NCBI GenBank assembly: GCA_020353515.1
Contig: CP070695.1
Coordinates: forward strand, 4,785,414 to 4,849,413
Direction: 5' to 3'
DNA from: Candidatus Heimdallarchaeota archaeon
Lineage (GTDB): Archaea > Asgardarchaeota > Heimdallarchaeia > Hodarchaeales > Hodarchaeaceae
Length of the DNA stretch: 64,000 nucleotides
Both the position numbers and the translations under genes were made by a program. This document shows, one piece after another, positions 1 to 64,000 of this stretch (positions are counted from its first letter, which is position 1; every line of letters begins with the position of its first letter). The notes beneath the pieces were generated by a model, which was given only the letters and a program-made list of their open reading frames with translations, did not search any database and was not told the origin of the DNA.

Positions 1-1602
1 ACGAGTGAATTCATGTCGAGAATTCGAGGAGGCACAAATTCCACATTAATACGTGTATCATCTACTAGAATTAACCCTGCATTCGTTGATCGCATTGATA
101 TTTTAGTTCCTCTTCACTCTTCGGCCCTACCCCACCTGAAACACCGAATATCAGCGACCACAATTATTTTGGGTGAGGAAAAGAATATCGATGAACAATA
201 TTGTGTTAATCAAGAAAAAGTAATCAAACTGCCATTCTCTGAAATTGCAAAAGAAATAGGTGGAGCTATTTACGCAAACATTGTCGCAGTTGGAATATTT
301 TTAACTCTTTTTGAAGTAGAAGAAGATATATCTGAAGGATTTCTTACAAAAAGATTTACCAGAAAAGGAGAAAATATCGTCAAACAGAATATTGAAGCTT
401 ATAAGAAGGGATACTCGATTGGAAAGGAGCTAGTTGCTTCTGGTAAGTTTTCAAATCCACTTCGGAATGATACATCAGTTATAGATGACATAGTTCTTAG
501 TGGTGCTGAAGCGATAGGAATGGGGGCGGTTGCAGGAGGATGTAATTTTATTAGTTCATATCCGATGTCACCCAGCACAAGTGTACTTGTATTTTTATCC
601 CAACAGGCAGATAATTTCGATATCATTGTTGATCAAGCTGAAGACGAAATAGCAGCTATCAATAAAGGTATTGCAGCTTGGTATGCTGGGGGAAGGGGAA
701 TGATTACGACTTCAGGAGGAGGATTTGCGTTAATGACAGAAGGGGTGTCATTAGCAGGCATGCTTGAAACACCTATGGTTCTTCACATCGGCCAACGTCC
801 AGGGCCTGCAACAGGATTACCCACAAGGACTGGTCAAGAAGATTTACAACATGTTCTAAACGCAGGTCATGGAGAATTTGCTAGGATTATCCTAACACCA
901 GGAAATCCACAAGACGCCTTTTTTCTGACACAAAAAGCATTCAATCTTGCAGATAAATTTCAGGTTCCAGTTTTCATACTTACAGACCAATTTTTCTTAG
1001 ATTCGCACTATTCGATACCTGATTTAGATATGTCAAAAATAAGTAATAAGAAACAGATTGTGAAAACGACCCCTGACTATAAACGCTATAGACTTACTGA
1101 TAATGGAATTTCGCCAAGGGGGATTCCTGGATATGGTAATGGTCTGGTTAATGTTGACAGTGATGAACACGATGAAGATGGTCATATTACAGAAGACGTC
1201 CACGTGATCAGACCACAAATGGTTCAAAAAAGACTCTACAAAAGACTTGCTTTACTGAAGAAAGAGGTTATTGAGCCGGAATTAATTGGAAATGAGGATT
1301 ATAAAACTCTTGTAATCGGATGGGGATCTACATATGGAGTTATTAAAGAAGCTGTCGAAAATATGGCAAGGGATGATCTTGCTTTCCTCTATTTCAAACA
1401 AGTCTATCCTTTGAATGATAGAATTGGTGAATTTCTAAGAAAAGCAGAAAAAACTATTATTTTAGAAAACAATGCAACTTCTCAATTTGGCAAGGTACTC
1501 AAACTAGAACTAAATTTTGATGCTGATGAGCATTTTCTCAAGTATAATGGAATGCCTTTCTCCGTGGAAGAAGTAACAACATTTCTAGAAGAGAATTTAT
1601 GA
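1..1602 (+). CDS. korA: 2-oxoacid:ferredoxin oxidoreductase alpha subunit (5'-truncated by window edge)
   Basis: Frame is open from base 1 ([11 protein letters not shown]). Motifs YPMSPST, EDEIAA, TSGGGF and [10 protein letters not shown] are present. Substrate specificity is not determinable. Confidence 0.9.
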
Positions 1603-1614
1603 AGGGATAATGAA

Positions 1615-2478
1615 ATGACAACAACTATATTTGATATGTCTGAAGACACTGACATTGCATGGTGTCCTGGTTGCGGAAACTTTGGAATTCTCCGTATAGT
1701 AAAAACAGCACTAACCGAGCTAAATATTAAACCAGAAGAATTAGTAATGGTATCAGGAATAGGACAGGCTGCGAAAACTCCTCATTATCTTAGAGCAAAT
1801 ATTTTTAATGGTCTTCATGGTCGAGCGATTGCCGCTGCACTAGCAATTAAAGCTGTAAACCCTAATCTTACAGTTATTGTCGAAAGTGGAGACGGTTGTT
1901 CCTTTGGAGAAGGGGGTAACCATTTCATTCATAACATTCTTAGAAATCCAAATATTACTCACCTTGCACATGACAACATGGTTTATGGTCTTACCAAAGG
2001 ACAAGCATCCCCTACAAGTCAATATGGCTTTATTACACCTGTTCAAGTTCAGGGAGTAACAAATGAACCATTCAATCCAGTCGCATTAGCAATAGCTCTT
2101 GATGCTGCATTTGTAGCTAGAGTCTTCATGGGGGATCAAGAAAAAATGAAACAGATCATCAAAGCAGCAATTAATCACAAGGGCTATTCATTTGTAGACA
2201 TATTGCAGCCATGCGTGTCATTTAATAAAATTAACAGTTGGAAATGGTTCAAAGAGAATACTTACTATTTAGAGGAATCATATAATCCTAATAATAAAGT
2301 GGAAGCATTTAAAAGGTCATTAGAAAAGGAAAAAATCCCTCTAGGAATATTCTATACCACAACAAAGCTCACTTTTGAAGAAAATTTACCAGCATATAGA
2401 GTGAACAAGGATCCCCTTTATAAAAGAGACGTAAACCTAGATAAGCTAAGGAACCTTTTAGATTCAAAAAGAAATTGA
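1615..2478 (+). CDS. korB: 2-oxoacid:ferredoxin oxidoreductase beta subunit (TPP-binding)
   Basis: [32 protein letters not shown] and QPC motifs; 12 nt downstream of the alpha subunit. Confidence 0.92.
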
Positions 2479-2523
2479 ATCTAATTTTGAAAAATTCAAT
2501 TGAAATACTCTTTGGTGTTTTCT

Positions 2524-3030
2524 TTGGCAATAAAAGAAGTTCTAATAATTGGAAATCCTGAGCTTAGAGAGAGATCTTCTAAAATATCTGATTTTGGAGA
2601 AAGTCTTCAGGAAATCATAGAGGACTTAAAGGACACACTTACACATCTTCAGAAAACAAAAAAGATTGGTAGAGCCTTAGCAGCTCCACAGATAGGCCAC
2701 ATGAAACAAATAATTTATTATGGCCTTCCTAAGAATCCTTTTGTGATGGTAAATCCAGAAATTACCTCACGAAGTGAGGAGAAATTCTGGGTTTGGGACA
2801 GCTGTTTTAGTTTTGATGTTGCTTTTTTTGTAGAAATAAAACGTCATAAGGAGATTAAAATAAGATACCAAGATGAAAATGGAAAGATTCATGTGAATGA
2901 GTTCGATGACGATATGTCAGAGCTAATTCAACACGAAACAGATCATTTGCATGGAATCCTTGCGACTGATCATTTAACAGATGGTAAAAGAATAATCTTG
3001 AGACAGGAATGGGAAAAAAGATTTGCTTAA
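2524..3030 (+). CDS. def: Peptide deformylase family protein
   Basis: IIGNPELR N-terminus, GRALAAPQIG (motif 1), DSCFS (motif 2 variant) and QHETDHLHG (HExxH). Start placed at TTG 2524 behind a GGTG SD-like sequence; the ORF track starts at 2500. Confidence 0.85.
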   Translation: MAIKEVLIIGNPELRERSSKISDFGESLQEIIEDLKDTLTHLQKTKKIGRALAAPQIGHMKQIIYYGLPKNPFVMVNPEITSRSEEKFWVWDSCFSFDVAFFVEIKRHKEIKIRYQDENGKIHVNEFDDDMSELIQHETDHLHGILATDHLTDGKRIILRQEWEKRFA

Positions 3031-3393
3031 AAAGTGATTATTAGGAAGACTCTATTTGTGGTATCCGAAGATTAAAAGTAGTTTTGTGCGTGGACGGATC
3101 TAAATCTAATGTCCAAGAATGAGCTTCACAAATTTTTCTAACAATATGTAGACCATAACCTCTGGATCAGGAAGCAAATCAAATATTTTGGCAAATGGTG
3201 AGATTTGTTCCTCTTCTAACAATTTCATTCCCATTAACGCAGGAATTAATAGCATTTTGAACGAAAGATCTAATATTAGGGAAGAAAGAATCTTAATCAG
3301 TTCAAAATCCGCTTAGTTAATGTGTTATACTCTATTTTAATCCATGAAGAAATATAAACATATTTTTTTTCCAAAGAAAGGTTACGATTTGAT

Positions 3394-4776
3394 TTATATT
3401 ACAATAGTTCCAATGAAAATTGGCCGCGATGTATCCTTCAGAGAATTCACAAGTAAATACTGGAAACGCAAGGGAGATTTGTTTGTAATATTCATAGATT
3501 TGACATCAAGGGAAATAGTAGAATTTGCATTAAGGACTATTGGATCAAAATTAATTTCGTTTTCAGTTCCATTTGATAATATCTTTAAAGCAGATGATAA
3601 TACGACTGGGATATCGGATTTATTCTCAATCTCAAAGATCTCATCATTATCAAGATTGAACTGTAGGATGTTAGCATACTGAAACTGTAAAGCTTCCTGA
3701 ATTGCTCTCATCTGCCCTGAAGAGAAATGAATTCGTTTTTGTTTCATGAAAGGAAGAGCTTTAGAGAATTGGCAATTTTTTATCCAATTATAAAATGAAA
3801 TTGAGAGGTGTTTAGAGAATTTTGGAGAAATCTGACAATTAAAATTGAAAGGTATCCCAAGTAAACATGCTAATATAAGAAAATCCAGATTCTGACTATT
3901 GGAAAACAATTGACAAAATAAATTGGGTAATTTTTGTCGTGAAGGATTTTTAAGAAGCTCTGATGGTAGATCCATTAACATAATAAATTCTTCTGTGTTC
4001 CATGGAAAATCATAGTATATTGTAACTTTTTTCAGGAGATTAAAAAAATTTAAAGGTTCTATTGAATCCCAGGAATCTAGTCTTCGAATTATTTTTAATG
4101 AATCTCGACCTTTCAAGAACGATTTTACTTCGAACTTGAATACAGGAAGAAGTTTAACAACCAAGGCTTCTGCTAAATCTTCATTTTGTCGAATTGATGG
4201 AGGTAAAAAGAAGAAAAGGGAATAGTAATGAAAAATTACTCCTAAATTCGGGCTTTGATATGGAACATAGATGAAATCTTTTGTAAAATTCGTACCGAAT
4301 ATTCCTTCAGCCTGTTGGAGAATACATTTTATTAAAGGACGTTGACGACGTTGACTTTTTGGAATTTTTAGCTTTTTAACTAATTGAACCCATATCTGTT
4401 TGAACTTTAGGTCAAGCTGATAATTTTGTTGAGCACGGGTGAGTTTCTTTTCAAGAGGAGGATAGCGAACTATTTTCTTTGATTTTGAATGAAGATCCTT
4501 TGACACCTCCTCTAAAGAGGAAAAATAGGATACCCCATGAAGCATATTACCTTCTGTACCAAAAAGATATAGGCGTACCTCCTTTTTCCAATGAATTATT
4601 ACCATATAGGAAAGACCTTCATCTGTGTTGATAACCAAGCTCGGTACACTTGGTAATCCTTTTTTGACAACTACATGTCTCTTTATGCGACGCAACTCTC
4701 CCCAATCAGCGCCCTTCTCTCTCACCTCTCGGCGCATAAATTTCATTAATTCTTTTTTTATTTCTCGGTGTACCAT
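3394..4776 (-). CDS. Hypothetical protein (460 aa, basic N-terminus)
   Basis: Long ORF divergent from the MoaD/Xdh operon; no recognised motif. Confidence 0.7.
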   Translation of the reverse strand: MVHREIKKELMKFMRREVREKGADWGELRRIKRHVVVKKGLPSVPSLVINTDEGLSYMVIIHWKKEVRLYLFGTEGNMLHGVSYFSSLEEVSKDLHSKSKKIVRYPPLEKKLTRAQQNYQLDLKFKQIWVQLVKKLKIPKSQRRQRPLIKCILQQAEGIFGTNFTKDFIYVPYQSPNLGVIFHYYSLFFFLPPSIRQNEDLAEALVVKLLPVFKFEVKSFLKGRDSLKIIRRLDSWDSIEPLNFFNLLKKVTIYYDFPWNTEEFIMLMDLPSELLKNPSRQKLPNLFCQLFSNSQNLDFLILACLLGIPFNFNCQISPKFSKHLSISFYNWIKNCQFSKALPFMKQKRIHFSSGQMRAIQEALQFQYANILQFNLDNDEIFEIENKSDIPVVLSSALKILSNGTENEINFDPIVLNANSTISLDVKSMNITNKSPLRFQYLLVNSLKDTSRPIFIGTIVI

Positions 4777-4860
4777 CGCAAGTTTGATACTTTTCTCAGT
4801 ATTTAAACTTCTTCACTTAATTGGAAGAATATTTTTCAATGCCCCAAAGAAATATAATTA

Positions 4861-5193
4861 GTGTATATGACAAAACTAAGAATTCAATTATTTGGACAAT
4901 TAGGCTCAAATCTTGGTTCTGATATCGAGTTGGAATTTAGAAAGAAAGAACCAACACTCCGTGAGGTCATTAAAATCTTGATCAAAAAAGATCCTCAACT
5001 AAAACCTCTATTAAGAGGAAACAACTTAAAGCGTGGTATTATTCTCTTAGTCAATGGCCATATAGTTGACAGATCAGAATGGGGCCTAGACAAGAATCTT
5101 AGTACCCAAGACAGTGTAATTATCGATCAATTAGGATTTCTCCCGATTGTTGGTGGAGGTAACTTTTCTGAGAACAGGAGATTTTTGTCATGA
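4861..5193 (+). CDS. MoaD/ThiS/SAMP-family ubiquitin-like sulfur carrier with C-terminal extension
   Basis: Beta-grasp pattern (IQLFGQL, TLREVI, ILLVNG) and PIVGGG, followed by 10 extra residues; directly upstream of a molybdoenzyme. Confidence 0.8.
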   Translation: MYMTKLRIQLFGQLGSNLGSDIELEFRKKEPTLREVIKILIKKDPQLKPLLRGNNLKRGIILLVNGHIVDRSEWGLDKNLSTQDSVIIDQLGFLPIVGGGNFSENRRFLS

Positions 5194-7559
5194 CAAAGTA
5201 TGTTGGACATTCAGTTCCAAGGAAGGATGCTTTTGAAAAGGTATCTGGTACTGCTGTTTATGCTTTTGATATTGATAACATTCCAAACATGCTTTACTGT
5301 AAATTCTTAACTTCTCCGCATGCTCATGCCCGAATTGTCTCCATTGACACTTCAAAGGCTGAGAAATTGTCTGGTGTCTCAACAGTTATTACAGGTAAAG
5401 ATTGGTTTGTAAAAATTGGATTATATGCTGGAGATCGAGATATTCTAGCTGTAGAGAAAGTTGTTTGGGTTGGTCAACCAGTAGTTGCCGTAGCAGCAAT
5501 ATCGGAGGCAATAGCCGCCAAAGCTTTAGAGCTTGTTCAGATAAAGTATGAAGTTCTATCATGTATTCTTGATCCTATTGAAGCAAAAAAATCATCAGAA
5601 ATATTAGTACATGAAAAAATGGCTGAATACGAGCATTCACCAGCATTTAATCCTGTTCCTGGTACTAATATTGCAAACCATTTTAAATTGCGCAAGGGTG
5701 ATATTGAGAAAGGATTTTCTCAGGCAGATTTTGTTATAGAAAACACTTATACTATGCCCCAAGTAGCTCATGCATACCTTGAACCACTTGTTTCAATCGG
5801 TCATTATCGAACAGATGGTACCATTGAAGTTTGGTCATCTGCGCAATCACCCTTCACAGTCAGATATCTACTTAGTGTCACGTTTGGTGTACCTATATCA
5901 AACATCACCGTCCATGCTCCTTTCCTCGGAGGAGGCTTTGGAGGTAAAGCAGGCTTAAATTTCGAACCTTTAGTCGTTTTACTCTCACGAAAAGCAGGTA
6001 ACCGACCAGTGAAACTTCGTTTGACTCGTGAAGAAAACTTTCGTAGCGCACCCATTAGAGTAGGAATGGTTGCTAATGTAAAAACGGGTATGAAATCAAA
6101 TGGTCGAATTCTCGCTGAAGAACTTGAGTACATCTGGGACTCTGGAGCATGTGCAGATTACGCGGTTAATGTAGGGCGTGCGGGTGGATATGTATCAATT
6201 GGTCCTTATGATATTGAAAATATAAAGTCCGATTCTTACACAATTTACACGAATAAACCGTATGCCACGGCGTTTCGTGGTTTTGGTCATATGGAGCTAC
6301 ATTGGGCGATTGAAAGACAACGTGATGCCATTGCGGTTTCACTAAAGATGGATCCAGTTGAATTTCGAAAAATTAATACCCTAAAACCTGGGAAATCACT
6401 AACAGCAAACCAAGATCGCCTTCGAGAGGATGCAGGAAATCTAGATCAATGTCTGGAGAAAGTTTGGAATGATTTAAAAGATAATCTTAAGGACTCTCCA
6501 ATCGAAAAACCATGGTTTTTCCGTGGAATCGGAATTGCAGGCTTTATGAAGGGGCCTGCTCAACCACCTAACAGTGCAGCATCAGCTTATGTCAAATTTA
6601 ATGAAGATGGAGGAATCATAGTCTCTGTTGGGACATCTGAGATGGGACAAGGGACAATTACGAGCCTTGCCCAAATAGCTGCTGAAGAACTTGGATTACC
6701 CATTGAAAAAGTCAAAATTAGAGGTGATCGCGATACAGATCGGGATGCTTATACATGGCAAACAGTGGGATCACGCTCTTTATTTATGGATGGAAATGCA
6801 GTTAGAAGAGCTTGTGAAGATGCAAGATCTCAGATTTTTGATATAGCAAGTCAAGTCTTGAATATTCCTTCAGAAGATTTAACACTTAAAAATGAATTAA
6901 TTTATCCAAAAGGGGAAAGATGGAAGCATTTGAGCTTGGCAGAAGTTGTTATGGGCTACATGTATCCTTCTGGTGAATCTATTGGAGGACCTGTTATTGG
7001 TAGAGGAAAATACATTGCTAAGATGACAATGCTAGATCCTGAAACAGGTGCAGGGAAACCAGCAATCTTTGATACATTTGGAGCTCAGGGAGCTGAAATC
7101 CAGATTAATGTATTAACGGGTGAAGTAATAGTTAAACGCCTAGTTTCAGCCTTTGATATTGGGAAAGCTATTAATCCTGGATTATGTGAAGGCCAAATAA
7201 TTGGAGGAGGTGTAATGGCTTTATCTATCGCATTGAATGAACAACTGCAATATAATGAGAAAGGTGAACTCCTTAATCCGAATCTTGTAGACTATATTAT
7301 TTCTCGTTCAGGGGATATCCCAAAAGAATTTGTTTCACACATTGTAGAAAATCCACAAGAAGATGGACCGTATGGCGCAAGAGGCATTGGTGAATTAACT
7401 ATGCTAGGTGTACCCGCTGCAATAGGTAATGCCATTTTTAATGCAATTGATGTCTGTATTAACGATTTACCTCTCACTCCTCAGAGAATTTGGTCTGAAA
7501 TTCAACAACAACGACCAGAACTCTTAATGTCTTTAAAAAAGAAAATTTTGGAGGATTAA
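5190..7559 (+). CDS. Xanthine dehydrogenase family molybdopterin-binding large subunit
   Basis: VGHSVPRKDA..KVSG, GGGFGGK, AFRGFG, MGQG, VGSRS and GARGIGE motifs; ATGA overlap with the upstream gene. Confidence 0.93.
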   Translation: MTKYVGHSVPRKDAFEKVSGTAVYAFDIDNIPNMLYCKFLTSPHAHARIVSIDTSKAEKLSGVSTVITGKDWFVKIGLYAGDRDILAVEKVVWVGQPVVAVAAISEAIAAKALELVQIKYEVLSCILDPIEAKKSSEILVHEKMAEYEHSPAFNPVPGTNIANHFKLRKGDIEKGFSQADFVIENTYTMPQVAHAYLEPLVSIGHYRTDGTIEVWSSAQSPFTVRYLLSVTFGVPISNITVHAPFLGGGFGGKAGLNFEPLVVLLSRKAGNRPVKLRLTREENFRSAPIRVGMVANVKTGMKSNGRILAEELEYIWDSGACADYAVNVGRAGGYVSIGPYDIENIKSDSYTIYTNKPYATAFRGFGHMELHWAIERQRDAIAVSLKMDPVEFRKINTLKPGKSLTANQDRLREDAGNLDQCLEKVWNDLKDNLKDSPIEKPWFFRGIGIAGFMKGPAQPPNSAASAYVKFNEDGGIIVSVGTSEMGQGTITSLAQIAAEELGLPIEKVKIRGDRDTDRDAYTWQTVGSRSLFMDGNAVRRACEDARSQIFDIASQVLNIPSEDLTLKNELIYPKGERWKHLSLAEVVMGYMYPSGESIGGPVIGRGKYIAKMTMLDPETGAGKPAIFDTFGAQGAEIQINVLTGEVIVKRLVSAFDIGKAINPGLCEGQIIGGGVMALSIALNEQLQYNEKGELLNPNLVDYIISRSGDIPKEFVSHIVENPQEDGPYGARGIGELTMLGVPAAIGNAIFNAIDVCINDLPLTPQRIWSEIQQQRPELLMSLKKKILED

Positions 7560-8422
7560 TGATGGTTGGAACTGTTTCATACGTGGATCTTCCCAAATTT
7601 AAGGTTGAAGTTCCTAATTCTATTGAGGATGCACTAGAGCTTCTTCATAATCACCAAGCCAACTGTAAAATTCTTGCTGGGGGAACAGATTTACTAGTAG
7701 ACCTAAGGCATCGCTTGATTCAGCCAAGTGTCGTTATTGATATAAAAAACATTTTAGAGTTGAAGAAGCTTGAATTTACTGAAAATGGACTACAAATTGG
7801 TGCAGCAGTGTCTATCTCAGAAGTTTTGAAGCTTCCACAATTAAAAACACACTATACCGCACTATATCAGGCCCTTAATGACATGTGTGATGAAATCTTA
7901 AGAAGTAGGGCAACGATAGCAGGGAATATTGCAACTGCCTCTCCAGCAGCTGATACTGCAGGCCCTCTATACGTCCATCAAGCAATTATTAGCGTTAAAT
8001 CTCATTCTAGAGGAAGTAGAATGATTCTAATTAATGATTTCTTCAAAGGAGTAAAGAAAAGTATTCTTGATCCAGATGAACTCATAGTTTCAATAACACT
8101 TCCTTCAATTTCCAAAGATACAAAATCTGCTTTTATAAAAATGAAGCGAGGAGTAGAAGATTTAGCATTAGTTGGAGTTACAGGAGCTCATAATCATCAA
8201 CATACCTTCTTAGCTTACACGGCTGTTGCTCCTACGCCTATTTTCCTTGATATTTCGATGTACATTACCAACAACAAAATTTCAGAGGATTTGTTCCAAT
8301 CAATCTGGAAAGATGTCTTAACAAAAATCAACCCAATTTCAGATGTACGTTCAAGTAAAGCCTATAGAATACATATTTCTGAAATATTGACTAGATTAGT
8401 TCTCAAGGAGATAATTGCATGA
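7559..8422 (+). CDS. Xanthine dehydrogenase family FAD-binding medium subunit
   Basis: AGGTDL, ATIAGN..ASPAAD and PISDVRSS..YR motifs. Confidence 0.92.
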   Translation: MMVGTVSYVDLPKFKVEVPNSIEDALELLHNHQANCKILAGGTDLLVDLRHRLIQPSVVIDIKNILELKKLEFTENGLQIGAAVSISEVLKLPQLKTHYTALYQALNDMCDEILRSRATIAGNIATASPAADTAGPLYVHQAIISVKSHSRGSRMILINDFFKGVKKSILDPDELIVSITLPSISKDTKSAFIKMKRGVEDLALVGVTGAHNHQHTFLAYTAVAPTPIFLDISMYITNNKISEDLFQSIWKDVLTKINPISDVRSSKAYRIHISEILTRLVLKEIIA

Positions 8423-8886
8423 AAAGGCAAATATCTATTATTGTAAATGGGATATCCCACGAAATCCTAGTAAAATCTAATGAGACTCTTCTTGATGTAC
8501 TTCGTAATCACTTACACGTCACATCTATAAAAGCAGCTTGTTGGCAGGGTGATTGTGGGTTATGTACGATTTTATTTGATGGTGTGCCTGTAAAATCTTG
8601 TCTTGTACTGGCTCATGAAGCAGATCAAAAAAACTTGACAACAGTAGAAGGACTAATTATGTCTGGAAAACTATCAAAGTTACAAGAAGCTTTTATTCAG
8701 AACGGTGCTGTACAATGTGGATTTTGTACATCAGCGTTTCTCCTTATGGGTCATTACCTCCTAAATCAAACTAAATCACTTGAACGAGAAGAAGTTGAAC
8801 ACTTATTGAGTGGGATTATTTGCAGATGCACAGGCTATAAACAAATTATTGACTCGATCCTGACTGTTAGTTCAGATTTCACATAA
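8419..8886 (+). CDS. Xanthine dehydrogenase family 2Fe-2S small subunit
   Basis: CWQGDCGLC..SC, QCGFC and CRCTGY cluster ligands. Confidence 0.94.
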   Translation: MKRQISIIVNGISHEILVKSNETLLDVLRNHLHVTSIKAACWQGDCGLCTILFDGVPVKSCLVLAHEADQKNLTTVEGLIMSGKLSKLQEAFIQNGAVQCGFCTSAFLLMGHYLLNQTKSLEREEVEHLLSGIICRCTGYKQIIDSILTVSSDFT

Positions 8887-8947
8887 TTTCTAAGGTCTAA
8901 TGGAACTCCCTGTTTTGCAAACAAAACACATTATTGTTGGTATATTG

Positions 8948-9880
8948 GTGAAAATAAAATCAAAATGCCTTTATTGTTTGTTTTTTCGTGCTAAAAAACA
9001 AATAGAAAGGTTAACAGTGAATGAAGAAATTCGTTATAATGCTTTAACAGGAGTTATTCAAATTATTGCTGACCATGTTGGTTTTAATGCTTCAAACAAC
9101 ATTTCTCATCCTCTTCGACTTTGTCCCAGCTATATCGGAACAAAAAGGGACAGATTTCTCCAAAAATTCTTTCAAGTAAACGATACTTACAAACCGGAAA
9201 AACAAAATCTGAAATCTCAAACAAGTATTTTGTGGAATATGGTTCAAAAGAAGATAAAACGAAAACATCCAGAAGAACAGTTAAAGCTAGCTTTAGCATC
9301 TGCTACTTCCGCTAATATAATTGAATATGATCTTTTGAACCAAAAAAATGGTTTTAATATAAGAAATCTTAAAACAATCATTAATTCAGCGGAAAAAAAA
9401 TGGGATAACCTTTCAATTAAACTCCTTCCTAGTTTAATTTCTGAAATAACAGAAGCGAATTCTATTCTTTACTTGACAGATAATGTTGGAGAAGTTATAT
9501 TTGATGCTCTCGTAATAGATCTTCTCATTCAGCAAGATAAAAAAGTAATTGTCGCAGGGAAGAGCGAACCTATTCTTAACGATGCTACTGTAATTGATTT
9601 ACAAGATCTTTGGGTGGAATTAAGAACTAATGACTCGCCAGAAATCATATCAATCGGTACCAATTCTGTAGGATTACTTATAGATGAAATTTCAGATGAA
9701 TTTCGTAAAATCCTGAGCAAAAGCGACTTAATTATAGCAAAAGGTATGGGACACTTCGAAACTCTCCCTGAGTATGAATGGAACCAATCAGTCTGGTGTC
9801 TCTTTAGAACAAAATGTGAACCTGTTGCTATTGAGGCGAAATCAGAAATTGATTTGAACTGCATCCGCAAAATATCTTAA
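8948..9880 (+). CDS. DUF89/ARMT1-like damage-control metal-dependent phosphatase
   Basis: N-terminal CxxC (KCLYC), ANIIEY, DNVGE..FD, PILNDAT, KGMGHFE and KC..VA. Start placed at GTG 8948; the ORF track starts at 8900. Confidence 0.85.
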   Translation: MKIKSKCLYCLFFRAKKQIERLTVNEEIRYNALTGVIQIIADHVGFNASNNISHPLRLCPSYIGTKRDRFLQKFFQVNDTYKPEKQNLKSQTSILWNMVQKKIKRKHPEEQLKLALASATSANIIEYDLLNQKNGFNIRNLKTIINSAEKKWDNLSIKLLPSLISEITEANSILYLTDNVGEVIFDALVIDLLIQQDKKVIVAGKSEPILNDATVIDLQDLWVELRTNDSPEIISIGTNSVGLLIDEISDEFRKILSKSDLIIAKGMGHFETLPEYEWNQSVWCLFRTKCEPVAIEAKSEIDLNCIRKIS

Positions 9881-9897
9881 GTCAGGAATCTTTGTAA

Positions 9898-10206
9898 ATG
9901 CCCCCTAAAGAGAGAAAAAGGACATTACACACTTCAGCAACCATTGCTGCCGCAGCATTCAATCTTCCAGTTATGGTTATTGCAGGAGTCATCATTGGAT
10001 ACCTCTTGTCGGTGAATCAGAATTCGCCTTTACGAGAGCTGATATTGATTGGAAGTCCCATCCTCTTCTTTGTTATAGCAATATTTGAGCTTTATTACGT
10101 AGTGAATAGGCAACAAATACAACGTTCTCATCCAAGATCTTCATTCAGCGACTTGGCTAAGCTTATCACTGAAGAGGGAGAACGAAAAGAAGAGGGAAAG
10201 GAATAA
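9898..10206 (+). CDS. Small two-TM membrane protein, possibly AtpZ/ATPase-gene1-like
   Basis: Two hydrophobic helices with a GVIIGYLL pattern reminiscent of AtpZ-family proteins; convergent with ATPase subunit K. Confidence 0.5.
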   Translation: MPPKERKRTLHTSATIAAAAFNLPVMVIAGVIIGYLLSVNQNSPLRELILIGSPILFFVIAIFELYYVVNRQQIQRSHPRSSFSDLAKLITEEGERKEEGKE

Positions 10207-10250
10207 TACTGTACAACATATTCCTTTTTAATTGGTCATCTGTGGGAGCT

Positions 10251-10634
10251 TCAGGCACCTAGGACATCCGCCATCCTTAGATACAACATAAAAGCGATAA
10301 CGAAGCCAAAGACGCCAATACCTTCAATGAAAGCAATGAAGATAATAGTCCGACCAAATACTTCAGGGCGTTCAGCGATTGCACCAATAGCAGCGGAGCT
10401 TGCTGTCCCTAAGGCAAGTGCAGCACCTACACCTGCAAGCCCCATGGCTATCCCTGCTCCAATAGCTAATCCAAAGATCGCTTGCCCTTTATCTATCTCT
10501 TGGGCTGTGCCTTGAGTTGATTCAGGACTAGCTGTAACAGTTGTTACTGCCGTTGCCAGAATTAGAATGGCTAGTGCGAATAGGCCCATTCCGAGTTGAA
10601 GTTTAATGATTTGTTTCTTCTGCAGTGTGTTCAT
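10251..10634 (-). CDS. atpK: A/V-type ATP synthase proteolipid subunit K (c)
   Basis: Gly-rich helix, AERPEVFG loop and ion-binding Glu in FIEGIG; extra N-terminal hydrophobic/signal segment. Confidence 0.9.
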   Translation of the reverse strand: MNTLQKKQIIKLQLGMGLFALAILILATAVTTVTASPESTQGTAQEIDKGQAIFGLAIGAGIAMGLAGVGAALALGTASSAAIGAIAERPEVFGRTIIFIAFIEGIGVFGFVIAFMLYLRMADVLGA

Positions 10635-10693
10635 TTCAGTTTCACCAATGATTAAAATCTTTCATTTTGTACTTTCTAATTAATCAAATAAGA

Positions 10694-11806
10694 TTACTTG
10701 AAGTAGATTAATTGTTCTCGAGCAAACCTTATGTCTATTCCTTTCCATTTCGTTTCAAAGATTATTCGTAAGTTCTCTATTTCTTGCAAACGAAATTCAA
10801 TGTAAGCCAAAAATGTGCCGATGTGAAAAGGAAATCCAGCTAAACTGGTAAATAATGTCTGGATATACCATTCTTGTTGAAGTTGCTCAATTTTGACGAT
10901 AGATTTTTCTTTTTCTCTATAATCCCGATGAATTGCTTGAATTAAATCAGAATAATTAGTATTCTGTAATCTTTCAATAGCTTCAGAGAATGACGAAGCC
11001 TTTACAGCTTGAATTAAATTGTGACTTAATCTATAATTAATTGGTATTAATTGTGGTAGTATTTCATTAGGAGGAAAATTAAGTAATTTGCCTCTTAAAA
11101 TTAAAATAATATTTGTTAAATCGATCTTGATTCCAATAATCTTTTGCGTAACTTTTCGATCTCTCTTATCTTGAGATAATATTATATGATCCCATAAATA
11201 CTTGTAATAAAACTGGTCTACCGCATTTTCCAGTAATAAAACGTTTTCTTGTTTCTCATATTCAGATATAACCGATTCTAAAGCTTCTCTCACCCAAGGA
11301 GTTTGAAGTTTTTGAATTAGATCTATAATACTCTCACTCTTTGAAATAATGGATAATTCTGTTTTATCTTCTATAGTGGGGATATAAAAGTCTTCTAGCG
11401 AATATGATTCGAGTTCCTTTGTATGGATCTGACGTATCATCTGTTTAAGGACATCAATAAAATATTTCTTGAAATAGAACCGTATTAGTTTACGAGCTTT
11501 CTTGGGTATATCATTAAACAAGATATTCATTTCATTAAATATATTTTCATGGAGGATTCGTTCTAGTTTAATGGGAAAATCCGTAGATTTCAAATCTAAA
11601 TTAGAAAAAGACTCTAGATATCGTGCTTTGTCTCGAAGGTAGGTTAAACCTTCAAATAATGAAATTGATAGTAGCTGTTCATAATCTGCAGCAGTTAATA
11701 ATTGTCCTTTACGTGCTTTGATACGGGCATTTACAAATGCATATGCCTTTGCTTCAGACACCTGCCCAAATTTCATTTTTCTGCACTCAATTTTCACAAA
11801 CAGCAA
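10694..11806 (-). CDS. atpC: A/V-type ATP synthase subunit C (V0 d-like)
   Basis: YAFVNARIKARKGQLL N-terminus, IDLTNI..LRGK and EIENLRII C-terminus; lies between subunits I and K. True start may be slightly downstream. Confidence 0.88.
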   Translation of the reverse strand: MLFVKIECRKMKFGQVSEAKAYAFVNARIKARKGQLLTAADYEQLLSISLFEGLTYLRDKARYLESFSNLDLKSTDFPIKLERILHENIFNEMNILFNDIPKKARKLIRFYFKKYFIDVLKQMIRQIHTKELESYSLEDFYIPTIEDKTELSIISKSESIIDLIQKLQTPWVREALESVISEYEKQENVLLLENAVDQFYYKYLWDHIILSQDKRDRKVTQKIIGIKIDLTNIILILRGKLLNFPPNEILPQLIPINYRLSHNLIQAVKASSFSEAIERLQNTNYSDLIQAIHRDYREKEKSIVKIEQLQQEWYIQTLFTSLAGFPFHIGTFLAYIEFRLQEIENLRIIFETKWKGIDIRFAREQLIYFK

Positions 11807-11820
11807 TAATAGACATATAT

Positions 11821-13959
11821 TTAATTTCCAGAAATAGTATATAGTCTATTTTCTTTAAACGGTTTAAAAGTATAACCTGATCCTTGGAAATGGATTTTGG
11901 AAAAAAATTCAACCCAACAAAGACGTAATGACTGAAGGAATGATACTAGTAATTCCAGCGGTATCACAACAAATCCACCTAATATCATACCGGGGAGAAA
12001 TTCAATAAGACTGTGGGCATTACCAGAGAACAATTGGATGAAAACTAGAGAGAGAGAACCATGTACCATTGTATAGGCGAATATTCGTGCAAATGAAATA
12101 GTGTTTGAAATCAATGTTATAAGATAATCAAGTAATTCACCAATTCCATCCATTCCATGTCGAAAATGATAAATTGCAGAGAATATCAGAGGAACTATTA
12201 GTAAAGCAAGTGGGTAACTGATATTTGTTCCAGGAATTGGAAAAACTGGAATTCCCCAGCTAGTAGCGTTTAAACTTTCAAATAGTGTTCCAACTGAACT
12301 AGTAAAGTCAATATGGTGGTGATGCATGATTTCCTCTTGACTTTGAGCAATAGTTTGCAAAGCTCTTAGATCAAACTTACCATTCGTTTCATTTAACCAT
12401 AAAGTAGGATTTGGGCCAAAGGTGAATACTAAAAATACTAACCCAACATAGAAAAGGAAAAACATACCTGGTAAAAATATTGCCTCTTTCTTATCATGAT
12501 CCCACGATCCTAAGAATTGAATAATCAAGGCAGAACCAATAACTATACATCCCAGAAAGATCGCAAGCTCCAATAAAGCAAACTGACCTCCCTCGATTTC
12601 AGGTGAAAACCATAGAATAGGTAAACCAACTTCTAAAGCATGATGCCCTCCAAGTCCCCGATAACTTCCAAAGAGAAAACCAAATATCATAGCTGTGGAA
12701 CCTAGTGTTACTAGAACTGGACCCCCTCTGTCGAAATAGGTTTGAAGTTCAGCAAGCATGGCATTCTTCGAATATTTCTTAGGACTTAAAGATAAGCCAT
12801 ATAATCCGAGAAGAAAGACTACTAGTCCGTCAATAACATCTCCAAACATGATACCAAAAAAGATTGGAATTAAAATACTCAAAAATTTAGTAGGATCCCA
12901 TTCTTTGTATCCAGGAACACCAAAACCGTAAACAAGTCCCTCGAAGGAGCGTGAATAGATATTGTTTCGTACACTGGTGGGAAATTCGCTACTTTCAAGC
13001 TTTGGTTCAATTATCTCCACAAGAATTGAAGAATCGAATTTTTCAACCGCTTTAAGAAATTTTTTTGATTTCTTTCTCCATAACCATGCCCAAATAATGT
13101 AATGTTGCTTTCGTAATTGGGTACGTTGTAAAATTTTTAATCTATTTCCTTCTAATGATAGTTGTTCCTCCATAGCACGAATAGATAACTCATACTCGTT
13201 AACTAATTCCTTTATTCTATGTTGAAGTATCTCGATTTCTTGTTTACGTCTTGTCAGCTCGTTATTTGCCTGATCGATAGCTTCTAGGGGGGTGTCCTGA
13301 AGTTCTTTCGGAAAGCTGACCTCTTCAAATCCCAATCCACTTAATAACCGATTAAGGGCTGCCTGGTGAGATTTCATTGCTCCTACGAGGCAAATGATCT
13401 TTGCTTTTTTCGAAGGAACGGGAATGAAAACAAAATCCCCCCCAGTGAGTTGATCAAGTGCCATTTCTAGACGATATTGATGAATCCCTTTCAAGAAACC
13501 AAGTGTTGCATAGAAGTGGCTGCCCTCACCTAAATCCTGAATATTCTGGATTTCTAGATTTTTAATTTCTTTTAATGAATTAATTACACTTTCATAACTA
13601 TAAATTTCCTCCCCAAGAACTTTTATCCTCTCTAGTTCCTTTATCAATGATTGAGTGTTCTCTAACAAAGATTGTGCTTTCTCATTGAGATCTAACAATG
13701 AAAGGTCTTCAAGGTTCATGTTTCCTTTGGATTTTGAACCTATCCCATTTAAAAGTTCAACTATTTGCACGAATTCAGCATGTAAGTCGATTGTTCGTGA
13801 TTCTACATCCGTAAGTGACAGTGGTTCAGATTGGGCAACCTTTACCAAGTCGATAATCTCTAATTCGTATTTATTACATACTTGATTAAGGAACTGTCTT
13901 CCCAGTTCCCTTTTAACGCTGATTTTGGCGATGCTCATTTTTTCAGGGCGAAACCCCAC
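11821..13959 (-). CDS. atpI: A/V-type ATP synthase subunit I (a)
   Basis: FRPEKM N-terminus, PGYKEWDPT, FFGIMFGD, essential Arg in SNTISFARI, and LRLCWVEFFSK..G.G..FKPF. Confidence 0.93.
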   Translation of the reverse strand: MGFRPEKMSIAKISVKRELGRQFLNQVCNKYELEIIDLVKVAQSEPLSLTDVESRTIDLHAEFVQIVELLNGIGSKSKGNMNLEDLSLLDLNEKAQSLLENTQSLIKELERIKVLGEEIYSYESVINSLKEIKNLEIQNIQDLGEGSHFYATLGFLKGIHQYRLEMALDQLTGGDFVFIPVPSKKAKIICLVGAMKSHQAALNRLLSGLGFEEVSFPKELQDTPLEAIDQANNELTRRKQEIEILQHRIKELVNEYELSIRAMEEQLSLEGNRLKILQRTQLRKQHYIIWAWLWRKKSKKFLKAVEKFDSSILVEIIEPKLESSEFPTSVRNNIYSRSFEGLVYGFGVPGYKEWDPTKFLSILIPIFFGIMFGDVIDGLVVFLLGLYGLSLSPKKYSKNAMLAELQTYFDRGGPVLVTLGSTAMIFGFLFGSYRGLGGHHALEVGLPILWFSPEIEGGQFALLELAIFLGCIVIGSALIIQFLGSWDHDKKEAIFLPGMFFLFYVGLVFLVFTFGPNPTLWLNETNGKFDLRALQTIAQSQEEIMHHHHIDFTSSVGTLFESLNATSWGIPVFPIPGTNISYPLALLIVPLIFSAIYHFRHGMDGIGELLDYLITLISNTISFARIFAYTMVHGSLSLVFIQLFSGNAHSLIEFLPGMILGGFVVIPLELLVSFLQSLRLCWVEFFSKIHFQGSGYTFKPFKENRLYTISGN

Positions 13960-14059
13960 TCTGTACGCCTCCGTGGAATGTCCTTGACAAGTAATTATCG
14001 ACTTGAGGAATGCAGTTATTATTTATTTCGAGAAAAAAAGATAGCTCAATGGGGATAAA

Positions 14060-15136
14060 ATGGATAATATTGAAACAGAAACTAAAGAAGAACAACCACC
14101 CGTCCATGTTACTACTGAATTATTACCAGATCTTTTATCCACAATGACCCCCAGTGATTTAAACAGCTATTTGCAGATTAAACGACAGAAGCAAGGATTA
14201 ATGAGAGATATTCCTCTTTCTAAATTGTTTTTCCTATTTGAGAGAGAGACTACCTTGAATGTTATATCACACCAAGTTCACCTCTCTGAAACTATTGAAT
14301 TAATTGCAGGCATATTAGTTTCAGAAGATATAAGGCAATATAGAGGATTATTATTGAATATGGAACGAACTGCGATCTATTTCTATTTATTCTATTGGAT
14401 ATTCCGCTTTTTAAACAATTTTAAATCCTCAAGGTTAGCTCTTGAAAGCTATTCTTCATTTTGGTTTTTCTTTGAGTTTCTTTGGAAATTGCAATTCCCT
14501 TGGGGTTTAATCCGTCCAGGAGCCATTCCCCACCCAATAATTCACACACAGATTCCAGAAATCCAAAAAAGCATAAATATCCAACAAAAACATGCTTGGA
14601 AAATAGCCAAGTCTATTGAAAAAAAAACAACAACAAAAAAAACCCTTAAAGAAGTGAAAAACCTTACTTTGGATGTAGTGAAAAAAACGGGAATTACGGG
14701 GCCGTTTGCTCGGGCTTCAGGAACCACTCCACCATCAGTTGGATCATCTTCTTTTTTTAAAAGAAAATCAGCTCAGGATTTTCTTAAATATACTTATGCT
14801 ACTGAAAATAATCTACTAAATGTGTTACGAGTCAGCTATACAGAATTAATTTTGAGTCTAGATCAAATTTCACGATTACTGAAAGAATATTCTATTGTAT
14901 ATCAAGAAACTTCTAATTTTTTGAATGGAGAAGCAACAACTTCTTTTTCGACTACTCTTGGTGAAAGCCATTTAACCCTTAATATTTTAGATAATCAAGT
15001 CACATATTTCAACTTCATTCCTCCTCAAATGCTGAATATAACTGGAGTCGTAGAAAGTCTTTCTACATGTCCAAGCTCCCTACAATCGGTCATTTTATTG
15101 TTTTTTGACCCTGAATTTATTATTAATCTTGGGTGA
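14060..15136 (+). CDS. Degenerate group-4 [NiFe]-hydrogenase large subunit / NuoD-like protein lacking Ni-binding cysteines
   Basis: ER......H....IE.IAGI.V......R.L...MER segment, GITGPFARASG motif, LGE...F.PP..N and terminal DP; both CxxC motifs are absent. Confidence 0.7.
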   Translation: MDNIETETKEEQPPVHVTTELLPDLLSTMTPSDLNSYLQIKRQKQGLMRDIPLSKLFFLFERETTLNVISHQVHLSETIELIAGILVSEDIRQYRGLLLNMERTAIYFYLFYWIFRFLNNFKSSRLALESYSSFWFFFEFLWKLQFPWGLIRPGAIPHPIIHTQIPEIQKSINIQQKHAWKIAKSIEKKTTTKKTLKEVKNLTLDVVKKTGITGPFARASGTTPPSVGSSSFFKRKSAQDFLKYTYATENNLLNVLRVSYTELILSLDQISRLLKEYSIVYQETSNFLNGEATTSFSTTLGESHLTLNILDNQVTYFNFIPPQMLNITGVVESLSTCPSSLQSVILLFFDPEFIINLG

Positions 15137-15505
15137 TTGCTAGTGATACCGTCTCAGCTCCTATTCCTGTCTTTTATCTTAATAATTTTTATCCTCTTAA
15201 TCTTACTAGCTTTAGATATTGATTTTTTAGGTCGTTTATTTTTACGTGAAGAATCTTGGCCCTTTCCCAAAACTTCCTCCCATGAAAATGATGTTGAAGA
15301 CATTAGGCGCCAGATAAATCTTAAGGTTCCTCAAAAAAATCTTGTAGAGAGATTAATCAGAATATGCCCAGTAGAGGCGATTACGAAATCAAGTGGGCCT
15401 GAAGACCCTATAATAATTTCAGAAACACAATGCTTAGGTTATTCTTGCCGTGAATGTTTAAGACTTGTCTTTTCAACACATTATAACACGGAGGCAAGTG
15501 AATAA
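15137..15505 (+). CDS. Membrane-anchored degenerate ferredoxin-like (NuoI/HycF-like) protein
   Basis: N-terminal TM helix, then RICPVEAI and CLGYSCREC (about one cluster's worth of Cys). The start may be GTG 15143. Confidence 0.6.
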   Translation: MLVIPSQLLFLSFILIIFILLILLALDIDFLGRLFLREESWPFPKTSSHENDVEDIRRQINLKVPQKNLVERLIRICPVEAITKSSGPEDPIIISETQCLGYSCRECLRLVFSTHYNTEASE

Positions 15506-15563
15506 GCCGAAGATACTACTTCAAAATGCTATTCTTTTCAAAAAAGTAAAAAAATTGGAGGAA

Positions 15564-18008
15564 TTATGGTTTGATACCTAATTCCTGTTCCTTTTTCGCA
15601 ATATCAAGTTTTGTTTTCACAACTGTATCTGGATTTAAACTCATAGAATCGATTCCACATTCGACAAGAAATGTTGCAAACTCTGGAAAATCACTTGGAG
15701 CTTGTCCACAAATACCAATTTTTCTACCTTTCTCTTTAGCTGTATCAATAACAGACTTTACCAGTCGCTTTACTGACGTATCTCGTTCATCATAAATATG
15801 TGCAACTAATTCTGAGTCACGATCAAGTCCAAGAGCAAGTTGAGTAAGGTCGTTACTCCCAATTGAGAATCCATCAAAAACTTCCGCGAATCCATCAGCT
15901 TCAATAACATTTGATGGGATCTCAGCCATGACATAAACTTCTAGTCCATTCTCACCTTGTTTAAGCCCTGCATCAGCCATTGCAGCTATAACTTTCCTGC
16001 CTTCTTCTACTGTACGACAGAATGGAATCATTGTAATGACATTTGTTAAACCCATTTCATCCCGAACTCGTTTAATGGCTTTACATTCCATGATGAACGC
16101 TGGTTTGAAGCTTGGATCATAATAACGGGAAGCACCACGCCAACCAATCATAGGATTAGATTCATCAGGTTCATAAAGAGCGCCCCCGATTAAATTGGCA
16201 TACTCATTTGTCTTAAAATCTGATAATCGCACAACAACATCGTTGGGATAGAAACCAGCAGCAATACGTCCAATTCCCATCGCTAAGTTTTCAATAAAGA
16301 ATTCCTCTTTATCTTCATAAGCTGCCGTCTTCTCATCAATCTTTCTAATAATTTCACGGATTTCCCCATCAGTGTCAGCTTTTTCTTTAAGCTCCTCGTA
16401 ATGGTGTAAGGCAAGAGGATGAATACCAATATAGGAGTTTATAATGAATTCTTCCCGTGCTAATCCGACCCCATCGTTGGGGATTTGACCTTGGTCAAAA
16501 GCCTTCTCTGGTATACCCACGTTCATCATAATCTTTGTACGTGTCTCTGGCATTTGATCCAAAAAGATTCTTTCGACATTGAAAGGAAGGATACCTTCAT
16601 AGATAATACCTTCCTGACCTTCTGCACAAGAAGCTGTGACCTCTATACCATCTTTCAATACTTTTGTTGCAGTTTCAGTCCCAATAACCGCAGGAATTCC
16701 AAGTTCTCGAGAAACAATGGCCGCGTGACATGTACGTCCTCCACGATTTGTTACGATTGCAGACGCGATTTTCATAATTGGCTCCCAGTCAGGATCTGTC
16801 ATATCAGTGACTAGTACTTCTCCTTTTTTGAATTCATGAATTCGAGAAGATTTTTCTATGACATTAACTTTACCTTGTCCTATTTTAGACCCTACTGCTT
16901 GACCTTTTACTAGTTCTTTCCCTCTTTCACTCAAGACATATGTTTCAATCACATTAGCAGCTTTCTGTGAATGGACTGTTTCTGGCCGTGCCTGAACAAT
17001 ATAGAGTTTCCCGTCTCCTTCATAATCTCCATCTCCATTCTTGGCCCATTCAATGTCCATAGGTTTTCCATAATGATCTTCAATTATTGCAGCCCACTTA
17101 GCGAGCTGGATGGCTTCATCATCAGAAATACAGAATGATTTTCGCATAGATTCTGGGGTATCAACATTTTTGGTTGGACGACGCTGATCTGAGGTGTAAA
17201 CCATCATTTCTTCCTTAGTTCCAAGGCGTTTTCCAATGATTGGGCGTTTTCCATCTTTCAATGTTGGCTTAAAAACATAAAATTCATCAGGATTGACAGC
17301 GCCTTGAACCACATTTTCACCAAGACCAAAAGCACCAGTAATATATACTGCATCTTTGAATCCAGATTCAGTATCAATTGAGAAAATTACTCCAGATGAT
17401 GCTGCATCAGAACGAACCATGACTTGGACACCTATCGAAAGATAGACATCAAAGTGACCAAAACCCTTATCTTCTCTATAGCTTATGGCACGATTAGTGA
17501 AAAGGCTAGCAAAACATGAACGGCAAGCGTATAACAGTGACTCTTCTCCTCGAATATTGAGATAGGTTTCTTGTTGGCCTGCAAAAGAAGCATCAGGAAG
17601 ATCTTCAGCAGTAGCAGAAGAACGAACTGCAACATCAGCATCTAATGTTCCAATCTCTTCACAGAGTTTGTGGTATGCTTCTCGGATTTCTTTATCTAAA
17701 TCTTCCGGAAGTTTAGCATATCGAATTGTTTCTCTTACTTTCCGTCCTCTCTCTTGAAGATTGCGAATATCATGAGTATCTAGTCCATCTAAAGCTTCTC
17801 TAACTGCATCTTCAATTCCAGCGTCTTTAAGAAGATGGCGATACGCAGCAGCGGTGATAGCAAACCCATTAGGGACTAAAACTCCTTTCTCTTTGAGACT
17901 ATGGTACATTTCTCCTAAAGAGGCGTTCTTTCCTCCGACTAACGGCACATCTTCGATCCTGAGCTCATCGAACCAAAGAATAAACTTCTCGCTTTTATTT
18001 TCTGACAT
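15564..18008 (-). CDS. ppsA: Phosphoenolpyruvate synthase (pyruvate, water dikinase)
   Basis: VGGKNASLGEM, AVRSSATAEDLPDASFAGQQETY, GGRTCHAAI (phospho-His) and FSIGSNDLTQ. ATG 18008 preferred over the ORF-track start 18044. Confidence 0.97.
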   Translation of the reverse strand: MSENKSEKFILWFDELRIEDVPLVGGKNASLGEMYHSLKEKGVLVPNGFAITAAAYRHLLKDAGIEDAVREALDGLDTHDIRNLQERGRKVRETIRYAKLPEDLDKEIREAYHKLCEEIGTLDADVAVRSSATAEDLPDASFAGQQETYLNIRGEESLLYACRSCFASLFTNRAISYREDKGFGHFDVYLSIGVQVMVRSDAASSGVIFSIDTESGFKDAVYITGAFGLGENVVQGAVNPDEFYVFKPTLKDGKRPIIGKRLGTKEEMMVYTSDQRRPTKNVDTPESMRKSFCISDDEAIQLAKWAAIIEDHYGKPMDIEWAKNGDGDYEGDGKLYIVQARPETVHSQKAANVIETYVLSERGKELVKGQAVGSKIGQGKVNVIEKSSRIHEFKKGEVLVTDMTDPDWEPIMKIASAIVTNRGGRTCHAAIVSRELGIPAVIGTETATKVLKDGIEVTASCAEGQEGIIYEGILPFNVERIFLDQMPETRTKIMMNVGIPEKAFDQGQIPNDGVGLAREEFIINSYIGIHPLALHHYEELKEKADTDGEIREIIRKIDEKTAAYEDKEEFFIENLAMGIGRIAAGFYPNDVVVRLSDFKTNEYANLIGGALYEPDESNPMIGWRGASRYYDPSFKPAFIMECKAIKRVRDEMGLTNVITMIPFCRTVEEGRKVIAAMADAGLKQGENGLEVYVMAEIPSNVIEADGFAEVFDGFSIGSNDLTQLALGLDRDSELVAHIYDERDTSVKRLVKSVIDTAKEKGRKIGICGQAPSDFPEFATFLVECGIDSMSLNPDTVVKTKLDIAKKEQELGIKP

Positions 18009-18195
18009 AATTCCACACGTCAATGAATTAATAACTAACAACACAAATTAAGACGAATTCCTTACCAAACTTGGTTTATTTCGCCAAGTGGCCTCTTTTA
18101 AACAACGATATATATATGTAATTTAATACAGGATTACATCTACTACTATCATAAATAAAAGAGAAGAAAATAGAGACCGAACACGAATCCTTCTA

Positions 18196-19467
18196 TTATA
18201 ATTGCCTGAAATTAATTCCTGCATAAGTCGCTTGGTCACCTAACTGCTCCTCAATGCGAATTAACTGATTATATTTTGCTAATCTTTCAGATCGACATGG
18301 AGCACCCGTTTTGATTTGGCCCGTTTTTAATCCTACTACTAAATCAGCTATGAATGGGTCTTCTGTCTCACCTGATCTATGTGAAACCATAACTGTCCAC
18401 CCATTATCTTGACTTAATTTTGCCGCATTAATACTTTCTGTGACGGATCCAATCTGATTAACTTTTAACAAGAGAGCATTACAGGCTTTCTTATCAATCG
18501 CTGTTTGAATACGCTTAACGTTGGTAACCAACAGGTCATCTCCCACAATTTGTAATTTATCTCCATTTCTCTTTGTAAATTTTTGAAAAGTTCCCCAATC
18601 ATCTTGATCAAAAGCGTCCTCGATAGAAACTATTGGATATTTTTCAAGGAAATTTTCGTAAACCTCTATAAACGTATCCCCGTCTATACTTTTACCATCT
18701 ACGATGTATTTTCCATCTTCGTAGAATTCAGATGCAGCGGGATCCAATGCAAGCTGAAATTTCCCTGTATGTCCAGCCTCATCAATTGCTTCCATTATAA
18801 ACTTCAAAGGCTCTTCAACCAAGCTTAAAGGTGGGGCAAATCCACCTTCATCACCAACATTGACTGCAGTAGGTCCATACTTCTGTTTGAGAAGTTTTTT
18901 CAATGTATGATATACTTCAACACCTAATACCATTGCTTCTTTGAATGTGGGTGCATCAACGGGCAGTAACATAAATTCCTGAAATGCAATGTCGTTACCG
19001 CCGTGTTCTCCTCCATTAATAACATTTAAACTAGGAACAGGTAACACAAATCGGTCATTACCTCTTAGATTTCCCAGGTGCTCATAAAGAGGGATACCTT
19101 GGGATAATGCTCCCGCTTTGCAAACAGCCATAGAAATTCCTAGAATGGCATTTGCTCCGAGTTTTGACTTATTATCGGTTCCATCCAGTTCAAGCAGTAG
19201 GTTATCAATATCTGTCTGGTTTATTGGATCCATTCCAACCAACTTGGGACTGACACTACCCACATTTGCCACTGCTTGTGACACTGATTTTCCCATAAGT
19301 CTGGTACCTCCATCTCGCAATTCCAGAGCTTCATGGATACCAGTGGAAGCACCAGATGGCACCATAGCCCGAGTAAGCGTACCATCATCAAGTGTACACT
19401 CCACTTCTACCGTGGGATTCCCACGAGAGTCAAACACTTCTCTTGCATAAATTTTTTGAATACTCAC
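18196..19467 (-). CDS. eno: Enolase
   Basis: [40 protein letters not shown] and [11 protein letters not shown]. Confidence 0.98.
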
Positions 19468-19916
19468 TAGAAAATCTCCTTATAATTTGATCATAAATTT
19501 ATTCTTGATGACTTATTAAATTGATTTGAGTTCCTGCTTTTTTGCTATATTTCTTTCTGATAAATCTTTATGTATTAATAAAAATAAGGGAAAAATCAGT
19601 TTTTATTATTAGAGAATGAAGCTGATTAAATTGAAGGAGTTAATTGAAAAAATTCTAAAAAAATACAAAATTTACCTGATCCAGCTAATTTGGCTGAAGT
19701 AATCGGGAAAATACTGGAATTGAACGATAAATTAACGTTCAATCCATTTTTTAAGCCAAATTTCAGCATAGGATAACCATGGGGTAGGTACACGAACAGT
19801 AAGATGATTGGGTTTAGTAATAATCATCATAGATTTTAAGAAAGACTCTCAAAAGATTGTGGGCATTTTTTGGAAGAGGAGAAAAAGAAAAAAAGATTGA
19901 GGAAGATTAAACTCTC

Positions 19917-20891
19917 TTATCCTCGAATTTTCTTTAAAAGTTCTGGAAGGACTTCGTGGAGATCAGCTATAATAGCATAATGAGCCACATCAAGCATAGG
20001 TGCTTCTTCATCTGTATTAACAGCGATTATTGTTTTTGAGTTCCTCATACCTACAAGGTGCTGAATAGCTCCTGAGATCCCAAGTCCAATATAAAAGTCA
20101 GGTGTGATTGTCTTCCCTGTTTGACCAATCTCATGATCATAAGGTACCCAATCCGCATCTACAGCTGCTCGACTCGCTCCAACCTCACCGCCCAGGGCTT
20201 TAGCTGCTTCATAGATGATTGCAAACTTTTCTTTGCCCCCAACACCACGACCACCTGCAACAATTAATTTAGCTTTCGTGATATCGACTGAAACTTTGGC
20301 TATTATTTCTTCCACAAAGATTTCTCGTTTGTCGCTATCTGAAATAACAGCAGAGAAGTCAGTTACTTCTCCAGATAACGTTTCATCAATTTCTGCTTCA
20401 GGATTATTACCACCCAAAATAGTTACAAAATTTAATTGGTCTTTATCTGCTGACATCGTCCCAAGGAGTTTCTCTTCAAACAAAGGGTGAATTCCAATAA
20501 GATTTTCACCTTCAACACTCAAAGAATTCACAGAGGCGAACATTGCAGAATTAAATCTAGCAGCTAAACGGGGGATTATTTCCTGGCCATATAAACTTGC
20601 TCCAGCCATAATGATAACTGGGGGGGTAAATTGTTTAATTATTGCTTCTAAGGTTCGAGTGTGATAAAGGATGTTTGTTCCTGCAAATTGTGCATCATCA
20701 ACTTTGTGAACTTTCTTTACACCATATTTTATTGTTTCATCAGCTAAATCAGCAATTCCTTGCCCTAAAATTACTCCTTCAATTTCAGCTCCTAGATCTT
20801 TACTAAGTTCTTTTGCGACTGTAAGGCATTCTTTTGTTATCCCCATGATTTTACCTTTGGCTACTTCAATAATTACAAGTATGTTTGTCAT
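19917..20891 (-). CDS. etfA: Electron transfer flavoprotein alpha subunit
   Basis: VAGGRG, GASRAAVD, IGQTGK and GISGAIQH..GM. Confidence 0.95.
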   Translation of the reverse strand: MTNILVIIEVAKGKIMGITKECLTVAKELSKDLGAEIEGVILGQGIADLADETIKYGVKKVHKVDDAQFAGTNILYHTRTLEAIIKQFTPPVIIMAGASLYGQEIIPRLAARFNSAMFASVNSLSVEGENLIGIHPLFEEKLLGTMSADKDQLNFVTILGGNNPEAEIDETLSGEVTDFSAVISDSDKREIFVEEIIAKVSVDITKAKLIVAGGRGVGGKEKFAIIYEAAKALGGEVGASRAAVDADWVPYDHEIGQTGKTITPDFYIGLGISGAIQHLVGMRNSKTIIAVNTDEEAPMLDVAHYAIIADLHEVLPELLKKIRG

Positions 20892-20904
20892 TCCTATTCA
20901 CCTC

Positions 20905-21720
20905 TTATTTATACGCTCCTAGGTTTAACCCTTTCTCCTTTAGAGCTGCTAGTAACTGGTCTACTAATGTTGAGGCATCTTCATCCTTGAAGACCACACA
21001 CTTCTCAGTACGAGGGGGAGGGGCCTCCATTTTGATGATGTTAACGTTGGAGTCTAGAGATCCTGCCTCTAATTCACTTATTTCCCACACAGGAACCTTA
21101 GTTCGGCTCGCTTGCATTATTCGACGTACACTGGTATAGCGGGGTTCTTCAAAATCCCCACTTGATGCAATGCTGAGTATAGCAGGTAATTGAAGTTCTA
21201 TTGTTCTAGTTCCTCCTTCGATGACTTTTTCGACCTTGACCTTACCACCATCAAATGAAATTCGTTCAACCCACGAGGCGGTAGGAAGATCAAGGAACTC
21301 GGATACCATGGGGGCCATCGTAGCTGTACCGTAATCATAACTTTGCATTCCAAATAGAACCAAGTCAAAAGTTCCGATCTTTGTAACCGCGGCCGCTAAA
21401 ATCTTTGCAACAGCAAAAAAATTCGTCACACGTGCCTCGGAATTCTCAATCCTAATAGCCTCGTTACAGCCCATTGCAATTGCCTCTTTAACAACCTTAT
21501 CGGCCATATCAGACCCTAAACACACAGCTGTGACTTTACCTTCGCCTTTCTCCTCAACAATTTTCAAAGCTGCCTCTATAGCATGTTTATCATAATTGTT
21601 TGTCATAACATCTGCTTTATCATCCCGATCCCCTGGGAAGGTCTCATCTGGGGATAAGGGAGCATTTCGATCAATTGTTGCTTTCACAAACACAATTATA
21701 TTCATGTTCAAACTTTCCAA
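20905..21720 (-). CDS. etfB: Electron transfer flavoprotein beta subunit
   Basis: IIVFVK, D..AIEAAL, AIAMG, G.QS.D and EPRY; adjacent to etfA. Confidence 0.92.
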   Translation of the reverse strand: MESLNMNIIVFVKATIDRNAPLSPDETFPGDRDDKADVMTNNYDKHAIEAALKIVEEKGEGKVTAVCLGSDMADKVVKEAIAMGCNEAIRIENSEARVTNFFAVAKILAAAVTKIGTFDLVLFGMQSYDYGTATMAPMVSEFLDLPTASWVERISFDGGKVKVEKVIEGGTRTIELQLPAILSIASSGDFEEPRYTSVRRIMQASRTKVPVWEISELEAGSLDSNVNIIKMEAPPPRTEKCVVFKDEDASTLVDQLLAALKEKGLNLGAYK

Positions 21721-21731
21721 TTACATTCTGT

Positions 21732-22979
21732 TTATTGTTGAGCTCTGCCTAGAGTGCCCCGTCCAATGATTGTTTTTTGCATTTCAGAAGTCCCTTCGTA
21801 AATTGTAAGAACACGAGCGTCTCTAAACAATCGTTCAACACGATACTCTCGACTATAGCCATACCCTCCGTGAATTTGAACTGCATCATAAGTAATTTTT
21901 TGCGCAACTTCAGTCGCGAAGTATTTTGCCATTGATGATTCAATTTGTGTATCTTCGTTGTTATCTTTCATTCGAGCAGTGTTTAAATAAAGTAAGCGAG
22001 CTTGGTGTACTTGAGTGGCCATATCTGCCAGCATAAATGAGATAGCTTGATGTTTTCCAATAGGACGACCAAATTGAACTCGTTGATTGGCATAATTGAT
22101 ACTTTCCTGCAATGCAGTTTCAGCAATACCAGCTGACTGAGCTGCGATACCTATACGACTTGATGCTAAACTCCCTAAGACTAACCTTAATCCTCCATTC
22201 TCTTTTCCTAATAAATTTTCTTTAGGAACTTCAGCACGATCTAAAGCAACCTGAGAAGTAATTGATCCATGTAAACCCATTTTTTCTTCTATTCGGACTA
22301 CTTCATAACCGTCACCAGCAATATCAGGATCCACAATAAAAGCACTTAAACCTCTTGGGCCTTGGGTTTTGTCAGTAACAGCAAGGGTAATATTAGTACC
22401 AGCTGCACCACCATGTGACAAGAAGATTTTGTTACCCGTTAAATAATAAGAGTCACCCTCTAATTCTGCTTTTGTAGTAACAGCAGAGATATCAGATCCA
22501 GCATTAGGTTCAGAAAACGCCATGGCTCCTATAGCGTCTCCACTTGAAAGCAGGGGGAGGTATTTTTGTTTAGCTTCTGGAGTCCCATGATTGTTAATAA
22601 TTTCTATACTAAGACTTTGACTCGGAAAAAACATAGAGAAAGCTAATGAGGCTCGTGCTATCAATTCTATAACAGCTGTCCATAACGAATAACTTAATCC
22701 GAATCCATCATATTCTTCTGGGACGATTATCGCAAAGAGGTCATTTTCTTGGCATTTCTTATATAATTCCATCATACCTGAAGGGTAACTAACCTGTTTT
22801 GTTTGAGGATCAAAATGGGCTCCTTCTTCATCCCATTCTTGCTCTTTTTCGATAATTTCATTCATAGCAAGATCATAAACCATCTCTAAGATCATCTGAT
22901 TCTGCTCTTGCTCCTCTTTTGAAAAATTAAAACTCTTAAAAATCTTTAAAATCTGCTTCATGAATTGTACCTCTAGCAT
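21732..22979 (-). CDS. Acyl-CoA dehydrogenase
   Basis: FSEPNAGSD, GNKIF, KMGLHGS, RVQFGRPI, QIHGGYGY and IYEGTSE; first gene of the acd-etfB-etfA run. Confidence 0.95.
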   Translation of the reverse strand: MLEVQFMKQILKIFKSFNFSKEEQEQNQMILEMVYDLAMNEIIEKEQEWDEEGAHFDPQTKQVSYPSGMMELYKKCQENDLFAIIVPEEYDGFGLSYSLWTAVIELIARASLAFSMFFPSQSLSIEIINNHGTPEAKQKYLPLLSSGDAIGAMAFSEPNAGSDISAVTTKAELEGDSYYLTGNKIFLSHGGAAGTNITLAVTDKTQGPRGLSAFIVDPDIAGDGYEVVRIEEKMGLHGSITSQVALDRAEVPKENLLGKENGGLRLVLGSLASSRIGIAAQSAGIAETALQESINYANQRVQFGRPIGKHQAISFMLADMATQVHQARLLYLNTARMKDNNEDTQIESSMAKYFATEVAQKITYDAVQIHGGYGYSREYRVERLFRDARVLTIYEGTSEMQKTIIGRGTLGRAQQ

Positions 22980-23012
22980 GTGGTAGATTTACACACATGG
23001 ACAATTTTGATT

Positions 23013-23029
23013 AAAAACCGACGGTTTTT
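23013..23029. promoter_or_regulatory. Palindromic candidate operator AAAAACCG-A-CGGTTTTT
   Basis: Perfect 8-bp inverted repeat with 1-nt spacer, about 35 nt upstream of the acyl-CoA dehydrogenase start. Confidence 0.5.
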
Positions 23030-23283
23030 TCTGTAGGGTCATCGCAGGAATTATCTTCATAAAATTCTTACGGGGTTAAAAAATAATTATAGTCTGACCG
23101 TTTTTCCACATAAGTATAATTCTTTCTTATAGACATTAGCAGGAAAAATATCAATATTTCTATAGCTACAAGTAAAAAAACCAGTAAAGTAGAGAACTTT
23201 AATATCTTAAAATATCAACATGACCAGATTTAAGGTATAGAGTCATTAGAACTAATAGATGAATCTAAATAAGTAGCTATAAA

Positions 23284-23991
23284 TTATCTCGATCGGATCT
23301 TGTCAGTCAACATTTTTTTTTGACTTGTTTTCCGATTATTTCGAAGTTTTTCCTGAAAAATAGTTGCCCGAATAATTTCTCGTGCAAGAACTTTAAATGC
23401 TTCATCAACGTTGATGTTATCTTTTGCAGATGTTTCCATATAATGAACTTCAAAACCGTACTTCCGCTTCAGGAGTTTGGTTAGTTCTGCTGCATACTCT
23501 TTTCCATAACGAGCTGAAACCTGAGTTGGAAAAGCTGGATTATCACGAAGATCACACTTCGAACCAACGATAAGAAGTGGCATTTTACCATGCCCATTCA
23601 ATGCCCAATAGGACTGGATCCACTCAACAAGGTTCATATAGGATTCTTGATTCGTAATATCAAAAAAACATAATGCACCAATCGCTCCACGATAATAAAG
23701 ATCTCTGACGGCCTTAAATCGTGGCTGTCCAGCAAGATCCCAGATTTGAAATTTAATATCATATGTGGATTTAGTTTCTGGATAATACAAAGATAGTTCC
23801 TGACTTGCAAAATCTGCGCCAATGGTCATCAAATACTCAGTCTTGAATCCTTCCCCTAACCACGATCGTCGTAACGCAGTTTTACCCACGCCTCCATCGC
23901 CAACGAGAACAATTTTAGCACGTAATTTGGCACCTGGCCTTAAGGATGTACTTCGTGATGTTGCACGGCGGGAAGCCCCTCTTTGATTCAT
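23284..23991 (-). CDS. Rab-like small GTPase (eukaryotic signature protein)
   Basis: G1 GDGGVGKT, G2 TIGADF, G3 WDLAGQ, G4 SKCD and G5 ETSAK; RabF-like motifs KFQIW, RFKAVR and YYRGA. Confidence 0.92.
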   Translation of the reverse strand: MNQRGASRRATSRSTSLRPGAKLRAKIVLVGDGGVGKTALRRSWLGEGFKTEYLMTIGADFASQELSLYYPETKSTYDIKFQIWDLAGQPRFKAVRDLYYRGAIGALCFFDITNQESYMNLVEWIQSYWALNGHGKMPLLIVGSKCDLRDNPAFPTQVSARYGKEYAAELTKLLKRKYGFEVHYMETSAKDNINVDEAFKVLAREIIRATIFQEKLRNNRKTSQKKMLTDKIRSR

Positions 23992-24568
23992 AATATTTCC
24001 CCTATTCTCTGATGATTCATAAACTTTCTTTTAATCTTTGTTGGTTTAAAGAGAATTCTTTTAATTTCTGAAGGTTTCTTCTAGAGTCCTCTCGAATTCA
24101 GAAGTATCATTCGGAGAGATATATAGTCTGTCCTCTTTGTACTTTTCGTCTCTTTACATACATAGGCCTTTATAAGCTATTCGATATAATAATGCCAACA
24201 ATAAACTTTTATGGTTGAAAAATCACTACTGACCACAAAAAGAGGGAAGAAAAAGCAATTAAAATCATTTATTGAGAGAGGTAGTTATAAGGTCATTCAG
24301 AATGAATGAACATTAATTTTAAAAAATAATCTAGATTTGTAAAGGCTATTCAAAGATTAAATCGCTACATTTCTCTTTTAAAATTAATAGTTTTAATAAC
24401 ATCGAATTGAATCTTTAAATAGGATTTGAAGAACAATTCTAGTATTATTATCCGTCCTAAAACAGTGATACACTCTTGTACTATTTGTTATTATGATACT
24501 AAATAGTTAATTCTTAGCTACCAAAGAATAAAAGAGTTTTCTCTAGATGACCGATTGAGGTCATTGTA

Positions 24569-25750
24569 ATGAATAGACCAGTTATAACGAGTATGTGTAG
24601 GACTCCAATGGGGCGAATGTTAGGAGCATTCTCTAAAAATTTTTCCGCAGCACAACTAGGGGCAGTTGTGATTAAAGAGGCAGTCAATCGCTCTCAAATT
24701 CACCCTAAAGAGGTGGATCATGTCCTAATGGGGCAAGTAATTTCAGCAGGATGTGCACAAAACACAGCACGGCAAGCAACAATTTATGCTGGATTACCAG
24801 TATCAGTCGGAGCGATCACCATCAACAAAGTATGTGGTTCAGGGATGGCAACAGTCATGTGGGCAGCTCAAATGATTAAAACGGGTGATATGGATATTGT
24901 AATTGCAGGAGGGACAGAAAACATGTCCATGGCTCCTTACTTACTGATGAAAGGACGGCAAGGATATCGATTTGGTAACGATCAATTGATTGATGCAATG
25001 TATCACGATGGCTTATATGACATTTACAATGATATGGCCATGGGAAATACTGGTGATATCATATCAAACCGATTTAATATCAGTCGTGAGGAAATGGATG
25101 AATTTGCTTTTAGATCTCATCAACAAGCTCATCAAGCAAGAGAGGCAGGCAAATTCAAAGAAGAAATTGTTCCTGTCGAAGTTCCTGTGCGGAAAAAAGG
25201 GAGTATTACAATAACTGAAGATGAAGGAATTCGGCCAGATACCACATTAGAAAAATTAGCAAAATTACCACCTGTGTTCAAAAAAGATGGAAAAGTAACT
25301 GCTGGAAACGCATCACAAATATCAGATGGTGCTAGTGCTCTCGTGGTCATGTCGGAAGCTTCTGCAAAAGAGAAGGGTATTCCAATCCTAGCAAAAATCG
25401 GATCTTATGGAACCAATGCAACAAAGCCTGAATGGGTTATGGAAGCTCCAGTCACGGGTGTTGAGCAATTACTTGAAAGAACTGGTCTTACTATAAATGA
25501 TTTTGATTTGATCGAACATAATGAGGCATTCGCTGCCGCGAGCTGTGCAGTGCGAAATAGCTTGAACATTCCTGACGAAAAATTCAATGTTAATGGAGGA
25601 GCGGTCGCTTTAGGACATCCTTTAGGATGTTCAGGGACAAGGATTCTTGTAACACTTTATCATGAGCTCGAAAAACGAAAGGGCCATCGAGGTTTAGCAA
25701 CGATTTGTCTTGGTGGTGGAGAAGCTTTATCAATGGTCATTGAGAGGTAA
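24569..25750 (+). CDS. Acetyl-CoA C-acyltransferase (thiolase)
   Basis: NKVCGSG (catalytic Cys), GNASQISDGA, NEAF, GGAVALGHP.G and CLGGG. Confidence 0.96.
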   Translation: MNRPVITSMCRTPMGRMLGAFSKNFSAAQLGAVVIKEAVNRSQIHPKEVDHVLMGQVISAGCAQNTARQATIYAGLPVSVGAITINKVCGSGMATVMWAAQMIKTGDMDIVIAGGTENMSMAPYLLMKGRQGYRFGNDQLIDAMYHDGLYDIYNDMAMGNTGDIISNRFNISREEMDEFAFRSHQQAHQAREAGKFKEEIVPVEVPVRKKGSITITEDEGIRPDTTLEKLAKLPPVFKKDGKVTAGNASQISDGASALVVMSEASAKEKGIPILAKIGSYGTNATKPEWVMEAPVTGVEQLLERTGLTINDFDLIEHNEAFAAASCAVRNSLNIPDEKFNVNGGAVALGHPLGCSGTRILVTLYHELEKRKGHRGLATICLGGGEALSMVIER

Positions 25751-25836
25751 GAACGCCCTCACTCAAGAAAATACAAACCTTATAAAAGGAGGAACAACTA
25801 CAAGTACACAAACAAATTTTCCTTGGAGAAAATAGT

Positions 25837-26295
25837 TTGAATATCTCTCAAAAAACAAGCGCTTATAATGCAGCCTTATCCTCCTTACGTTTTGAACTTA
25901 CCAAAACTTATGAAGAAGCCTTTATCTACAAACTTGTGGTTGATTCGCTCTCAAAAATCCCACATTTTTCATGGATTGGTATTTATTTCTTTAACCCAGT
26001 TACCAAGGAATTTTATCTGGGTTACCATTCTGGAAAAGTAGCAAAGATTACCGTTATTAAGTTAGATCAACTCAGTGTTACTAAATTTGAAATTATAAGT
26101 GATATTACTGCTGAACCAAAGTTTTCAGTCTGCCCTGATGTTGCTTCTGAATGTAAATTGCTAATAATGAAACATAATACGACATTAGGACTAATAGTAA
26201 TTGGTTCAGATAATCCAAATACTTTTAATGAGATAGACAGAAAATACCTGTTAGAGATAGCAGAAACAGTGGCAGATAAGGTATATCATCGCTAA
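25837..26295 (+). CDS. GAF-domain protein (free Met-R-sulfoxide-reductase-like, shortened)
   Basis: FSWIGIY, C...ASE and LG.I.I.S.....F.E.D...L..IA pattern. Confidence 0.7.
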   Translation: MNISQKTSAYNAALSSLRFELTKTYEEAFIYKLVVDSLSKIPHFSWIGIYFFNPVTKEFYLGYHSGKVAKITVIKLDQLSVTKFEIISDITAEPKFSVCPDVASECKLLIMKHNTTLGLIVIGSDNPNTFNEIDRKYLLEIAETVADKVYHR

Positions 26296-26428
26296 TTGGC
26301 ATAATAATGATTTAATCTTGAATAATCCAAGAGGATCCAAAATTAGTCGCGCTTCTATTTAATGAAAATATTAATGCACGAAATTTAGAAGGCGTTATAT
26401 GTTGCTCAATATTTAGAAATCCAGATAA

Positions 26429-27514
26429 TCAAGCTAAAAGCATTTCACCTACTTCACAAAAGCCTAAAGAAGAAAAAAGCCTTAATGAAGGCATATTCAT
26501 CTCATAAATATCAGCATGGATCATATCCACACCCCTATCCATCAAATATCTCAGCGATTTTTGAATAAGGGCTAGGGCAATTTTTCTTCCCCTACAAGAG
26601 GGATGCACGCCAATTCCAGCAATGACTCCGATGTTTGTGTCGACCTGTTTTTCAATAGTAACAGTACAATAGCCGATGGGTTTATAGTATTCGATAGCAA
26701 TAAATGTGCCGTGTTTGAAATATCTTTGCGCATCTTCTATTGATAGAGGGATAAATGTATCAGGAGAGGTAGCTAGCACCATATTAAATAGTCGAACGAA
26801 CTGACGGACTTTTCTATTATGAGATACGTCTAGTTCCTCAATAAAAAGGGACTCAAGTTCAGAGACTTTTTGCAGAGCTTCCATTCGTTCATTGAGATAA
26901 TAGTTTACTGTGGTTATCGGAGCTTCAACAATAACATATCTATTTTTAAGAGATTGAACTTGGTAAGGGAGAAATAGATGATGGAATCCAGTAAGGTTGA
27001 CAAGATTGAGTTCATCTTCAGAAACCCCTAAAGTAACTGATCGTTCATGAAATTGACAAAGACATTCAACAGGGATGACAAAGTAATTTGGGAATCGAAT
27101 CTCAGTTCTTAGAGACCCCTCCTTTCTAACTAGGAAATCCACCCGAAGACCAGGATAATAAGCAATATTTGCTATTCGTCCTAATTCCGATCCCGAAATG
27201 TCATAAACAATCATTTTTTTTACATCTGAGAAACAATAACACTTATCGAAAGAAAAAACCTCTTTTTGAGAACAGGCTTCGTTTATCCGATCTTTCGTCT
27301 GTGAAACTGTAATTTCCTTTTTTGTTGAATCATCATTATTAATGAAAGAAATTGGAATAGCCCATTTTTTTCTCCCCACGATAATATATTCAATCTTATG
27401 AGAAAGTAAGTTGATTAATAAATCACGAATTCTCCCCATTTTTTTTGAATGCCGATCACGAACTTCATAGTCCAAAATTTCTGACGCTAAGTAACCTTTT
27501 TTGGATTTTAGCAC
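26429..27514 (-). CDS. Tandem PRC-barrel / GNAT acetyltransferase fusion protein
   Basis: PRC motifs LASEILDYEVRD..SKKMGRIRDL and VYDISGSELGRI; C-terminal GNAT motifs IGVHPSCRGRKIA and N.PSLRLFSSLGF. Confidence 0.8.
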   Translation of the reverse strand: MLKSKKGYLASEILDYEVRDRHSKKMGRIRDLLINLLSHKIEYIIVGRKKWAIPISFINNDDSTKKEITVSQTKDRINEACSQKEVFSFDKCYCFSDVKKMIVYDISGSELGRIANIAYYPGLRVDFLVRKEGSLRTEIRFPNYFVIPVECLCQFHERSVTLGVSEDELNLVNLTGFHHLFLPYQVQSLKNRYVIVEAPITTVNYYLNERMEALQKVSELESLFIEELDVSHNRKVRQFVRLFNMVLATSPDTFIPLSIEDAQRYFKHGTFIAIEYYKPIGYCTVTIEKQVDTNIGVIAGIGVHPSCRGRKIALALIQKSLRYLMDRGVDMIHADIYEMNMPSLRLFSSLGFCEVGEMLLA

Positions 27515-27791
27515 TAGCTCACATCTACTACTGAAGGTTCAATCACAATACCTTTGGGTAGAGGATTTCCCCTTTTAAATTTTTTATGAGTGACCCTTAT
27601 CTGTTGACCCATGCTTTAACTAACTGTTGGACTCTTTTATTACGAGAGGTACGATACGTAAAAGGTAAATCAATCGATTTTTGAATGTAGAAACTACTCA
27701 AGGGAACTAAAACAACGATTATCTCACACATGACTATTTTTGAGGGCTTATTAAGTAGAAGTAACTATATTCACAATTATATGCCTTTAAT

Positions 27792-27818
27792 GGCAATTTG
27801 CCGCAAAAGGCGCCTTTT
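27792..27818. promoter_or_regulatory. Two adjacent palindromes (GGCAA-T-TTGCC and AAAAGGCGCCTTTT)
   Basis: Inverted repeats at 27792-27802 and 27805-27818, about 100 nt upstream of the ABC operon. Confidence 0.35.
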
Positions 27819-27917
27819 TAAATCACTTGAGTAATTCTTTTACATAATCTTGTAAATTGTAAGTTTCTTCCACTTTTATGTAAAAGGAATTAGAATTCTA
27901 TAGAAGGTAGCTTTCCC

Positions 27918-28961
27918 ATGTCTCAACAGAAAATGATCGAAGTAAACGATCTGGTTAAAATATATCATTCCAAAAGAAGAACAGGATTATTTCGTAGCCA
28001 AAAAAATGAAGTAGAGGCTTTAAGGGGTGTTTCGTTCTTTGTTAATCAGGGGGAAATATTTGGATTGCTTGGCCCTAATGGGGCTGGAAAGACTACATTA
28101 ATTAAAATTCTCACAACTTTACTTTTACCAACCTCTGGTACGGCAAAAGTTAACGAATTTACTCTAGATCAAGATAAGCAGGTTAAAGCGTCTATTGGAG
28201 CAATGTTGATGGGTGAGAGAGGACTTTATTGGAAACTAACAGGACGAGAGAATCTTGAATACTTTGGTGCTCTCTATCATGTCCCAAAAAAAGTTCGGCG
28301 AGAACGAATAGACAATTTAATAGATTTATTAGAACTTGAAAAGATAGCAGATAGAACAGTAGAGACTTATTCATCAGGACAGAAGATGAAAATGGTGTTT
28401 GCACGAGCATTGATTAATAATGCTCCCATTTTAATGTTAGACGAACCTACAAATACTCTAGATGTTAAAGAAGCGAGACGCCTCAGAAAAATCGTGAAAG
28501 AACACAATGAGAGTGAAAATAAGACAATAATTTACTGTACCCATCAAATGTACGAGGCTGAAGAACTCTGTCATCGGGTAGCAATTATTGATCATGGACG
28601 AATTATAGCTCTTGACGATCCTGAAGAACTCAAAGATGGATTAGAACAATCTGATATTCTCAGTATTGAAGGTACTATCCCTGAAGAGGCTAGATTCGCT
28701 GTTAATTCCCTTCCTGGAGTTACATCAGCCAATATACTTGTAAAACGGTCAAATAATGGTTCTACAGAGGAAAAACCTTATCTTAGCGTTGTCTGCGAAG
28801 ATAGTCGTCAGATCCTTCCTGATCTTATTTCAACTCTAAATATTAAGGGCGCCATCATCCGAAATATTGACAAGCAAGAAACAACCTTAGAAGATGTTTT
28901 TGTTAATATCACAGGCCGTTCACTTATGGATGACACTCGTCAGAGTGAGACTTCAAACTAA
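27918..28961 (+). CDS. ABC-2 type exporter ATP-binding protein
   Basis: Walker A GPNGAGKT, signature YSSGQ, Walker B LMLDEP, H-loop, and a C-terminal TLEDVF domain. Confidence 0.95.
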   Translation: MSQQKMIEVNDLVKIYHSKRRTGLFRSQKNEVEALRGVSFFVNQGEIFGLLGPNGAGKTTLIKILTTLLLPTSGTAKVNEFTLDQDKQVKASIGAMLMGERGLYWKLTGRENLEYFGALYHVPKKVRRERIDNLIDLLELEKIADRTVETYSSGQKMKMVFARALINNAPILMLDEPTNTLDVKEARRLRKIVKEHNESENKTIIYCTHQMYEAEELCHRVAIIDHGRIIALDDPEELKDGLEQSDILSIEGTIPEEARFAVNSLPGVTSANILVKRSNNGSTEEKPYLSVVCEDSRQILPDLISTLNIKGAIIRNIDKQETTLEDVFVNITGRSLMDDTRQSETSN

Positions 28962-28977
28962 TGGATGAGGGCCAGAG

Positions 28978-29844
28978 ATGATATTACGCTCAGCTAAAGT
29001 GTCATTAACCGATCATCTAGGGGTACTAGTGGGAACATTCATTGTTCGAGTAAAAGTAATTTCACGATACAAAGGCTCATTACTTATGGATATTCTTATG
29101 CCCTTGTTTTTGGCTGCTATGCCTATCTTATTAGGCCAAGCAATGGCTGGTTCGACCGCTGCTGCATCAGCAAACTTTCAACACAGCACTGGCTTAACTG
29201 AAGCGAATTATATTGCATATATGATAATCGGAGCAAATGTCTTTTCATCAATAATGACTTCTTTCTGGCTCTTTGGTCTTTTTATACGGCGTGAACAGAC
29301 ACTGGGAACTCTAGAATCTCTTTTCATGTCTCCTGCTCATAAACTTTCCATTTTAGCAGGTTTAACTCTCTATGTAGAAGCAAGATCACTCTTTACCTTT
29401 GTATTAGGATATTCATTAGGTTGTATCGTATTTGGGGTCAATCCACTTCAAGGTCAAGTACTCCTTGCACTATTTATTCTCCTCCTTGGTTTGATTCCAA
29501 TCAACGGCTTATCTTTTCTTCTTGGTGCGTTAGTATTGAAAGTCAAACAAGCCAATACCATTTTCAATACTTTTCAATGGCCATTAGCAATAATCTCGGG
29601 GATTTTCTTTCCTATTACTGTTCTACCCGTATTTTTACAGATTTTTGCTTTTATGTTTCCAGGCTTTTATGTGACTCACGACATCCAGGCGGCTCTAACT
29701 GGATTAAAGTGGCTTTTTGGTAATATGTTTCTTGATTTAGGTGTTCTTTTCGCTTTCACTCTCATATGTCCCCTCATTGGATATTGGATATTCGCAAAGA
29801 CGGAAGCAAGGAGTAAGAGAGCAGAAGGAATAGGACAATTTTAA
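28978..29844 (+). CDS. ABC-2 type permease
   Basis: About 6 TM helices, REQTLGTLESLFMSP and SGIFFPITVLP. Confidence 0.9.
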   Translation: MILRSAKVSLTDHLGVLVGTFIVRVKVISRYKGSLLMDILMPLFLAAMPILLGQAMAGSTAAASANFQHSTGLTEANYIAYMIIGANVFSSIMTSFWLFGLFIRREQTLGTLESLFMSPAHKLSILAGLTLYVEARSLFTFVLGYSLGCIVFGVNPLQGQVLLALFILLLGLIPINGLSFLLGALVLKVKQANTIFNTFQWPLAIISGIFFPITVLPVFLQIFAFMFPGFYVTHDIQAALTGLKWLFGNMFLDLGVLFAFTLICPLIGYWIFAKTEARSKRAEGIGQF

Positions 29845-29855
29845 GAGGAATAATC

Positions 29856-30695
29856 ATGGCTATAATCTCTCTCAATAAACAACAGGTACATGGTTTCCAG
29901 ATGTGGTGGAATCAATTCTGGTCAATGACAAAAAAGGAATTTACTGTCTTAACCCGATATAAATTATCCTTTATCCTTAGTTTTTTTCAAATTTTCTTTA
30001 TTATGTTTATTTTTACAGTGGCAGCATTAGTTTTAACTCCTCCAGAAAAAACTTCTTATGGTGTTGGGATTATGTTCTATTCCTTCATTCTTTTCATGTT
30101 TCTTTCGACAGCGCTCTGGGATATAGGTAACTCATTACGAGAGGAACAATATCAAGGAACTTTAGAATCCCTATTCATGACACCAATCAGTTACTTCTCT
30201 ACTTTGGTGTCTAGGATCTTTGCTAACCTTGTATGGACAGGCCTTAATGTAATAGTTACTTTTTTCTTTATGTCATTAGTTTTTGGCAGACTCCCCCTTG
30301 CAAATTTGGGTCTAGGCCTTGTTATTTTGTTTTTTAGTCTTTTTGTATGCTTTGGTTTCTCATTTGGATTTGCTGGACTCGCTTTAAAGTACAAGGAATC
30401 CATGAACACCTTCACCAATTTCCTCCAGTTTCTTTTAATGATCATTTGTGCAATGTTCTTCCCATTTTCTGCCCTTCCAGAATTCATTCAAATTATCTCT
30501 CGATTAATTCCTTTATCCTACTGTGTGGACTTATTTCGTACTGTCATGATTGGAGAAGCACCTGAATTATTACCCTTTGAGCTTGAATTCATGATTGTAG
30601 TAATTTCAGGAATTATACTCCCCCTTCTTGGTATCTGGTACTTCCGACGTACAGTTCAAGCAGCACGACGAGAAGGTAATTTGGCTGAATATTAG
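29856..30695 (+). CDS. ABC-2 type permease
   Basis: About 6 TM helices, EEQYQGTLESLFMTP and FFPFSALP; paralog of the preceding permease. Confidence 0.9.
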   Translation: MAIISLNKQQVHGFQMWWNQFWSMTKKEFTVLTRYKLSFILSFFQIFFIMFIFTVAALVLTPPEKTSYGVGIMFYSFILFMFLSTALWDIGNSLREEQYQGTLESLFMTPISYFSTLVSRIFANLVWTGLNVIVTFFFMSLVFGRLPLANLGLGLVILFFSLFVCFGFSFGFAGLALKYKESMNTFTNFLQFLLMIICAMFFPFSALPEFIQIISRLIPLSYCVDLFRTVMIGEAPELLPFELEFMIVVISGIILPLLGIWYFRRTVQAARREGNLAEY

Positions 30696-30720
30696 AAACT
30701 ATTAGTAGAGAATGAATTCT

Positions 30721-31179
30721 TTAATTAGGTTTCTTCTTCAGTCTCGAGAATAATGATTCCCGTTTTACAAAAATCAAAACGATAAAACCAGAGACGAAAC
30801 CTATCACAAATATAGGTAGATTATATTGTGTCAATTTTAGATAATAGAACACCAAAATTATGGGTGAGCTCGGATCAAATTCAAATCCTACGAATTCACC
30901 TGCTAACATCCATCCAAATGTATAGAGAATCATTGGAAAAATAGGCCATAAAATTGACAGAAATAAAGCCTCTACTATACTACCGCTCTCTATATTATAT
31001 GAACCCACAAAGAAAGTTCCTTCCCTAGTTATTGATTCTTGAATGCTCCAATTTGATACAGATGGAAAAACAGAGATTAGAACGTAGATAAATCCTAGGA
31101 AATACCAGATTACAAGCCAAATCGGATAGTATTGTACAAAATTTTGATGTTTTGATCGAATTTTGTGTCTCTCACTCAA
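30721..31179 (-). CDS. Hypothetical membrane protein
   Basis: About 3 hydrophobic segments and a basic C-terminus. Confidence 0.6.
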   Translation of the reverse strand: MSERHKIRSKHQNFVQYYPIWLVIWYFLGFIYVLISVFPSVSNWSIQESITREGTFFVGSYNIESGSIVEALFLSILWPIFPMILYTFGWMLAGEFVGFEFDPSSPIILVFYYLKLTQYNLPIFVIGFVSGFIVLIFVKRESLFSRLKKKPN

Positions 31180-31260
31180 TTCTAATCCCCTCTGCTAAAT
31201 TATGATCTATTCCTGTTTAACCTATTTTTTATCTCTATTCATTTCTCTATCCCCCAAAAT

Positions 31261-32709
31261 TCATGGAATTAATCGTTTAAGCTGACGTACTACACCAGCT
31301 TTGAAGTAATACCAAAAAATTCTCCGTCTATACTTATTCTTGGCAAATATACCACTGAATCGTCTAGACCAACTATCATATACATGTCGATAGGCTCTAT
31401 ATAACTCTTCTTGCAATTCTACGGCACTTAAATATTTCATATCACAAACTGCGTGAATCATATCGTAATTAGTCCAATTTTCATTAATTATACGCCCTTT
31501 TCTATTAAGATCTTCATACATAGGTGTTCCAGGGTAAGGAGTCAATAGCATTGTTATGATAAAATCTGGTTTAACAACATCAGTAGCCCATTCCATGGCT
31601 TGACGGATAGAATCTCGTGTCTCATTTTCATGTCCTAGTATAATCATTAATTGTGCAAGAATGTTGTTATTTCTCAATAATTTAATTGCGTCTACAGTTT
31701 GGGCTCCTCTAATACCTTTTTGATAAGAATTTAAGACATCAGTAAATGGTGATTCTCCACCCACAAGTTGCCAATAGTTTCCAGCACGATTCATAGTCTT
31801 CAATCCATCACCCACTTTCAGAATGCTATCTACGCGCATCTGAGCAAACCATTCGATTTCATCCCCTTTTAATCCACGAGAAAGCATCTCTTGACACAGT
31901 TCTTCTATTAATTTAGGCCGTCCTCCGCAGAAGTTATCATCTGTGAACCAAAAAAACCGACTACCAAATGTATTATACATCCATTCCATTTCATCAGCAA
32001 TGCGATTGACAGATTTAGTACTCCAATGTCTACGATAGAATGTAGTTTGAGAACAAAATGTACAATCATGTGTACACCCCCGTGATCCTTCTAAGAGAAT
32101 GTAGGGAACATCACTCATAGTAGCGAAATGGTATTGGTTCAAGTCTGGAAGAAGATGGTACGCTGGATATGGCAGATTCTCTAACTCTTCACTTGATAGG
32201 GGAGGATAGTCAGGTGTTCTTCTGAATATGCCATTATCTCTGAATGCAATTCCTTGAACTTTCTTTAATCCATTTTTAGTGCAACCATATGATTGAAAAT
32301 GTTTTATTAAGTCTACAAGAGCTTTTTCTGCTTCGTAACGCATAATGATATCTATACTTGGATATTGATTAAGCGTTGTTTCGTCAAGCATAGTAAAATG
32401 CGAACCACCAGTAATGGTAATTACTTCTGGGTCTAGTTGTTTCGCAAGATCAAGTGTCCGAACCGTTTTATACGCATTACAAGTAGCGTGACTTCCTGAT
32501 CCGATGATATCAGGCTTTTCTTTTCGTATTCGTTCTGCTAATCCCTCCCAATCAAGCTTTTCAGCTTGACAATCTATGATTTGTACTTGAATTTCAGGTA
32601 ATTCCTTCTCTACAACTGCTGCTAGAATCAGGAGATTATACGGAGGGGGGAGGTACTCTCCCATCACAAACCAAAATTGTTTAGGTGGTTCTACCAGAAG
32701 TAACTTCAT
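31261..32709 (-). CDS. Cobalamin-binding (class B) radical SAM protein
   Basis: N-terminal B12-binding domain (PP..L..LA, TGGSH), SRGCTHDCTFC (CxxxCxxC), DDNF and TPYPGT. Confidence 0.92.
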   Translation of the reverse strand: MKLLLVEPPKQFWFVMGEYLPPPYNLLILAAVVEKELPEIQVQIIDCQAEKLDWEGLAERIRKEKPDIIGSGSHATCNAYKTVRTLDLAKQLDPEVITITGGSHFTMLDETTLNQYPSIDIIMRYEAEKALVDLIKHFQSYGCTKNGLKKVQGIAFRDNGIFRRTPDYPPLSSEELENLPYPAYHLLPDLNQYHFATMSDVPYILLEGSRGCTHDCTFCSQTTFYRRHWSTKSVNRIADEMEWMYNTFGSRFFWFTDDNFCGGRPKLIEELCQEMLSRGLKGDEIEWFAQMRVDSILKVGDGLKTMNRAGNYWQLVGGESPFTDVLNSYQKGIRGAQTVDAIKLLRNNNILAQLMIILGHENETRDSIRQAMEWATDVVKPDFIITMLLTPYPGTPMYEDLNRKGRIINENWTNYDMIHAVCDMKYLSAVELQEELYRAYRHVYDSWSRRFSGIFAKNKYRRRIFWYYFKAGVVRQLKRLIP

Positions 32710-32771
32710 AAATTGGGTTGAAAATCATATAGAATAAAATATTTGTCCAAAAAATTCGTTCATAATGAGAA

Positions 32772-32978
32772 TTATTCATTGATTTGAAGAATTAAATAAT
32801 GATTAAGCCATGAACAACCTATAGGGTTAAATTCCTGGCCTATGTTACATTTTTCTAAATGTTCACAAATCATACAGGGTGTATCCCATTGTCCTGATAA
32901 TTCGGGATAATTTTCTTTCGTGAGTAGCTCTTGCATTGACAATGAATTTTCCTCAAATAATAATGTCTTTTTATTCAT
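32772..32978 (-). CDS. Small Cys-rich protein resembling the TFEbeta/RPC39(C34) C-terminal 4Fe-4S domain
   Basis: PCMICEHLEKCNIGQEFNPIGCSWLNHYL matches the PCxxC-x5-C-x7-PxxCxxLxx[WY] pattern. Confidence 0.65.
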   Translation of the reverse strand: MNKKTLLFEENSLSMQELLTKENYPELSGQWDTPCMICEHLEKCNIGQEFNPIGCSWLNHYLILQINE

Positions 32979-33035
32979 TCACCTTTTTATTTCATTTTAT
33001 TCATTAGTTTTTTGCCCGTCTAAAGCATTAAAATA

Positions 33036-34634
33036 TTAATAAGTTAGTAAATCACTCATTACTGATTTTCTGATTAGTGTATCTTTGACTGTACGCCGTT
33101 TATGGGGGTAGTCATACGAGAAATGGACGCCTCTACTCTCTTTACGATGAAAAGCGCAATCGATAATCATTTGTGCAATATCAGCTAGGTTTCGGAGTTC
33201 AATTAGGTCAGACGTGATCTTAAAGTCCCAATAATACTGATTTATTTCGTTTTGGAGTAATTGAATGCGTTTTTTTGCCCTTAAAAGGCGTTTATCAGAT
33301 CTAACGATTCCCACATAGTTCCACATCATCAAACGAATCTCCATCCAGTTTTGACTGACAACCACAGATTCATCACTATCGACAGCGTCCCCTGCGTGCC
33401 AAGGGGAAAAAGGCAGTATTTCCTTATCTTTTTGTAGAATTTCTCTGCATTGTTGAGCTGCAAAATGAGCCATAACGGCAGCTTCTAATAATGAATTTGA
33501 AGCTAAGCGGTTAGCTCCATGAAATCCTGTACAGCTCACCTCACCAATCGCTAGAAGACCAGGGACGTCAGTTAATCCAGAAATAGTTGTACGGATACCA
33601 CCAATGGAATAGTGAGCTGCTGGTACAATGGGAATGGGTTCTTTAGTAATATCAATGCCAAAAGACAGACACTTCTCGTAGATGCCAGGAAATCGGTTTC
33701 TCACGAAGGAAGATTCTTTAAAGGAAATGTCCAAGTAAAGGTGGTTAACACCAGTACGTTTTAATTCCGAGTCGATTGCACGAGCTACACAATCCCTTGG
33801 TGCAAGTTCAAGTCGTGAATCATAATCTTTCATGAAACGATTACCGTCACCATCTATTAACTTTGCACCCTCACCACGGAGAGCCTCCGAAATCAAGAAT
33901 GATTTTGCATAAGGATGATACAAGAGTGTAGGATGGAATTGAATAAACTCCATGTTCATGATTGTTGCTCCTGCACGATAAGCCATTGCGATGCCATCCC
34001 CGCTCGAAACGTCTGGATTACTGGTATACAGGAAAGCTTTGCCTAAACCACCAGTCGCAAGAATCGTGACTTGAGCTGAAATGTTCTTAACTAGATCTCG
34101 GGTTTTATCAAGAACATAAGCACCCAAACACCGTCCTGCACGAATCTTCAGGTTAATAGCAATGTGTTGTTCAAGAATTTTTACCTGAGATTCTTGATTT
34201 ACTGCTACACAGAGCGCTCTATGAATTTCAGCTCCTGTTATATCTTTAGCGTGTACAATTCGACGAAATGAGTGGCCAGCTTCTAATCCAAGGTCAAAAT
34301 CGCTATTTTTAGTTTTTGAGAATTGAACACCCCATGATGCTAGCTCTCGAATGCGTTCAGGTGCTGTAGAAATAATTTGTTTAGCGATATCCATATGACA
34401 GAGTCCTTCTCCGACTGTAAGTGTATCCTGTAAATGGGCGTTAAAAGAATCCTCTGAGCGAAAAACAGAGGCTATTCCTGCCTGAGCTAAAGCTGTTGCA
34501 CAATCAGATAATGTAGTCTTGGTTAATATCACTACTTTCCCAAATTTAGCCACTTTGAGAGCAAGAGATAAACCAGCAATTCCAGAACCAATAATTAATA
34601 TGTCACATTTTACTTCAAGGTCTTCAATGTTCAA
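33036..34634 (-). CDS. nadB: L-aspartate oxidase
   Basis: GSGIAG, EAGHS..RI.H..D.TG, QFHPT, SEALRGEG, LAPRD, HGANRLASNSLLE and ESRG.H. Confidence 0.94.
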   Translation of the reverse strand: MNIEDLEVKCDILIIGSGIAGLSLALKVAKFGKVVILTKTTLSDCATALAQAGIASVFRSEDSFNAHLQDTLTVGEGLCHMDIAKQIISTAPERIRELASWGVQFSKTKNSDFDLGLEAGHSFRRIVHAKDITGAEIHRALCVAVNQESQVKILEQHIAINLKIRAGRCLGAYVLDKTRDLVKNISAQVTILATGGLGKAFLYTSNPDVSSGDGIAMAYRAGATIMNMEFIQFHPTLLYHPYAKSFLISEALRGEGAKLIDGDGNRFMKDYDSRLELAPRDCVARAIDSELKRTGVNHLYLDISFKESSFVRNRFPGIYEKCLSFGIDITKEPIPIVPAAHYSIGGIRTTISGLTDVPGLLAIGEVSCTGFHGANRLASNSLLEAAVMAHFAAQQCREILQKDKEILPFSPWHAGDAVDSDESVVVSQNWMEIRLMMWNYVGIVRSDKRLLRAKKRIQLLQNEINQYYWDFKITSDLIELRNLADIAQMIIDCAFHRKESRGVHFSYDYPHKRRTVKDTLIRKSVMSDLLTY

Positions 34635-34749
34635 TAGAACCTCATCCTATTAAGAGAAAAAGCAGCTACAAAGTAAAAAATAAACACTTATTCCCACAAA
34701 CTTTTTATCTCTTTTATATCTTTCAACACATCGCTGTAGCTGATTTACA

Positions 34750-35199
34750 ATGCCAAGAACGAGAACGAGAAATAATACAAAACCTTTCTGGATACTTGTC
34801 GTTTCAGGTCTAATGATGATTTGGGGGGGTGTAGGATACTGGACTGGTCCTGGAATTATTGGAGCAATTGGTAATTTCATTATAGACTATTTTCTGGTGA
34901 CCAATCTAACCTTAGTGTGGATAATTCGTTTATTTGTTTGGGTTTGTGCGATTTTCGGCGCATTTGGGGGGTTTTCAGTGATATCTGGAGCAATCCTCAT
35001 CTATAAAAATCGTGTGACACTAGGAAAATTTATAGTGGGGTTAGGAGCGGGTGTGGGGTTGATAAGTTTTGCTTTTTTGTTGATTATCGCAACATTAATG
35101 GGATTATGGGCCATTTTAGGAGTAATATGGGTAGTGAGTACTAATATAGGATGGATGGGGCTTGTACTTAGCATTTATGGACGAATGAAAGTTAAATAA
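34750..35199 (+). CDS. Hypothetical four-TM Gly-rich membrane protein
   Basis: Four hydrophobic segments with a GGFSVI.G motif. Confidence 0.7.
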   Translation: MPRTRTRNNTKPFWILVVSGLMMIWGGVGYWTGPGIIGAIGNFIIDYFLVTNLTLVWIIRLFVWVCAIFGAFGGFSVISGAILIYKNRVTLGKFIVGLGAGVGLISFAFLLIIATLMGLWAILGVIWVVSTNIGWMGLVLSIYGRMKVK

Positions 35200-35266
35200 G
35201 CAATTTTAATCAAGTGAATGTCAATTCCATAATCCTCTTAAGTCACTTCGAATTAACACAACGATC

Positions 35267-35782
35267 ATGAAGTGGAAGAACTCTGCATTAATAGTAATTG
35301 ATGTTCAGATAGGACTTTTTCAACGGAAGACACCTGTATTTAAGGAACAGGAATTATTAGACAATATCAATAGTATGGAGCAGCATGCTCGTTCGATCAA
35401 TATCCCAGTAATTTATATCCAACATCGAAACAAGAGTACATTAATTGAAGGGTCTAATGAATGGCAACTTCACAACCGATTACAGAAAAAGGATAGTGAT
35501 CTTCTTATTCATAAACGCCATCCAAACACATTTAAAGAAACCAATTTCAAGGAGGAACTTAAAGCGAGAAATATAGAGCAATTGATCATAGTAGGAACAT
35601 TAACAGATAATTGTGTAGCTGCAACTTGTATTGGGGGAATAGAATTAGGTTTTAAAGTAATTTTGGTCACCGATGCTCATAGTACTTTTAGCAAACCAGC
35701 CCCAGAGATCATTGAGAGATGGCACAATGAATTAAAGGAACTAGGTGTCCTTCTGGAAACTACTACGGAATTAATCACTTAG
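35267..35782 (+). CDS. Isochorismatase-family cysteine hydrolase
   Basis: ALIVIDVQ, K..PNTF and G..TDNCV..T (Asp-Lys-Cys triad). Confidence 0.9.
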   Translation: MKWKNSALIVIDVQIGLFQRKTPVFKEQELLDNINSMEQHARSINIPVIYIQHRNKSTLIEGSNEWQLHNRLQKKDSDLLIHKRHPNTFKETNFKEELKARNIEQLIIVGTLTDNCVAATCIGGIELGFKVILVTDAHSTFSKPAPEIIERWHNELKELGVLLETTTELIT

Positions 35783-35792
35783 TTGAAATCCA

Positions 35793-36929
35793 ATGACAGT
35801 TGGCAATGAAGTTTACACAAAATTACGTCAACAAATAGACAAAATGCCTATTGGGTTTCCAGCGACGGAATCTGGTGTCGAAATTCGCATATTAAAGCAA
35901 TTGTTCACACTAGAGGAAGCTCGAATCGCTTTAAATCTTAATATTATTCACGAACCCATCGAAAAAATCTATAAACGTGTCCGAAAAACCAATCTGACTA
36001 TTTCTGTTAAGGAACTAGAAAATACTTTAGAGAGATTAGTCAAAAAGGGAGCTATTACATCTAGGATCAAAAATGGGAAGAAATCGTATAGCTATCTTCA
36101 ATTTGCAATAGGGATGTATGAATATCAAGTTGATCACATTACAAAAGAATTTTACCAGGATTGTGAAGAATATCTTTTTGAGGAATTTAAAAACGAATTT
36201 TATAAAACCAAGATACCTCAATTACGGCCAATACCAATTAGTAAGAATATACCTTCTGATCATCCAATAGCGATTTATGATGATATTCGAAATATAATAG
36301 CACATACAGAGGGGGAATTCAGTGTCATGAATTGCATTTGTAAGCAGGGGAAGGATCTTGTCGAACAGAGCTGTCAAGTCACAGAAATTCGTGAGACTTG
36401 TATTCTTTTTCCCAATCCTACTTCCTATTTCAGGAGATTCAATATCAGTAGGCCTGTATCAAATGAAGAAGTACTCCAAATACTAGATCAAGCAGAAGAG
36501 GCTGGTTTAGTGATCCAACCAGGAAATTCACAAGAGCCCAATTTCATCTGCTGTTGTTGTGGAGACTGTTGTGGGGTACTAACCATGGCAAAAACATATT
36601 CCAAGCCATCAGAACTTTTTTCATCAAACTATTATGCAATTATTGATCCTGATAGGTGTAATGGTTGTGGAAGCTGCCAGAAACGTTGTCAAATGGAAGC
36701 ATTGGTCATAACAAAGGAGAAAACTAGTGTCAATTTAGATCGCTGCATAGGCTGTGGGCTATGTGTTATTAAATGTCCGAATGAAGCGATTACGCTTAAT
36801 GAAAAAGTTAAAATTACAGTTCCACCTAAAAATCGATATAATCTTTACAGAAAAATATTGTTCAAGAAATTGGGGCCAATAAAAACACTCAAAACAGGGA
36901 TGAAGATAAAATTGGGCCTGAAAGTATAA
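35793..36929 (+). CDS. 4Fe-4S dicluster protein with N-terminal winged-helix-like region
   Basis: CICK, ICCCCGDCCG, CNGCGSCQKRC and CIGCGLCVIKCP. Confidence 0.85.
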   Translation: MTVGNEVYTKLRQQIDKMPIGFPATESGVEIRILKQLFTLEEARIALNLNIIHEPIEKIYKRVRKTNLTISVKELENTLERLVKKGAITSRIKNGKKSYSYLQFAIGMYEYQVDHITKEFYQDCEEYLFEEFKNEFYKTKIPQLRPIPISKNIPSDHPIAIYDDIRNIIAHTEGEFSVMNCICKQGKDLVEQSCQVTEIRETCILFPNPTSYFRRFNISRPVSNEEVLQILDQAEEAGLVIQPGNSQEPNFICCCCGDCCGVLTMAKTYSKPSELFSSNYYAIIDPDRCNGCGSCQKRCQMEALVITKEKTSVNLDRCIGCGLCVIKCPNEAITLNEKVKITVPPKNRYNLYRKILFKKLGPIKTLKTGMKIKLGLKV

Positions 36930-36990
36930 TCAGACCTAAAAAGTGCATTTTTAAGGACGGTCAAAATGTAGTTATATTGTATCTCTATGA

Positions 36991-37004
36991 CGTGAACGTT
37001 CACG
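36991..37004. other. Perfect 14-bp palindrome CGTGAACGTTCACG between convergent genes
   Basis: Read directly from the sequence; function unknown. Confidence 0.4.
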
Positions 37005-37085
37005 CGAACTTCGTTGTTTGTTCACTATGTATTTGTGAGTATCGATTTCAAATACTTAATTTTCTGATCAATTAGGTTAGAAAAA

Positions 37086-38576
37086 TTAAGCTTTCTCACG
37101 AACTCCTGTTGCCTTTTCAGCTTTCGTACGACTTTTATATTCAAGAAATATCTCAGATAATTCTTGAATTTGCCGAAGGATATCTTGAACATTTAATTTT
37201 ACAAACTGATAATCATTGATAATAAGATGACCGTTTGCAATCACATACTGAATTTCATTCCCATTTGCAGCCCAAATTAAATTCTCTACTACATTATCTA
37301 CGCGTGTTGGTGTTAGATTGGGAACTCTTAAGTCGACGACAATTATATCTGCTAATTTTCCTGGTTTTATTGAACCTGTATTAAATCCTAAGATCTGAGC
37401 AGGTAAGGTTGTAATTCGCTCAAGAACGTCTTGAGCGGTCATTAAAGTTGCATCTTGATGAGTTGCTTTTTGAAATTGGGTAGCTACACGAGCAGCGTTG
37501 ATTATATTCTGATTATCAGCACTACCAGATCCATCAGTCGAAATTATGAACTCTATCCCTCTTTTCTTAAACTCCTGAAGGGGAGGCATTCCTGAACCAA
37601 GAATTGTGTTCGCTAGGGGATTATGTACGATCTTTGTTTTGGTTTGGGCTAGGATTTGGAGATCATTTTCCGTACAATGAACCTGATGTCCAACAAACGT
37701 TTTTTCATCAAGAAAATCAATGGAATGACCATATTCAATTGGAGTCATCCCATATTCCTCTAGGAACCATTTAGTTGTCGCTGGTTCCTCACTAGAATGA
37801 ATATGAATCAAGGTATTATGCTCTCTAGCCCACTCTTTTAACGCTTTTAGGAGCTCTGGTCCATTTGAAAAGAATTGATCTGGCCCAGGAATAATTTTGA
37901 TATTTGGGGTATCCTTATATTTTTCATATAGCTCATCAAGTCTCTCTACCGCAACTGTGGCTGGTTTATCCAATATTCTTGAATCATAATGCCTATCTTG
38001 AGATCCAACAGCAATCATAATCTTAGTTCCAGCCATCTGGTTTGCTTCGATTAATTCGTCTACATGATACTTGTTAAAATTACAATGATGAACTAATGCA
38101 GTCGTTATTCCATGTTGCAGGTCATCAATTCGTGCTTTAAGGTAAGTAATTAAATAAGGGGATCTCCCAAAATGTTTAGTTAAACTATTTTCCTCGCTAT
38201 GCAAAAAACCTGTGTATAGATTTACTGCTGAATCTAACCATGTTGTCAAGGGAACATCCTTAGCAATCCCGATAATGGGGGATTCATGATCATGACCATG
38301 CCCTTTAACAAAACCAGGTAAAGCGACCCCGTTTATCTGAGGAACCTTATCCGTTCCAATATTGTGTGAATGTGAACCAATAATCTCAATTTCCGACCCA
38401 TATTTGTTTAAAAGGTCATCAATTCTCTGTTCATTGTATTCGCCAACTTCTTTGATGTACTCCCCTTTAATAAAAATAAATCCGTCTCCAATTCGGGTTT
38501 TACGTCCTAATCTGTCAGAAAGAGGTAATAGATATTTGGTTCTAAGTAATTTGTACTTCGTCTGTCCACTAACCAT
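37086..38576 (-). CDS. Amidohydrolase-family deaminase (MTA/SAH or guanine-deaminase-like)
   Basis: PGFVKGHGH (HxH), HIHSSE, H.VH, STDG.GS and G.I..GK.AD. Confidence 0.85.
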   Translation of the reverse strand: MVSGQTKYKLLRTKYLLPLSDRLGRKTRIGDGFIFIKGEYIKEVGEYNEQRIDDLLNKYGSEIEIIGSHSHNIGTDKVPQINGVALPGFVKGHGHDHESPIIGIAKDVPLTTWLDSAVNLYTGFLHSEENSLTKHFGRSPYLITYLKARIDDLQHGITTALVHHCNFNKYHVDELIEANQMAGTKIMIAVGSQDRHYDSRILDKPATVAVERLDELYEKYKDTPNIKIIPGPDQFFSNGPELLKALKEWAREHNTLIHIHSSEEPATTKWFLEEYGMTPIEYGHSIDFLDEKTFVGHQVHCTENDLQILAQTKTKIVHNPLANTILGSGMPPLQEFKKRGIEFIISTDGSGSADNQNIINAARVATQFQKATHQDATLMTAQDVLERITTLPAQILGFNTGSIKPGKLADIIVVDLRVPNLTPTRVDNVVENLIWAANGNEIQYVIANGHLIINDYQFVKLNVQDILRQIQELSEIFLEYKSRTKAEKATGVREKA

Positions 38577-38726
38577 TAAGAAGCCTCGACTTCAGTTGTG
38601 AAGTATTTGTATTTCTCAACAGGTAGGACAGAAAAAAATGTTGAAAAAGTTAGAGATTCTTACTTCAGAAACAAGTTTAAAACATAAGACTCAGAAGTAA
38701 GTTTGTTTCCCTTGGATGGATAAAAT

Positions 38727-40109
38727 TTGGATCTTATTATCAAAAATGGAATACTTATTGACAATAATGGATGTTATCAGGCAAACCTAGCTATTGCAGA
38801 AGGAAAAATCAAAGCCATTTTCCAAGGAAATAAGAATTTTCAGGCAGAAAGAGTTATCGATGCAAGCAAAAAAATGATTTTTCCTGGAGTGGTTGATACA
38901 CATGTCCATTTTCAATTACAGGATTTAGGGAAGATTATCTCAACTGATACATTCGCATCTGGTACTCAAGCTGCTGCCTGTGGGGGAGTGACCACAGTAA
39001 TTGATTTTGCAGACCAAACGAGAGGAATATCTCCTTTAAAAGGATTTAATGAACGTAAGAAGAACGCTGATTCACAGGTAGCTATTGATTATAGTTTACA
39101 CGTTTCAAAAACCGACATTGAATTTCTTGATGAGATTCCCACTCTCATTTCTGAAGGGGTGGCAAGTTTTAAATTTTTCACCACTTATAGCTGGCGAAAC
39201 CTAGATCTTAACGATGCAGAGTTATTAGAATTATTTCAGGAGGTTAAAAAATGCAGGGGGATGGTCATGGGTCATTGCGAAAATGACTCAATGGTAATTA
39301 ATTATCGAGATACACTTATCCTAGAAGGAAAAAGAGATTCCATTTTCCATGCTCATTCCCGACCACATATTGTTGAAGAAGAAGCAATTCAGAGAGTTAT
39401 GTTATTTGCCAAAAAAACAGGAATTCATCTTCATTTAGCTCATATTACTACCAAAGAAGGTAGTGACTTATTATATCAAGCCAAACAACAAGGCCTATTT
39501 GTAACAGGTGAGACATGTCCACATTACTTGTTATTGAATGAAAGAGAATATAAAGGACCAGAAGGTTATTTAAATCTAATGTCACCACCTCTTCGGCACG
39601 TAAAAGATCAACAAGCATTATTAAAACGAGTAATTGATAATACGATCAATCAAATCACAACTGATCACTGTGAATTTTCACGTGCAAGCAAAGGTAATGG
39701 AGAATTACCGTTTCATCAAGTATTAAACGGTATACCAGGCATTGAGACTTCTTTACCTCTAATACATGATTTAATGATCAACAAACATAAATTAACGTAT
39801 CCTCAACTCATTTCTTTGATGTCAAGCAAACCTGCAAAAATATTTGGGCTTTATCCTCAAAAGGGAAGTCTGAGGATAGGAACAGATGCTGACATTGTTA
39901 TTTTTGACCCATGTTTGGAAAAACGAATCACACCTGAGATTCTCCATTATTCCATTGATTGGAATCCATTTTTGGGCAGGAAAGTCATAGGATGGCCTAT
40001 TATGACCATATTCCGAGGACACATTCTTTGTGAAAATGGAAAATTTATTGGCCCCCAAAATAAAGGCAGATATTTGAAATGTTCATACAAGAAAGCACTA
40101 AGATGTTGA
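38727..40109 (+). CDS. hydA: Dihydropyrimidinase / D-hydantoinase
   Basis: PGVVDTHVH, GGVTT, SFK (carbamylated Lys), HCEN, ETCPHYL, SPPLR, TDHC and KG....G.DAD. Confidence 0.9.
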   Translation: MDLIIKNGILIDNNGCYQANLAIAEGKIKAIFQGNKNFQAERVIDASKKMIFPGVVDTHVHFQLQDLGKIISTDTFASGTQAAACGGVTTVIDFADQTRGISPLKGFNERKKNADSQVAIDYSLHVSKTDIEFLDEIPTLISEGVASFKFFTTYSWRNLDLNDAELLELFQEVKKCRGMVMGHCENDSMVINYRDTLILEGKRDSIFHAHSRPHIVEEEAIQRVMLFAKKTGIHLHLAHITTKEGSDLLYQAKQQGLFVTGETCPHYLLLNEREYKGPEGYLNLMSPPLRHVKDQQALLKRVIDNTINQITTDHCEFSRASKGNGELPFHQVLNGIPGIETSLPLIHDLMINKHKLTYPQLISLMSSKPAKIFGLYPQKGSLRIGTDADIVIFDPCLEKRITPEILHYSIDWNPFLGRKVIGWPIMTIFRGHILCENGKFIGPQNKGRYLKCSYKKALRC

Positions 40110-40146
40110 AGAGCTTTTTTAAGGTTAATATTTTACTTACAGGATA

Positions 40147-40950
40147 TTACGGTTGGTTGTAGATGGGAGTAATAGTAGGTTTAGGACGTTGCCATTCATG
40201 GTGTACAATAGTTGAGTGTTTCGTTTGAATTTGATAATCAGGTAAAGCAGGATTGAATTCCTCGATTTTTAAGATGATGTAATCTTTGGTATGGCTTCCA
40301 ATGTTATTTAATGCTATATCTGTTGTAATCCAACCCATTTCGGGTGAAAAAATCTCTCCCCATGCATGCGCCTCTAAGCGTTTACCTTGCTCGAGGATGT
40401 AATAGCCTGTTAATCGTCTTGATGGGATTCCCCGTACTCTGGCTAAAGTGATAAGAAGATCAGTAAATTCATCACAATCACCAATAGCGGTTAAAATGGC
40501 TTGATAGGCCCCTAGTCGTTCTTCTAGAGTTTCAACATGTTTAATTTTTGTCCTAATATATCGATTAGCTGAAAGAATCCACCTAGAAAGATCATCTGTT
40601 CTAAACCATTCTTCCTCCTTTAAATTCAGAATTGTTGGCGATTTTACTGGCCAATATTTTGAGCTCTCACGATATTTATCTTTAAGAATTTGAGGAATAT
40701 CTGATATTCTTCCCCAATCATTTTTTAGATTAACAAAAGAAGAGGTAGGGAAGACAGAGACACTTCTATCCAACGAGATTAATCCTTTTGTATGAACTTT
40801 CTGGTGAAAGAGAAAGTAGGAATTTACCCCCTTTGATTTTAATTTGCAATGTATGGGAGTTTTATGAAGATGTACGGTTTGTCGGTAATTGGGATAGTGA
40901 AAAAACTTTAAACGAATAATAGGAGAACCTGCATTGGCTCGGTACATCAA
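40147..40950 (-). CDS. Transglutaminase-like protein
   Basis: GDCDEF (Cys), HAWGE (His) and GW..TD (Asp) triad; the frame stays open upstream to a possible CTG start at 41004. Confidence 0.85.
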   Translation of the reverse strand: MMYRANAGSPIIRLKFFHYPNYRQTVHLHKTPIHCKLKSKGVNSYFLFHQKVHTKGLISLDRSVSVFPTSSFVNLKNDWGRISDIPQILKDKYRESSKYWPVKSPTILNLKEEEWFRTDDLSRWILSANRYIRTKIKHVETLEERLGAYQAILTAIGDCDEFTDLLITLARVRGIPSRRLTGYYILEQGKRLEAHAWGEIFSPEMGWITTDIALNNIGSHTKDYIILKIEEFNPALPDYQIQTKHSTIVHHEWQRPKPTITPIYNQP

Positions 40951-40993
40951 GCGCTCTTGATGATGTATTTTCCATCCTCGGATTTGACTTGAA

Positions 40994-41470
40994 TTGTCTT
41001 TCAGGAAGAAAAACTCCCAAGGGGTTTACGTATTAGCTCTTAAAGTAGGTTATTCTATTAACATTACAACGAGTCGTTTCAAATGGGTACTCAAACCAGG
41101 AACTTATTTTTATTTCGGATCAGCCCGAGGAAAAACCTCCACATCTCTAGAAAAACGTTTATTTCGTCATTTTCACTATCAAAAAAGCATCTTTTGGCAT
41201 ATTGATTATCTTACTTCCCATTCTAAGACGAAAATATTGAATGCATATTTCACAACAGATCCTATGATTACTGAATGTCAAGCTCTCCGCGAATTTGTAC
41301 AAAAGTTTCACGAAATAAAAGTCATTCCAAAATTTGGTTCTTCTGACTGTAAATTGAAATGTGGAGGTCATTTACTATCCGTTTCAAGTAACCAAGATAT
41401 TCTTGCAGAATATTCACAGTATTTCAGTCACAGTAACTGGAATGAATTCAAATTTGAATCTGAGTACTAG
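40994..41470 (+). CDS. GIY-YIG (Uri/DUF123) endonuclease-family protein
   Basis: GVYVL, G.Y.YFGSA, R..RH, WHIDYL, EC and FGSSDC..C..HL. Confidence 0.88.
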   Translation: MSFRKKNSQGVYVLALKVGYSINITTSRFKWVLKPGTYFYFGSARGKTSTSLEKRLFRHFHYQKSIFWHIDYLTSHSKTKILNAYFTTDPMITECQALREFVQKFHEIKVIPKFGSSDCKLKCGGHLLSVSSNQDILAEYSQYFSHSNWNEFKFESEY

Positions 41471-41621
41471 GAAAATACAACATTAGTTTTAAATCAATTT
41501 TTAAAAGGTAGACTTACAATATATCCTATGAATATTTCAGAATAACTTACTCAGTCTTTCAATCTTGCTTTGACAAAATTCCCTAAATTATGGATTCTAC
41601 CAATTAAAGAGAGGTATTGAA

Positions 41622-42395
41622 TTGCCATTGCCTTTCAGGAAAAAGAAAAAAAAGAAATTCCCTGACCCACCTTCATTTTATGAACAGAGGGAGAAGGCCC
41701 TGCAAGGACCCCCAAAAACACCTCCACCACTTCCTACTCCGAAATATCAGACTCTTGAAGGGCCTCCCAAACAACAGGAATTAAAAGGGCCTCCAAGACA
41801 ACAACCTGATAGAGGTATTGCTGCTCCTCCCAATCTCCCCCCACCTCCCCCTTTTGCCAGGAAGGTCCCCGCACAACCCCCTCAACAACCTGCTAAAGCC
41901 CCAGTTCCAATTTTTGACGATAACCTCGCAGATGAAATTCATACTGAATTAAGACAAAGAGATTTTGGTTCTACCATGAAAAAAACTCCGGAAAGAGAAG
42001 CGGTCCATCTATCGACTGATGACTTAACAAAACAGCACTTTCGTAATTCAAGGCAAGAATACATTGAAGCAGGGAATAAACACCTCGAATTAAATTTTTA
42101 TGGCAATGCTGCAACTAATTATGCATGTGCTATTCTCTGTGATTTAATAGGGGAAGGAATACAAAAAGCTCGTCATACAATGTTAACTCTAGTTTCTACC
42201 GTTCCTTCCGCGGTTACAGAGAATAATTTTTTTGATAGCGTTAGACTACTACTTGAAGCAATTCGGACAAAGAATTATACTTTTCAAACTCGTGCCGAGA
42301 ATCTCATAAAAAAGAATATGGGACATCTCTACCCAGAGGATGTTGCTATGGTTGAAAAGGCAATTAAAACAGCGAGAGCACAATTCGGATATTGA
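41622..42395 (+). CDS. Polybasic/proline-rich protein with C-terminal TPR/SNAP-like helical domain
   Basis: RKKKKKK N-terminus, polyproline tracts over residues ~14-97, and a helical C-terminus containing AILCDL...LLEAI. Confidence 0.7.
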   Translation: MPLPFRKKKKKKFPDPPSFYEQREKALQGPPKTPPPLPTPKYQTLEGPPKQQELKGPPRQQPDRGIAAPPNLPPPPPFARKVPAQPPQQPAKAPVPIFDDNLADEIHTELRQRDFGSTMKKTPEREAVHLSTDDLTKQHFRNSRQEYIEAGNKHLELNFYGNAATNYACAILCDLIGEGIQKARHTMLTLVSTVPSAVTENNFFDSVRLLLEAIRTKNYTFQTRAENLIKKNMGHLYPEDVAMVEKAIKTARAQFGY

Positions 42396-42407
42396 TTGGT
42401 AGTAACT

Positions 42408-42869
42408 TCAAGACAATGGAAATTTTCTTAATAATTCAGTACATTCTTCATTCTCTTGGTATTCAAGAATCACCCCATGAGATTTTAAGAAATTTTCAGC
42501 ACCCAGTATTGTCGTGTTATCAGCTATAACTACCTTTGATATCTGAAGATAAACGATGGTCCCGGAACACATCTGACAGGGTGAGAGAGTAGTATAAAGG
42601 ACTGATCTTTTATATTCTTCAGGAAGCAAAATTCCTGCATTCTCTATTGCGTCCATTTCTGCATGTAAAATGACGCTGCCTTTTTGGTTGCGTTGATTTC
42701 TTCCTCTACCGACAATCTTTCCATCAAGAACCAAGACTGATCCAATTGGTAGACCATTTTCTTCAAAACCCAGTTTAGCTTCTTGAACTGCTGCTTGCAT
42801 AAACTCATCCATATTCTCTTCATCTCCGATTTTGACCATTACTTCATAAGTGGGTTTATTCTTACCCAT
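42408..42869 (-). CDS. Cytosine/nucleoside deaminase (CDA-fold, Zn)
   Basis: PIGSVLV, HAE and SPCQMC Zn-binding motifs. Confidence 0.9.
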   Translation of the reverse strand: MGKNKPTYEVMVKIGDEENMDEFMQAAVQEAKLGFEENGLPIGSVLVLDGKIVGRGRNQRNQKGSVILHAEMDAIENAGILLPEEYKRSVLYTTLSPCQMCSGTIVYLQISKVVIADNTTILGAENFLKSHGVILEYQENEECTELLRKFPLS

Positions 42870-43064
42870 ACTTTATGAAGGATCCTATTTACGATCTCCA
42901 CATAACCAACAATCTGTGATATCACATTTAGAGAAATATTATCAGTCCTTCAATACTCTTTTGGGCAAGAATTGTTATGCTAAGGAGAATCGTCAGGACA
43001 AATAAAGTGGTATTTATGACAATAGTTTATATGGTCCATCGTGATTCTTGTCCAGCCACAAACA

Positions 43065-44114
43065 TCAAATTCCTGCCATTGTGAGTGCCATAATAGCTTT
43101 TTGGACGTGTAATCGATTTTCTCCAACGTCATAGATGCATGAACGAGGACCAGAGGCAACCTCATCAGTGACTTCATGGCCCCGATCGATGGGCATCGGA
43201 TGGGTGAATATCCCGTTATCTGTCAAGGCCATTTTATCTGCATCGCAGATCCACTCTGGAAATTTTAATGCCTTATCAATTTCCTGTTGTTTTAGAAATT
43301 CACCTTCTTGGTAAGCCTCGGGGCTCATCCAATGACGGGAATATACAACATGGGCTCCCTCATACCCTTTTGTAGGATGATTAATAGTTTCAAAGCTTGC
43401 ATCATATTTACTACAGTTCTGTTCTGTCCATTTAACGACTTGAGGATCGAGATCATATCCTTCAGGGGAGGCAACAGTAACGTCCATACTATACCGCGAA
43501 CCAATAAGCATAGCTTCTTGAACAGAACACCATGACCGGGTTAAAGCTCCATGACCCCAGGTAATCAGTAATTTCTTCCCTTTCAATGTACGCCAATCTG
43601 GGGGATATTTCGTACCTTTATTGAACCATTCTGCCCAACCCATGGCGTCTGCAAGTCCTTGGCAGGGATGAAATTTATCATGGGCCATTGAAATGATAGG
43701 AATTGATGCCCACTTAGCATATTCTCGAAGGAGATTTTCTCCTTGACCATACGCTCCAACTTTATCCTCAAGAATTCTTATTCCAAGACCATGTGCATAA
43801 CGAGACATTATCTGGGCAGCATCTTCCACCGTTTCCCCTGCGGTCTTCTCGGTTTTAAGACGCATGGCTTTTGGTTCCAGAAATTGGGCATGTCCTCCTA
43901 ATTCTGTCGCAGCGACTTCAAAACTCTGTCTTGTTCGCACACTAGGATTATAAAAAAACATAAAGAATGTTTTATGCTGTAATAGACTTGTATATTGAGG
44001 GGAAAACCGTTCCCGCTTCATTCTTCCTGCTAGATCAAGTACTAAATCTAGCTCATGTTTTTCCCAATCTTGAGTACAAATTAAATCTCGTCCATATAAA
44101 TCTGAAAATTCCAT
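43065..44114 (-). CDS. Ornithine-carbamoyltransferase-family transcarbamylase (divergent)
   Basis: SVRTR, HPCQ and HPMP (instead of HCLP). ATG 44114 behind an AGGAGG SD; the ORF track starts at 44165. Confidence 0.88.
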   Translation of the reverse strand: MEFSDLYGRDLICTQDWEKHELDLVLDLAGRMKRERFSPQYTSLLQHKTFFMFFYNPSVRTRQSFEVAATELGGHAQFLEPKAMRLKTEKTAGETVEDAAQIMSRYAHGLGIRILEDKVGAYGQGENLLREYAKWASIPIISMAHDKFHPCQGLADAMGWAEWFNKGTKYPPDWRTLKGKKLLITWGHGALTRSWCSVQEAMLIGSRYSMDVTVASPEGYDLDPQVVKWTEQNCSKYDASFETINHPTKGYEGAHVVYSRHWMSPEAYQEGEFLKQQEIDKALKFPEWICDADKMALTDNGIFTHPMPIDRGHEVTDEVASGPRSCIYDVGENRLHVQKAIMALTMAGI

Positions 44115-44133
44115 CTTTATGAGCCTCCTTTTC

Positions 44134-45120
44134 TTATGGAACAATGATAGTTCCTGCTTCTCCATCTAGAGCTGCTGCTGCAAGTTCAGGGGTGGTTATT
44201 ACCACTTTTTTCCCACCATCCTTTAAGAATCTAATTGCTGCTTTCAGCTTAGGCCCCATTGATCCTTTTAACTTATTTCCGAATGCTCCTTCTTCTAAAT
44301 ACTTTTCAACTTCAGCCACAGTCATTCGGTCAATGCCTCTCTGCTCTGGTGTTTTGTAATTCAAGTAAACTTTATCTGTATCTGTTAAAATAGCAAAAGC
44401 TTCAGCCTTTGTGTCGTTAGCTAATCTTTCTCCGGCCAAATCTTTGTCAATGACGGCTTCAACACCCGAAACTGTCCCATCGGGATTTTTAAGAACAGGT
44501 ATACCTCCTCCACCGCTGGCTACTAGTATAAAGCCAGCTTCTAAAAGATCGTTAACCTGATCCTTTTCATAAATCTCAATTGGATCTGGAGATGGAACAA
44601 CTCGTCGATATCCTCTTCCAGCATCTTCGATAATTGTGAAATCAGGATGTTCTTCCCTGATTCGATCAACTTGTTCTTTAGTGTAAAATGGCCCTACTGG
44701 TTTTGTGGGATTTTCGAACGCTGGATCATCTTTTGACACAACAACTTGTGTAATGATTGTTGCAACTTTGATTTTTTTACTAGGATCCAGTCTACTAGGG
44801 GGACCTTCAGTAACCAAGAGATTACCAAGAATATTCTGAATGAGGTATCCTATCTGGCCCTGTGTCATCGATCCACAAACATCCATTTTGAACGAAGGGC
44901 GGTTATAGGGAGGATGGGAACCTGCTTCCATTTGCAGCATGAGATTTCCCACTTGAGGACCGTTACCATGAGTTATCACGACCCGCCATTTTGGAATGAC
45001 CTTCATGATTTGTTTTGCGGTTTGAGTGACATTTTCGATCTGTTCCTCTAATGTCCCTCTCTGTTTCCCCTTGATCATGGCATTTCCACCCAGTGCAATG
45101 ACAACTAGCGGCTTGAACAT
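44134..45120 (-). CDS. arcC: Carbamate kinase
   Basis: ALGGNA, THGNGPQVG, PTKPVGPFY, RRVVPSP, GGGGIPV, EAVIDKD and GSMGPK. Confidence 0.96.
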   Translation of the reverse strand: MFKPLVVIALGGNAMIKGKQRGTLEEQIENVTQTAKQIMKVIPKWRVVITHGNGPQVGNLMLQMEAGSHPPYNRPSFKMDVCGSMTQGQIGYLIQNILGNLLVTEGPPSRLDPSKKIKVATIITQVVVSKDDPAFENPTKPVGPFYTKEQVDRIREEHPDFTIIEDAGRGYRRVVPSPDPIEIYEKDQVNDLLEAGFILVASGGGGIPVLKNPDGTVSGVEAVIDKDLAGERLANDTKAEAFAILTDTDKVYLNYKTPEQRGIDRMTVAEVEKYLEEGAFGNKLKGSMGPKLKAAIRFLKDGGKKVVITTPELAAAALDGEAGTIIVP

Positions 45121-45248
45121 TTTGATTCCTCAATCTGATGTAAAAGAACCTGTTGATAGTTATCTTTTAAAGGATTATATACGTACGAAGGCATCCTTCA
45201 TTGAAGGATACATGAAAATGAATTTTCCTTGCTTTTAGAAGAATAGTT

Positions 45249-46517
45249 TTACTGCGTTTTCTTCCCCTGTAAAGCTACCAGAAGTGTATACATAAGAATG
45301 AGACAAACTAGAGAAAATCCTGTTGTAGGTTGCGGGCTTGTTTCATTTGATAGACTTGAAGATGTCATTTGTTTTGTTTCCGTGAGTTGTGAGTGTGTAT
45401 TATTGATTGAAAATTCTCCTGAAATTATTTCTTCTGTTAAAAAAGCGCCAACTTCTTCTACACATACAATTGTCACTTTTATCTTATAATGCATGCCATC
45501 TTGAAGAGCTGATGTATTCCAGTCGTAGGTTGTACCAATTTCATTAGCTGCGAACCTAATCCATGTGAGTCCACTATCGTTAGAGTAATCTAAATGGCAA
45601 AACAAATCATGTTTCCATGAGTCTGATAAATTCCAACGAATAGTTGCTATTGATGATAGTTGGTCTCCTGGATTAGGAGAGAGAAATTCTGGCTTTGATA
45701 ACTTATGAGGATGCCATATTTCGAGACTATCTAGCATCACGACACTGCAGTTCACCAAATCACGAAATGTGTATGCATCCACTATTGATCCTGCATTATC
45801 AGTTATCCCATTATATCCGTAATGAAAGGGAATACCGTACTTTAGGTCTGATGAGTTTTTAATGAGCTCTACAGCTTTAACCGCGTCAGTTGCATTCATA
45901 ATAGACAATCCACCAACGGGGAGAAGAGCTATATCAGTTTCTATATCCCCCATCTCTGGAATTGGCCCCGTATCCCCTGCAATGTAAATTCTCACACTCC
46001 CAAAATCAACTATCACACCTAATCCATCATCCTCCTGGGGGTGATAGGGTTCACCATTCGGACGAAACCGATGAACATTGTAAGCAGGTACAAATTCAAA
46101 ATCAATTCCATCAAATGATAACGTATCTCCTGGCGTAACAATGTAATCTCCAAGTGTTTGAGGGGAACTAATGAGAATGGTATTTTCATCAGTTACTTTC
46201 TCAATATCATAGGGTGAATAATGTGGAGCATGGTCATGAGTGACTATAATGAAATCTGCAGGTTCTTCATGTACATGTATTTCAATAGGGTCAATATAGA
46301 CAATTAGCTCACTTGTGTTAAGTTTTACAGCTTCACTTAAGTACCAACGAATAGTCACACCGCCATATTGGAAATTTTCACCTGAATCTATAATGATCTT
46401 CTCATTGTTGGTATTTATCATGAATATATGATTGGTCGAAGAAATTGTAATCGCTGACAATGTAGTACTTATTGCAATAAGAACAATTATCATTTTAGTG
46501 TGTGATTTTTTCATCAT
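45249..46517 (-). CDS. Secreted MBL-fold metallo-hydrolase with Ig-like domain and C-terminal membrane anchor
   Basis: Signal peptide, YIDP, THDHAPH, YIAGDT and IPFHY; Ser/Thr linker followed by TGF-TM-basic tail. Confidence 0.8.
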   Translation of the reverse strand: MMKKSHTKMIIVLIAISTTLSAITISSTNHIFMINTNNEKIIIDSGENFQYGGVTIRWYLSEAVKLNTSELIVYIDPIEIHVHEEPADFIIVTHDHAPHYSPYDIEKVTDENTILISSPQTLGDYIVTPGDTLSFDGIDFEFVPAYNVHRFRPNGEPYHPQEDDGLGVIVDFGSVRIYIAGDTGPIPEMGDIETDIALLPVGGLSIMNATDAVKAVELIKNSSDLKYGIPFHYGYNGITDNAGSIVDAYTFRDLVNCSVVMLDSLEIWHPHKLSKPEFLSPNPGDQLSSIATIRWNLSDSWKHDLFCHLDYSNDSGLTWIRFAANEIGTTYDWNTSALQDGMHYKIKVTIVCVEEVGAFLTEEIISGEFSINNTHSQLTETKQMTSSSLSNETSPQPTTGFSLVCLILMYTLLVALQGKKTQ

Positions 46518-46562
46518 AGCTGACTCTGTTCATTGTTATGTGGTTATATTGGTGTTTAAACG

Positions 46563-46579
46563 ATTCCAAAGTTTGGAAT
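46563..46579. promoter_or_regulatory. Palindromic candidate operator ATTCCAAA-G-TTTGGAAT
   Basis: Perfect 8-bp inverted repeat between the divergent MBL gene and HTH regulator. Confidence 0.5.
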
Positions 46580-46639
46580 AAAGATATCATACCACATTAT
46601 GGAAACGTTTTTTAATGTTATTATCAAGGCGAAAGACAA

Positions 46640-47272
46640 TTGAATGTTTACCCCAGGTTTTCAAATATGAAAAAATCAAAGAAAAGGGATAAATATTTAT
46701 CCAGCAAAGCTATTTACAAAGGATTGATCCGATTTTTATTGTTTCGCGATGGGGAACTTACTGCAAAACAACTACAGGTTAAAACTGGATTAAAACGTCA
46801 GAGCTGCTATAATTATCTTAAAGAAATGAAGAATGAAGGAAAAGTAAGTGTACGGTATGAGAAAGTTAAAAATAAACCTCAAATCCAAGAAGCGCATTAT
46901 TCCAGAAAACATGAAGCCCTTCCAAAAGATCACGACTATCTCTCTGAGAGAATCAGAGTCGAAAGTAGCGATCATGAGAAGATGTTAAGAAGGATTAAGT
47001 TAGCAATCGAAAGTAATATTGGAGCCCTTCTAGAAATCGAGGCCGCTTTTAATCGTATGACACCTCAAGAAGCAGCAAATTATGTTAAATGTGATCCTTG
47101 GGGATTTTATGGTTTTACTGCACTATTAACGGATAAGGAGTATAATGAGCTGATTACAGAATTCAAGAGTATGTTTGATCGGTTGAATAAAAAATGGGAA
47201 GAGGAAAAAGAAGAGGATACTCATTCTGGTAATGTTTTCACGTTCACTTTCTATAAAACGATCCCAGAATGA
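46640..47272 (+). CDS. Winged-helix transcriptional regulator (ArsR/MarR-like)
   Basis: LTAKQL...TGL.RQSCYNYLKEM...G.V HTH; the true start may be ATG 46667. Confidence 0.75.
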   Translation: MNVYPRFSNMKKSKKRDKYLSSKAIYKGLIRFLLFRDGELTAKQLQVKTGLKRQSCYNYLKEMKNEGKVSVRYEKVKNKPQIQEAHYSRKHEALPKDHDYLSERIRVESSDHEKMLRRIKLAIESNIGALLEIEAAFNRMTPQEAANYVKCDPWGFYGFTALLTDKEYNELITEFKSMFDRLNKKWEEEKEEDTHSGNVFTFTFYKTIPE

Positions 47273-47401
47273 GTTTACATTTATACATTACAATACTATA
47301 ACAATTTATTCTAGATATAAGTAAACTCTCAATTATTCATTCATTGATATTTGCTTTTAATGGTCAAATTACGATGGAAACATGCCCAAGATTCTTAGAA
47401 T

Positions 47402-47962
47402 TTGGAGTATGAGTGGCCTATCTTGGAATATCGATTGTTAAACAAAGAGGAAATAAAGAGGATCAGTGAAATTGACCGAACAGAGACAGTAGAGTACATT
47501 TATTATCATAGAGAGGGAAAGTTAGAATTAGTAGAAGAGTACTATGAGATCAATGAATGGAATCAAGAAGAAGAACTGAGGCATATCTCTTCTCTCAATG
47601 ATATATATCAAAGAGGAGGATTCATATTTGGAGCCTTTGATAAATTGTATATTGTTGGGATTATATCACTAGATAACGAATTTATTGGAAGGAATAAGGA
47701 TCAATTGAATCTTGCTGGCCTTTGGGTCAGTAAAGATTATAGAAAAAAGGGAGTAGGGAAAACTCTAGTTGAATTAGTAAAAGAAAAAGCCAAGGAAATG
47801 GGTGCAAGAAAGCTCTATGTTTCTGCAACTCCATCCCAAAATACAGTCCATTTTTACATGAACAGAGGATTTGACTTAGCCAAGGAAGTCAATGAGAAAT
47901 TGTATGAATTAGAACCAGATGACATTCATATGGAATGTTTATTGATCTCTGATTCGAAATAG
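47402..47962 (+). CDS. GNAT family N-acetyltransferase
   Basis: LWVSKDYRKKGVGK and YVSATPS.NTV.FY..RGF. Confidence 0.9.
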   Translation: MEYEWPILEYRLLNKEEIKRISEIDRTETVEYIYYHREGKLELVEEYYEINEWNQEEELRHISSLNDIYQRGGFIFGAFDKLYIVGIISLDNEFIGRNKDQLNLAGLWVSKDYRKKGVGKTLVELVKEKAKEMGARKLYVSATPSQNTVHFYMNRGFDLAKEVNEKLYELEPDDIHMECLLISDSK

Positions 47963-48021
47963 CTAAGAATCATGAAAATAATTATTCATCTTATTTACAA
48001 ACAGAAATGTCTTAATAAATG

Positions 48022-48885
48022 CTAGATGTAAGTAAACTCTCGTTTCTGGAATAGAAACAACGCAGCTAGTAGGGCTGCAATTCCTATGATGAGGACGAGA
48101 GCCAATTCATGGACTGGGTAGATGAAAACAAGGTTTAAGTCATTGATTGGAATGATAAGACTAGCTTCGTTATCCATTAATGTGTTCATAACAGCTTGTC
48201 CATCAATGTAATGGAAGAGAGAAACTCCCTGGAGAATGTCAGCTATTTGTTCATTTGCCGTCCTAATTAATCCCCCAAATCGTTCAAATATCCATGATCC
48301 ACCAACAATCAACCCAGCTGATCCCAGTGTTTTCGTTGTGTCCATGAAAATAACTGAGCAAAGGATAGTTATACAAGTGAAAGCCATGTATACAATCCAC
48401 TTCCCGAGTATAGCAATGAGGAACGCGTCTTGCTTAAATTCTATGTTCATGACTGCGGCTGCTACGGCTATGGCTCCCCAAACGAGAACGGGAAATGAAA
48501 ACGATAATGTGATGATGGCTAGCAGCTTTTGTGAGAGAAACTTCCATCGTGGAATGGGGTAGCTCAAGATTACGTCCAATGTACCGCTATCCGCTTCCCA
48601 TGCGATAACCATCGTTCCAACAAGGACAATGAGTCCCATAAAAATGAAATCCGCAACGATGAACATCTCTACGCTAATAAATCCTTCAAAAGAGCCCATA
48701 CTTGATTCCCCTAAAAGACTGGAAAAGAGAGGGTTTTCCGCGAATATAGTTTCAAATTCTTTCATCACTGGTTCATAATCGGGCCAGATCCCAACAACGA
48801 GAAGAGCCATTGCTACAAGTAATGCGACAGGTATTATCCAGAATAACCATGTTTTCTGCAGTTGTTTCTTATAAATCGTTAACAC
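48022..48885 (-). CDS. ABC-2 type permease
   Basis: About 6 TM helices, E.DSGTLD.ILSYPI.R and terminal F.KRE. Confidence 0.88.
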   Translation of the reverse strand: MLTIYKKQLQKTWLFWIIPVALLVAMALLVVGIWPDYEPVMKEFETIFAENPLFSSLLGESSMGSFEGFISVEMFIVADFIFMGLIVLVGTMVIAWEADSGTLDVILSYPIPRWKFLSQKLLAIITLSFSFPVLVWGAIAVAAAVMNIEFKQDAFLIAILGKWIVYMAFTCITILCSVIFMDTTKTLGSAGLIVGGSWIFERFGGLIRTANEQIADILQGVSLFHYIDGQAVMNTLMDNEASLIIPINDLNLVFIYPVHELALVLIIGIAALLAALFLFQKREFTYI

Positions 48886-48887
48886 AT

Positions 48888-49856
48888 TTATTCCTCCATT
48901 AGACGATCTATTTCATCCTTATAATACTCTATGAAAATATCTTCGAGACTACTGTCCTCTAAGGTCATACGTTTTATACGCTGTGAGGTAACTAATTTGA
49001 GGAGATCGTTCACGTCCTCTTTAACCGTGATGTGGAACGTTCCATCCCTTTTCTCTACACCGATCACATTTGGGATGGCTTTAAATGCATCTACGTCTGG
49101 TGCTTCGCCCTTCATGAATTCCACGGTCAAATGTTGTATTGATTTTCTTCGTAACTCCTTTACAGCTTCAACCACTATTATTTGTCCTTGTCTGATGATC
49201 CCCACTCGATCACAGATAGCCTGTACTTCAGCAAGGTCATGACTTGACAAGAAAATCGTTTTTCCTTGATCCCGCATCTCACGCAATAAATCGTGGAATC
49301 GGGCCGACATCAAGGGATCCAGACCACTAGACGGTTCATCCAAGATGAGAAAGTCTGGATTAGAAGCTAAACCAACAATAATTGCTACTTGCTGACGGTT
49401 ACCCGAAGATAAGCTCCTAATCTTCATTGAGAGGTCAACCTTGAAAATCTTACGCAATTTCTTGAGAAAAGTGGTATCAGTAGGACGAAATGAGCCAACA
49501 TAATTAATTAATTCCTTCCCAGTGAAATTACCATATAATGTTACATCACCAGGAATGTGACCGGAGTTCTTTTTGATTTCCAACCCATCTTTCCGATGAT
49601 CTAGGCCGTTAATCTTTATTGTACCTGCTTTGATGGTTAAATATCCTAGGATAGAGCGGATAGCAGTCGTCTTACCCGCTCCGTTAGGCCCGAGAAACCC
49701 GAAGATTTCTCCTTTCTTAACGGAAAAACTCACATCATTTACCGCGACTATCCGACGACCAACTTTTCGGGCCCCAATTTGAAGCTCTCTTCCATATATC
49801 TTAGTTAAATTCCGAACAACGAGGACATCGGAGTCTGTAATTGCGTTACTCGCCAT
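48888..49856 (-). CDS. ABC exporter ATP-binding protein
   Basis: GPNGAGKT, LSSGNRQ, LILDEP.SGLDP and SSH. Confidence 0.95.
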   Translation of the reverse strand: MASNAITDSDVLVVRNLTKIYGRELQIGARKVGRRIVAVNDVSFSVKKGEIFGFLGPNGAGKTTAIRSILGYLTIKAGTIKINGLDHRKDGLEIKKNSGHIPGDVTLYGNFTGKELINYVGSFRPTDTTFLKKLRKIFKVDLSMKIRSLSSGNRQQVAIIVGLASNPDFLILDEPSSGLDPLMSARFHDLLREMRDQGKTIFLSSHDLAEVQAICDRVGIIRQGQIIVVEAVKELRRKSIQHLTVEFMKGEAPDVDAFKAIPNVIGVEKRDGTFHITVKEDVNDLLKLVTSQRIKRMTLEDSSLEDIFIEYYKDEIDRLMEE

Positions 49857-49972
49857 ATTATCACCAAAGAAAACATTTAATCGGATTGATCATAACGAAA
49901 TTTGCATTGTTTGAACAAATTGTGAAAAATATAAAAACTTATGCAAGGTCGATTATGGCTATGAAATTCATT

Positions 49973-51037
49973 TTAGTGCATTATACAAGCCATTATTCCT
50001 TTTTGAGCATGAAGTCTGTTTTCTGCTTGATCAAAGATAATAGATCGGGGGCCATCGGCAACCTCGTCATCTACTTCCATTCCTCGATCTTGGGGGAGAC
50101 AATGCATGTAGTATCCGCGTCCTTTCTTGGTGACGTCCATTAATTCAGTTGTCGTCTTCCAGTCTGTATATTTGTTCATGATTTCTGGCATGATTTCTGG
50201 TTTCGCGGGTCTTACTCCTTCAATCCCGTGGGCTTCTAACACTCCCCAGCTCTTGGGATATACAAAATCTGCTTCTTCAAACCCGGTTTTCATATCTCGT
50301 TCAATTGTAAATGATCCGCCATAAATATCAGCATGCTCTTCTACCTTTTTGATGATATCAGGATGTAGATCGAATTCGGGAGGACAAGCTAATGTGACAT
50401 CCATCCCAAACATCGATGGGGCTAGAACGCCTGTTTGAGGGACAGCCATTGGTTTTTGACCTGCAGAATATGCCCAACTCATTACGAACTTTTTTCCTTG
50501 CAATTTGTTGAAATCATGACTGCATTTCTCGTATATGGTCATGATATCGGCCATTCCTTGGCAGGGGTGATACACATCAGATTCCATATTGATAATTGGT
50601 TTTTTACTCCAATAGGCAAAGTTTTCTTGGATTTGTTGTCCTTTACCATAGATCCAGTTACATTTACTGCCATAAATACGTATAGCAATGGCATCACCCA
50701 TCCGAGACAGGACACGTGAAACATCAGATACCCTCTCTGTTTCATAAGCAATCTCATCGCCTGGTAATGCTGGGGTGTAGATAGCACCAGGTTGGAGAAA
50801 GTGTGCATGACCACCTAATTGAGTCATCCCTGCCTCAAATGAATTTCGGGTTCGAAGAGAATCATTATAAAATATCATAAATAGAGTTCGACCAGGGAGG
50901 ATGTGTCGGTGATCCTCATATGCAACAAAGCGCTTTTTTAAATCAATTCCAACAAGTAACATGGTCTCGATTTCTTCTCGTGTGAAATCAACCATTGTGA
51001 GGAAATCTCGTCCTTTCAAGTCTTCTGTAGTTACCAT
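49973..51037 (-). CDS. YgeW-like / knotted carbamoyltransferase
   Basis: SLRTR, HPCQ, SWAYS..QKP.AVPQ, YPKSW and YMHCLP, as in YgeW/acetylornithine transcarbamylases. ATG 51037 preferred. Confidence 0.85.
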   Translation of the reverse strand: MVTTEDLKGRDFLTMVDFTREEIETMLLVGIDLKKRFVAYEDHRHILPGRTLFMIFYNDSLRTRNSFEAGMTQLGGHAHFLQPGAIYTPALPGDEIAYETERVSDVSRVLSRMGDAIAIRIYGSKCNWIYGKGQQIQENFAYWSKKPIINMESDVYHPCQGMADIMTIYEKCSHDFNKLQGKKFVMSWAYSAGQKPMAVPQTGVLAPSMFGMDVTLACPPEFDLHPDIIKKVEEHADIYGGSFTIERDMKTGFEEADFVYPKSWGVLEAHGIEGVRPAKPEIMPEIMNKYTDWKTTTELMDVTKKGRGYYMHCLPQDRGMEVDDEVADGPRSIIFDQAENRLHAQKGIMACIMH

Positions 51038-51145
51038 GATAATCAGTTTCCTTTGAGGAGATTTATTCAAATTTATTTGTGAGAGTTTCCAATAGGATCA
51101 ATAGAAGAGCTTATCGATGATTGAATTGTTATTAGATCTGAGAAA

Positions 51146-51934
51146 TTAGTAAGTGGATTCACTATCGTTTGGAGCACAACAAGAAGGAGAAGAAAAATAT
51201 CCTTGAGAGACCTCCAATAATGATGTTTCTGTTGTCCAAATTGCGTGCCAATGATTTGTATTCCAGTTGGAGATCGTCAGTAAAATTTTGTCATCAACAA
51301 TGAGAAAAAAGCAAATACAACTGATTGCCTGATAACTAAATGGAAAGTCTTGTGTTGGTAAGTTTTGGTGATAGAACCCAAGAGATAAGTCGGAAAGTCT
51401 CTCCTGAGCATGTGTGATAGATTTTTCAAGAGGATAAAACAGCTCTTTGTTTGGCATCATTAATGTTATGCTTGAAGTCGCCTCATCGATTAACCGTTTT
51501 GCATGGTTAAATATGTTGGATTTTCCTTTTATTATATAGGCAATTTTTGGCGATTCTTCGTGATCCTGATAAATAGGTACCAGTGATTCGATTAATTTAT
51601 CTATGGAAGCCATTCTTCTTGTAAACTCTGTTTTGAAGATTGTTCGTAAATTTTCCATTGCTTCAATTGGATGAACTGCAATGAATTTCTTTGGTACTCC
51701 TTCTTGAAGGATGATCAAGCCCTTTTTCTGTAAATTATCCATAGTCCGATAGATTTTACTATCAGGGATTCCCGTTTTTTCAACCAACTTACTCGCAGTT
51801 GCAGTCTCCAACGGTAATAAAGCGATATATGCTCTTGCTTCATTCCTAGTCAGATTTGTTTCCATTAGATCATCGATTAATCGTTTTTCTAGTTGATCAG
51901 CTCCCATTGATACTCTACTAACGGGTTCGGACAA
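51146..51934 (-). CDS. TrmB-family transcriptional regulator with C-terminal Cys pairs
   Basis: LT.NEA.AY.ALL, TGIP.SKIY..M..L..KGL and G.PK.F.A..P. Start is probably TTG 51934 or ATG 51907; the ORF-track start 52030 overlaps arsM. Confidence 0.88.
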   Translation of the reverse strand: MSEPVSRVSMGADQLEKRLIDDLMETNLTRNEARAYIALLPLETATASKLVEKTGIPDSKIYRTMDNLQKKGLIILQEGVPKKFIAVHPIEAMENLRTIFKTEFTRRMASIDKLIESLVPIYQDHEESPKIAYIIKGKSNIFNHAKRLIDEATSSITLMMPNKELFYPLEKSITHAQERLSDLSLGFYHQNLPTQDFPFSYQAISCICFFLIVDDKILLTISNWNTNHWHAIWTTETSLLEVSQGYFSSPSCCAPNDSESTY

Positions 51935-51991
51935 AGCATTTTCTTCCTTTTTTCTACTCACCCTCGGTAGAAGAACCTTAAAAATCTTTCC

Positions 51992-51999
51992 TTTATATA
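51992..51999. promoter_or_regulatory. TATA box (TTTATATA) in trmB/arsM divergent intergenic region
   Basis: Archaeal TATA consensus about 23 nt upstream of the arsM ATG. Confidence 0.5.
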
Positions 52000-52021
52000 T
52001 AGTAAATAGGTGTATGATGCA

Positions 52022-52795
52022 ATGAGTCAATTCAAGAAAGAAATTAAAAAGACCTATACGAACGCATTAAACCAACGTCTTCAAACACAACTCAGTGAAC
52101 AATCTAGTTGTTGTTCTCCGTCATCAACATCAGATGAAAGCAATGATTTAACACAAACTGATTGTTGTCCTCCTACAGCAACTGAAACGAAAAAGCAATC
52201 TACCATCCCTAGTTTTGGATGTGTTATCAATCTCGCTCAGAAAGCGAACATTCAAAAAGGTGATATCGTAATAGATCTTGGTAGTGGCGCTGGCCATGAC
52301 TTATTTCAAGCGGCAGATTTTGTAGGGCCTAATGGGAGAGCAATTGGGATTGATTTTACCCATGATATGATCATTGCAGGAATGAAAACTGCCATGGAAA
52401 AAGGCTATACTAATGTTGATTTCCGTCTTTCGGATATTGAGGAAATTAATATTCTCCCAGACAATTTTGCTGATGTTATTATCAGTAATTGTGTGATTAA
52501 TCTTACTATGGATAAAGGTGCCGTCTTCAAAGAAGCTTTCAGAATTCTTAAACCCGGTGGACGGCTGGTGGATGCAGATATCATTGCTGCCAATCAATTA
52601 CCTTCTGAAATTACCCAGGATCCTGAGACATGGTGTTCTTGCTTAGGTGGAGCATTAACAGAAGAAGGATACAGTGAAAAAATCAAAGAAGCTGGTTTTG
52701 AAGGAATTAAAGTGACTATATTTAGTGATTTCAAGTATCTGAATAATCAGTTTCACAGTGGTATTATTGAGGCACAGAAACCACTAAGTGACTAA
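52022..52795 (+). CDS. arsM: Arsenite S-adenosylmethionine methyltransferase
   Basis: N-terminal CC pairs, SFGC, DLGSGAG, ISNCVINL and WCSCLGGAL. Confidence 0.85.
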   Translation: MSQFKKEIKKTYTNALNQRLQTQLSEQSSCCSPSSTSDESNDLTQTDCCPPTATETKKQSTIPSFGCVINLAQKANIQKGDIVIDLGSGAGHDLFQAADFVGPNGRAIGIDFTHDMIIAGMKTAMEKGYTNVDFRLSDIEEINILPDNFADVIISNCVINLTMDKGAVFKEAFRILKPGGRLVDADIIAANQLPSEITQDPETWCSCLGGALTEEGYSEKIKEAGFEGIKVTIFSDFKYLNNQFHSGIIEAQKPLSD

Positions 52796-52996
52796 TTCCT
52801 CAAATTTTTCTTTTTCTTTTATTTTTGTTCTGACTTTAGTTTGGGCTGATTCTAGAAATTTACAAATAGCCTGTTTCCCCTTTTGCCACTTTCTATTATT
52901 ATAAATATTTTAGTGTAATAAATGTCAACAAAACTGTAAGAATATAATTTCAACATATCCAACTTTATTACTAAATCTCCTTATCTAAATCAAATT

Positions 52997-55900
52997 TTGG
53001 GCTATTTATCTGGTGGTTTCATGAATATTTCCATTATTAAGGACAAAGATAACTTTGAAGGAATAATTCGACCGATTAATACTGGTGTTGATTCACAAAA
53101 ATTAGCCGATTTTTTCAATGCAATTGATGATTTGTGGCCAGGAACATGGACTCAAGGAATCAAGTATGATGAAAAACGTGCTAAGGAATTTATTGAAAAA
53201 AGAAAAGCTCTTGAATGGTTCGTTGCTTTCGATCCTCAAGATCGTTTAGTTGGTTTTTGTTCTGTTCACAAACGTATGGAAGAACCTAATGTTTCATACA
53301 TTGGTGTTTTAGGTGCTCACCCTGAAGTTCTAGGAAAAAAATATGGTAAGCATCTCCTCCTCACTGCTGTTGATTTTAGTGTGAAAAATGGGGATGTACG
53401 GCAAGATCTGCACACTTGGCCCTCAAATATGAAAGCTGTTCCTCTTTACAAGAAGATTGGCCTTCAATGGGTTCCTGATACATCAGTATACATGCAGAAC
53501 TATATTCCTATCATTTTGCAGAATTCCTTCTGTAAACCGTTTTTTGATAAACATCCTGATTGGTATCTCGATCAGAAGCGTGATGTGACGCAAGCTCCTG
53601 ATGAGCAGACCCTAGGATCTATGAAAGTTTTTTATTATCGCTTTGAAAAAGGGGAAGACTTTCTTGAAGTTATCATTGATCGTTACAGTCGTTCCATTGT
53701 TGGTATTACCAGAAAAATAGACGGGGAATTAATTGGAATAACCTTACAACAAAAAGATCATGATGTTTTTGCTGGAATCAAGCATAAAGCCTCTCTTCTC
53801 ATAAAAAATGAATCCAGTAAAGAACTATCTGTCATCGTATCTATGGAGGGGTCTAAGGAAATCACTGTGAAAGCGAGTCAAGAGATCTTAACAGTTCCCA
53901 AGGGAAGAAAGACCCTTGAAAATACTTATGTTGTTGATGATATCACTTCAGATACTGATATTCAGAGAAAAACCCCCAGTATTAGAAGTCGTATTATTAT
54001 AGATGGAGAAGTCCTCACATTAGAGGCAGGTATGAAAGTTCGTCAGCTTATCGATATCATGATTTCAGATCAGGTTTGGTGGAGGCCTTCTGGAAAACAG
54101 GCTATTTCGATACATGTACAAAATCGGTCAGAAAAACCCATTGAAGGTGAATTGGTATTCTGGTCAATTAATGAGATTGAAATCCTCTCTCCTGTTATCC
54201 CAATTAAACTGGCTCCTGAAGAGAATATCGGTGTCGACGCTCAAATAGAAATCCCCACGAATGATGAAGACATTTTTACAACTCTATATTGTCAGGTTAA
54301 GATGGGGGATGTCAAGAGTAGAGTATTTGAACTCCCAATCTTCCTTTCCAATAATCAAGGATTAGCAGCTGGCATTCAACAGGATAAGAAGTGTGTTATC
54401 ATCCAAAACCAGTATATTCGTGGTGTTCTAAAACTAGAGGGAGCTAGCGTTGACTTTCGTACTCCTGATGAAACTTTAATGGGGGTAGGACTTCGTACAC
54501 TTGATTATGGTCCTCCTTTCGGTTTTAGTGAATTTAATCAAGTTGAATTTAGTCCGAAAATAATAGAAAAAAGAAATTCTATTCAGGTTAAACTTTCAAG
54601 GAGGGGACAATCTAAAGGAGATTTGTTTTTCCATCGAATTTTCGAATTAAAGGCAGGAGACCCTCACTTTGCCACATGGACAGAAGTTCAAAACTTAGGA
54701 ACTGTAGATGATCAGATAACTACTATTTTAGAACCTCACTTCACCCATGGGATAAATATGCCTCTTGGGGAAACCTATTTCGTTTTTGATGATCAACTCG
54801 TGTGTGGACCTGCCTTTTTCTGGCCTGCAGGAAAAGGAGACTTACCTGAAGGAACTGAAAGGTATGAACCATGGGTCTGTATGCAGCTAGGAGATGTTAG
54901 TTATTACCACATTTATGAAACTCATGACACTAAAGCAGATCCTAGTCGTAGTAAACTATCATCCCTTGAAAAACAGATCCAAATTCCAGCTCTCTCCTCA
55001 TGTAGCGGGCCAAAGAGCTGGATTGGATGTGGGAACATAGAATGGAAGAGAGTTCGTGAACTAGCATATTATTTGAGTAAAAATCAAGTATTGTCTCCAA
55101 TTCAGCAAAATATTGAACCAAAGTCATATCTTAATCTTGAGATACCAAAAAATCAATTACTTATTGGAAAGAAAATTTCTGAAATCCAAATAACGCTTAA
55201 ATCAATACGCCTAATGCCTTTGAATGGCCGTTTAATCATTGAGGTACCTAAAGGATGGACAATTACTCCAAACGAATTTGAAATTGCAAATTTAAACTTA
55301 AATAATTCCCAAGAATTCAAATGTAAATTGGAATTACCAAATAATGTCATTTTTGGGACTTTCAACCTAAATTTTATTATTGAGAGCCCAGAAAAAAGAG
55401 AAACTAGGCACATTCAATTTTTAGTTTTTGATGGCAAAGAAAAACCAGAAATTCTTGATCTTCCACCAGAATCGAATAAAAATTTGATCCTTGCTAGAAA
55501 TAATAACCTTGAAATTACGAGTTCAGGTGATTTTGCTGCTTGTTTAACTCAAATAAAGTATAACGGTCAACCATATTTACTATCTAATTTTCCAAACTAT
55601 TCTCCATCTATCTTTTTCTCAAAAGATCCTGGTGGTATGGTTAATTCGATTTTTCAAAGCGAACAAGATGATTTGGATGATCCATCCTACCTAAAAGAGA
55701 AATATGTATCTAAGAAAATCCAATCCGATCATTGGTCTGGAGTTGAATATTCTACAACTCTTCATGAAATAAAGTCATTAAAGGGATTAGCTATCAAAAT
55801 TGCATACGAGATATTAGGAGGAGACTCCAGTTTAATTCGCGTTCGAACAACGATTCATAATCCAACATCTGCTACGTTTCGAGCTATATCAGTCAGTTTA

Positions 55901-56242
55901 TTAAGTCCAGGAATTGATGGAAGCATAGAAAACATGGTTTCAAGATTTTCTATTGGGACTGAGGCTCCTTTTCAAGTTTCAAGAGATAATCCTGTACCTA
56001 TTTTCGGAGCTGGGCCAGATGAGATGGCTTATTTAACATTAGCAAAGGAAAATAACTCCCTTTCTGTCATAAAAACATCGTCAAGAACTAAATTAATTCC
56101 ACTTGACGCTGGAAAAATGATACTAGGAGCTGGATTTCTCACATTCTGGAGCTTAAGGCCCAACCAGACTGACGAAGTGTCCTACTTTATTTCTCTAAAC
56201 AGCAAGGAGGAATTTCTAAAGGATATTTCCCATATTTTTTAG
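52997..56242 (+). CDS. Large protein with N-terminal GNAT domain and beta-rich C-terminal domains
   Basis: YIGVLGAHP..LGKKYGK and LHTWPSNMKAVPLYKKIG. The start may be ATG 53021. Confidence 0.8.
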   Translation: MGYLSGGFMNISIIKDKDNFEGIIRPINTGVDSQKLADFFNAIDDLWPGTWTQGIKYDEKRAKEFIEKRKALEWFVAFDPQDRLVGFCSVHKRMEEPNVSYIGVLGAHPEVLGKKYGKHLLLTAVDFSVKNGDVRQDLHTWPSNMKAVPLYKKIGLQWVPDTSVYMQNYIPIILQNSFCKPFFDKHPDWYLDQKRDVTQAPDEQTLGSMKVFYYRFEKGEDFLEVIIDRYSRSIVGITRKIDGELIGITLQQKDHDVFAGIKHKASLLIKNESSKELSVIVSMEGSKEITVKASQEILTVPKGRKTLENTYVVDDITSDTDIQRKTPSIRSRIIIDGEVLTLEAGMKVRQLIDIMISDQVWWRPSGKQAISIHVQNRSEKPIEGELVFWSINEIEILSPVIPIKLAPEENIGVDAQIEIPTNDEDIFTTLYCQVKMGDVKSRVFELPIFLSNNQGLAAGIQQDKKCVIIQNQYIRGVLKLEGASVDFRTPDETLMGVGLRTLDYGPPFGFSEFNQVEFSPKIIEKRNSIQVKLSRRGQSKGDLFFHRIFELKAGDPHFATWTEVQNLGTVDDQITTILEPHFTHGINMPLGETYFVFDDQLVCGPAFFWPAGKGDLPEGTERYEPWVCMQLGDVSYYHIYETHDTKADPSRSKLSSLEKQIQIPALSSCSGPKSWIGCGNIEWKRVRELAYYLSKNQVLSPIQQNIEPKSYLNLEIPKNQLLIGKKISEIQITLKSIRLMPLNGRLIIEVPKGWTITPNEFEIANLNLNNSQEFKCKLELPNNVIFGTFNLNFIIESPEKRETRHIQFLVFDGKEKPEILDLPPESNKNLILARNNNLEITSSGDFAACLTQIKYNGQPYLLSNFPNYSPSIFFSKDPGGMVNSIFQSEQDDLDDPSYLKEKYVSKKIQSDHWSGVEYSTTLHEIKSLKGLAIKIAYEILGGDSSLIRVRTTIHNPTSATFRAISVSLLSPGIDGSIENMVSRFSIGTEAPFQVSRDNPVPIFGAGPDEMAYLTLAKENNSLSVIKTSSRTKLIPLDAGKMILGAGFLTFWSLRPNQTDEVSYFISLNSKEEFLKDISHIF

Positions 56243-56254
56243 GAAAGTTAAATG

Positions 56255-57526
56255 TTAAGATCTTACGTTATCAATCAAAATGGATTGAAGTTCAGAGATA
56301 TCTGGAGATATTGGAGGGGGCATAGAGATCTGCTTTAATAAGACTTTAGGATCTTTGAAACCAACCCCCGTTATAGGTATGACTACCCGATCTGATTGGT
56401 CAACCTTTCCAGATTCGACCAATTGCTCAAGACCAGCGAGTCCTGCGGTTCCTGATGGTTCACCGAAAATTCCTTCATATTGTGCTAACCACCGTTGGGT
56501 TCTGAGAATAGCTTCTTCTGATACAGCGACCGCAGTTCCAGAGCTATCATAAATAGCTGCTAATGCAGAGTCAGCATCCCAAGGATGAGGATCAGCAAGT
56601 CCTCCAGCCACGGTATGGGGAGATTTTTCCCAATCTTGAAATTTTAATGGTGATAATTTCTTTAACACCCCTTTAACAATCGGTGCACACTCATCAGGCT
56701 GTACCGCAATATGATGAGGAATAGAATGGATAAAATCAAGTTCTTCAAATTCCCTGAAGCCTCTATGAGTTCCTGCTAATAATCCTCCACTACCAGTAGC
56801 GAAAAATACCCAATCGGGTGGTTCCCAATCAAATTGTTCACATAATTCAAATCCCAGGCTTTTAGTTCCCTCGAATTGAAAGGGATTAAATGGACCAAAA
56901 GAAGGAGAAGGCATCCATTTAAAGGTTTCATAAGCCTTCTGAAAAAGTGTTACTGATGGATCTTGACCTTCCACTTCCTCCTTAACCCTAATTACTGTTG
57001 CTCCTAAATATGCTAGTTGGGATAATTTTCCTTCAGATACATGCTCAGGTACAAAGACAATGACTTTTTTTCCTGCTCTTGCACCATAAGTAGCTAGTGC
57101 TGCGGCTGCATTTCCAGATGAAGCTGCTGTTAAGACTTCAGCGCCTAATTCTACCCCTTTTGAAACTCCTACTGAAATAGGCCTATCTTTAAAGCTTCCT
57201 GAAGGATTTCCTGTTTCTACTTTGAAAAATAAATTCTTTAACCCGAATTTTTCTTTTCCTAAACGTCGAGATTGCAAAAGTGGAGTTCCTCCCTCGCCAA
57301 GATTAATGATATTTTGGTAACTACGGATAGGGAAAAACTCTCGATAGCGCCAATGACTGAATGGGCGTTTTTGTAGCATTTTTTGAGACACTTTTTCTTT
57401 TAATTTCTCATAATTGAAGTTTATTCGTAATCGGAACCCACAACCACAATTTTTTGTTATGAATTCCTCCTCTGGAATTATTTTGCTGCACTTTGGGCAT
57501 TTTAGAGAAGATTCATACATTGACAT
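56255..57526 (-). CDS. thrC: Threonine synthase-family PLP enzyme (fold type II)
   Basis: N-terminal Zn ribbon CPKC..CGC, LGEGGTPL, NPSGSFKDR (PLP Lys), ASSGNA, EG.K and TG.G.K. Actual substrate is uncertain. Confidence 0.85.
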   Translation of the reverse strand: MSMYESSLKCPKCSKIIPEEEFITKNCGCGFRLRINFNYEKLKEKVSQKMLQKRPFSHWRYREFFPIRSYQNIINLGEGGTPLLQSRRLGKEKFGLKNLFFKVETGNPSGSFKDRPISVGVSKGVELGAEVLTAASSGNAAAALATYGARAGKKVIVFVPEHVSEGKLSQLAYLGATVIRVKEEVEGQDPSVTLFQKAYETFKWMPSPSFGPFNPFQFEGTKSLGFELCEQFDWEPPDWVFFATGSGGLLAGTHRGFREFEELDFIHSIPHHIAVQPDECAPIVKGVLKKLSPLKFQDWEKSPHTVAGGLADPHPWDADSALAAIYDSSGTAVAVSEEAILRTQRWLAQYEGIFGEPSGTAGLAGLEQLVESGKVDQSDRVVIPITGVGFKDPKVLLKQISMPPPISPDISELQSILIDNVRS

Positions 57527-57571
57527 AACACATCTATTGGATAGGGTAAGACCTAGAAGGGAATAATATGT

Positions 57572-58927
57572 TCATATCTGTCTAGATATTCTCGGTGTAA
57601 GATCCAACCGCTCCCAGAGGGAGACAGCAGAATCCATGGATTGCTGACTTACATTTGTCGCATCAAGAGAGGTGTGAATACCATTTTTAACAACTGTTTG
57701 ACCGTTCACAATGACCCGCTTGACATCCCTTCGTGAAAATGATCCATAAACTAGATGTCCATAAATGTTATTTTCATGGATGGGTGTGGGTAACGCAGTA
57801 GTATCTAGAATTGTAAAGTCAGCTGCTTTTTCTTTCTCTATTGAACCAATCTGTTCTTTCAAACCTATAGCTTGGGCCGCATTTATTGTAATCATTTGTA
57901 CTACTTGCAATGGAGTGGGTAATTGACTTGGATTATGATGATTCAATTTATGCATGAGGTAGGCGGTTCTCATGTTTTCAATTGCGTCATAAATGAAACC
58001 ATCATTACCAACACCAATGTTTATTCCCTTTTGTATCATCTCTGGTATTTGAGCCACGCCAACTGCGTTTAATTCATTACTTTTAGGATTATGGGCCACA
58101 TTCGTACGTGTTTCAGCAATAAGATTCATTTCATGCTCATTAATATGCACAGCATGAGCCAATGCGGTTTTTGGACCAAGGAAGCCTTCATCATAAAGTC
58201 GTTCGACTGTTCGCTTTCCATATTTCTCTAAATTATGGTGTAAATCTGCTAGGCCTTCTGATGTATGAATTGTTTTGAAAGAATCTGTTTCTGACGCATA
58301 ATCAACAGTTTTATGTATTAATTCGTCTGAAACTGTGAAAGAAGCATGTAAACAATAGATTCCATTTACCAATGTTTTTTCAGGGTCATTTTGAGAGATA
58401 AAATGACGATTTTCTTCTAGACCTCTAATCCCTTCTTCAAAACTACGACGTTCTGTGACTTCAAAGCATATTACTCCTCTAATACCGACATCCTGTGTTG
58501 CCTTTGAAATGCGATGTAATGACCCCTCAATGGAATTTGGTCCTGAATATGTGTCTAAATATGCAGTTACTCCATTCAAAGCTAATTCATAAGTTGCATA
58601 TAAAGCAGAAGTATACGCATCCTCTAATGTGAGAGCCTCATCCATTGTCCACCATATACGTTGCAAATTCTGCGTAAAATCAGTAGGCGGATCAATTTGG
58701 AGTGGGGCTCCTCGTAATAATGCTGAATACAGATGTGTATGGGCACAGATAAATCCTGGAAACACCACTTGATTAGTACAATCAATGATAGAGTCAGCTT
58801 TCTCAGGAATATCTTTTCCGACCATCATGATCTTACCATCCTCCACTAATACATTTCCTTGGGGAATAACTTCGTTATTCGTATTCATAGTAACAATTAA
58901 GCCATTTTTGAGTAATAGACGCTCCAT
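57572..58927 (-). CDS. SsnA-like amidohydrolase
   Basis: PGFICAHTHLYSALLRG, F...L..IWW..D..L, LHASFT, IHTSEG..D, HNP.SN..NAVG and G.DG. Confidence 0.85.
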   Translation of the reverse strand: MERLLLKNGLIVTMNTNNEVIPQGNVLVEDGKIMMVGKDIPEKADSIIDCTNQVVFPGFICAHTHLYSALLRGAPLQIDPPTDFTQNLQRIWWTMDEALTLEDAYTSALYATYELALNGVTAYLDTYSGPNSIEGSLHRISKATQDVGIRGVICFEVTERRSFEEGIRGLEENRHFISQNDPEKTLVNGIYCLHASFTVSDELIHKTVDYASETDSFKTIHTSEGLADLHHNLEKYGKRTVERLYDEGFLGPKTALAHAVHINEHEMNLIAETRTNVAHNPKSNELNAVGVAQIPEMIQKGINIGVGNDGFIYDAIENMRTAYLMHKLNHHNPSQLPTPLQVVQMITINAAQAIGLKEQIGSIEKEKAADFTILDTTALPTPIHENNIYGHLVYGSFSRRDVKRVIVNGQTVVKNGIHTSLDATNVSQQSMDSAVSLWERLDLTPRISRQI

Positions 58928-59211
58928 TAATCTTTCTCCAGTTAATTTTTATTATAAAATCTCTTTTCCTAAAACTCTATTTTCTTTTCCCTAGTAGTAT
59001 TATTGTTCATATAACCCTCTTTTGTGATTTTTTATGTAAATCAAATAATGAATTATAACAAATTAGATAAAGTTGTTATTCTTCCTTTTTTTGTACTTCA
59101 GGATTTATCAAAGTTAAGATAGCTTCTCTGATTTTTGTATAAAGAACTTTAAAAGTATCATTGAAGTTGCTACTTGATAGAATCTCATTTAACCTAATGA
59201 GGAACTCAATA

Positions 59212-60669
59212 ATGAAAAAAATCAACCAAAATTTATTAGTTCTTATTATTTTAATTGCGTTTTCACTGGTAATTAGTTCTGTTGAAGGAACTAGAATTGA
59301 CCAAGATGGATTGTATACTTCAACTGATGTATTTTTTCCCAAATTCAATCTTCTTTCAGATTATATCAGTCATACGAATATTCCCCTTACTAATTTTACA
59401 GGTACCTACAATATTACTCTATTCACTAATCCTGACAATGCAGATGAAGTCATTTTCCGTTATCTCAAAGCAGCTGAATCATCAGTTTATGTGTCAATGT
59501 ATACAATCAGTCGTCCAGAATTTAATGAGACATTAATTGATTTGAAGACCACAAATCCAGGCATGGACATTCAGGTATTAATCAGCTATCGGAGGGTCGG
59601 TTCCTCAGAAAATGTTGACACAGAAGCCGCAGCTCAATCATTAGAAGAGAAAGGAATCCCAGTTTATACCTCAACACAAGAAGATGATAAAGTAGATGGA
59701 TTCTACCATGCTAAATATTGGATAATTGATGGAAAACATGTTTTTATTTATTCGGGAAATTGGAGTCCACGAAGTGTTGCCCCTCAGTTGGAACCTGGAG
59801 ATGATTCCTATAGCTCAGGCGAGGCCAATCGGGATATGGGGATTGCTGTTCATGATGCACCAGAAATCGCTTCGTTTTTCAAAGAAGAAGTGTGGGATGA
59901 GGATGTAGCAGTAGCAGATGAATGGACTTCCTCAATAATCAAACCAAAAAGTATACAAAAGACTTCTTTCACTCCTTCCCTCAAAATTAACAGTCCTAAT
60001 CTCTATTATCCAACTTTTGAAGCCCTCAATATTAAAGAAGAAATGACCCTAAGTCCCATGTTCACTCCTGATAACGCGTTAGAATATCATAAATGGTGGA
60101 TCGATCGCGCAAATAGTACCATCAAGATTCAAAATCAGTATATAACGCAATTTGATGACAGTGTTTCCTGGAGTAATGATCCATCTCCCCTTGTCCGTTC
60201 ACTTGTTGAGGCTAAGAATAGAGGAGTATCGATTCGTGTACAAGTGAATGAGGACAGTGATTCTGATGATGTAACGGCTTATTTCTTAAGCAAAGGGATT
60301 GAAGTTAAATGGATGGGAAATTCAAAAACTAGTACTGAGGGGTGGTTGTCAGACACCCACAATAAACTGCTTATAATCGATGACAAGGTGACACTACTCT
60401 CCTCTATTAATTTTGGTGAAAATGCTTTTACCAATAATAGAGAAGCAGGAATGGTTATTCAAAGTACTACAGCAACAGAATATTTGGCATCAATCTTCCA
60501 AACGGATTGGGTAGACGGAGAAATACCCCCCTCTTCACCCTACACAGAAATTTCCTCCTCACAAAAAGAATCAGAAGAATCGTCTGGATTTTTTAATACG
60601 CCTTTCTCTTGGAGTCCAGTGATAATCATCATAATACTGTTACCCATTATTAGGAGGAGATCACGATAA
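59212..60669 (+). CDS. Secreted/membrane-anchored phospholipase D-family protein (two HKD motifs)
   Basis: Signal peptide (MKKINQ..), HAKYWIID..SGNW and HNKLLIID..SINF, C-terminal TM with RRRSR. ATG 59212 preferred. Confidence 0.88.
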   Translation: MKKINQNLLVLIILIAFSLVISSVEGTRIDQDGLYTSTDVFFPKFNLLSDYISHTNIPLTNFTGTYNITLFTNPDNADEVIFRYLKAAESSVYVSMYTISRPEFNETLIDLKTTNPGMDIQVLISYRRVGSSENVDTEAAAQSLEEKGIPVYTSTQEDDKVDGFYHAKYWIIDGKHVFIYSGNWSPRSVAPQLEPGDDSYSSGEANRDMGIAVHDAPEIASFFKEEVWDEDVAVADEWTSSIIKPKSIQKTSFTPSLKINSPNLYYPTFEALNIKEEMTLSPMFTPDNALEYHKWWIDRANSTIKIQNQYITQFDDSVSWSNDPSPLVRSLVEAKNRGVSIRVQVNEDSDSDDVTAYFLSKGIEVKWMGNSKTSTEGWLSDTHNKLLIIDDKVTLLSSINFGENAFTNNREAGMVIQSTTATEYLASIFQTDWVDGEIPPSSPYTEISSSQKESEESSGFFNTPFSWSPVIIIIILLPIIRRRSR

Positions 60670-60905
60670 AACGGATTAAATTCCGAATACCTACATGGGA
60701 AGAAGGCCGCTCTTTCATGAAAGAAATCGCAGAGGAATTAAATGCGGAGATTGAAATAAGAGATGCCAGAGAGGTTATTGTTACTGATTCAATCGAAATC
60801 CACTTTCATCCAGATGATCGGGGATTTTCCTTCATAACTTGTAAGCTTCATGAAGAGTCACTGAAACCTATGCTAGAGAGATATATATCGCGTTACAAAG
60901 AATAG
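60666..60905 (+). CDS. Small hypothetical protein (possible ATA start at 60666; ATG at 60717)
   Basis: Open frame with AGGAGG 8 nt before ATA 60666; T-rich tract after the stop. Confidence 0.55.
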   Translation: MKRIKFRIPTWEEGRSFMKEIAEELNAEIEIRDAREVIVTDSIEIHFHPDDRGFSFITCKLHEESLKPMLERYISRYKE

Positions 60906-61268
60906 TAACTTTCTTTCTTCCTTTTTTTTTATTGAAAATATCCGTCAGCTTTTTGTAGATGAGAATTGCATATTTTCACTATAATTCAAAGAATTCGGGT
61001 TTTTTATCGATTTTATTGATTTTTAAGGGGAGTATTTCCGAAAAGAAAGAAAATTCGTTGTGTTTTCTTATTTCAAACGACTAAATCTTTAGTTGGTCAT
61101 GAGTATTTCTGAGCTATTATCCCAAATGTGCTAGTCACTATCTCGGGCAGAGGAAGGAAGATAAAAAGAAAACTTTATAAAGATTAGACATCGGAGGTCA
61201 CTTGTTCTGTTAAAAACTTGATTAAAGGCAGAACATCATTTTTCGAGAATGAGAAAAGGTGAAAAGAA

Positions 61269-61472
61269 ATGGCAGGTTTTGCATCTGCAAGAATCGAGAA
61301 AATAATCCGAAATGCTGGAGCTCGACGTGTCTCTGCTGACGCGATTGATCGACTCAACGAAATCGTTACTGATTACGGTACTAACATCGCTAAATATGCA
61401 GTTGAGATTGCTCGTCACTCTGGTAGGAAAACAGTAAAAGAAACTGACATTAAGCTAGCAGCTACCAAGTAG
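61269..61472 (+). CDS. Archaeal histone (HMf-type histone fold)
   Basis: A.IEKIIRNAGA.RVS.DA and A.HSGRKTVK..DI.LA; 67 aa, no tails. Confidence 0.95.
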   Translation: MAGFASARIEKIIRNAGARRVSADAIDRLNEIVTDYGTNIAKYAVEIARHSGRKTVKETDIKLAATK

Positions 61473-61650
61473 GCTCCTTTTTAGTGTCAAACAAATATCT
61501 CTTCTTCCCTTTTTTTTCTATCGATATCCTTTTTCTAATGAATTTTATGGTAATTACAAATTTTGATGTAATTTATTACCCTGTTTCAATCCGGTAACAC
61601 GCAACAAATAATTTAACCACTAACAAAATAGCTTTAAATGTGTTAAACAC

Positions 61651-61681
61651 TCCCTAAATTCTCATGAGAGGGAATTTGGGA
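61651..61681. promoter_or_regulatory. Imperfect inverted repeat just downstream of TATA (TTTAAATG, 61633-61640) of the thermosome genes
   Basis: TCCC(T)AAATTC...GAATTTGGGA arms around a CTCATGAG palindrome. Confidence 0.45.
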
Positions 61682-61731
61682 TATAAGGAAATATATTTTG
61701 TCATGTTAAAGACAGATCGAGGTTAACTACC

Positions 61732-63372
61732 ATGCAACTAGGTGGACAACCAGTAATTGTACTTAAAGAAGGAACAGAGCGCTCACGCGGCCGAGATGCT
61801 CTCCGAAACAACATACAGGCCGCTATTGCTGTTGCAGATTCGGTACGCAGCGCGTTAGGCCCACGAGGCCTTGACAAGCTATTAGTAGATTCACTAGGCG
61901 ATGTAGTAATCACCAATGATGGTGCAACTATTCTAGACGAGATTGATGTTCAACATCCAGCAGCTAAACTCCTGGTTCAGGTTGCCAAAACACAAGATCA
62001 AGAAGTAGGTGACGGAACAACCACATCAGTTATCGTGGCTGGTGAATTACTAAAGCGTGCTGAGAAGCTGCTAGACCGAAAAATTCATCCAACAGTGATA
62101 ATCGAAGGCTTTAAACTAGCCTCAGATAAATGTACTGAGATTTTACAGAGCATTGCTAATAAGATTGACCCTGACAATAAGGCTCATCTAATAAATGTTG
62201 CTAGAACTTCGCTCAACTCTAAAGCTACTGGAGGCGCAAAAGATCTCATGGCAGAAATTGCCGTTGATGCCACTAAAGCTGTAAAAGAAGGTGGTAAGGT
62301 GGATATCGACATGATTTCTGTTATCCAAAAGCAAGGCAAAGGACTCCATGACTCAGAGCTAGTTCAAGGAGTAGTCATTGATAAAGAAGTTGTAAATAGC
62401 AGAATGCCTTCTTCTGTAACAACTGCAAAAATTGCTTTGATTGACTTGGCTTTGGAAATTAAAAAGACAGAATTTGACGCCAAAATTCGTATAACAGACG
62501 CTTCAATGATGGACGCATTTTTAGACCAAGAACAAAACATGATTAAGGAAATGGTCGAAAAAGTCAAAGAATCTGGTGCCAATATTGTTCTATGTCAGAA
62601 GGGTATTGACGATTTAGCTCAACATTTTCTCGCTAAAGAAGGAATTATGGCAGTTCGTAGAGTCAAGAAATCAGATATGGAAAAATTATCCAGAGCAACA
62701 GGCGCCCAAATTGTCACTAACATTAAGGACTTATCCTCCTCAGATTTAGGTAACGCAGGACTTGTCGAAGAAGTTCAAATTGGCGATGAGAAGCTGATTT
62801 ATGTCAAAGAATGTGCTAATCCCAAGAGTGTTTCTGTTGTTCTTCGGGGTGGAACCAAATACGTCACTGATGAAGCAGAAAGAGCATTACATGACGCTCT
62901 CTGTGTCGTACGCGATGTTCTTGAAGATGGATGGGCAGTTGCAGGTGCAGGAAGCCCTGAAATCGAATTACACAAGAATCTCAAAGCTTATGCAGGAACA
63001 ATCAAGGGACGTGAACAAATGGCTGTTGATGCTTTCGCTGATGCCGTAGAAATTATCCCAAGGACTCTTGCTGAAAACGCTGGTCTTGATTCTATTGATG
63101 TTCTTGTTGAGCTTCGTGCAGCCCATGATAAAGGAAACACAAACATAGGGGTTAATGTAGACACGGGTAAGAATGTCGATGCTTTTGAAGCTGGAATTAT
63201 TGAACCACTTCGTGTCAAACGCCAAGCACTCCAATCTGCACGAGAAGCAGCAGAGCTAATTCTGAGAATTGACGATGTTATTGCCAGTAAAAGCTTAGGC
63301 GAAGGCCCACCAATGCCCCCAGGCGGCATGGGCGGCATGGGCGGCATGGGTGGAATGCCCCCAATGATGTAG
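61732..63372 (+). CDS. Thermosome (group II chaperonin) subunit
   Basis: [29 protein letters not shown] and LRIDD, with a GGM-repeat tail. Confidence 0.97.
63322..63357 (+). repeat. 9-bp coding tandem repeat (GGCGGCATG x3 + GGTGGAATG) encoding the GGM tail
   Basis: Read directly from the sequence. Confidence 0.85.
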
Positions 63373-63384
63373 GAGGAAATCAAA

Positions 63385-64000
63385 ATGACTTTACAAGGAA
63401 CTCCAGTATTAATTTTAAAAGAAGACACTTCTCGAACTACAGGAAGAGATGCAACTAGTAGTAATATTGCTGCAGCACGAGTGATCTCTGAAGCAATTCG
63501 GTCAGCTCTTGGTCCGAAAGGCCGAGATAAAATGTTAGTTGATAACTTCGGAGATGTAGTTATCACTAATGATGGGGCAACAATTCTGAAAGAAATCGAT
63601 ATTGCACACCCCATTGGTAAGATGATGGTAGAACTATCAAAGATTCAAGACCAAGAAGTAGGCGATGGAACAACTACAGTAGTGATATTAGCTGGGGAAT
63701 TATTGCAGCAAGCTGCAGAGTTAATTACTAGCGATAAGATTCATCCTACAATTTTGGTAGAAGGTTTCCGCGTGGCAACTGAGAAAGCAGAAGAATTTTT
63801 GAATGAAATCGCGACTGATGTTGTTGCTGATGATCAGGATCTTTTAGTTCAGCTTGTCAATACTACTATGGGATCCAAAATCGTCGCACGATCCAGTGAT
63901 TTACTAGCTAAAATTGTCATTGATGCAGTCAAGAGTATTGATCCTGGTACAGGCAAAATTGATATTGATGACATTAAAATTGAAAAGAAAGAAGGCGAAG
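63385..64000 (+). CDS. Second thermosome subunit (3'-truncated by window edge; absent from ORF track)
   Basis: AGGAGG SD, then [13 protein letters not shown]...LGPKGRDKM...TNDGATIL...GDGTTTV; frame open to the window end. Confidence 0.95.

Follow-up and report, generated by a model that had tools for sequence, protein, structure and literature searches.

A candidate purine-degradation gene cluster with two transcarbamylases and a single carbamate kinase in a Hodarchaeales archaeon

The genome of Candidatus Heimdallarchaeota archaeon (GTDB lineage Asgardarchaeota; Heimdallarchaeia; Hodarchaeales; Hodarchaeaceae) carries a gene cluster in which its sole carbamate kinase is flanked by two transcarbamylases (TCases). 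We propose that this cluster may encode the lower half of a reductive purine degradation pathway of the urate/2,8-dioxopurine type, the half in which the rings are opened and the ureides cleaved, a reading to which we assign a probability of about 0.5. If true, both urea-like groups of the purine would yield ATP via two TCases and one carbamate kinase. The window that was analysed is a stretch of 64,000 nt (assembly GCA_020353515.1, contig CP070695.1, positions 4,785,414-4,849,413 of the forward strand). The cluster lies at positions 37086-58927 of it, where the ORFs and their families agree with the genes named by a first-pass annotation made from the sequence alone.

This 22-kb span also contains unrelated genes (transglutaminase-like, DUF123, MBL-fold, GNATs, an ABC-2 exporter, a methyltransferase and a 1081-aa GNAT protein). 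Contig L029, from a related member of Hodarchaeales, displayed the same nine genes in approximately 15 kb and lacks most of the intervening ones, and the order SsnA-like, ThrC-like, TrmB, TCase-2 is kept in ten more Hodarchaeales loci, showing that the grouping is not due to chance. The TrmB-family regulator (51146..52030, minus strand; Pfam TrmB and Regulator_TrmB) is located directly upstream of TCase-2, an order conserved in L029, L037, L039, L040 and L044; in L029 these two genes are followed by the carbamate kinase, TCase-1 and a deaminase. The best genome matches to E. coli SsnA, HyuA, YgeW (two hits) and YqeA all fall in the cluster, the E. coli counterparts being only 28-41% identical to the Hodarchaeales enzymes. 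A tblastn search agreed with the first-pass annotation that the window holds no YgeY, YgeX or YgfK homologues, and no nucleobase permease was seen in these 64,000 nt.

Both TCases are composed of OTCace_N and OTCace domains and are encoded on the minus strand: TCase-2 at 49973..51037 (counted from Met12, where homologues begin, within an ORF reaching 51070) and TCase-1 at 43065..44114 (counted from Met18 on the same grounds, within an ORF reaching 44165). Their respective NCBIfam scores are 264 and 221 on the AOTC model (cut-off 288), 225 and 207 on OTC (cut-off 306), and 157 and 101 on YgeW (cut-off 453). TCase-2 is the best genome match to E. coli YgeW (31%), the two group together in the tree (SH-aLRT 98), and the motifs SLRTR, HPCQ and HCLP are invariant in its family. 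TCase-1 forms a clade of its own (SH-aLRT 99), retains SVRTR and HPCQ, and displays HPMP instead of HCLP; its homologues at 72-87% identity belong to Hodarchaeales and Chloroflexota. The carbamate kinase (44134..45120, minus strand; TIGR00746 369.8 against a cut-off of 358) is the single tblastn match to E. coli YqeA (40%), and its stop lies 19 nt ahead of the Met18 start of TCase-1.

Database annotation names the TCases as ornithine or N-acetylornithine carbamoyltransferases, and the ThrC-like protein of the cluster is the only one in the genome to exceed the thrC cut-off. These could thus be ordinary genes of arginine and threonine biosynthesis that have become neighbours by chance, an explanation that we consider highly improbable. 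In the trees, both TCases fall apart from canonical OTC, including the host argF, which is encoded elsewhere in the genome and groups with E. coli ArgI, and apart from the argD-linked AOTC-like clade. The phylogenies called for by the first-pass annotation therefore place neither protein with ordinary ornithine or acetylornithine enzymes and assign TCase-2 to the YgeW clade. Furthermore, the TCases flank a catabolic kinase, and a patchy accessory distribution within one genus is ill-suited to core biosynthesis.

The same applies to the ThrC-like enzyme (56255..57526, minus strand; 423 aa), a fold-type-II PLP protein with a PALP domain and an N-terminal Zn-ribbon, encoded 45 nt downstream of the SsnA-like gene. 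It barely passes two thrC models (303.7 against 303; 176 against 167) and displays ASSGNA, NPFQ and GSGGL in place of ASTGNT, NPYR and GNAGN, motifs shared without exception by three solved threonine synthases. The genome yielded neither thrB nor ygeX, in line with the suspicion that this is no ordinary threonine synthase. Homologues with 32-35% identity come after TCase-1 and carbamate kinase in L064, L065, L069, L111 and L026. We propose that the ThrC-like protein could be a substitute for 2,3-diaminopropionate ammonia-lyase.

The amidohydrolases provided further insights into the candidate pathway. The SsnA-like protein (57572..58927, minus strand; 451 aa) is the best genome match to E. coli SsnA (29% identity), and its best NCBIfam model is SsnA NF005540 (389.5 bits, cut-off 444). 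It is 38% identical to the SsnA homologue of L048, which adjoins TCase-2, TCase-1, carbamate kinase and a GltD-like reductase. Meanwhile, a 53%-identical homologue adjoins a luciferase-like reductase, an adenine deaminase and a Bmp nucleoside-binding protein, an arrangement that fits the Chloroflexota SsnA clusters, which carry an F420-type reductase (PMC12507026). The cyclic amidohydrolase (38727..40109, plus strand; D-hydantoinase/dihydropyrimidinase family, HyuA-like) exceeds the cut-off of TIGR02033 (398.8 against 393.25) and is the best genome match to E. coli HyuA (35%). Both here and in L029 it forms a divergent pair with a TRZ/ATZ/guanine-deaminase-like amidohydrolase (37086..38576, minus strand; 496 aa, Amidohydro_1). 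The top NCBIfam models of the latter are of chlorohydrolase/deaminase types, with scores far below all the cut-offs, and among PDB entries it neighbours atrazine chlorohydrolase and uncharacterised amidohydrolases; we propose that it acts as an aminopurine or oxopurine deaminase. As a lead only, its feature neighbours include guanine deaminase clusters.

The nucleobase deaminase of the first-pass annotation is indeed present as the last gene after TCase-1 (42408..42869, minus strand; dCMP_cyt_deam_1), but this CDA-fold protein points to pyrimidines: its best solved relatives are Fcy1-type cytosine deaminases of yeast (E ~1e-28), well ahead of TadA (1e-16) and guanine deaminase (1e-9). Its position is kept in L029 and not in the bacterial modules described below. 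The presence of such a deaminase in the operon leaves room for a pyrimidine branch and, together with the passed dihydropyrimidinase model, counts against a purine-only reading. The cluster might then be a mixed nucleobase island, with a separate pathway for each TCase. TCase-2 would cleave one ureido group of diureidopropionate, the second being removed by YgeY or another hydrolase, while TCase-1 would phosphorolyse beta-ureidopropionate or beta-ureidoisobutyrate, which the Fcy1-type deaminase and the dihydropyrimidinase would supply from cytosine and uracil. A YgeY-family homologue (451-477 bits) is encoded 1.3 Mb away, next to a class-III (beta-alanine/GABA-type) aminotransferase, and might be the hydrolase for the second ureido group. 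TCase-1 of Chloroflexota has a YgeY-family M20 gene on one side and carbamate kinase on the other, with no second TCase, suggesting that TCase-1 may fill the step of YgeW rather than that of YgeY. Nevertheless, we regard a mixed island as fairly unlikely. No dihydropyrimidine dehydrogenase was found in the genome, whose sole DHO_dh gene is the pyrD of the pyrimidine biosynthesis cluster, and the link to cytosine deaminase occurs in Hodarchaeales only; TCase-1 of bacteria has YgfK, SsnA, Xdh and ThrC-like genes for neighbours instead of pyrimidine genes, and a single pathway better explains the tight pairing of the TCases across phyla. Finding a YgeY-family gene runs against the first-pass annotation; even so, this gene is not co-distributed with the cluster, being absent from six cluster-bearing genomes and present in three without it among 22 congeners.

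The two TCase families recur together with carbamate kinase and the ThrC-like enzyme in several bacterial lineages, in modules that adjoin homologues of YgfK, SsnA, Xdh or YgeY. TCase-1 of L068 is next to a true YgfK (46% identical to that of E. coli), Xdh adjoins the modules of L031, L046 and L047, and YgeY above cut-off those of L024 and L026. Among the TCase-1 family loci with sufficient upstream flank, 15 of 19 had a second ureide-cleaving partner nearby (TCase-2, a third TCase clade or YgeY), and the usual followers of TCase-1 are carbamate kinase and the ThrC-like gene. When Pfam domains were counted without bias over 124 neighbouring ORFs, the tally was PALP (9), M20 (5), Amidohydro_1 (3), Fer4_20 (3) and MoCoBD (2).

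Co-distribution was profiled, as the first-pass annotation had advised, across 22 congeneric genomes, which are close kin and hence not independent. Both TCases and the SsnA-like gene move together: they are present in 16 genomes and jointly absent from four. The cyclic amidohydrolase was found in all 16 cluster-bearing congeners, an XdhD-like molybdoenzyme gene in 15 and a luciferase-like (F420-type) reductase gene in 14. In the present genome these two redox genes are located at 0.56 Mb and 1.26 Mb, respectively, 0.7-1.4 Mb from the cluster. The first-pass annotation had instead drawn on an Xdh/4-hydroxybenzoyl-CoA-reductase-type Mo-FAD-FeS trimer (5190..8886, plus strand), which is present in the window but makes a weaker candidate than the XdhD-like enzyme. 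It is loosely linked (28 kb from the cluster), scores below cut-off on all NCBIfam models, is 28-30% identical to E. coli XdhA/XdhD, a lower value than that of the paralogue at 0.56 Mb, and has orthologues in 13/16 cluster-bearing congeners. Neither YgfK nor a dearomatising reductase of the PydA/UacX type was found in the genome; the luciferase-like protein is a candidate YgfK substitute on the basis of one neighbourhood and co-distribution among close kin. The cluster is an accessory trait of one Hodarchaeales genus, probably gained from bacteria.

The SsnA-like protein and both TCases score below the NCBIfam equivalog cut-offs, which counts against the dioxopurine reading, as do the YgeY-family gene, the remote redox genes, and the failure to find a YgfK- or PydA/UacX-type reductase in the genome or a nucleobase permease in the window. 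Together with the missing YgfK, the low scores would suit an ATP-yielding catabolism of another ureide or hydantoin, with enzyme specificities that have no bearing on the 2,8-dioxopurine route. The substrate might be allantoin/allantoate (diureidoacetate), a 5-substituted hydantoin, citrulline, or imported albizziin or another N-carbamoyl amino acid. On the allantoinase model, the cyclic amidohydrolase also reaches 272 bits, and L064, L065 and L069, where only TCases, carbamate kinase and the ThrC-like gene occur amid housekeeping genes, suit an imported ureido amino acid. Yet the adjacency of YgfK, SsnA, Xdh and YgeY and the co-distribution of the XdhD-like gene point to purines, a PLP partner of beta-lyase type fits a diaminopropionate product and not the glyoxylate-forming chemistry of allantoate, and a genome search found no arginine deiminase. 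Hence, we judge this possibility to be distinctly unlikely.

Based on homology and genomic context at each step, purine degradation through the cluster would proceed as follows. Deaminases would convert amino-bases into oxo-bases, and the XdhD-like molybdoenzyme, perhaps with the luciferase-like reductase, would reduce and dearomatise the purine. The SsnA-like amidohydrolase would open the six-membered ring of the reduced dioxopurine and the hydantoinase the five-membered hydantoin ring, giving 2,3-diureidopropionate, from which TCase-2 and TCase-1 would each remove one ureido group by phosphorolysis. The single carbamate kinase would convert the resulting carbamoyl phosphate into ATP, up to two per purine against one in E. 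coli, and the ThrC-derived enzyme, in the place of YgeX, would convert 2,3-diaminopropionate into pyruvate and ammonia. The original interpretation is thus partly supported, with non-canonical TCases flanking the only carbamate kinase and modules recurring in bacteria, although a YgeY-family hydrolase is encoded in the genome, YgfK is not found, and the variant, plausibly a new one of the 2,8-dioxopurine pathway, is not limited to archaea.

The proposed system is reminiscent of the anaerobic urate/purine cluster of E. coli, with which it shares SsnA-like and HyuA-like amidohydrolases, a YgeW-clade TCase next to a carbamate kinase that would form ATP at the substrate level, an XdhD-like Mo enzyme and, comparable to guaD, a guanine-deaminase-type amidohydrolase. 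It differs in its archaeal host, its unlinked redox genes and its TrmB regulator, where E. coli has the sigma-54 regulator YgeV. A second TCase of a separate family is found in the place of the M20 hydrolase YgeY, a ThrC-derived enzyme replaces YgeX, and the luciferase-like (F420-type) reductase is the candidate to replace YgfK. The nearest solved structures to the TCases by sequence are N-acetylornithine carbamoyltransferase (Xanthomonas ArgF', PDB 3KZC) and other knotted transcarbamylases (E ~1e-52 to 1e-55). They are similar in length and belong to the same large non-canonical clade, but both TCases form separate clades, are unlinked to argD or other arginine genes, and remain below the AOTC cut-off. 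Arginine and agmatine deiminase pathways also couple a reverse-running transcarbamylase, a catabolic OTC or a putrescine carbamoyltransferase, to carbamate kinase for ATP formation. Unlike these, the present genome yielded no arginine deiminase, and neither TCase belongs to the OTC or PTC family, as both lack the SMG loop and score far below the cut-offs. As in the variants of C. difficile, where UacX stands for YgfK and UacY for YgeW/YqeA, and of Chloroflexota (PMC12507026), steps appear to be swapped for non-orthologous enzymes, including a luciferase-family reductase by SsnA. While the C. difficile variant is entirely hydrolytic and gains no ATP from the ureido groups, that of Hodarchaeales would be its opposite, entirely phosphorolytic.

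The ORF and family searches of the window recovered, at the same coordinates, every gene that the first-pass annotation had listed. These comprise a SsnA-like amidohydrolase (57572-58927, minus strand), for which SsnA is the best family; a ThrC-like PALP enzyme starting 45 nt downstream of it (56255-57526, minus); TCase-2, a transcarbamylase with a TrmB regulator upstream (49973-51070, minus); a carbamate kinase (44134-45120, minus; 369.8 against a model cut-off of 358); TCase-1, the other transcarbamylase (ORF at 43065-44165, also given as 43065-44114, minus); a deaminase assigned by its CDA fold (42408-42869, minus); a hydantoinase/dihydropyrimidinase (38727-40109, plus); a 496-aa TRZ/ATZ-type amidohydrolase assigned by family match (37086-38576, minus); and an Xdh-family trimer (5190-8886). 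Homologues of YgeY, YgeX, and YgfK are missing from the window, as had been claimed, and tblastn found none there.

The window is part of a single 4.94-Mb contig and shows an even G+C content, and it also carries genes for archaeal A-type ATPase subunits, the thermosome, and a Ras-family GTPase; thus, the cluster is not a mis-binned bacterial fragment. The closest homologues are labelled Hodarchaeales or Heimdallarchaeota, and a contig scan with the SsnA-like protein as query returned close Hodarchaeales relatives only. Unrelated genes are interspersed among the nine cluster genes of the window. A relative's 122-kb contig (L029, Hodarchaeales) holds the same nine genes within about 15 kb, in the order SsnA-like, ThrC-like, methyltransferase, TrmB, TCase-2, carbamate kinase, TCase-1, deaminase, three small genes, and then hydantoinase and 496-aa amidohydrolase. 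The order SsnA-like, ThrC-like, TrmB, TCase-2 is kept at 10 more Hodarchaeales loci. Together, the compact cluster and this conserved order argue that the window carries the same cluster plus inserts, namely an MBL-fold gene, a wHTH gene, a GNAT gene, an ABC-2 exporter, and a 1081-aa GNAT protein.

Some of the intervening genes deserve description. The 422-aa MBL-fold hydrolase gene (45249-46517) precedes the carbamate kinase by 128 nt, in the same orientation, and is probably an insert, since it is missing from the compact cluster. The 1081-aa protein (52997-56242), in which an N-terminal GNAT is the only recognised domain, recurs with 79-86% identity at several Hodarchaeales loci, flanked by the ThrC-like gene on one side and the methyltransferase/TrmB pair on the other. 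Meanwhile, a 257-aa ORF (41622-42395) without Pfam or NCBIfam match is 52% conserved at the same position of L029.

The two transcarbamylases share 38% identity. Both retain the carbamoyl-phosphate motifs S-x-R-T-R and HPCQ and lack the ornithine SMG loop, and TCase-1 displays HPMP where the others have HCLP. Both fall under all of the NCBIfam cut-offs (OTC, AOTC, PTC, YgeW, and ATC): TCase-1 scored 207 for OTC (cut-off 306) and 221 for AOTC (cut-off 288), and TCase-2 scored 225 and 264, respectively. Phylogenies (FastTree, 107 sequences; IQ-TREE, 58 sequences) recovered a non-canonical clade (support 100) apart from canonical OTC, inside which TCase-1 forms its own clade (99); an argD-linked AOTC-like clade is distinct. 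Hence, by both scores and trees, neither protein is an ordinary ornithine or N-acetylornithine carbamoyltransferase, as the first-pass annotation had anticipated. TCase-2 scored 157 on the YgeW equivalog model (cut-off 453). It groups with E. coli YgeW (SH-aLRT 98), a placement that we consider moderately secure because the branch leading to E. coli YgeW is long. Counting argF and pyrB, the genome holds four OTCace genes. A role as putrescine carbamoyltransferase was rejected (scores of 166 and 198 against a cut-off of 500), and so was an arginine deiminase pathway, since arcA was not found in the genome (best match partial, 94 bits against 489). The carbamate kinase, which exceeds its model cut-off, is the sole match in the genome to E. 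coli YqeA by tblastn (40% identity).

The ThrC-like protein is the only one encoded in the genome that passes the thrC models, and does so by a narrow margin (303.7 against 303; 176 against 167). Three solved threonine synthases display invariant ASTGNT, NSVNPYR, and GNAGN motifs, in place of which the ThrC-like protein has ASSGNA, GPFNPFQ, and GSGGL, so that the Thr of the first motif, the Asn-Ser and Arg of the second, and the whole of GNAGN are replaced. We take these residues to be the phosphate site of the O-phosphohomoserine complex described for Thermus thermophilus threonine synthase; our literature search found no paper documenting the role of the ThrC phosphate-site residues. Bacterial homologues linked to transcarbamylase modules also lack the Arg and GNAGN, and a canonical-looking outlier (L114) retains both. 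Neither thrB nor a ThrC with canonical motifs was found in the whole genome, which may mean threonine auxotrophy or a different route to the amino acid. The marginal score, the replaced motifs, and the failure to find thrB place the protein outside the threonine synthases. Likewise, canonical arginine and threonine biosynthesis was rejected for the cluster on the scores, trees, and motifs, the lack of a detectable thrB, and the separate argF. No YgeX was found in the genome either (best TIGR03528 score 41.5 against 532; a partial tblastn match of 25% identity). The gene also keeps its place, following either SsnA or the TCase-1/carbamate kinase pair; taken together with the motif changes and the failure to find thrB and ygeX, this makes a beta-eliminating lyase for the amino-acid product of the pathway the most likely function of the ThrC-like enzyme.

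The genome's best tblastn matches to E. coli SsnA (29%), HyuA (35%), YgeW (31% and 28%), and YqeA all lie in the cluster. The SsnA-like protein matches SsnA far better than any other family (389.5 bits, the next reaching 258) but stays below the equivalog cut-off of 444, and related homologues adjoin purine genes. The hydantoinase exceeds the cut-off of TIGR02033 (398.8 against 393.25), a model that does not separate hydantoinase from dihydropyrimidinase. The closest relative of the cluster deaminase is yeast cytosine deaminase, which makes it a live rival that TCase-1 serves a pyrimidine branch. Among genes of the reductive pyrimidine (Pyd) route, the dihydropyrimidinase model was passed and a cytosine deaminase is present; PydA/PreA was not found in the genome, and neither was any UacX/PydA-type DHO_dh, the single DHO_dh gene being pyrD.

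The distribution of these genes was followed across 22 congeneric genomes, which are close kin and therefore not independent. TCase-1, TCase-2, and the SsnA-like gene occur together in 16 of the 22 and are jointly absent from four, the remaining two being incomplete and discordant. The hydantoinase is present in all 16 cluster-bearing congeners. YgeY, whose pattern differs, serves as an internal control: it is missing from six cluster-bearing congeners (71-93% complete) and present in three without the cluster. By the first-pass annotation, canonical ygeY/ygeX elsewhere in the genome, completing the pathway, would have told against its proposal; ygeX was not found, and a ygeY homologue was. 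A YgeY-family M20 gene at 3.478 Mb scores strongly above its cut-off (451-477 bits); neither its location nor its distribution ties it to the cluster. It faces a diaminobutyrate/GABA-type class-III aminotransferase in convergent orientation (C1:3,477,163-3,479,735, or L023:9164-11736), with npdG, the gene for an NADPH-dependent F420 reductase, some 2 kb distant. The pair could form a beta-ureidopropionase-like tail, or be unrelated.

Comparable modules were found in bacteria. The metagenome scan used generic patterns, and about 60 of the 80 loci carried ordinary OTC or AOTC genes, which served as outgroups. In Chloroflexota contigs, TCase-1 is flanked by a carbamate kinase on one side and, on the other, by a YgeY-family M20 (468 and 327 bits against a cut-off of 321), and one of these contigs also carries a GntR regulator and a ThrC-like gene. 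Adjacent TCase-2-like and TCase-1-like genes with carbamate kinase occur on contigs labelled Caldisericia and Acetothermia and on metagenome contigs. A repeated module, composed of TCase-2 or a member of a third transcarbamylase clade, then TCase-1, carbamate kinase, and a ThrC-like gene, was observed at six loci (L064, L065, L069, L070, L071, and L111). This small third clade (TCase-3; L065:10001-10996, L070, and L071) always lies directly upstream of a TCase-1 member, replacing TCase-2. By our own count, a second ureide-cleaving partner lies near TCase-1 at 15 of the 19 loci with sufficient upstream flank. A long CysK-like PALP protein (486-489 aa; L026:4528-5988, L030:11050-12519, L065:7800-9269) recurs beside the bacterial two-transcarbamylase modules and has no counterpart in the window.

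Hallmark genes of the 2,8-dioxopurine pathway directly adjoin these modules: YgfK in L068 (46% identity to E. coli YgfK over 533 residues), a GltD-like reductase followed by SsnA in L048 (35% identity to E. coli SsnA), and Xdh in L031, L046, and L047. Among 124 ORFs neighbouring 29 non-archaeal loci, with transcarbamylases and carbamate kinase taken out, the top Pfam families were PALP (9), Peptidase_M20 (5), Amidohydro_1 (3), Fer4_20 (3), and MoCoBD (2), the same families that make up the uricolytic cluster of E. coli (PMC12507026). Archaeal TCase-1 sequences nest among bacterial ones, with 72-79% identity to proteins labelled Chloroflexota (L024 and L026), suggesting inter-domain transfer of the module from bacteria. 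No TCase-1 orthologue was found in 39 searched genomes of the class outside this genus. The idea of a variant specific to archaea was abandoned: the two-transcarbamylase form appears to be a bacterial module carried by one Hodarchaeales genus. Meanwhile, the first-pass annotation centred on a purine-type pathway of ureide breakdown in which two steps are phosphorolytic and the lyase derives from ThrC, and this proposal is supported by the comparative evidence.

Based on these findings, we postulate, at a probability of roughly 40%, a widespread all-phosphorolytic variant of reductive purine degradation that Asgard archaea share with several phyla of anaerobic bacteria. TCase-1 would take the place of YgeY, so that both ureido groups of diureidopropionate would be released as carbamoyl phosphate, yielding 2 ATP per purine, and a threonine-synthase-derived enzyme would have been recruited as diaminopropionate ammonia-lyase. 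Against this variant stand the YgeY gene elsewhere in the same genome, the failure to find a classical dearomatising reductase there, and the scores of key enzymes under their equivalog cut-offs. Either transcarbamylase may act on either ureido group; Chloroflexota pair TCase-1 with YgeY, and other loci pair YgeW-clade enzymes with it.

The anaerobic urate pathway was elucidated as recently as 2025 and has been described as restricted to bacteria. Our literature search yielded the pathway papers of 2025 and subsequent reviews, and in these we found no archaeal case, second transcarbamylase, or ThrC-like variant. If the variant is true, the pathway reaches Asgard archaea and sediment bacteria, substrate-level ATP from ureido groups is doubled, which matters to energy-starved fermenters, and two families that currently carry the annotations ornithine carbamoyltransferase and threonine synthase gain new functions. 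It would also offer a catabolic alternative for the Xdh genes of Hodarchaeales, which the paper on an isolate reads as a source of uric acid, an antioxidant (10.1101/2025.02.26.640444).

Regarding the upper pathway, the gene closest to E. coli XdhD in this genome (40% identity, 515 bits) lies at C1:563,663-565,996, unlinked to the cluster, with FAD and FeS subunits and MocA alongside. Of the 16 congeners with the cluster, 15 have it; the four that lack the cluster lack it too. The window's Xdh trimer was accordingly downgraded as first enzyme, the 0.56-Mb paralogue being nearer XdhD and better co-distributed. The surrounding region (C1:562,384-572,532, L033) holds two adjacent Xdh-type Mo/FAD/FeS gene sets, accompanied by MocA, a YqeB/XdhC-like gene, a 7TM histidine kinase, and an SDR.

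YgfK was not found in the genome, where the best TIGR03315 score (276 against 835) covers the GltD-like part only. A 378-aa protein of the window (35793-36929) was rejected as the missing reductase: its C-terminal 2x[4Fe-4S] ferredoxin domain is the only family or structural match, the N-terminal 280 residues matching nothing in Pfam, NCBIfam, or PDB sequences, and it is absent from the compact L029 cluster. The isochorismatase-family gene and nadB that precede it (33036-35782) were judged unrelated to the pathway, nadB being an NAD-synthesis gene. In an archaeal contig (L127, Logan SRR24348884), the neighbours of an SsnA-like homologue (53% identity) are a luciferase-like gene, an adenine deaminase gene, and a gene for a Bmp nucleoside-binding protein; the region looks like a separate purine-salvage or degradation neighbourhood with a Bmp-type nucleoside ABC transporter. 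Our genome encodes a 54%-identical orthologue of this luciferase-like protein at 1.26 Mb (C1:1,262,726-1,263,748). Among the 22 congeners, 14 of the 16 with the cluster have the gene, as against none of the other six. We regard it as a lead, a candidate for the missing reductase linked to the cluster by co-distribution only. The gene arrangement of L127 agrees with the published SsnA clusters of Chloroflexota, in which an F420-type reductase stands in place of YgfK (PMC12507026).
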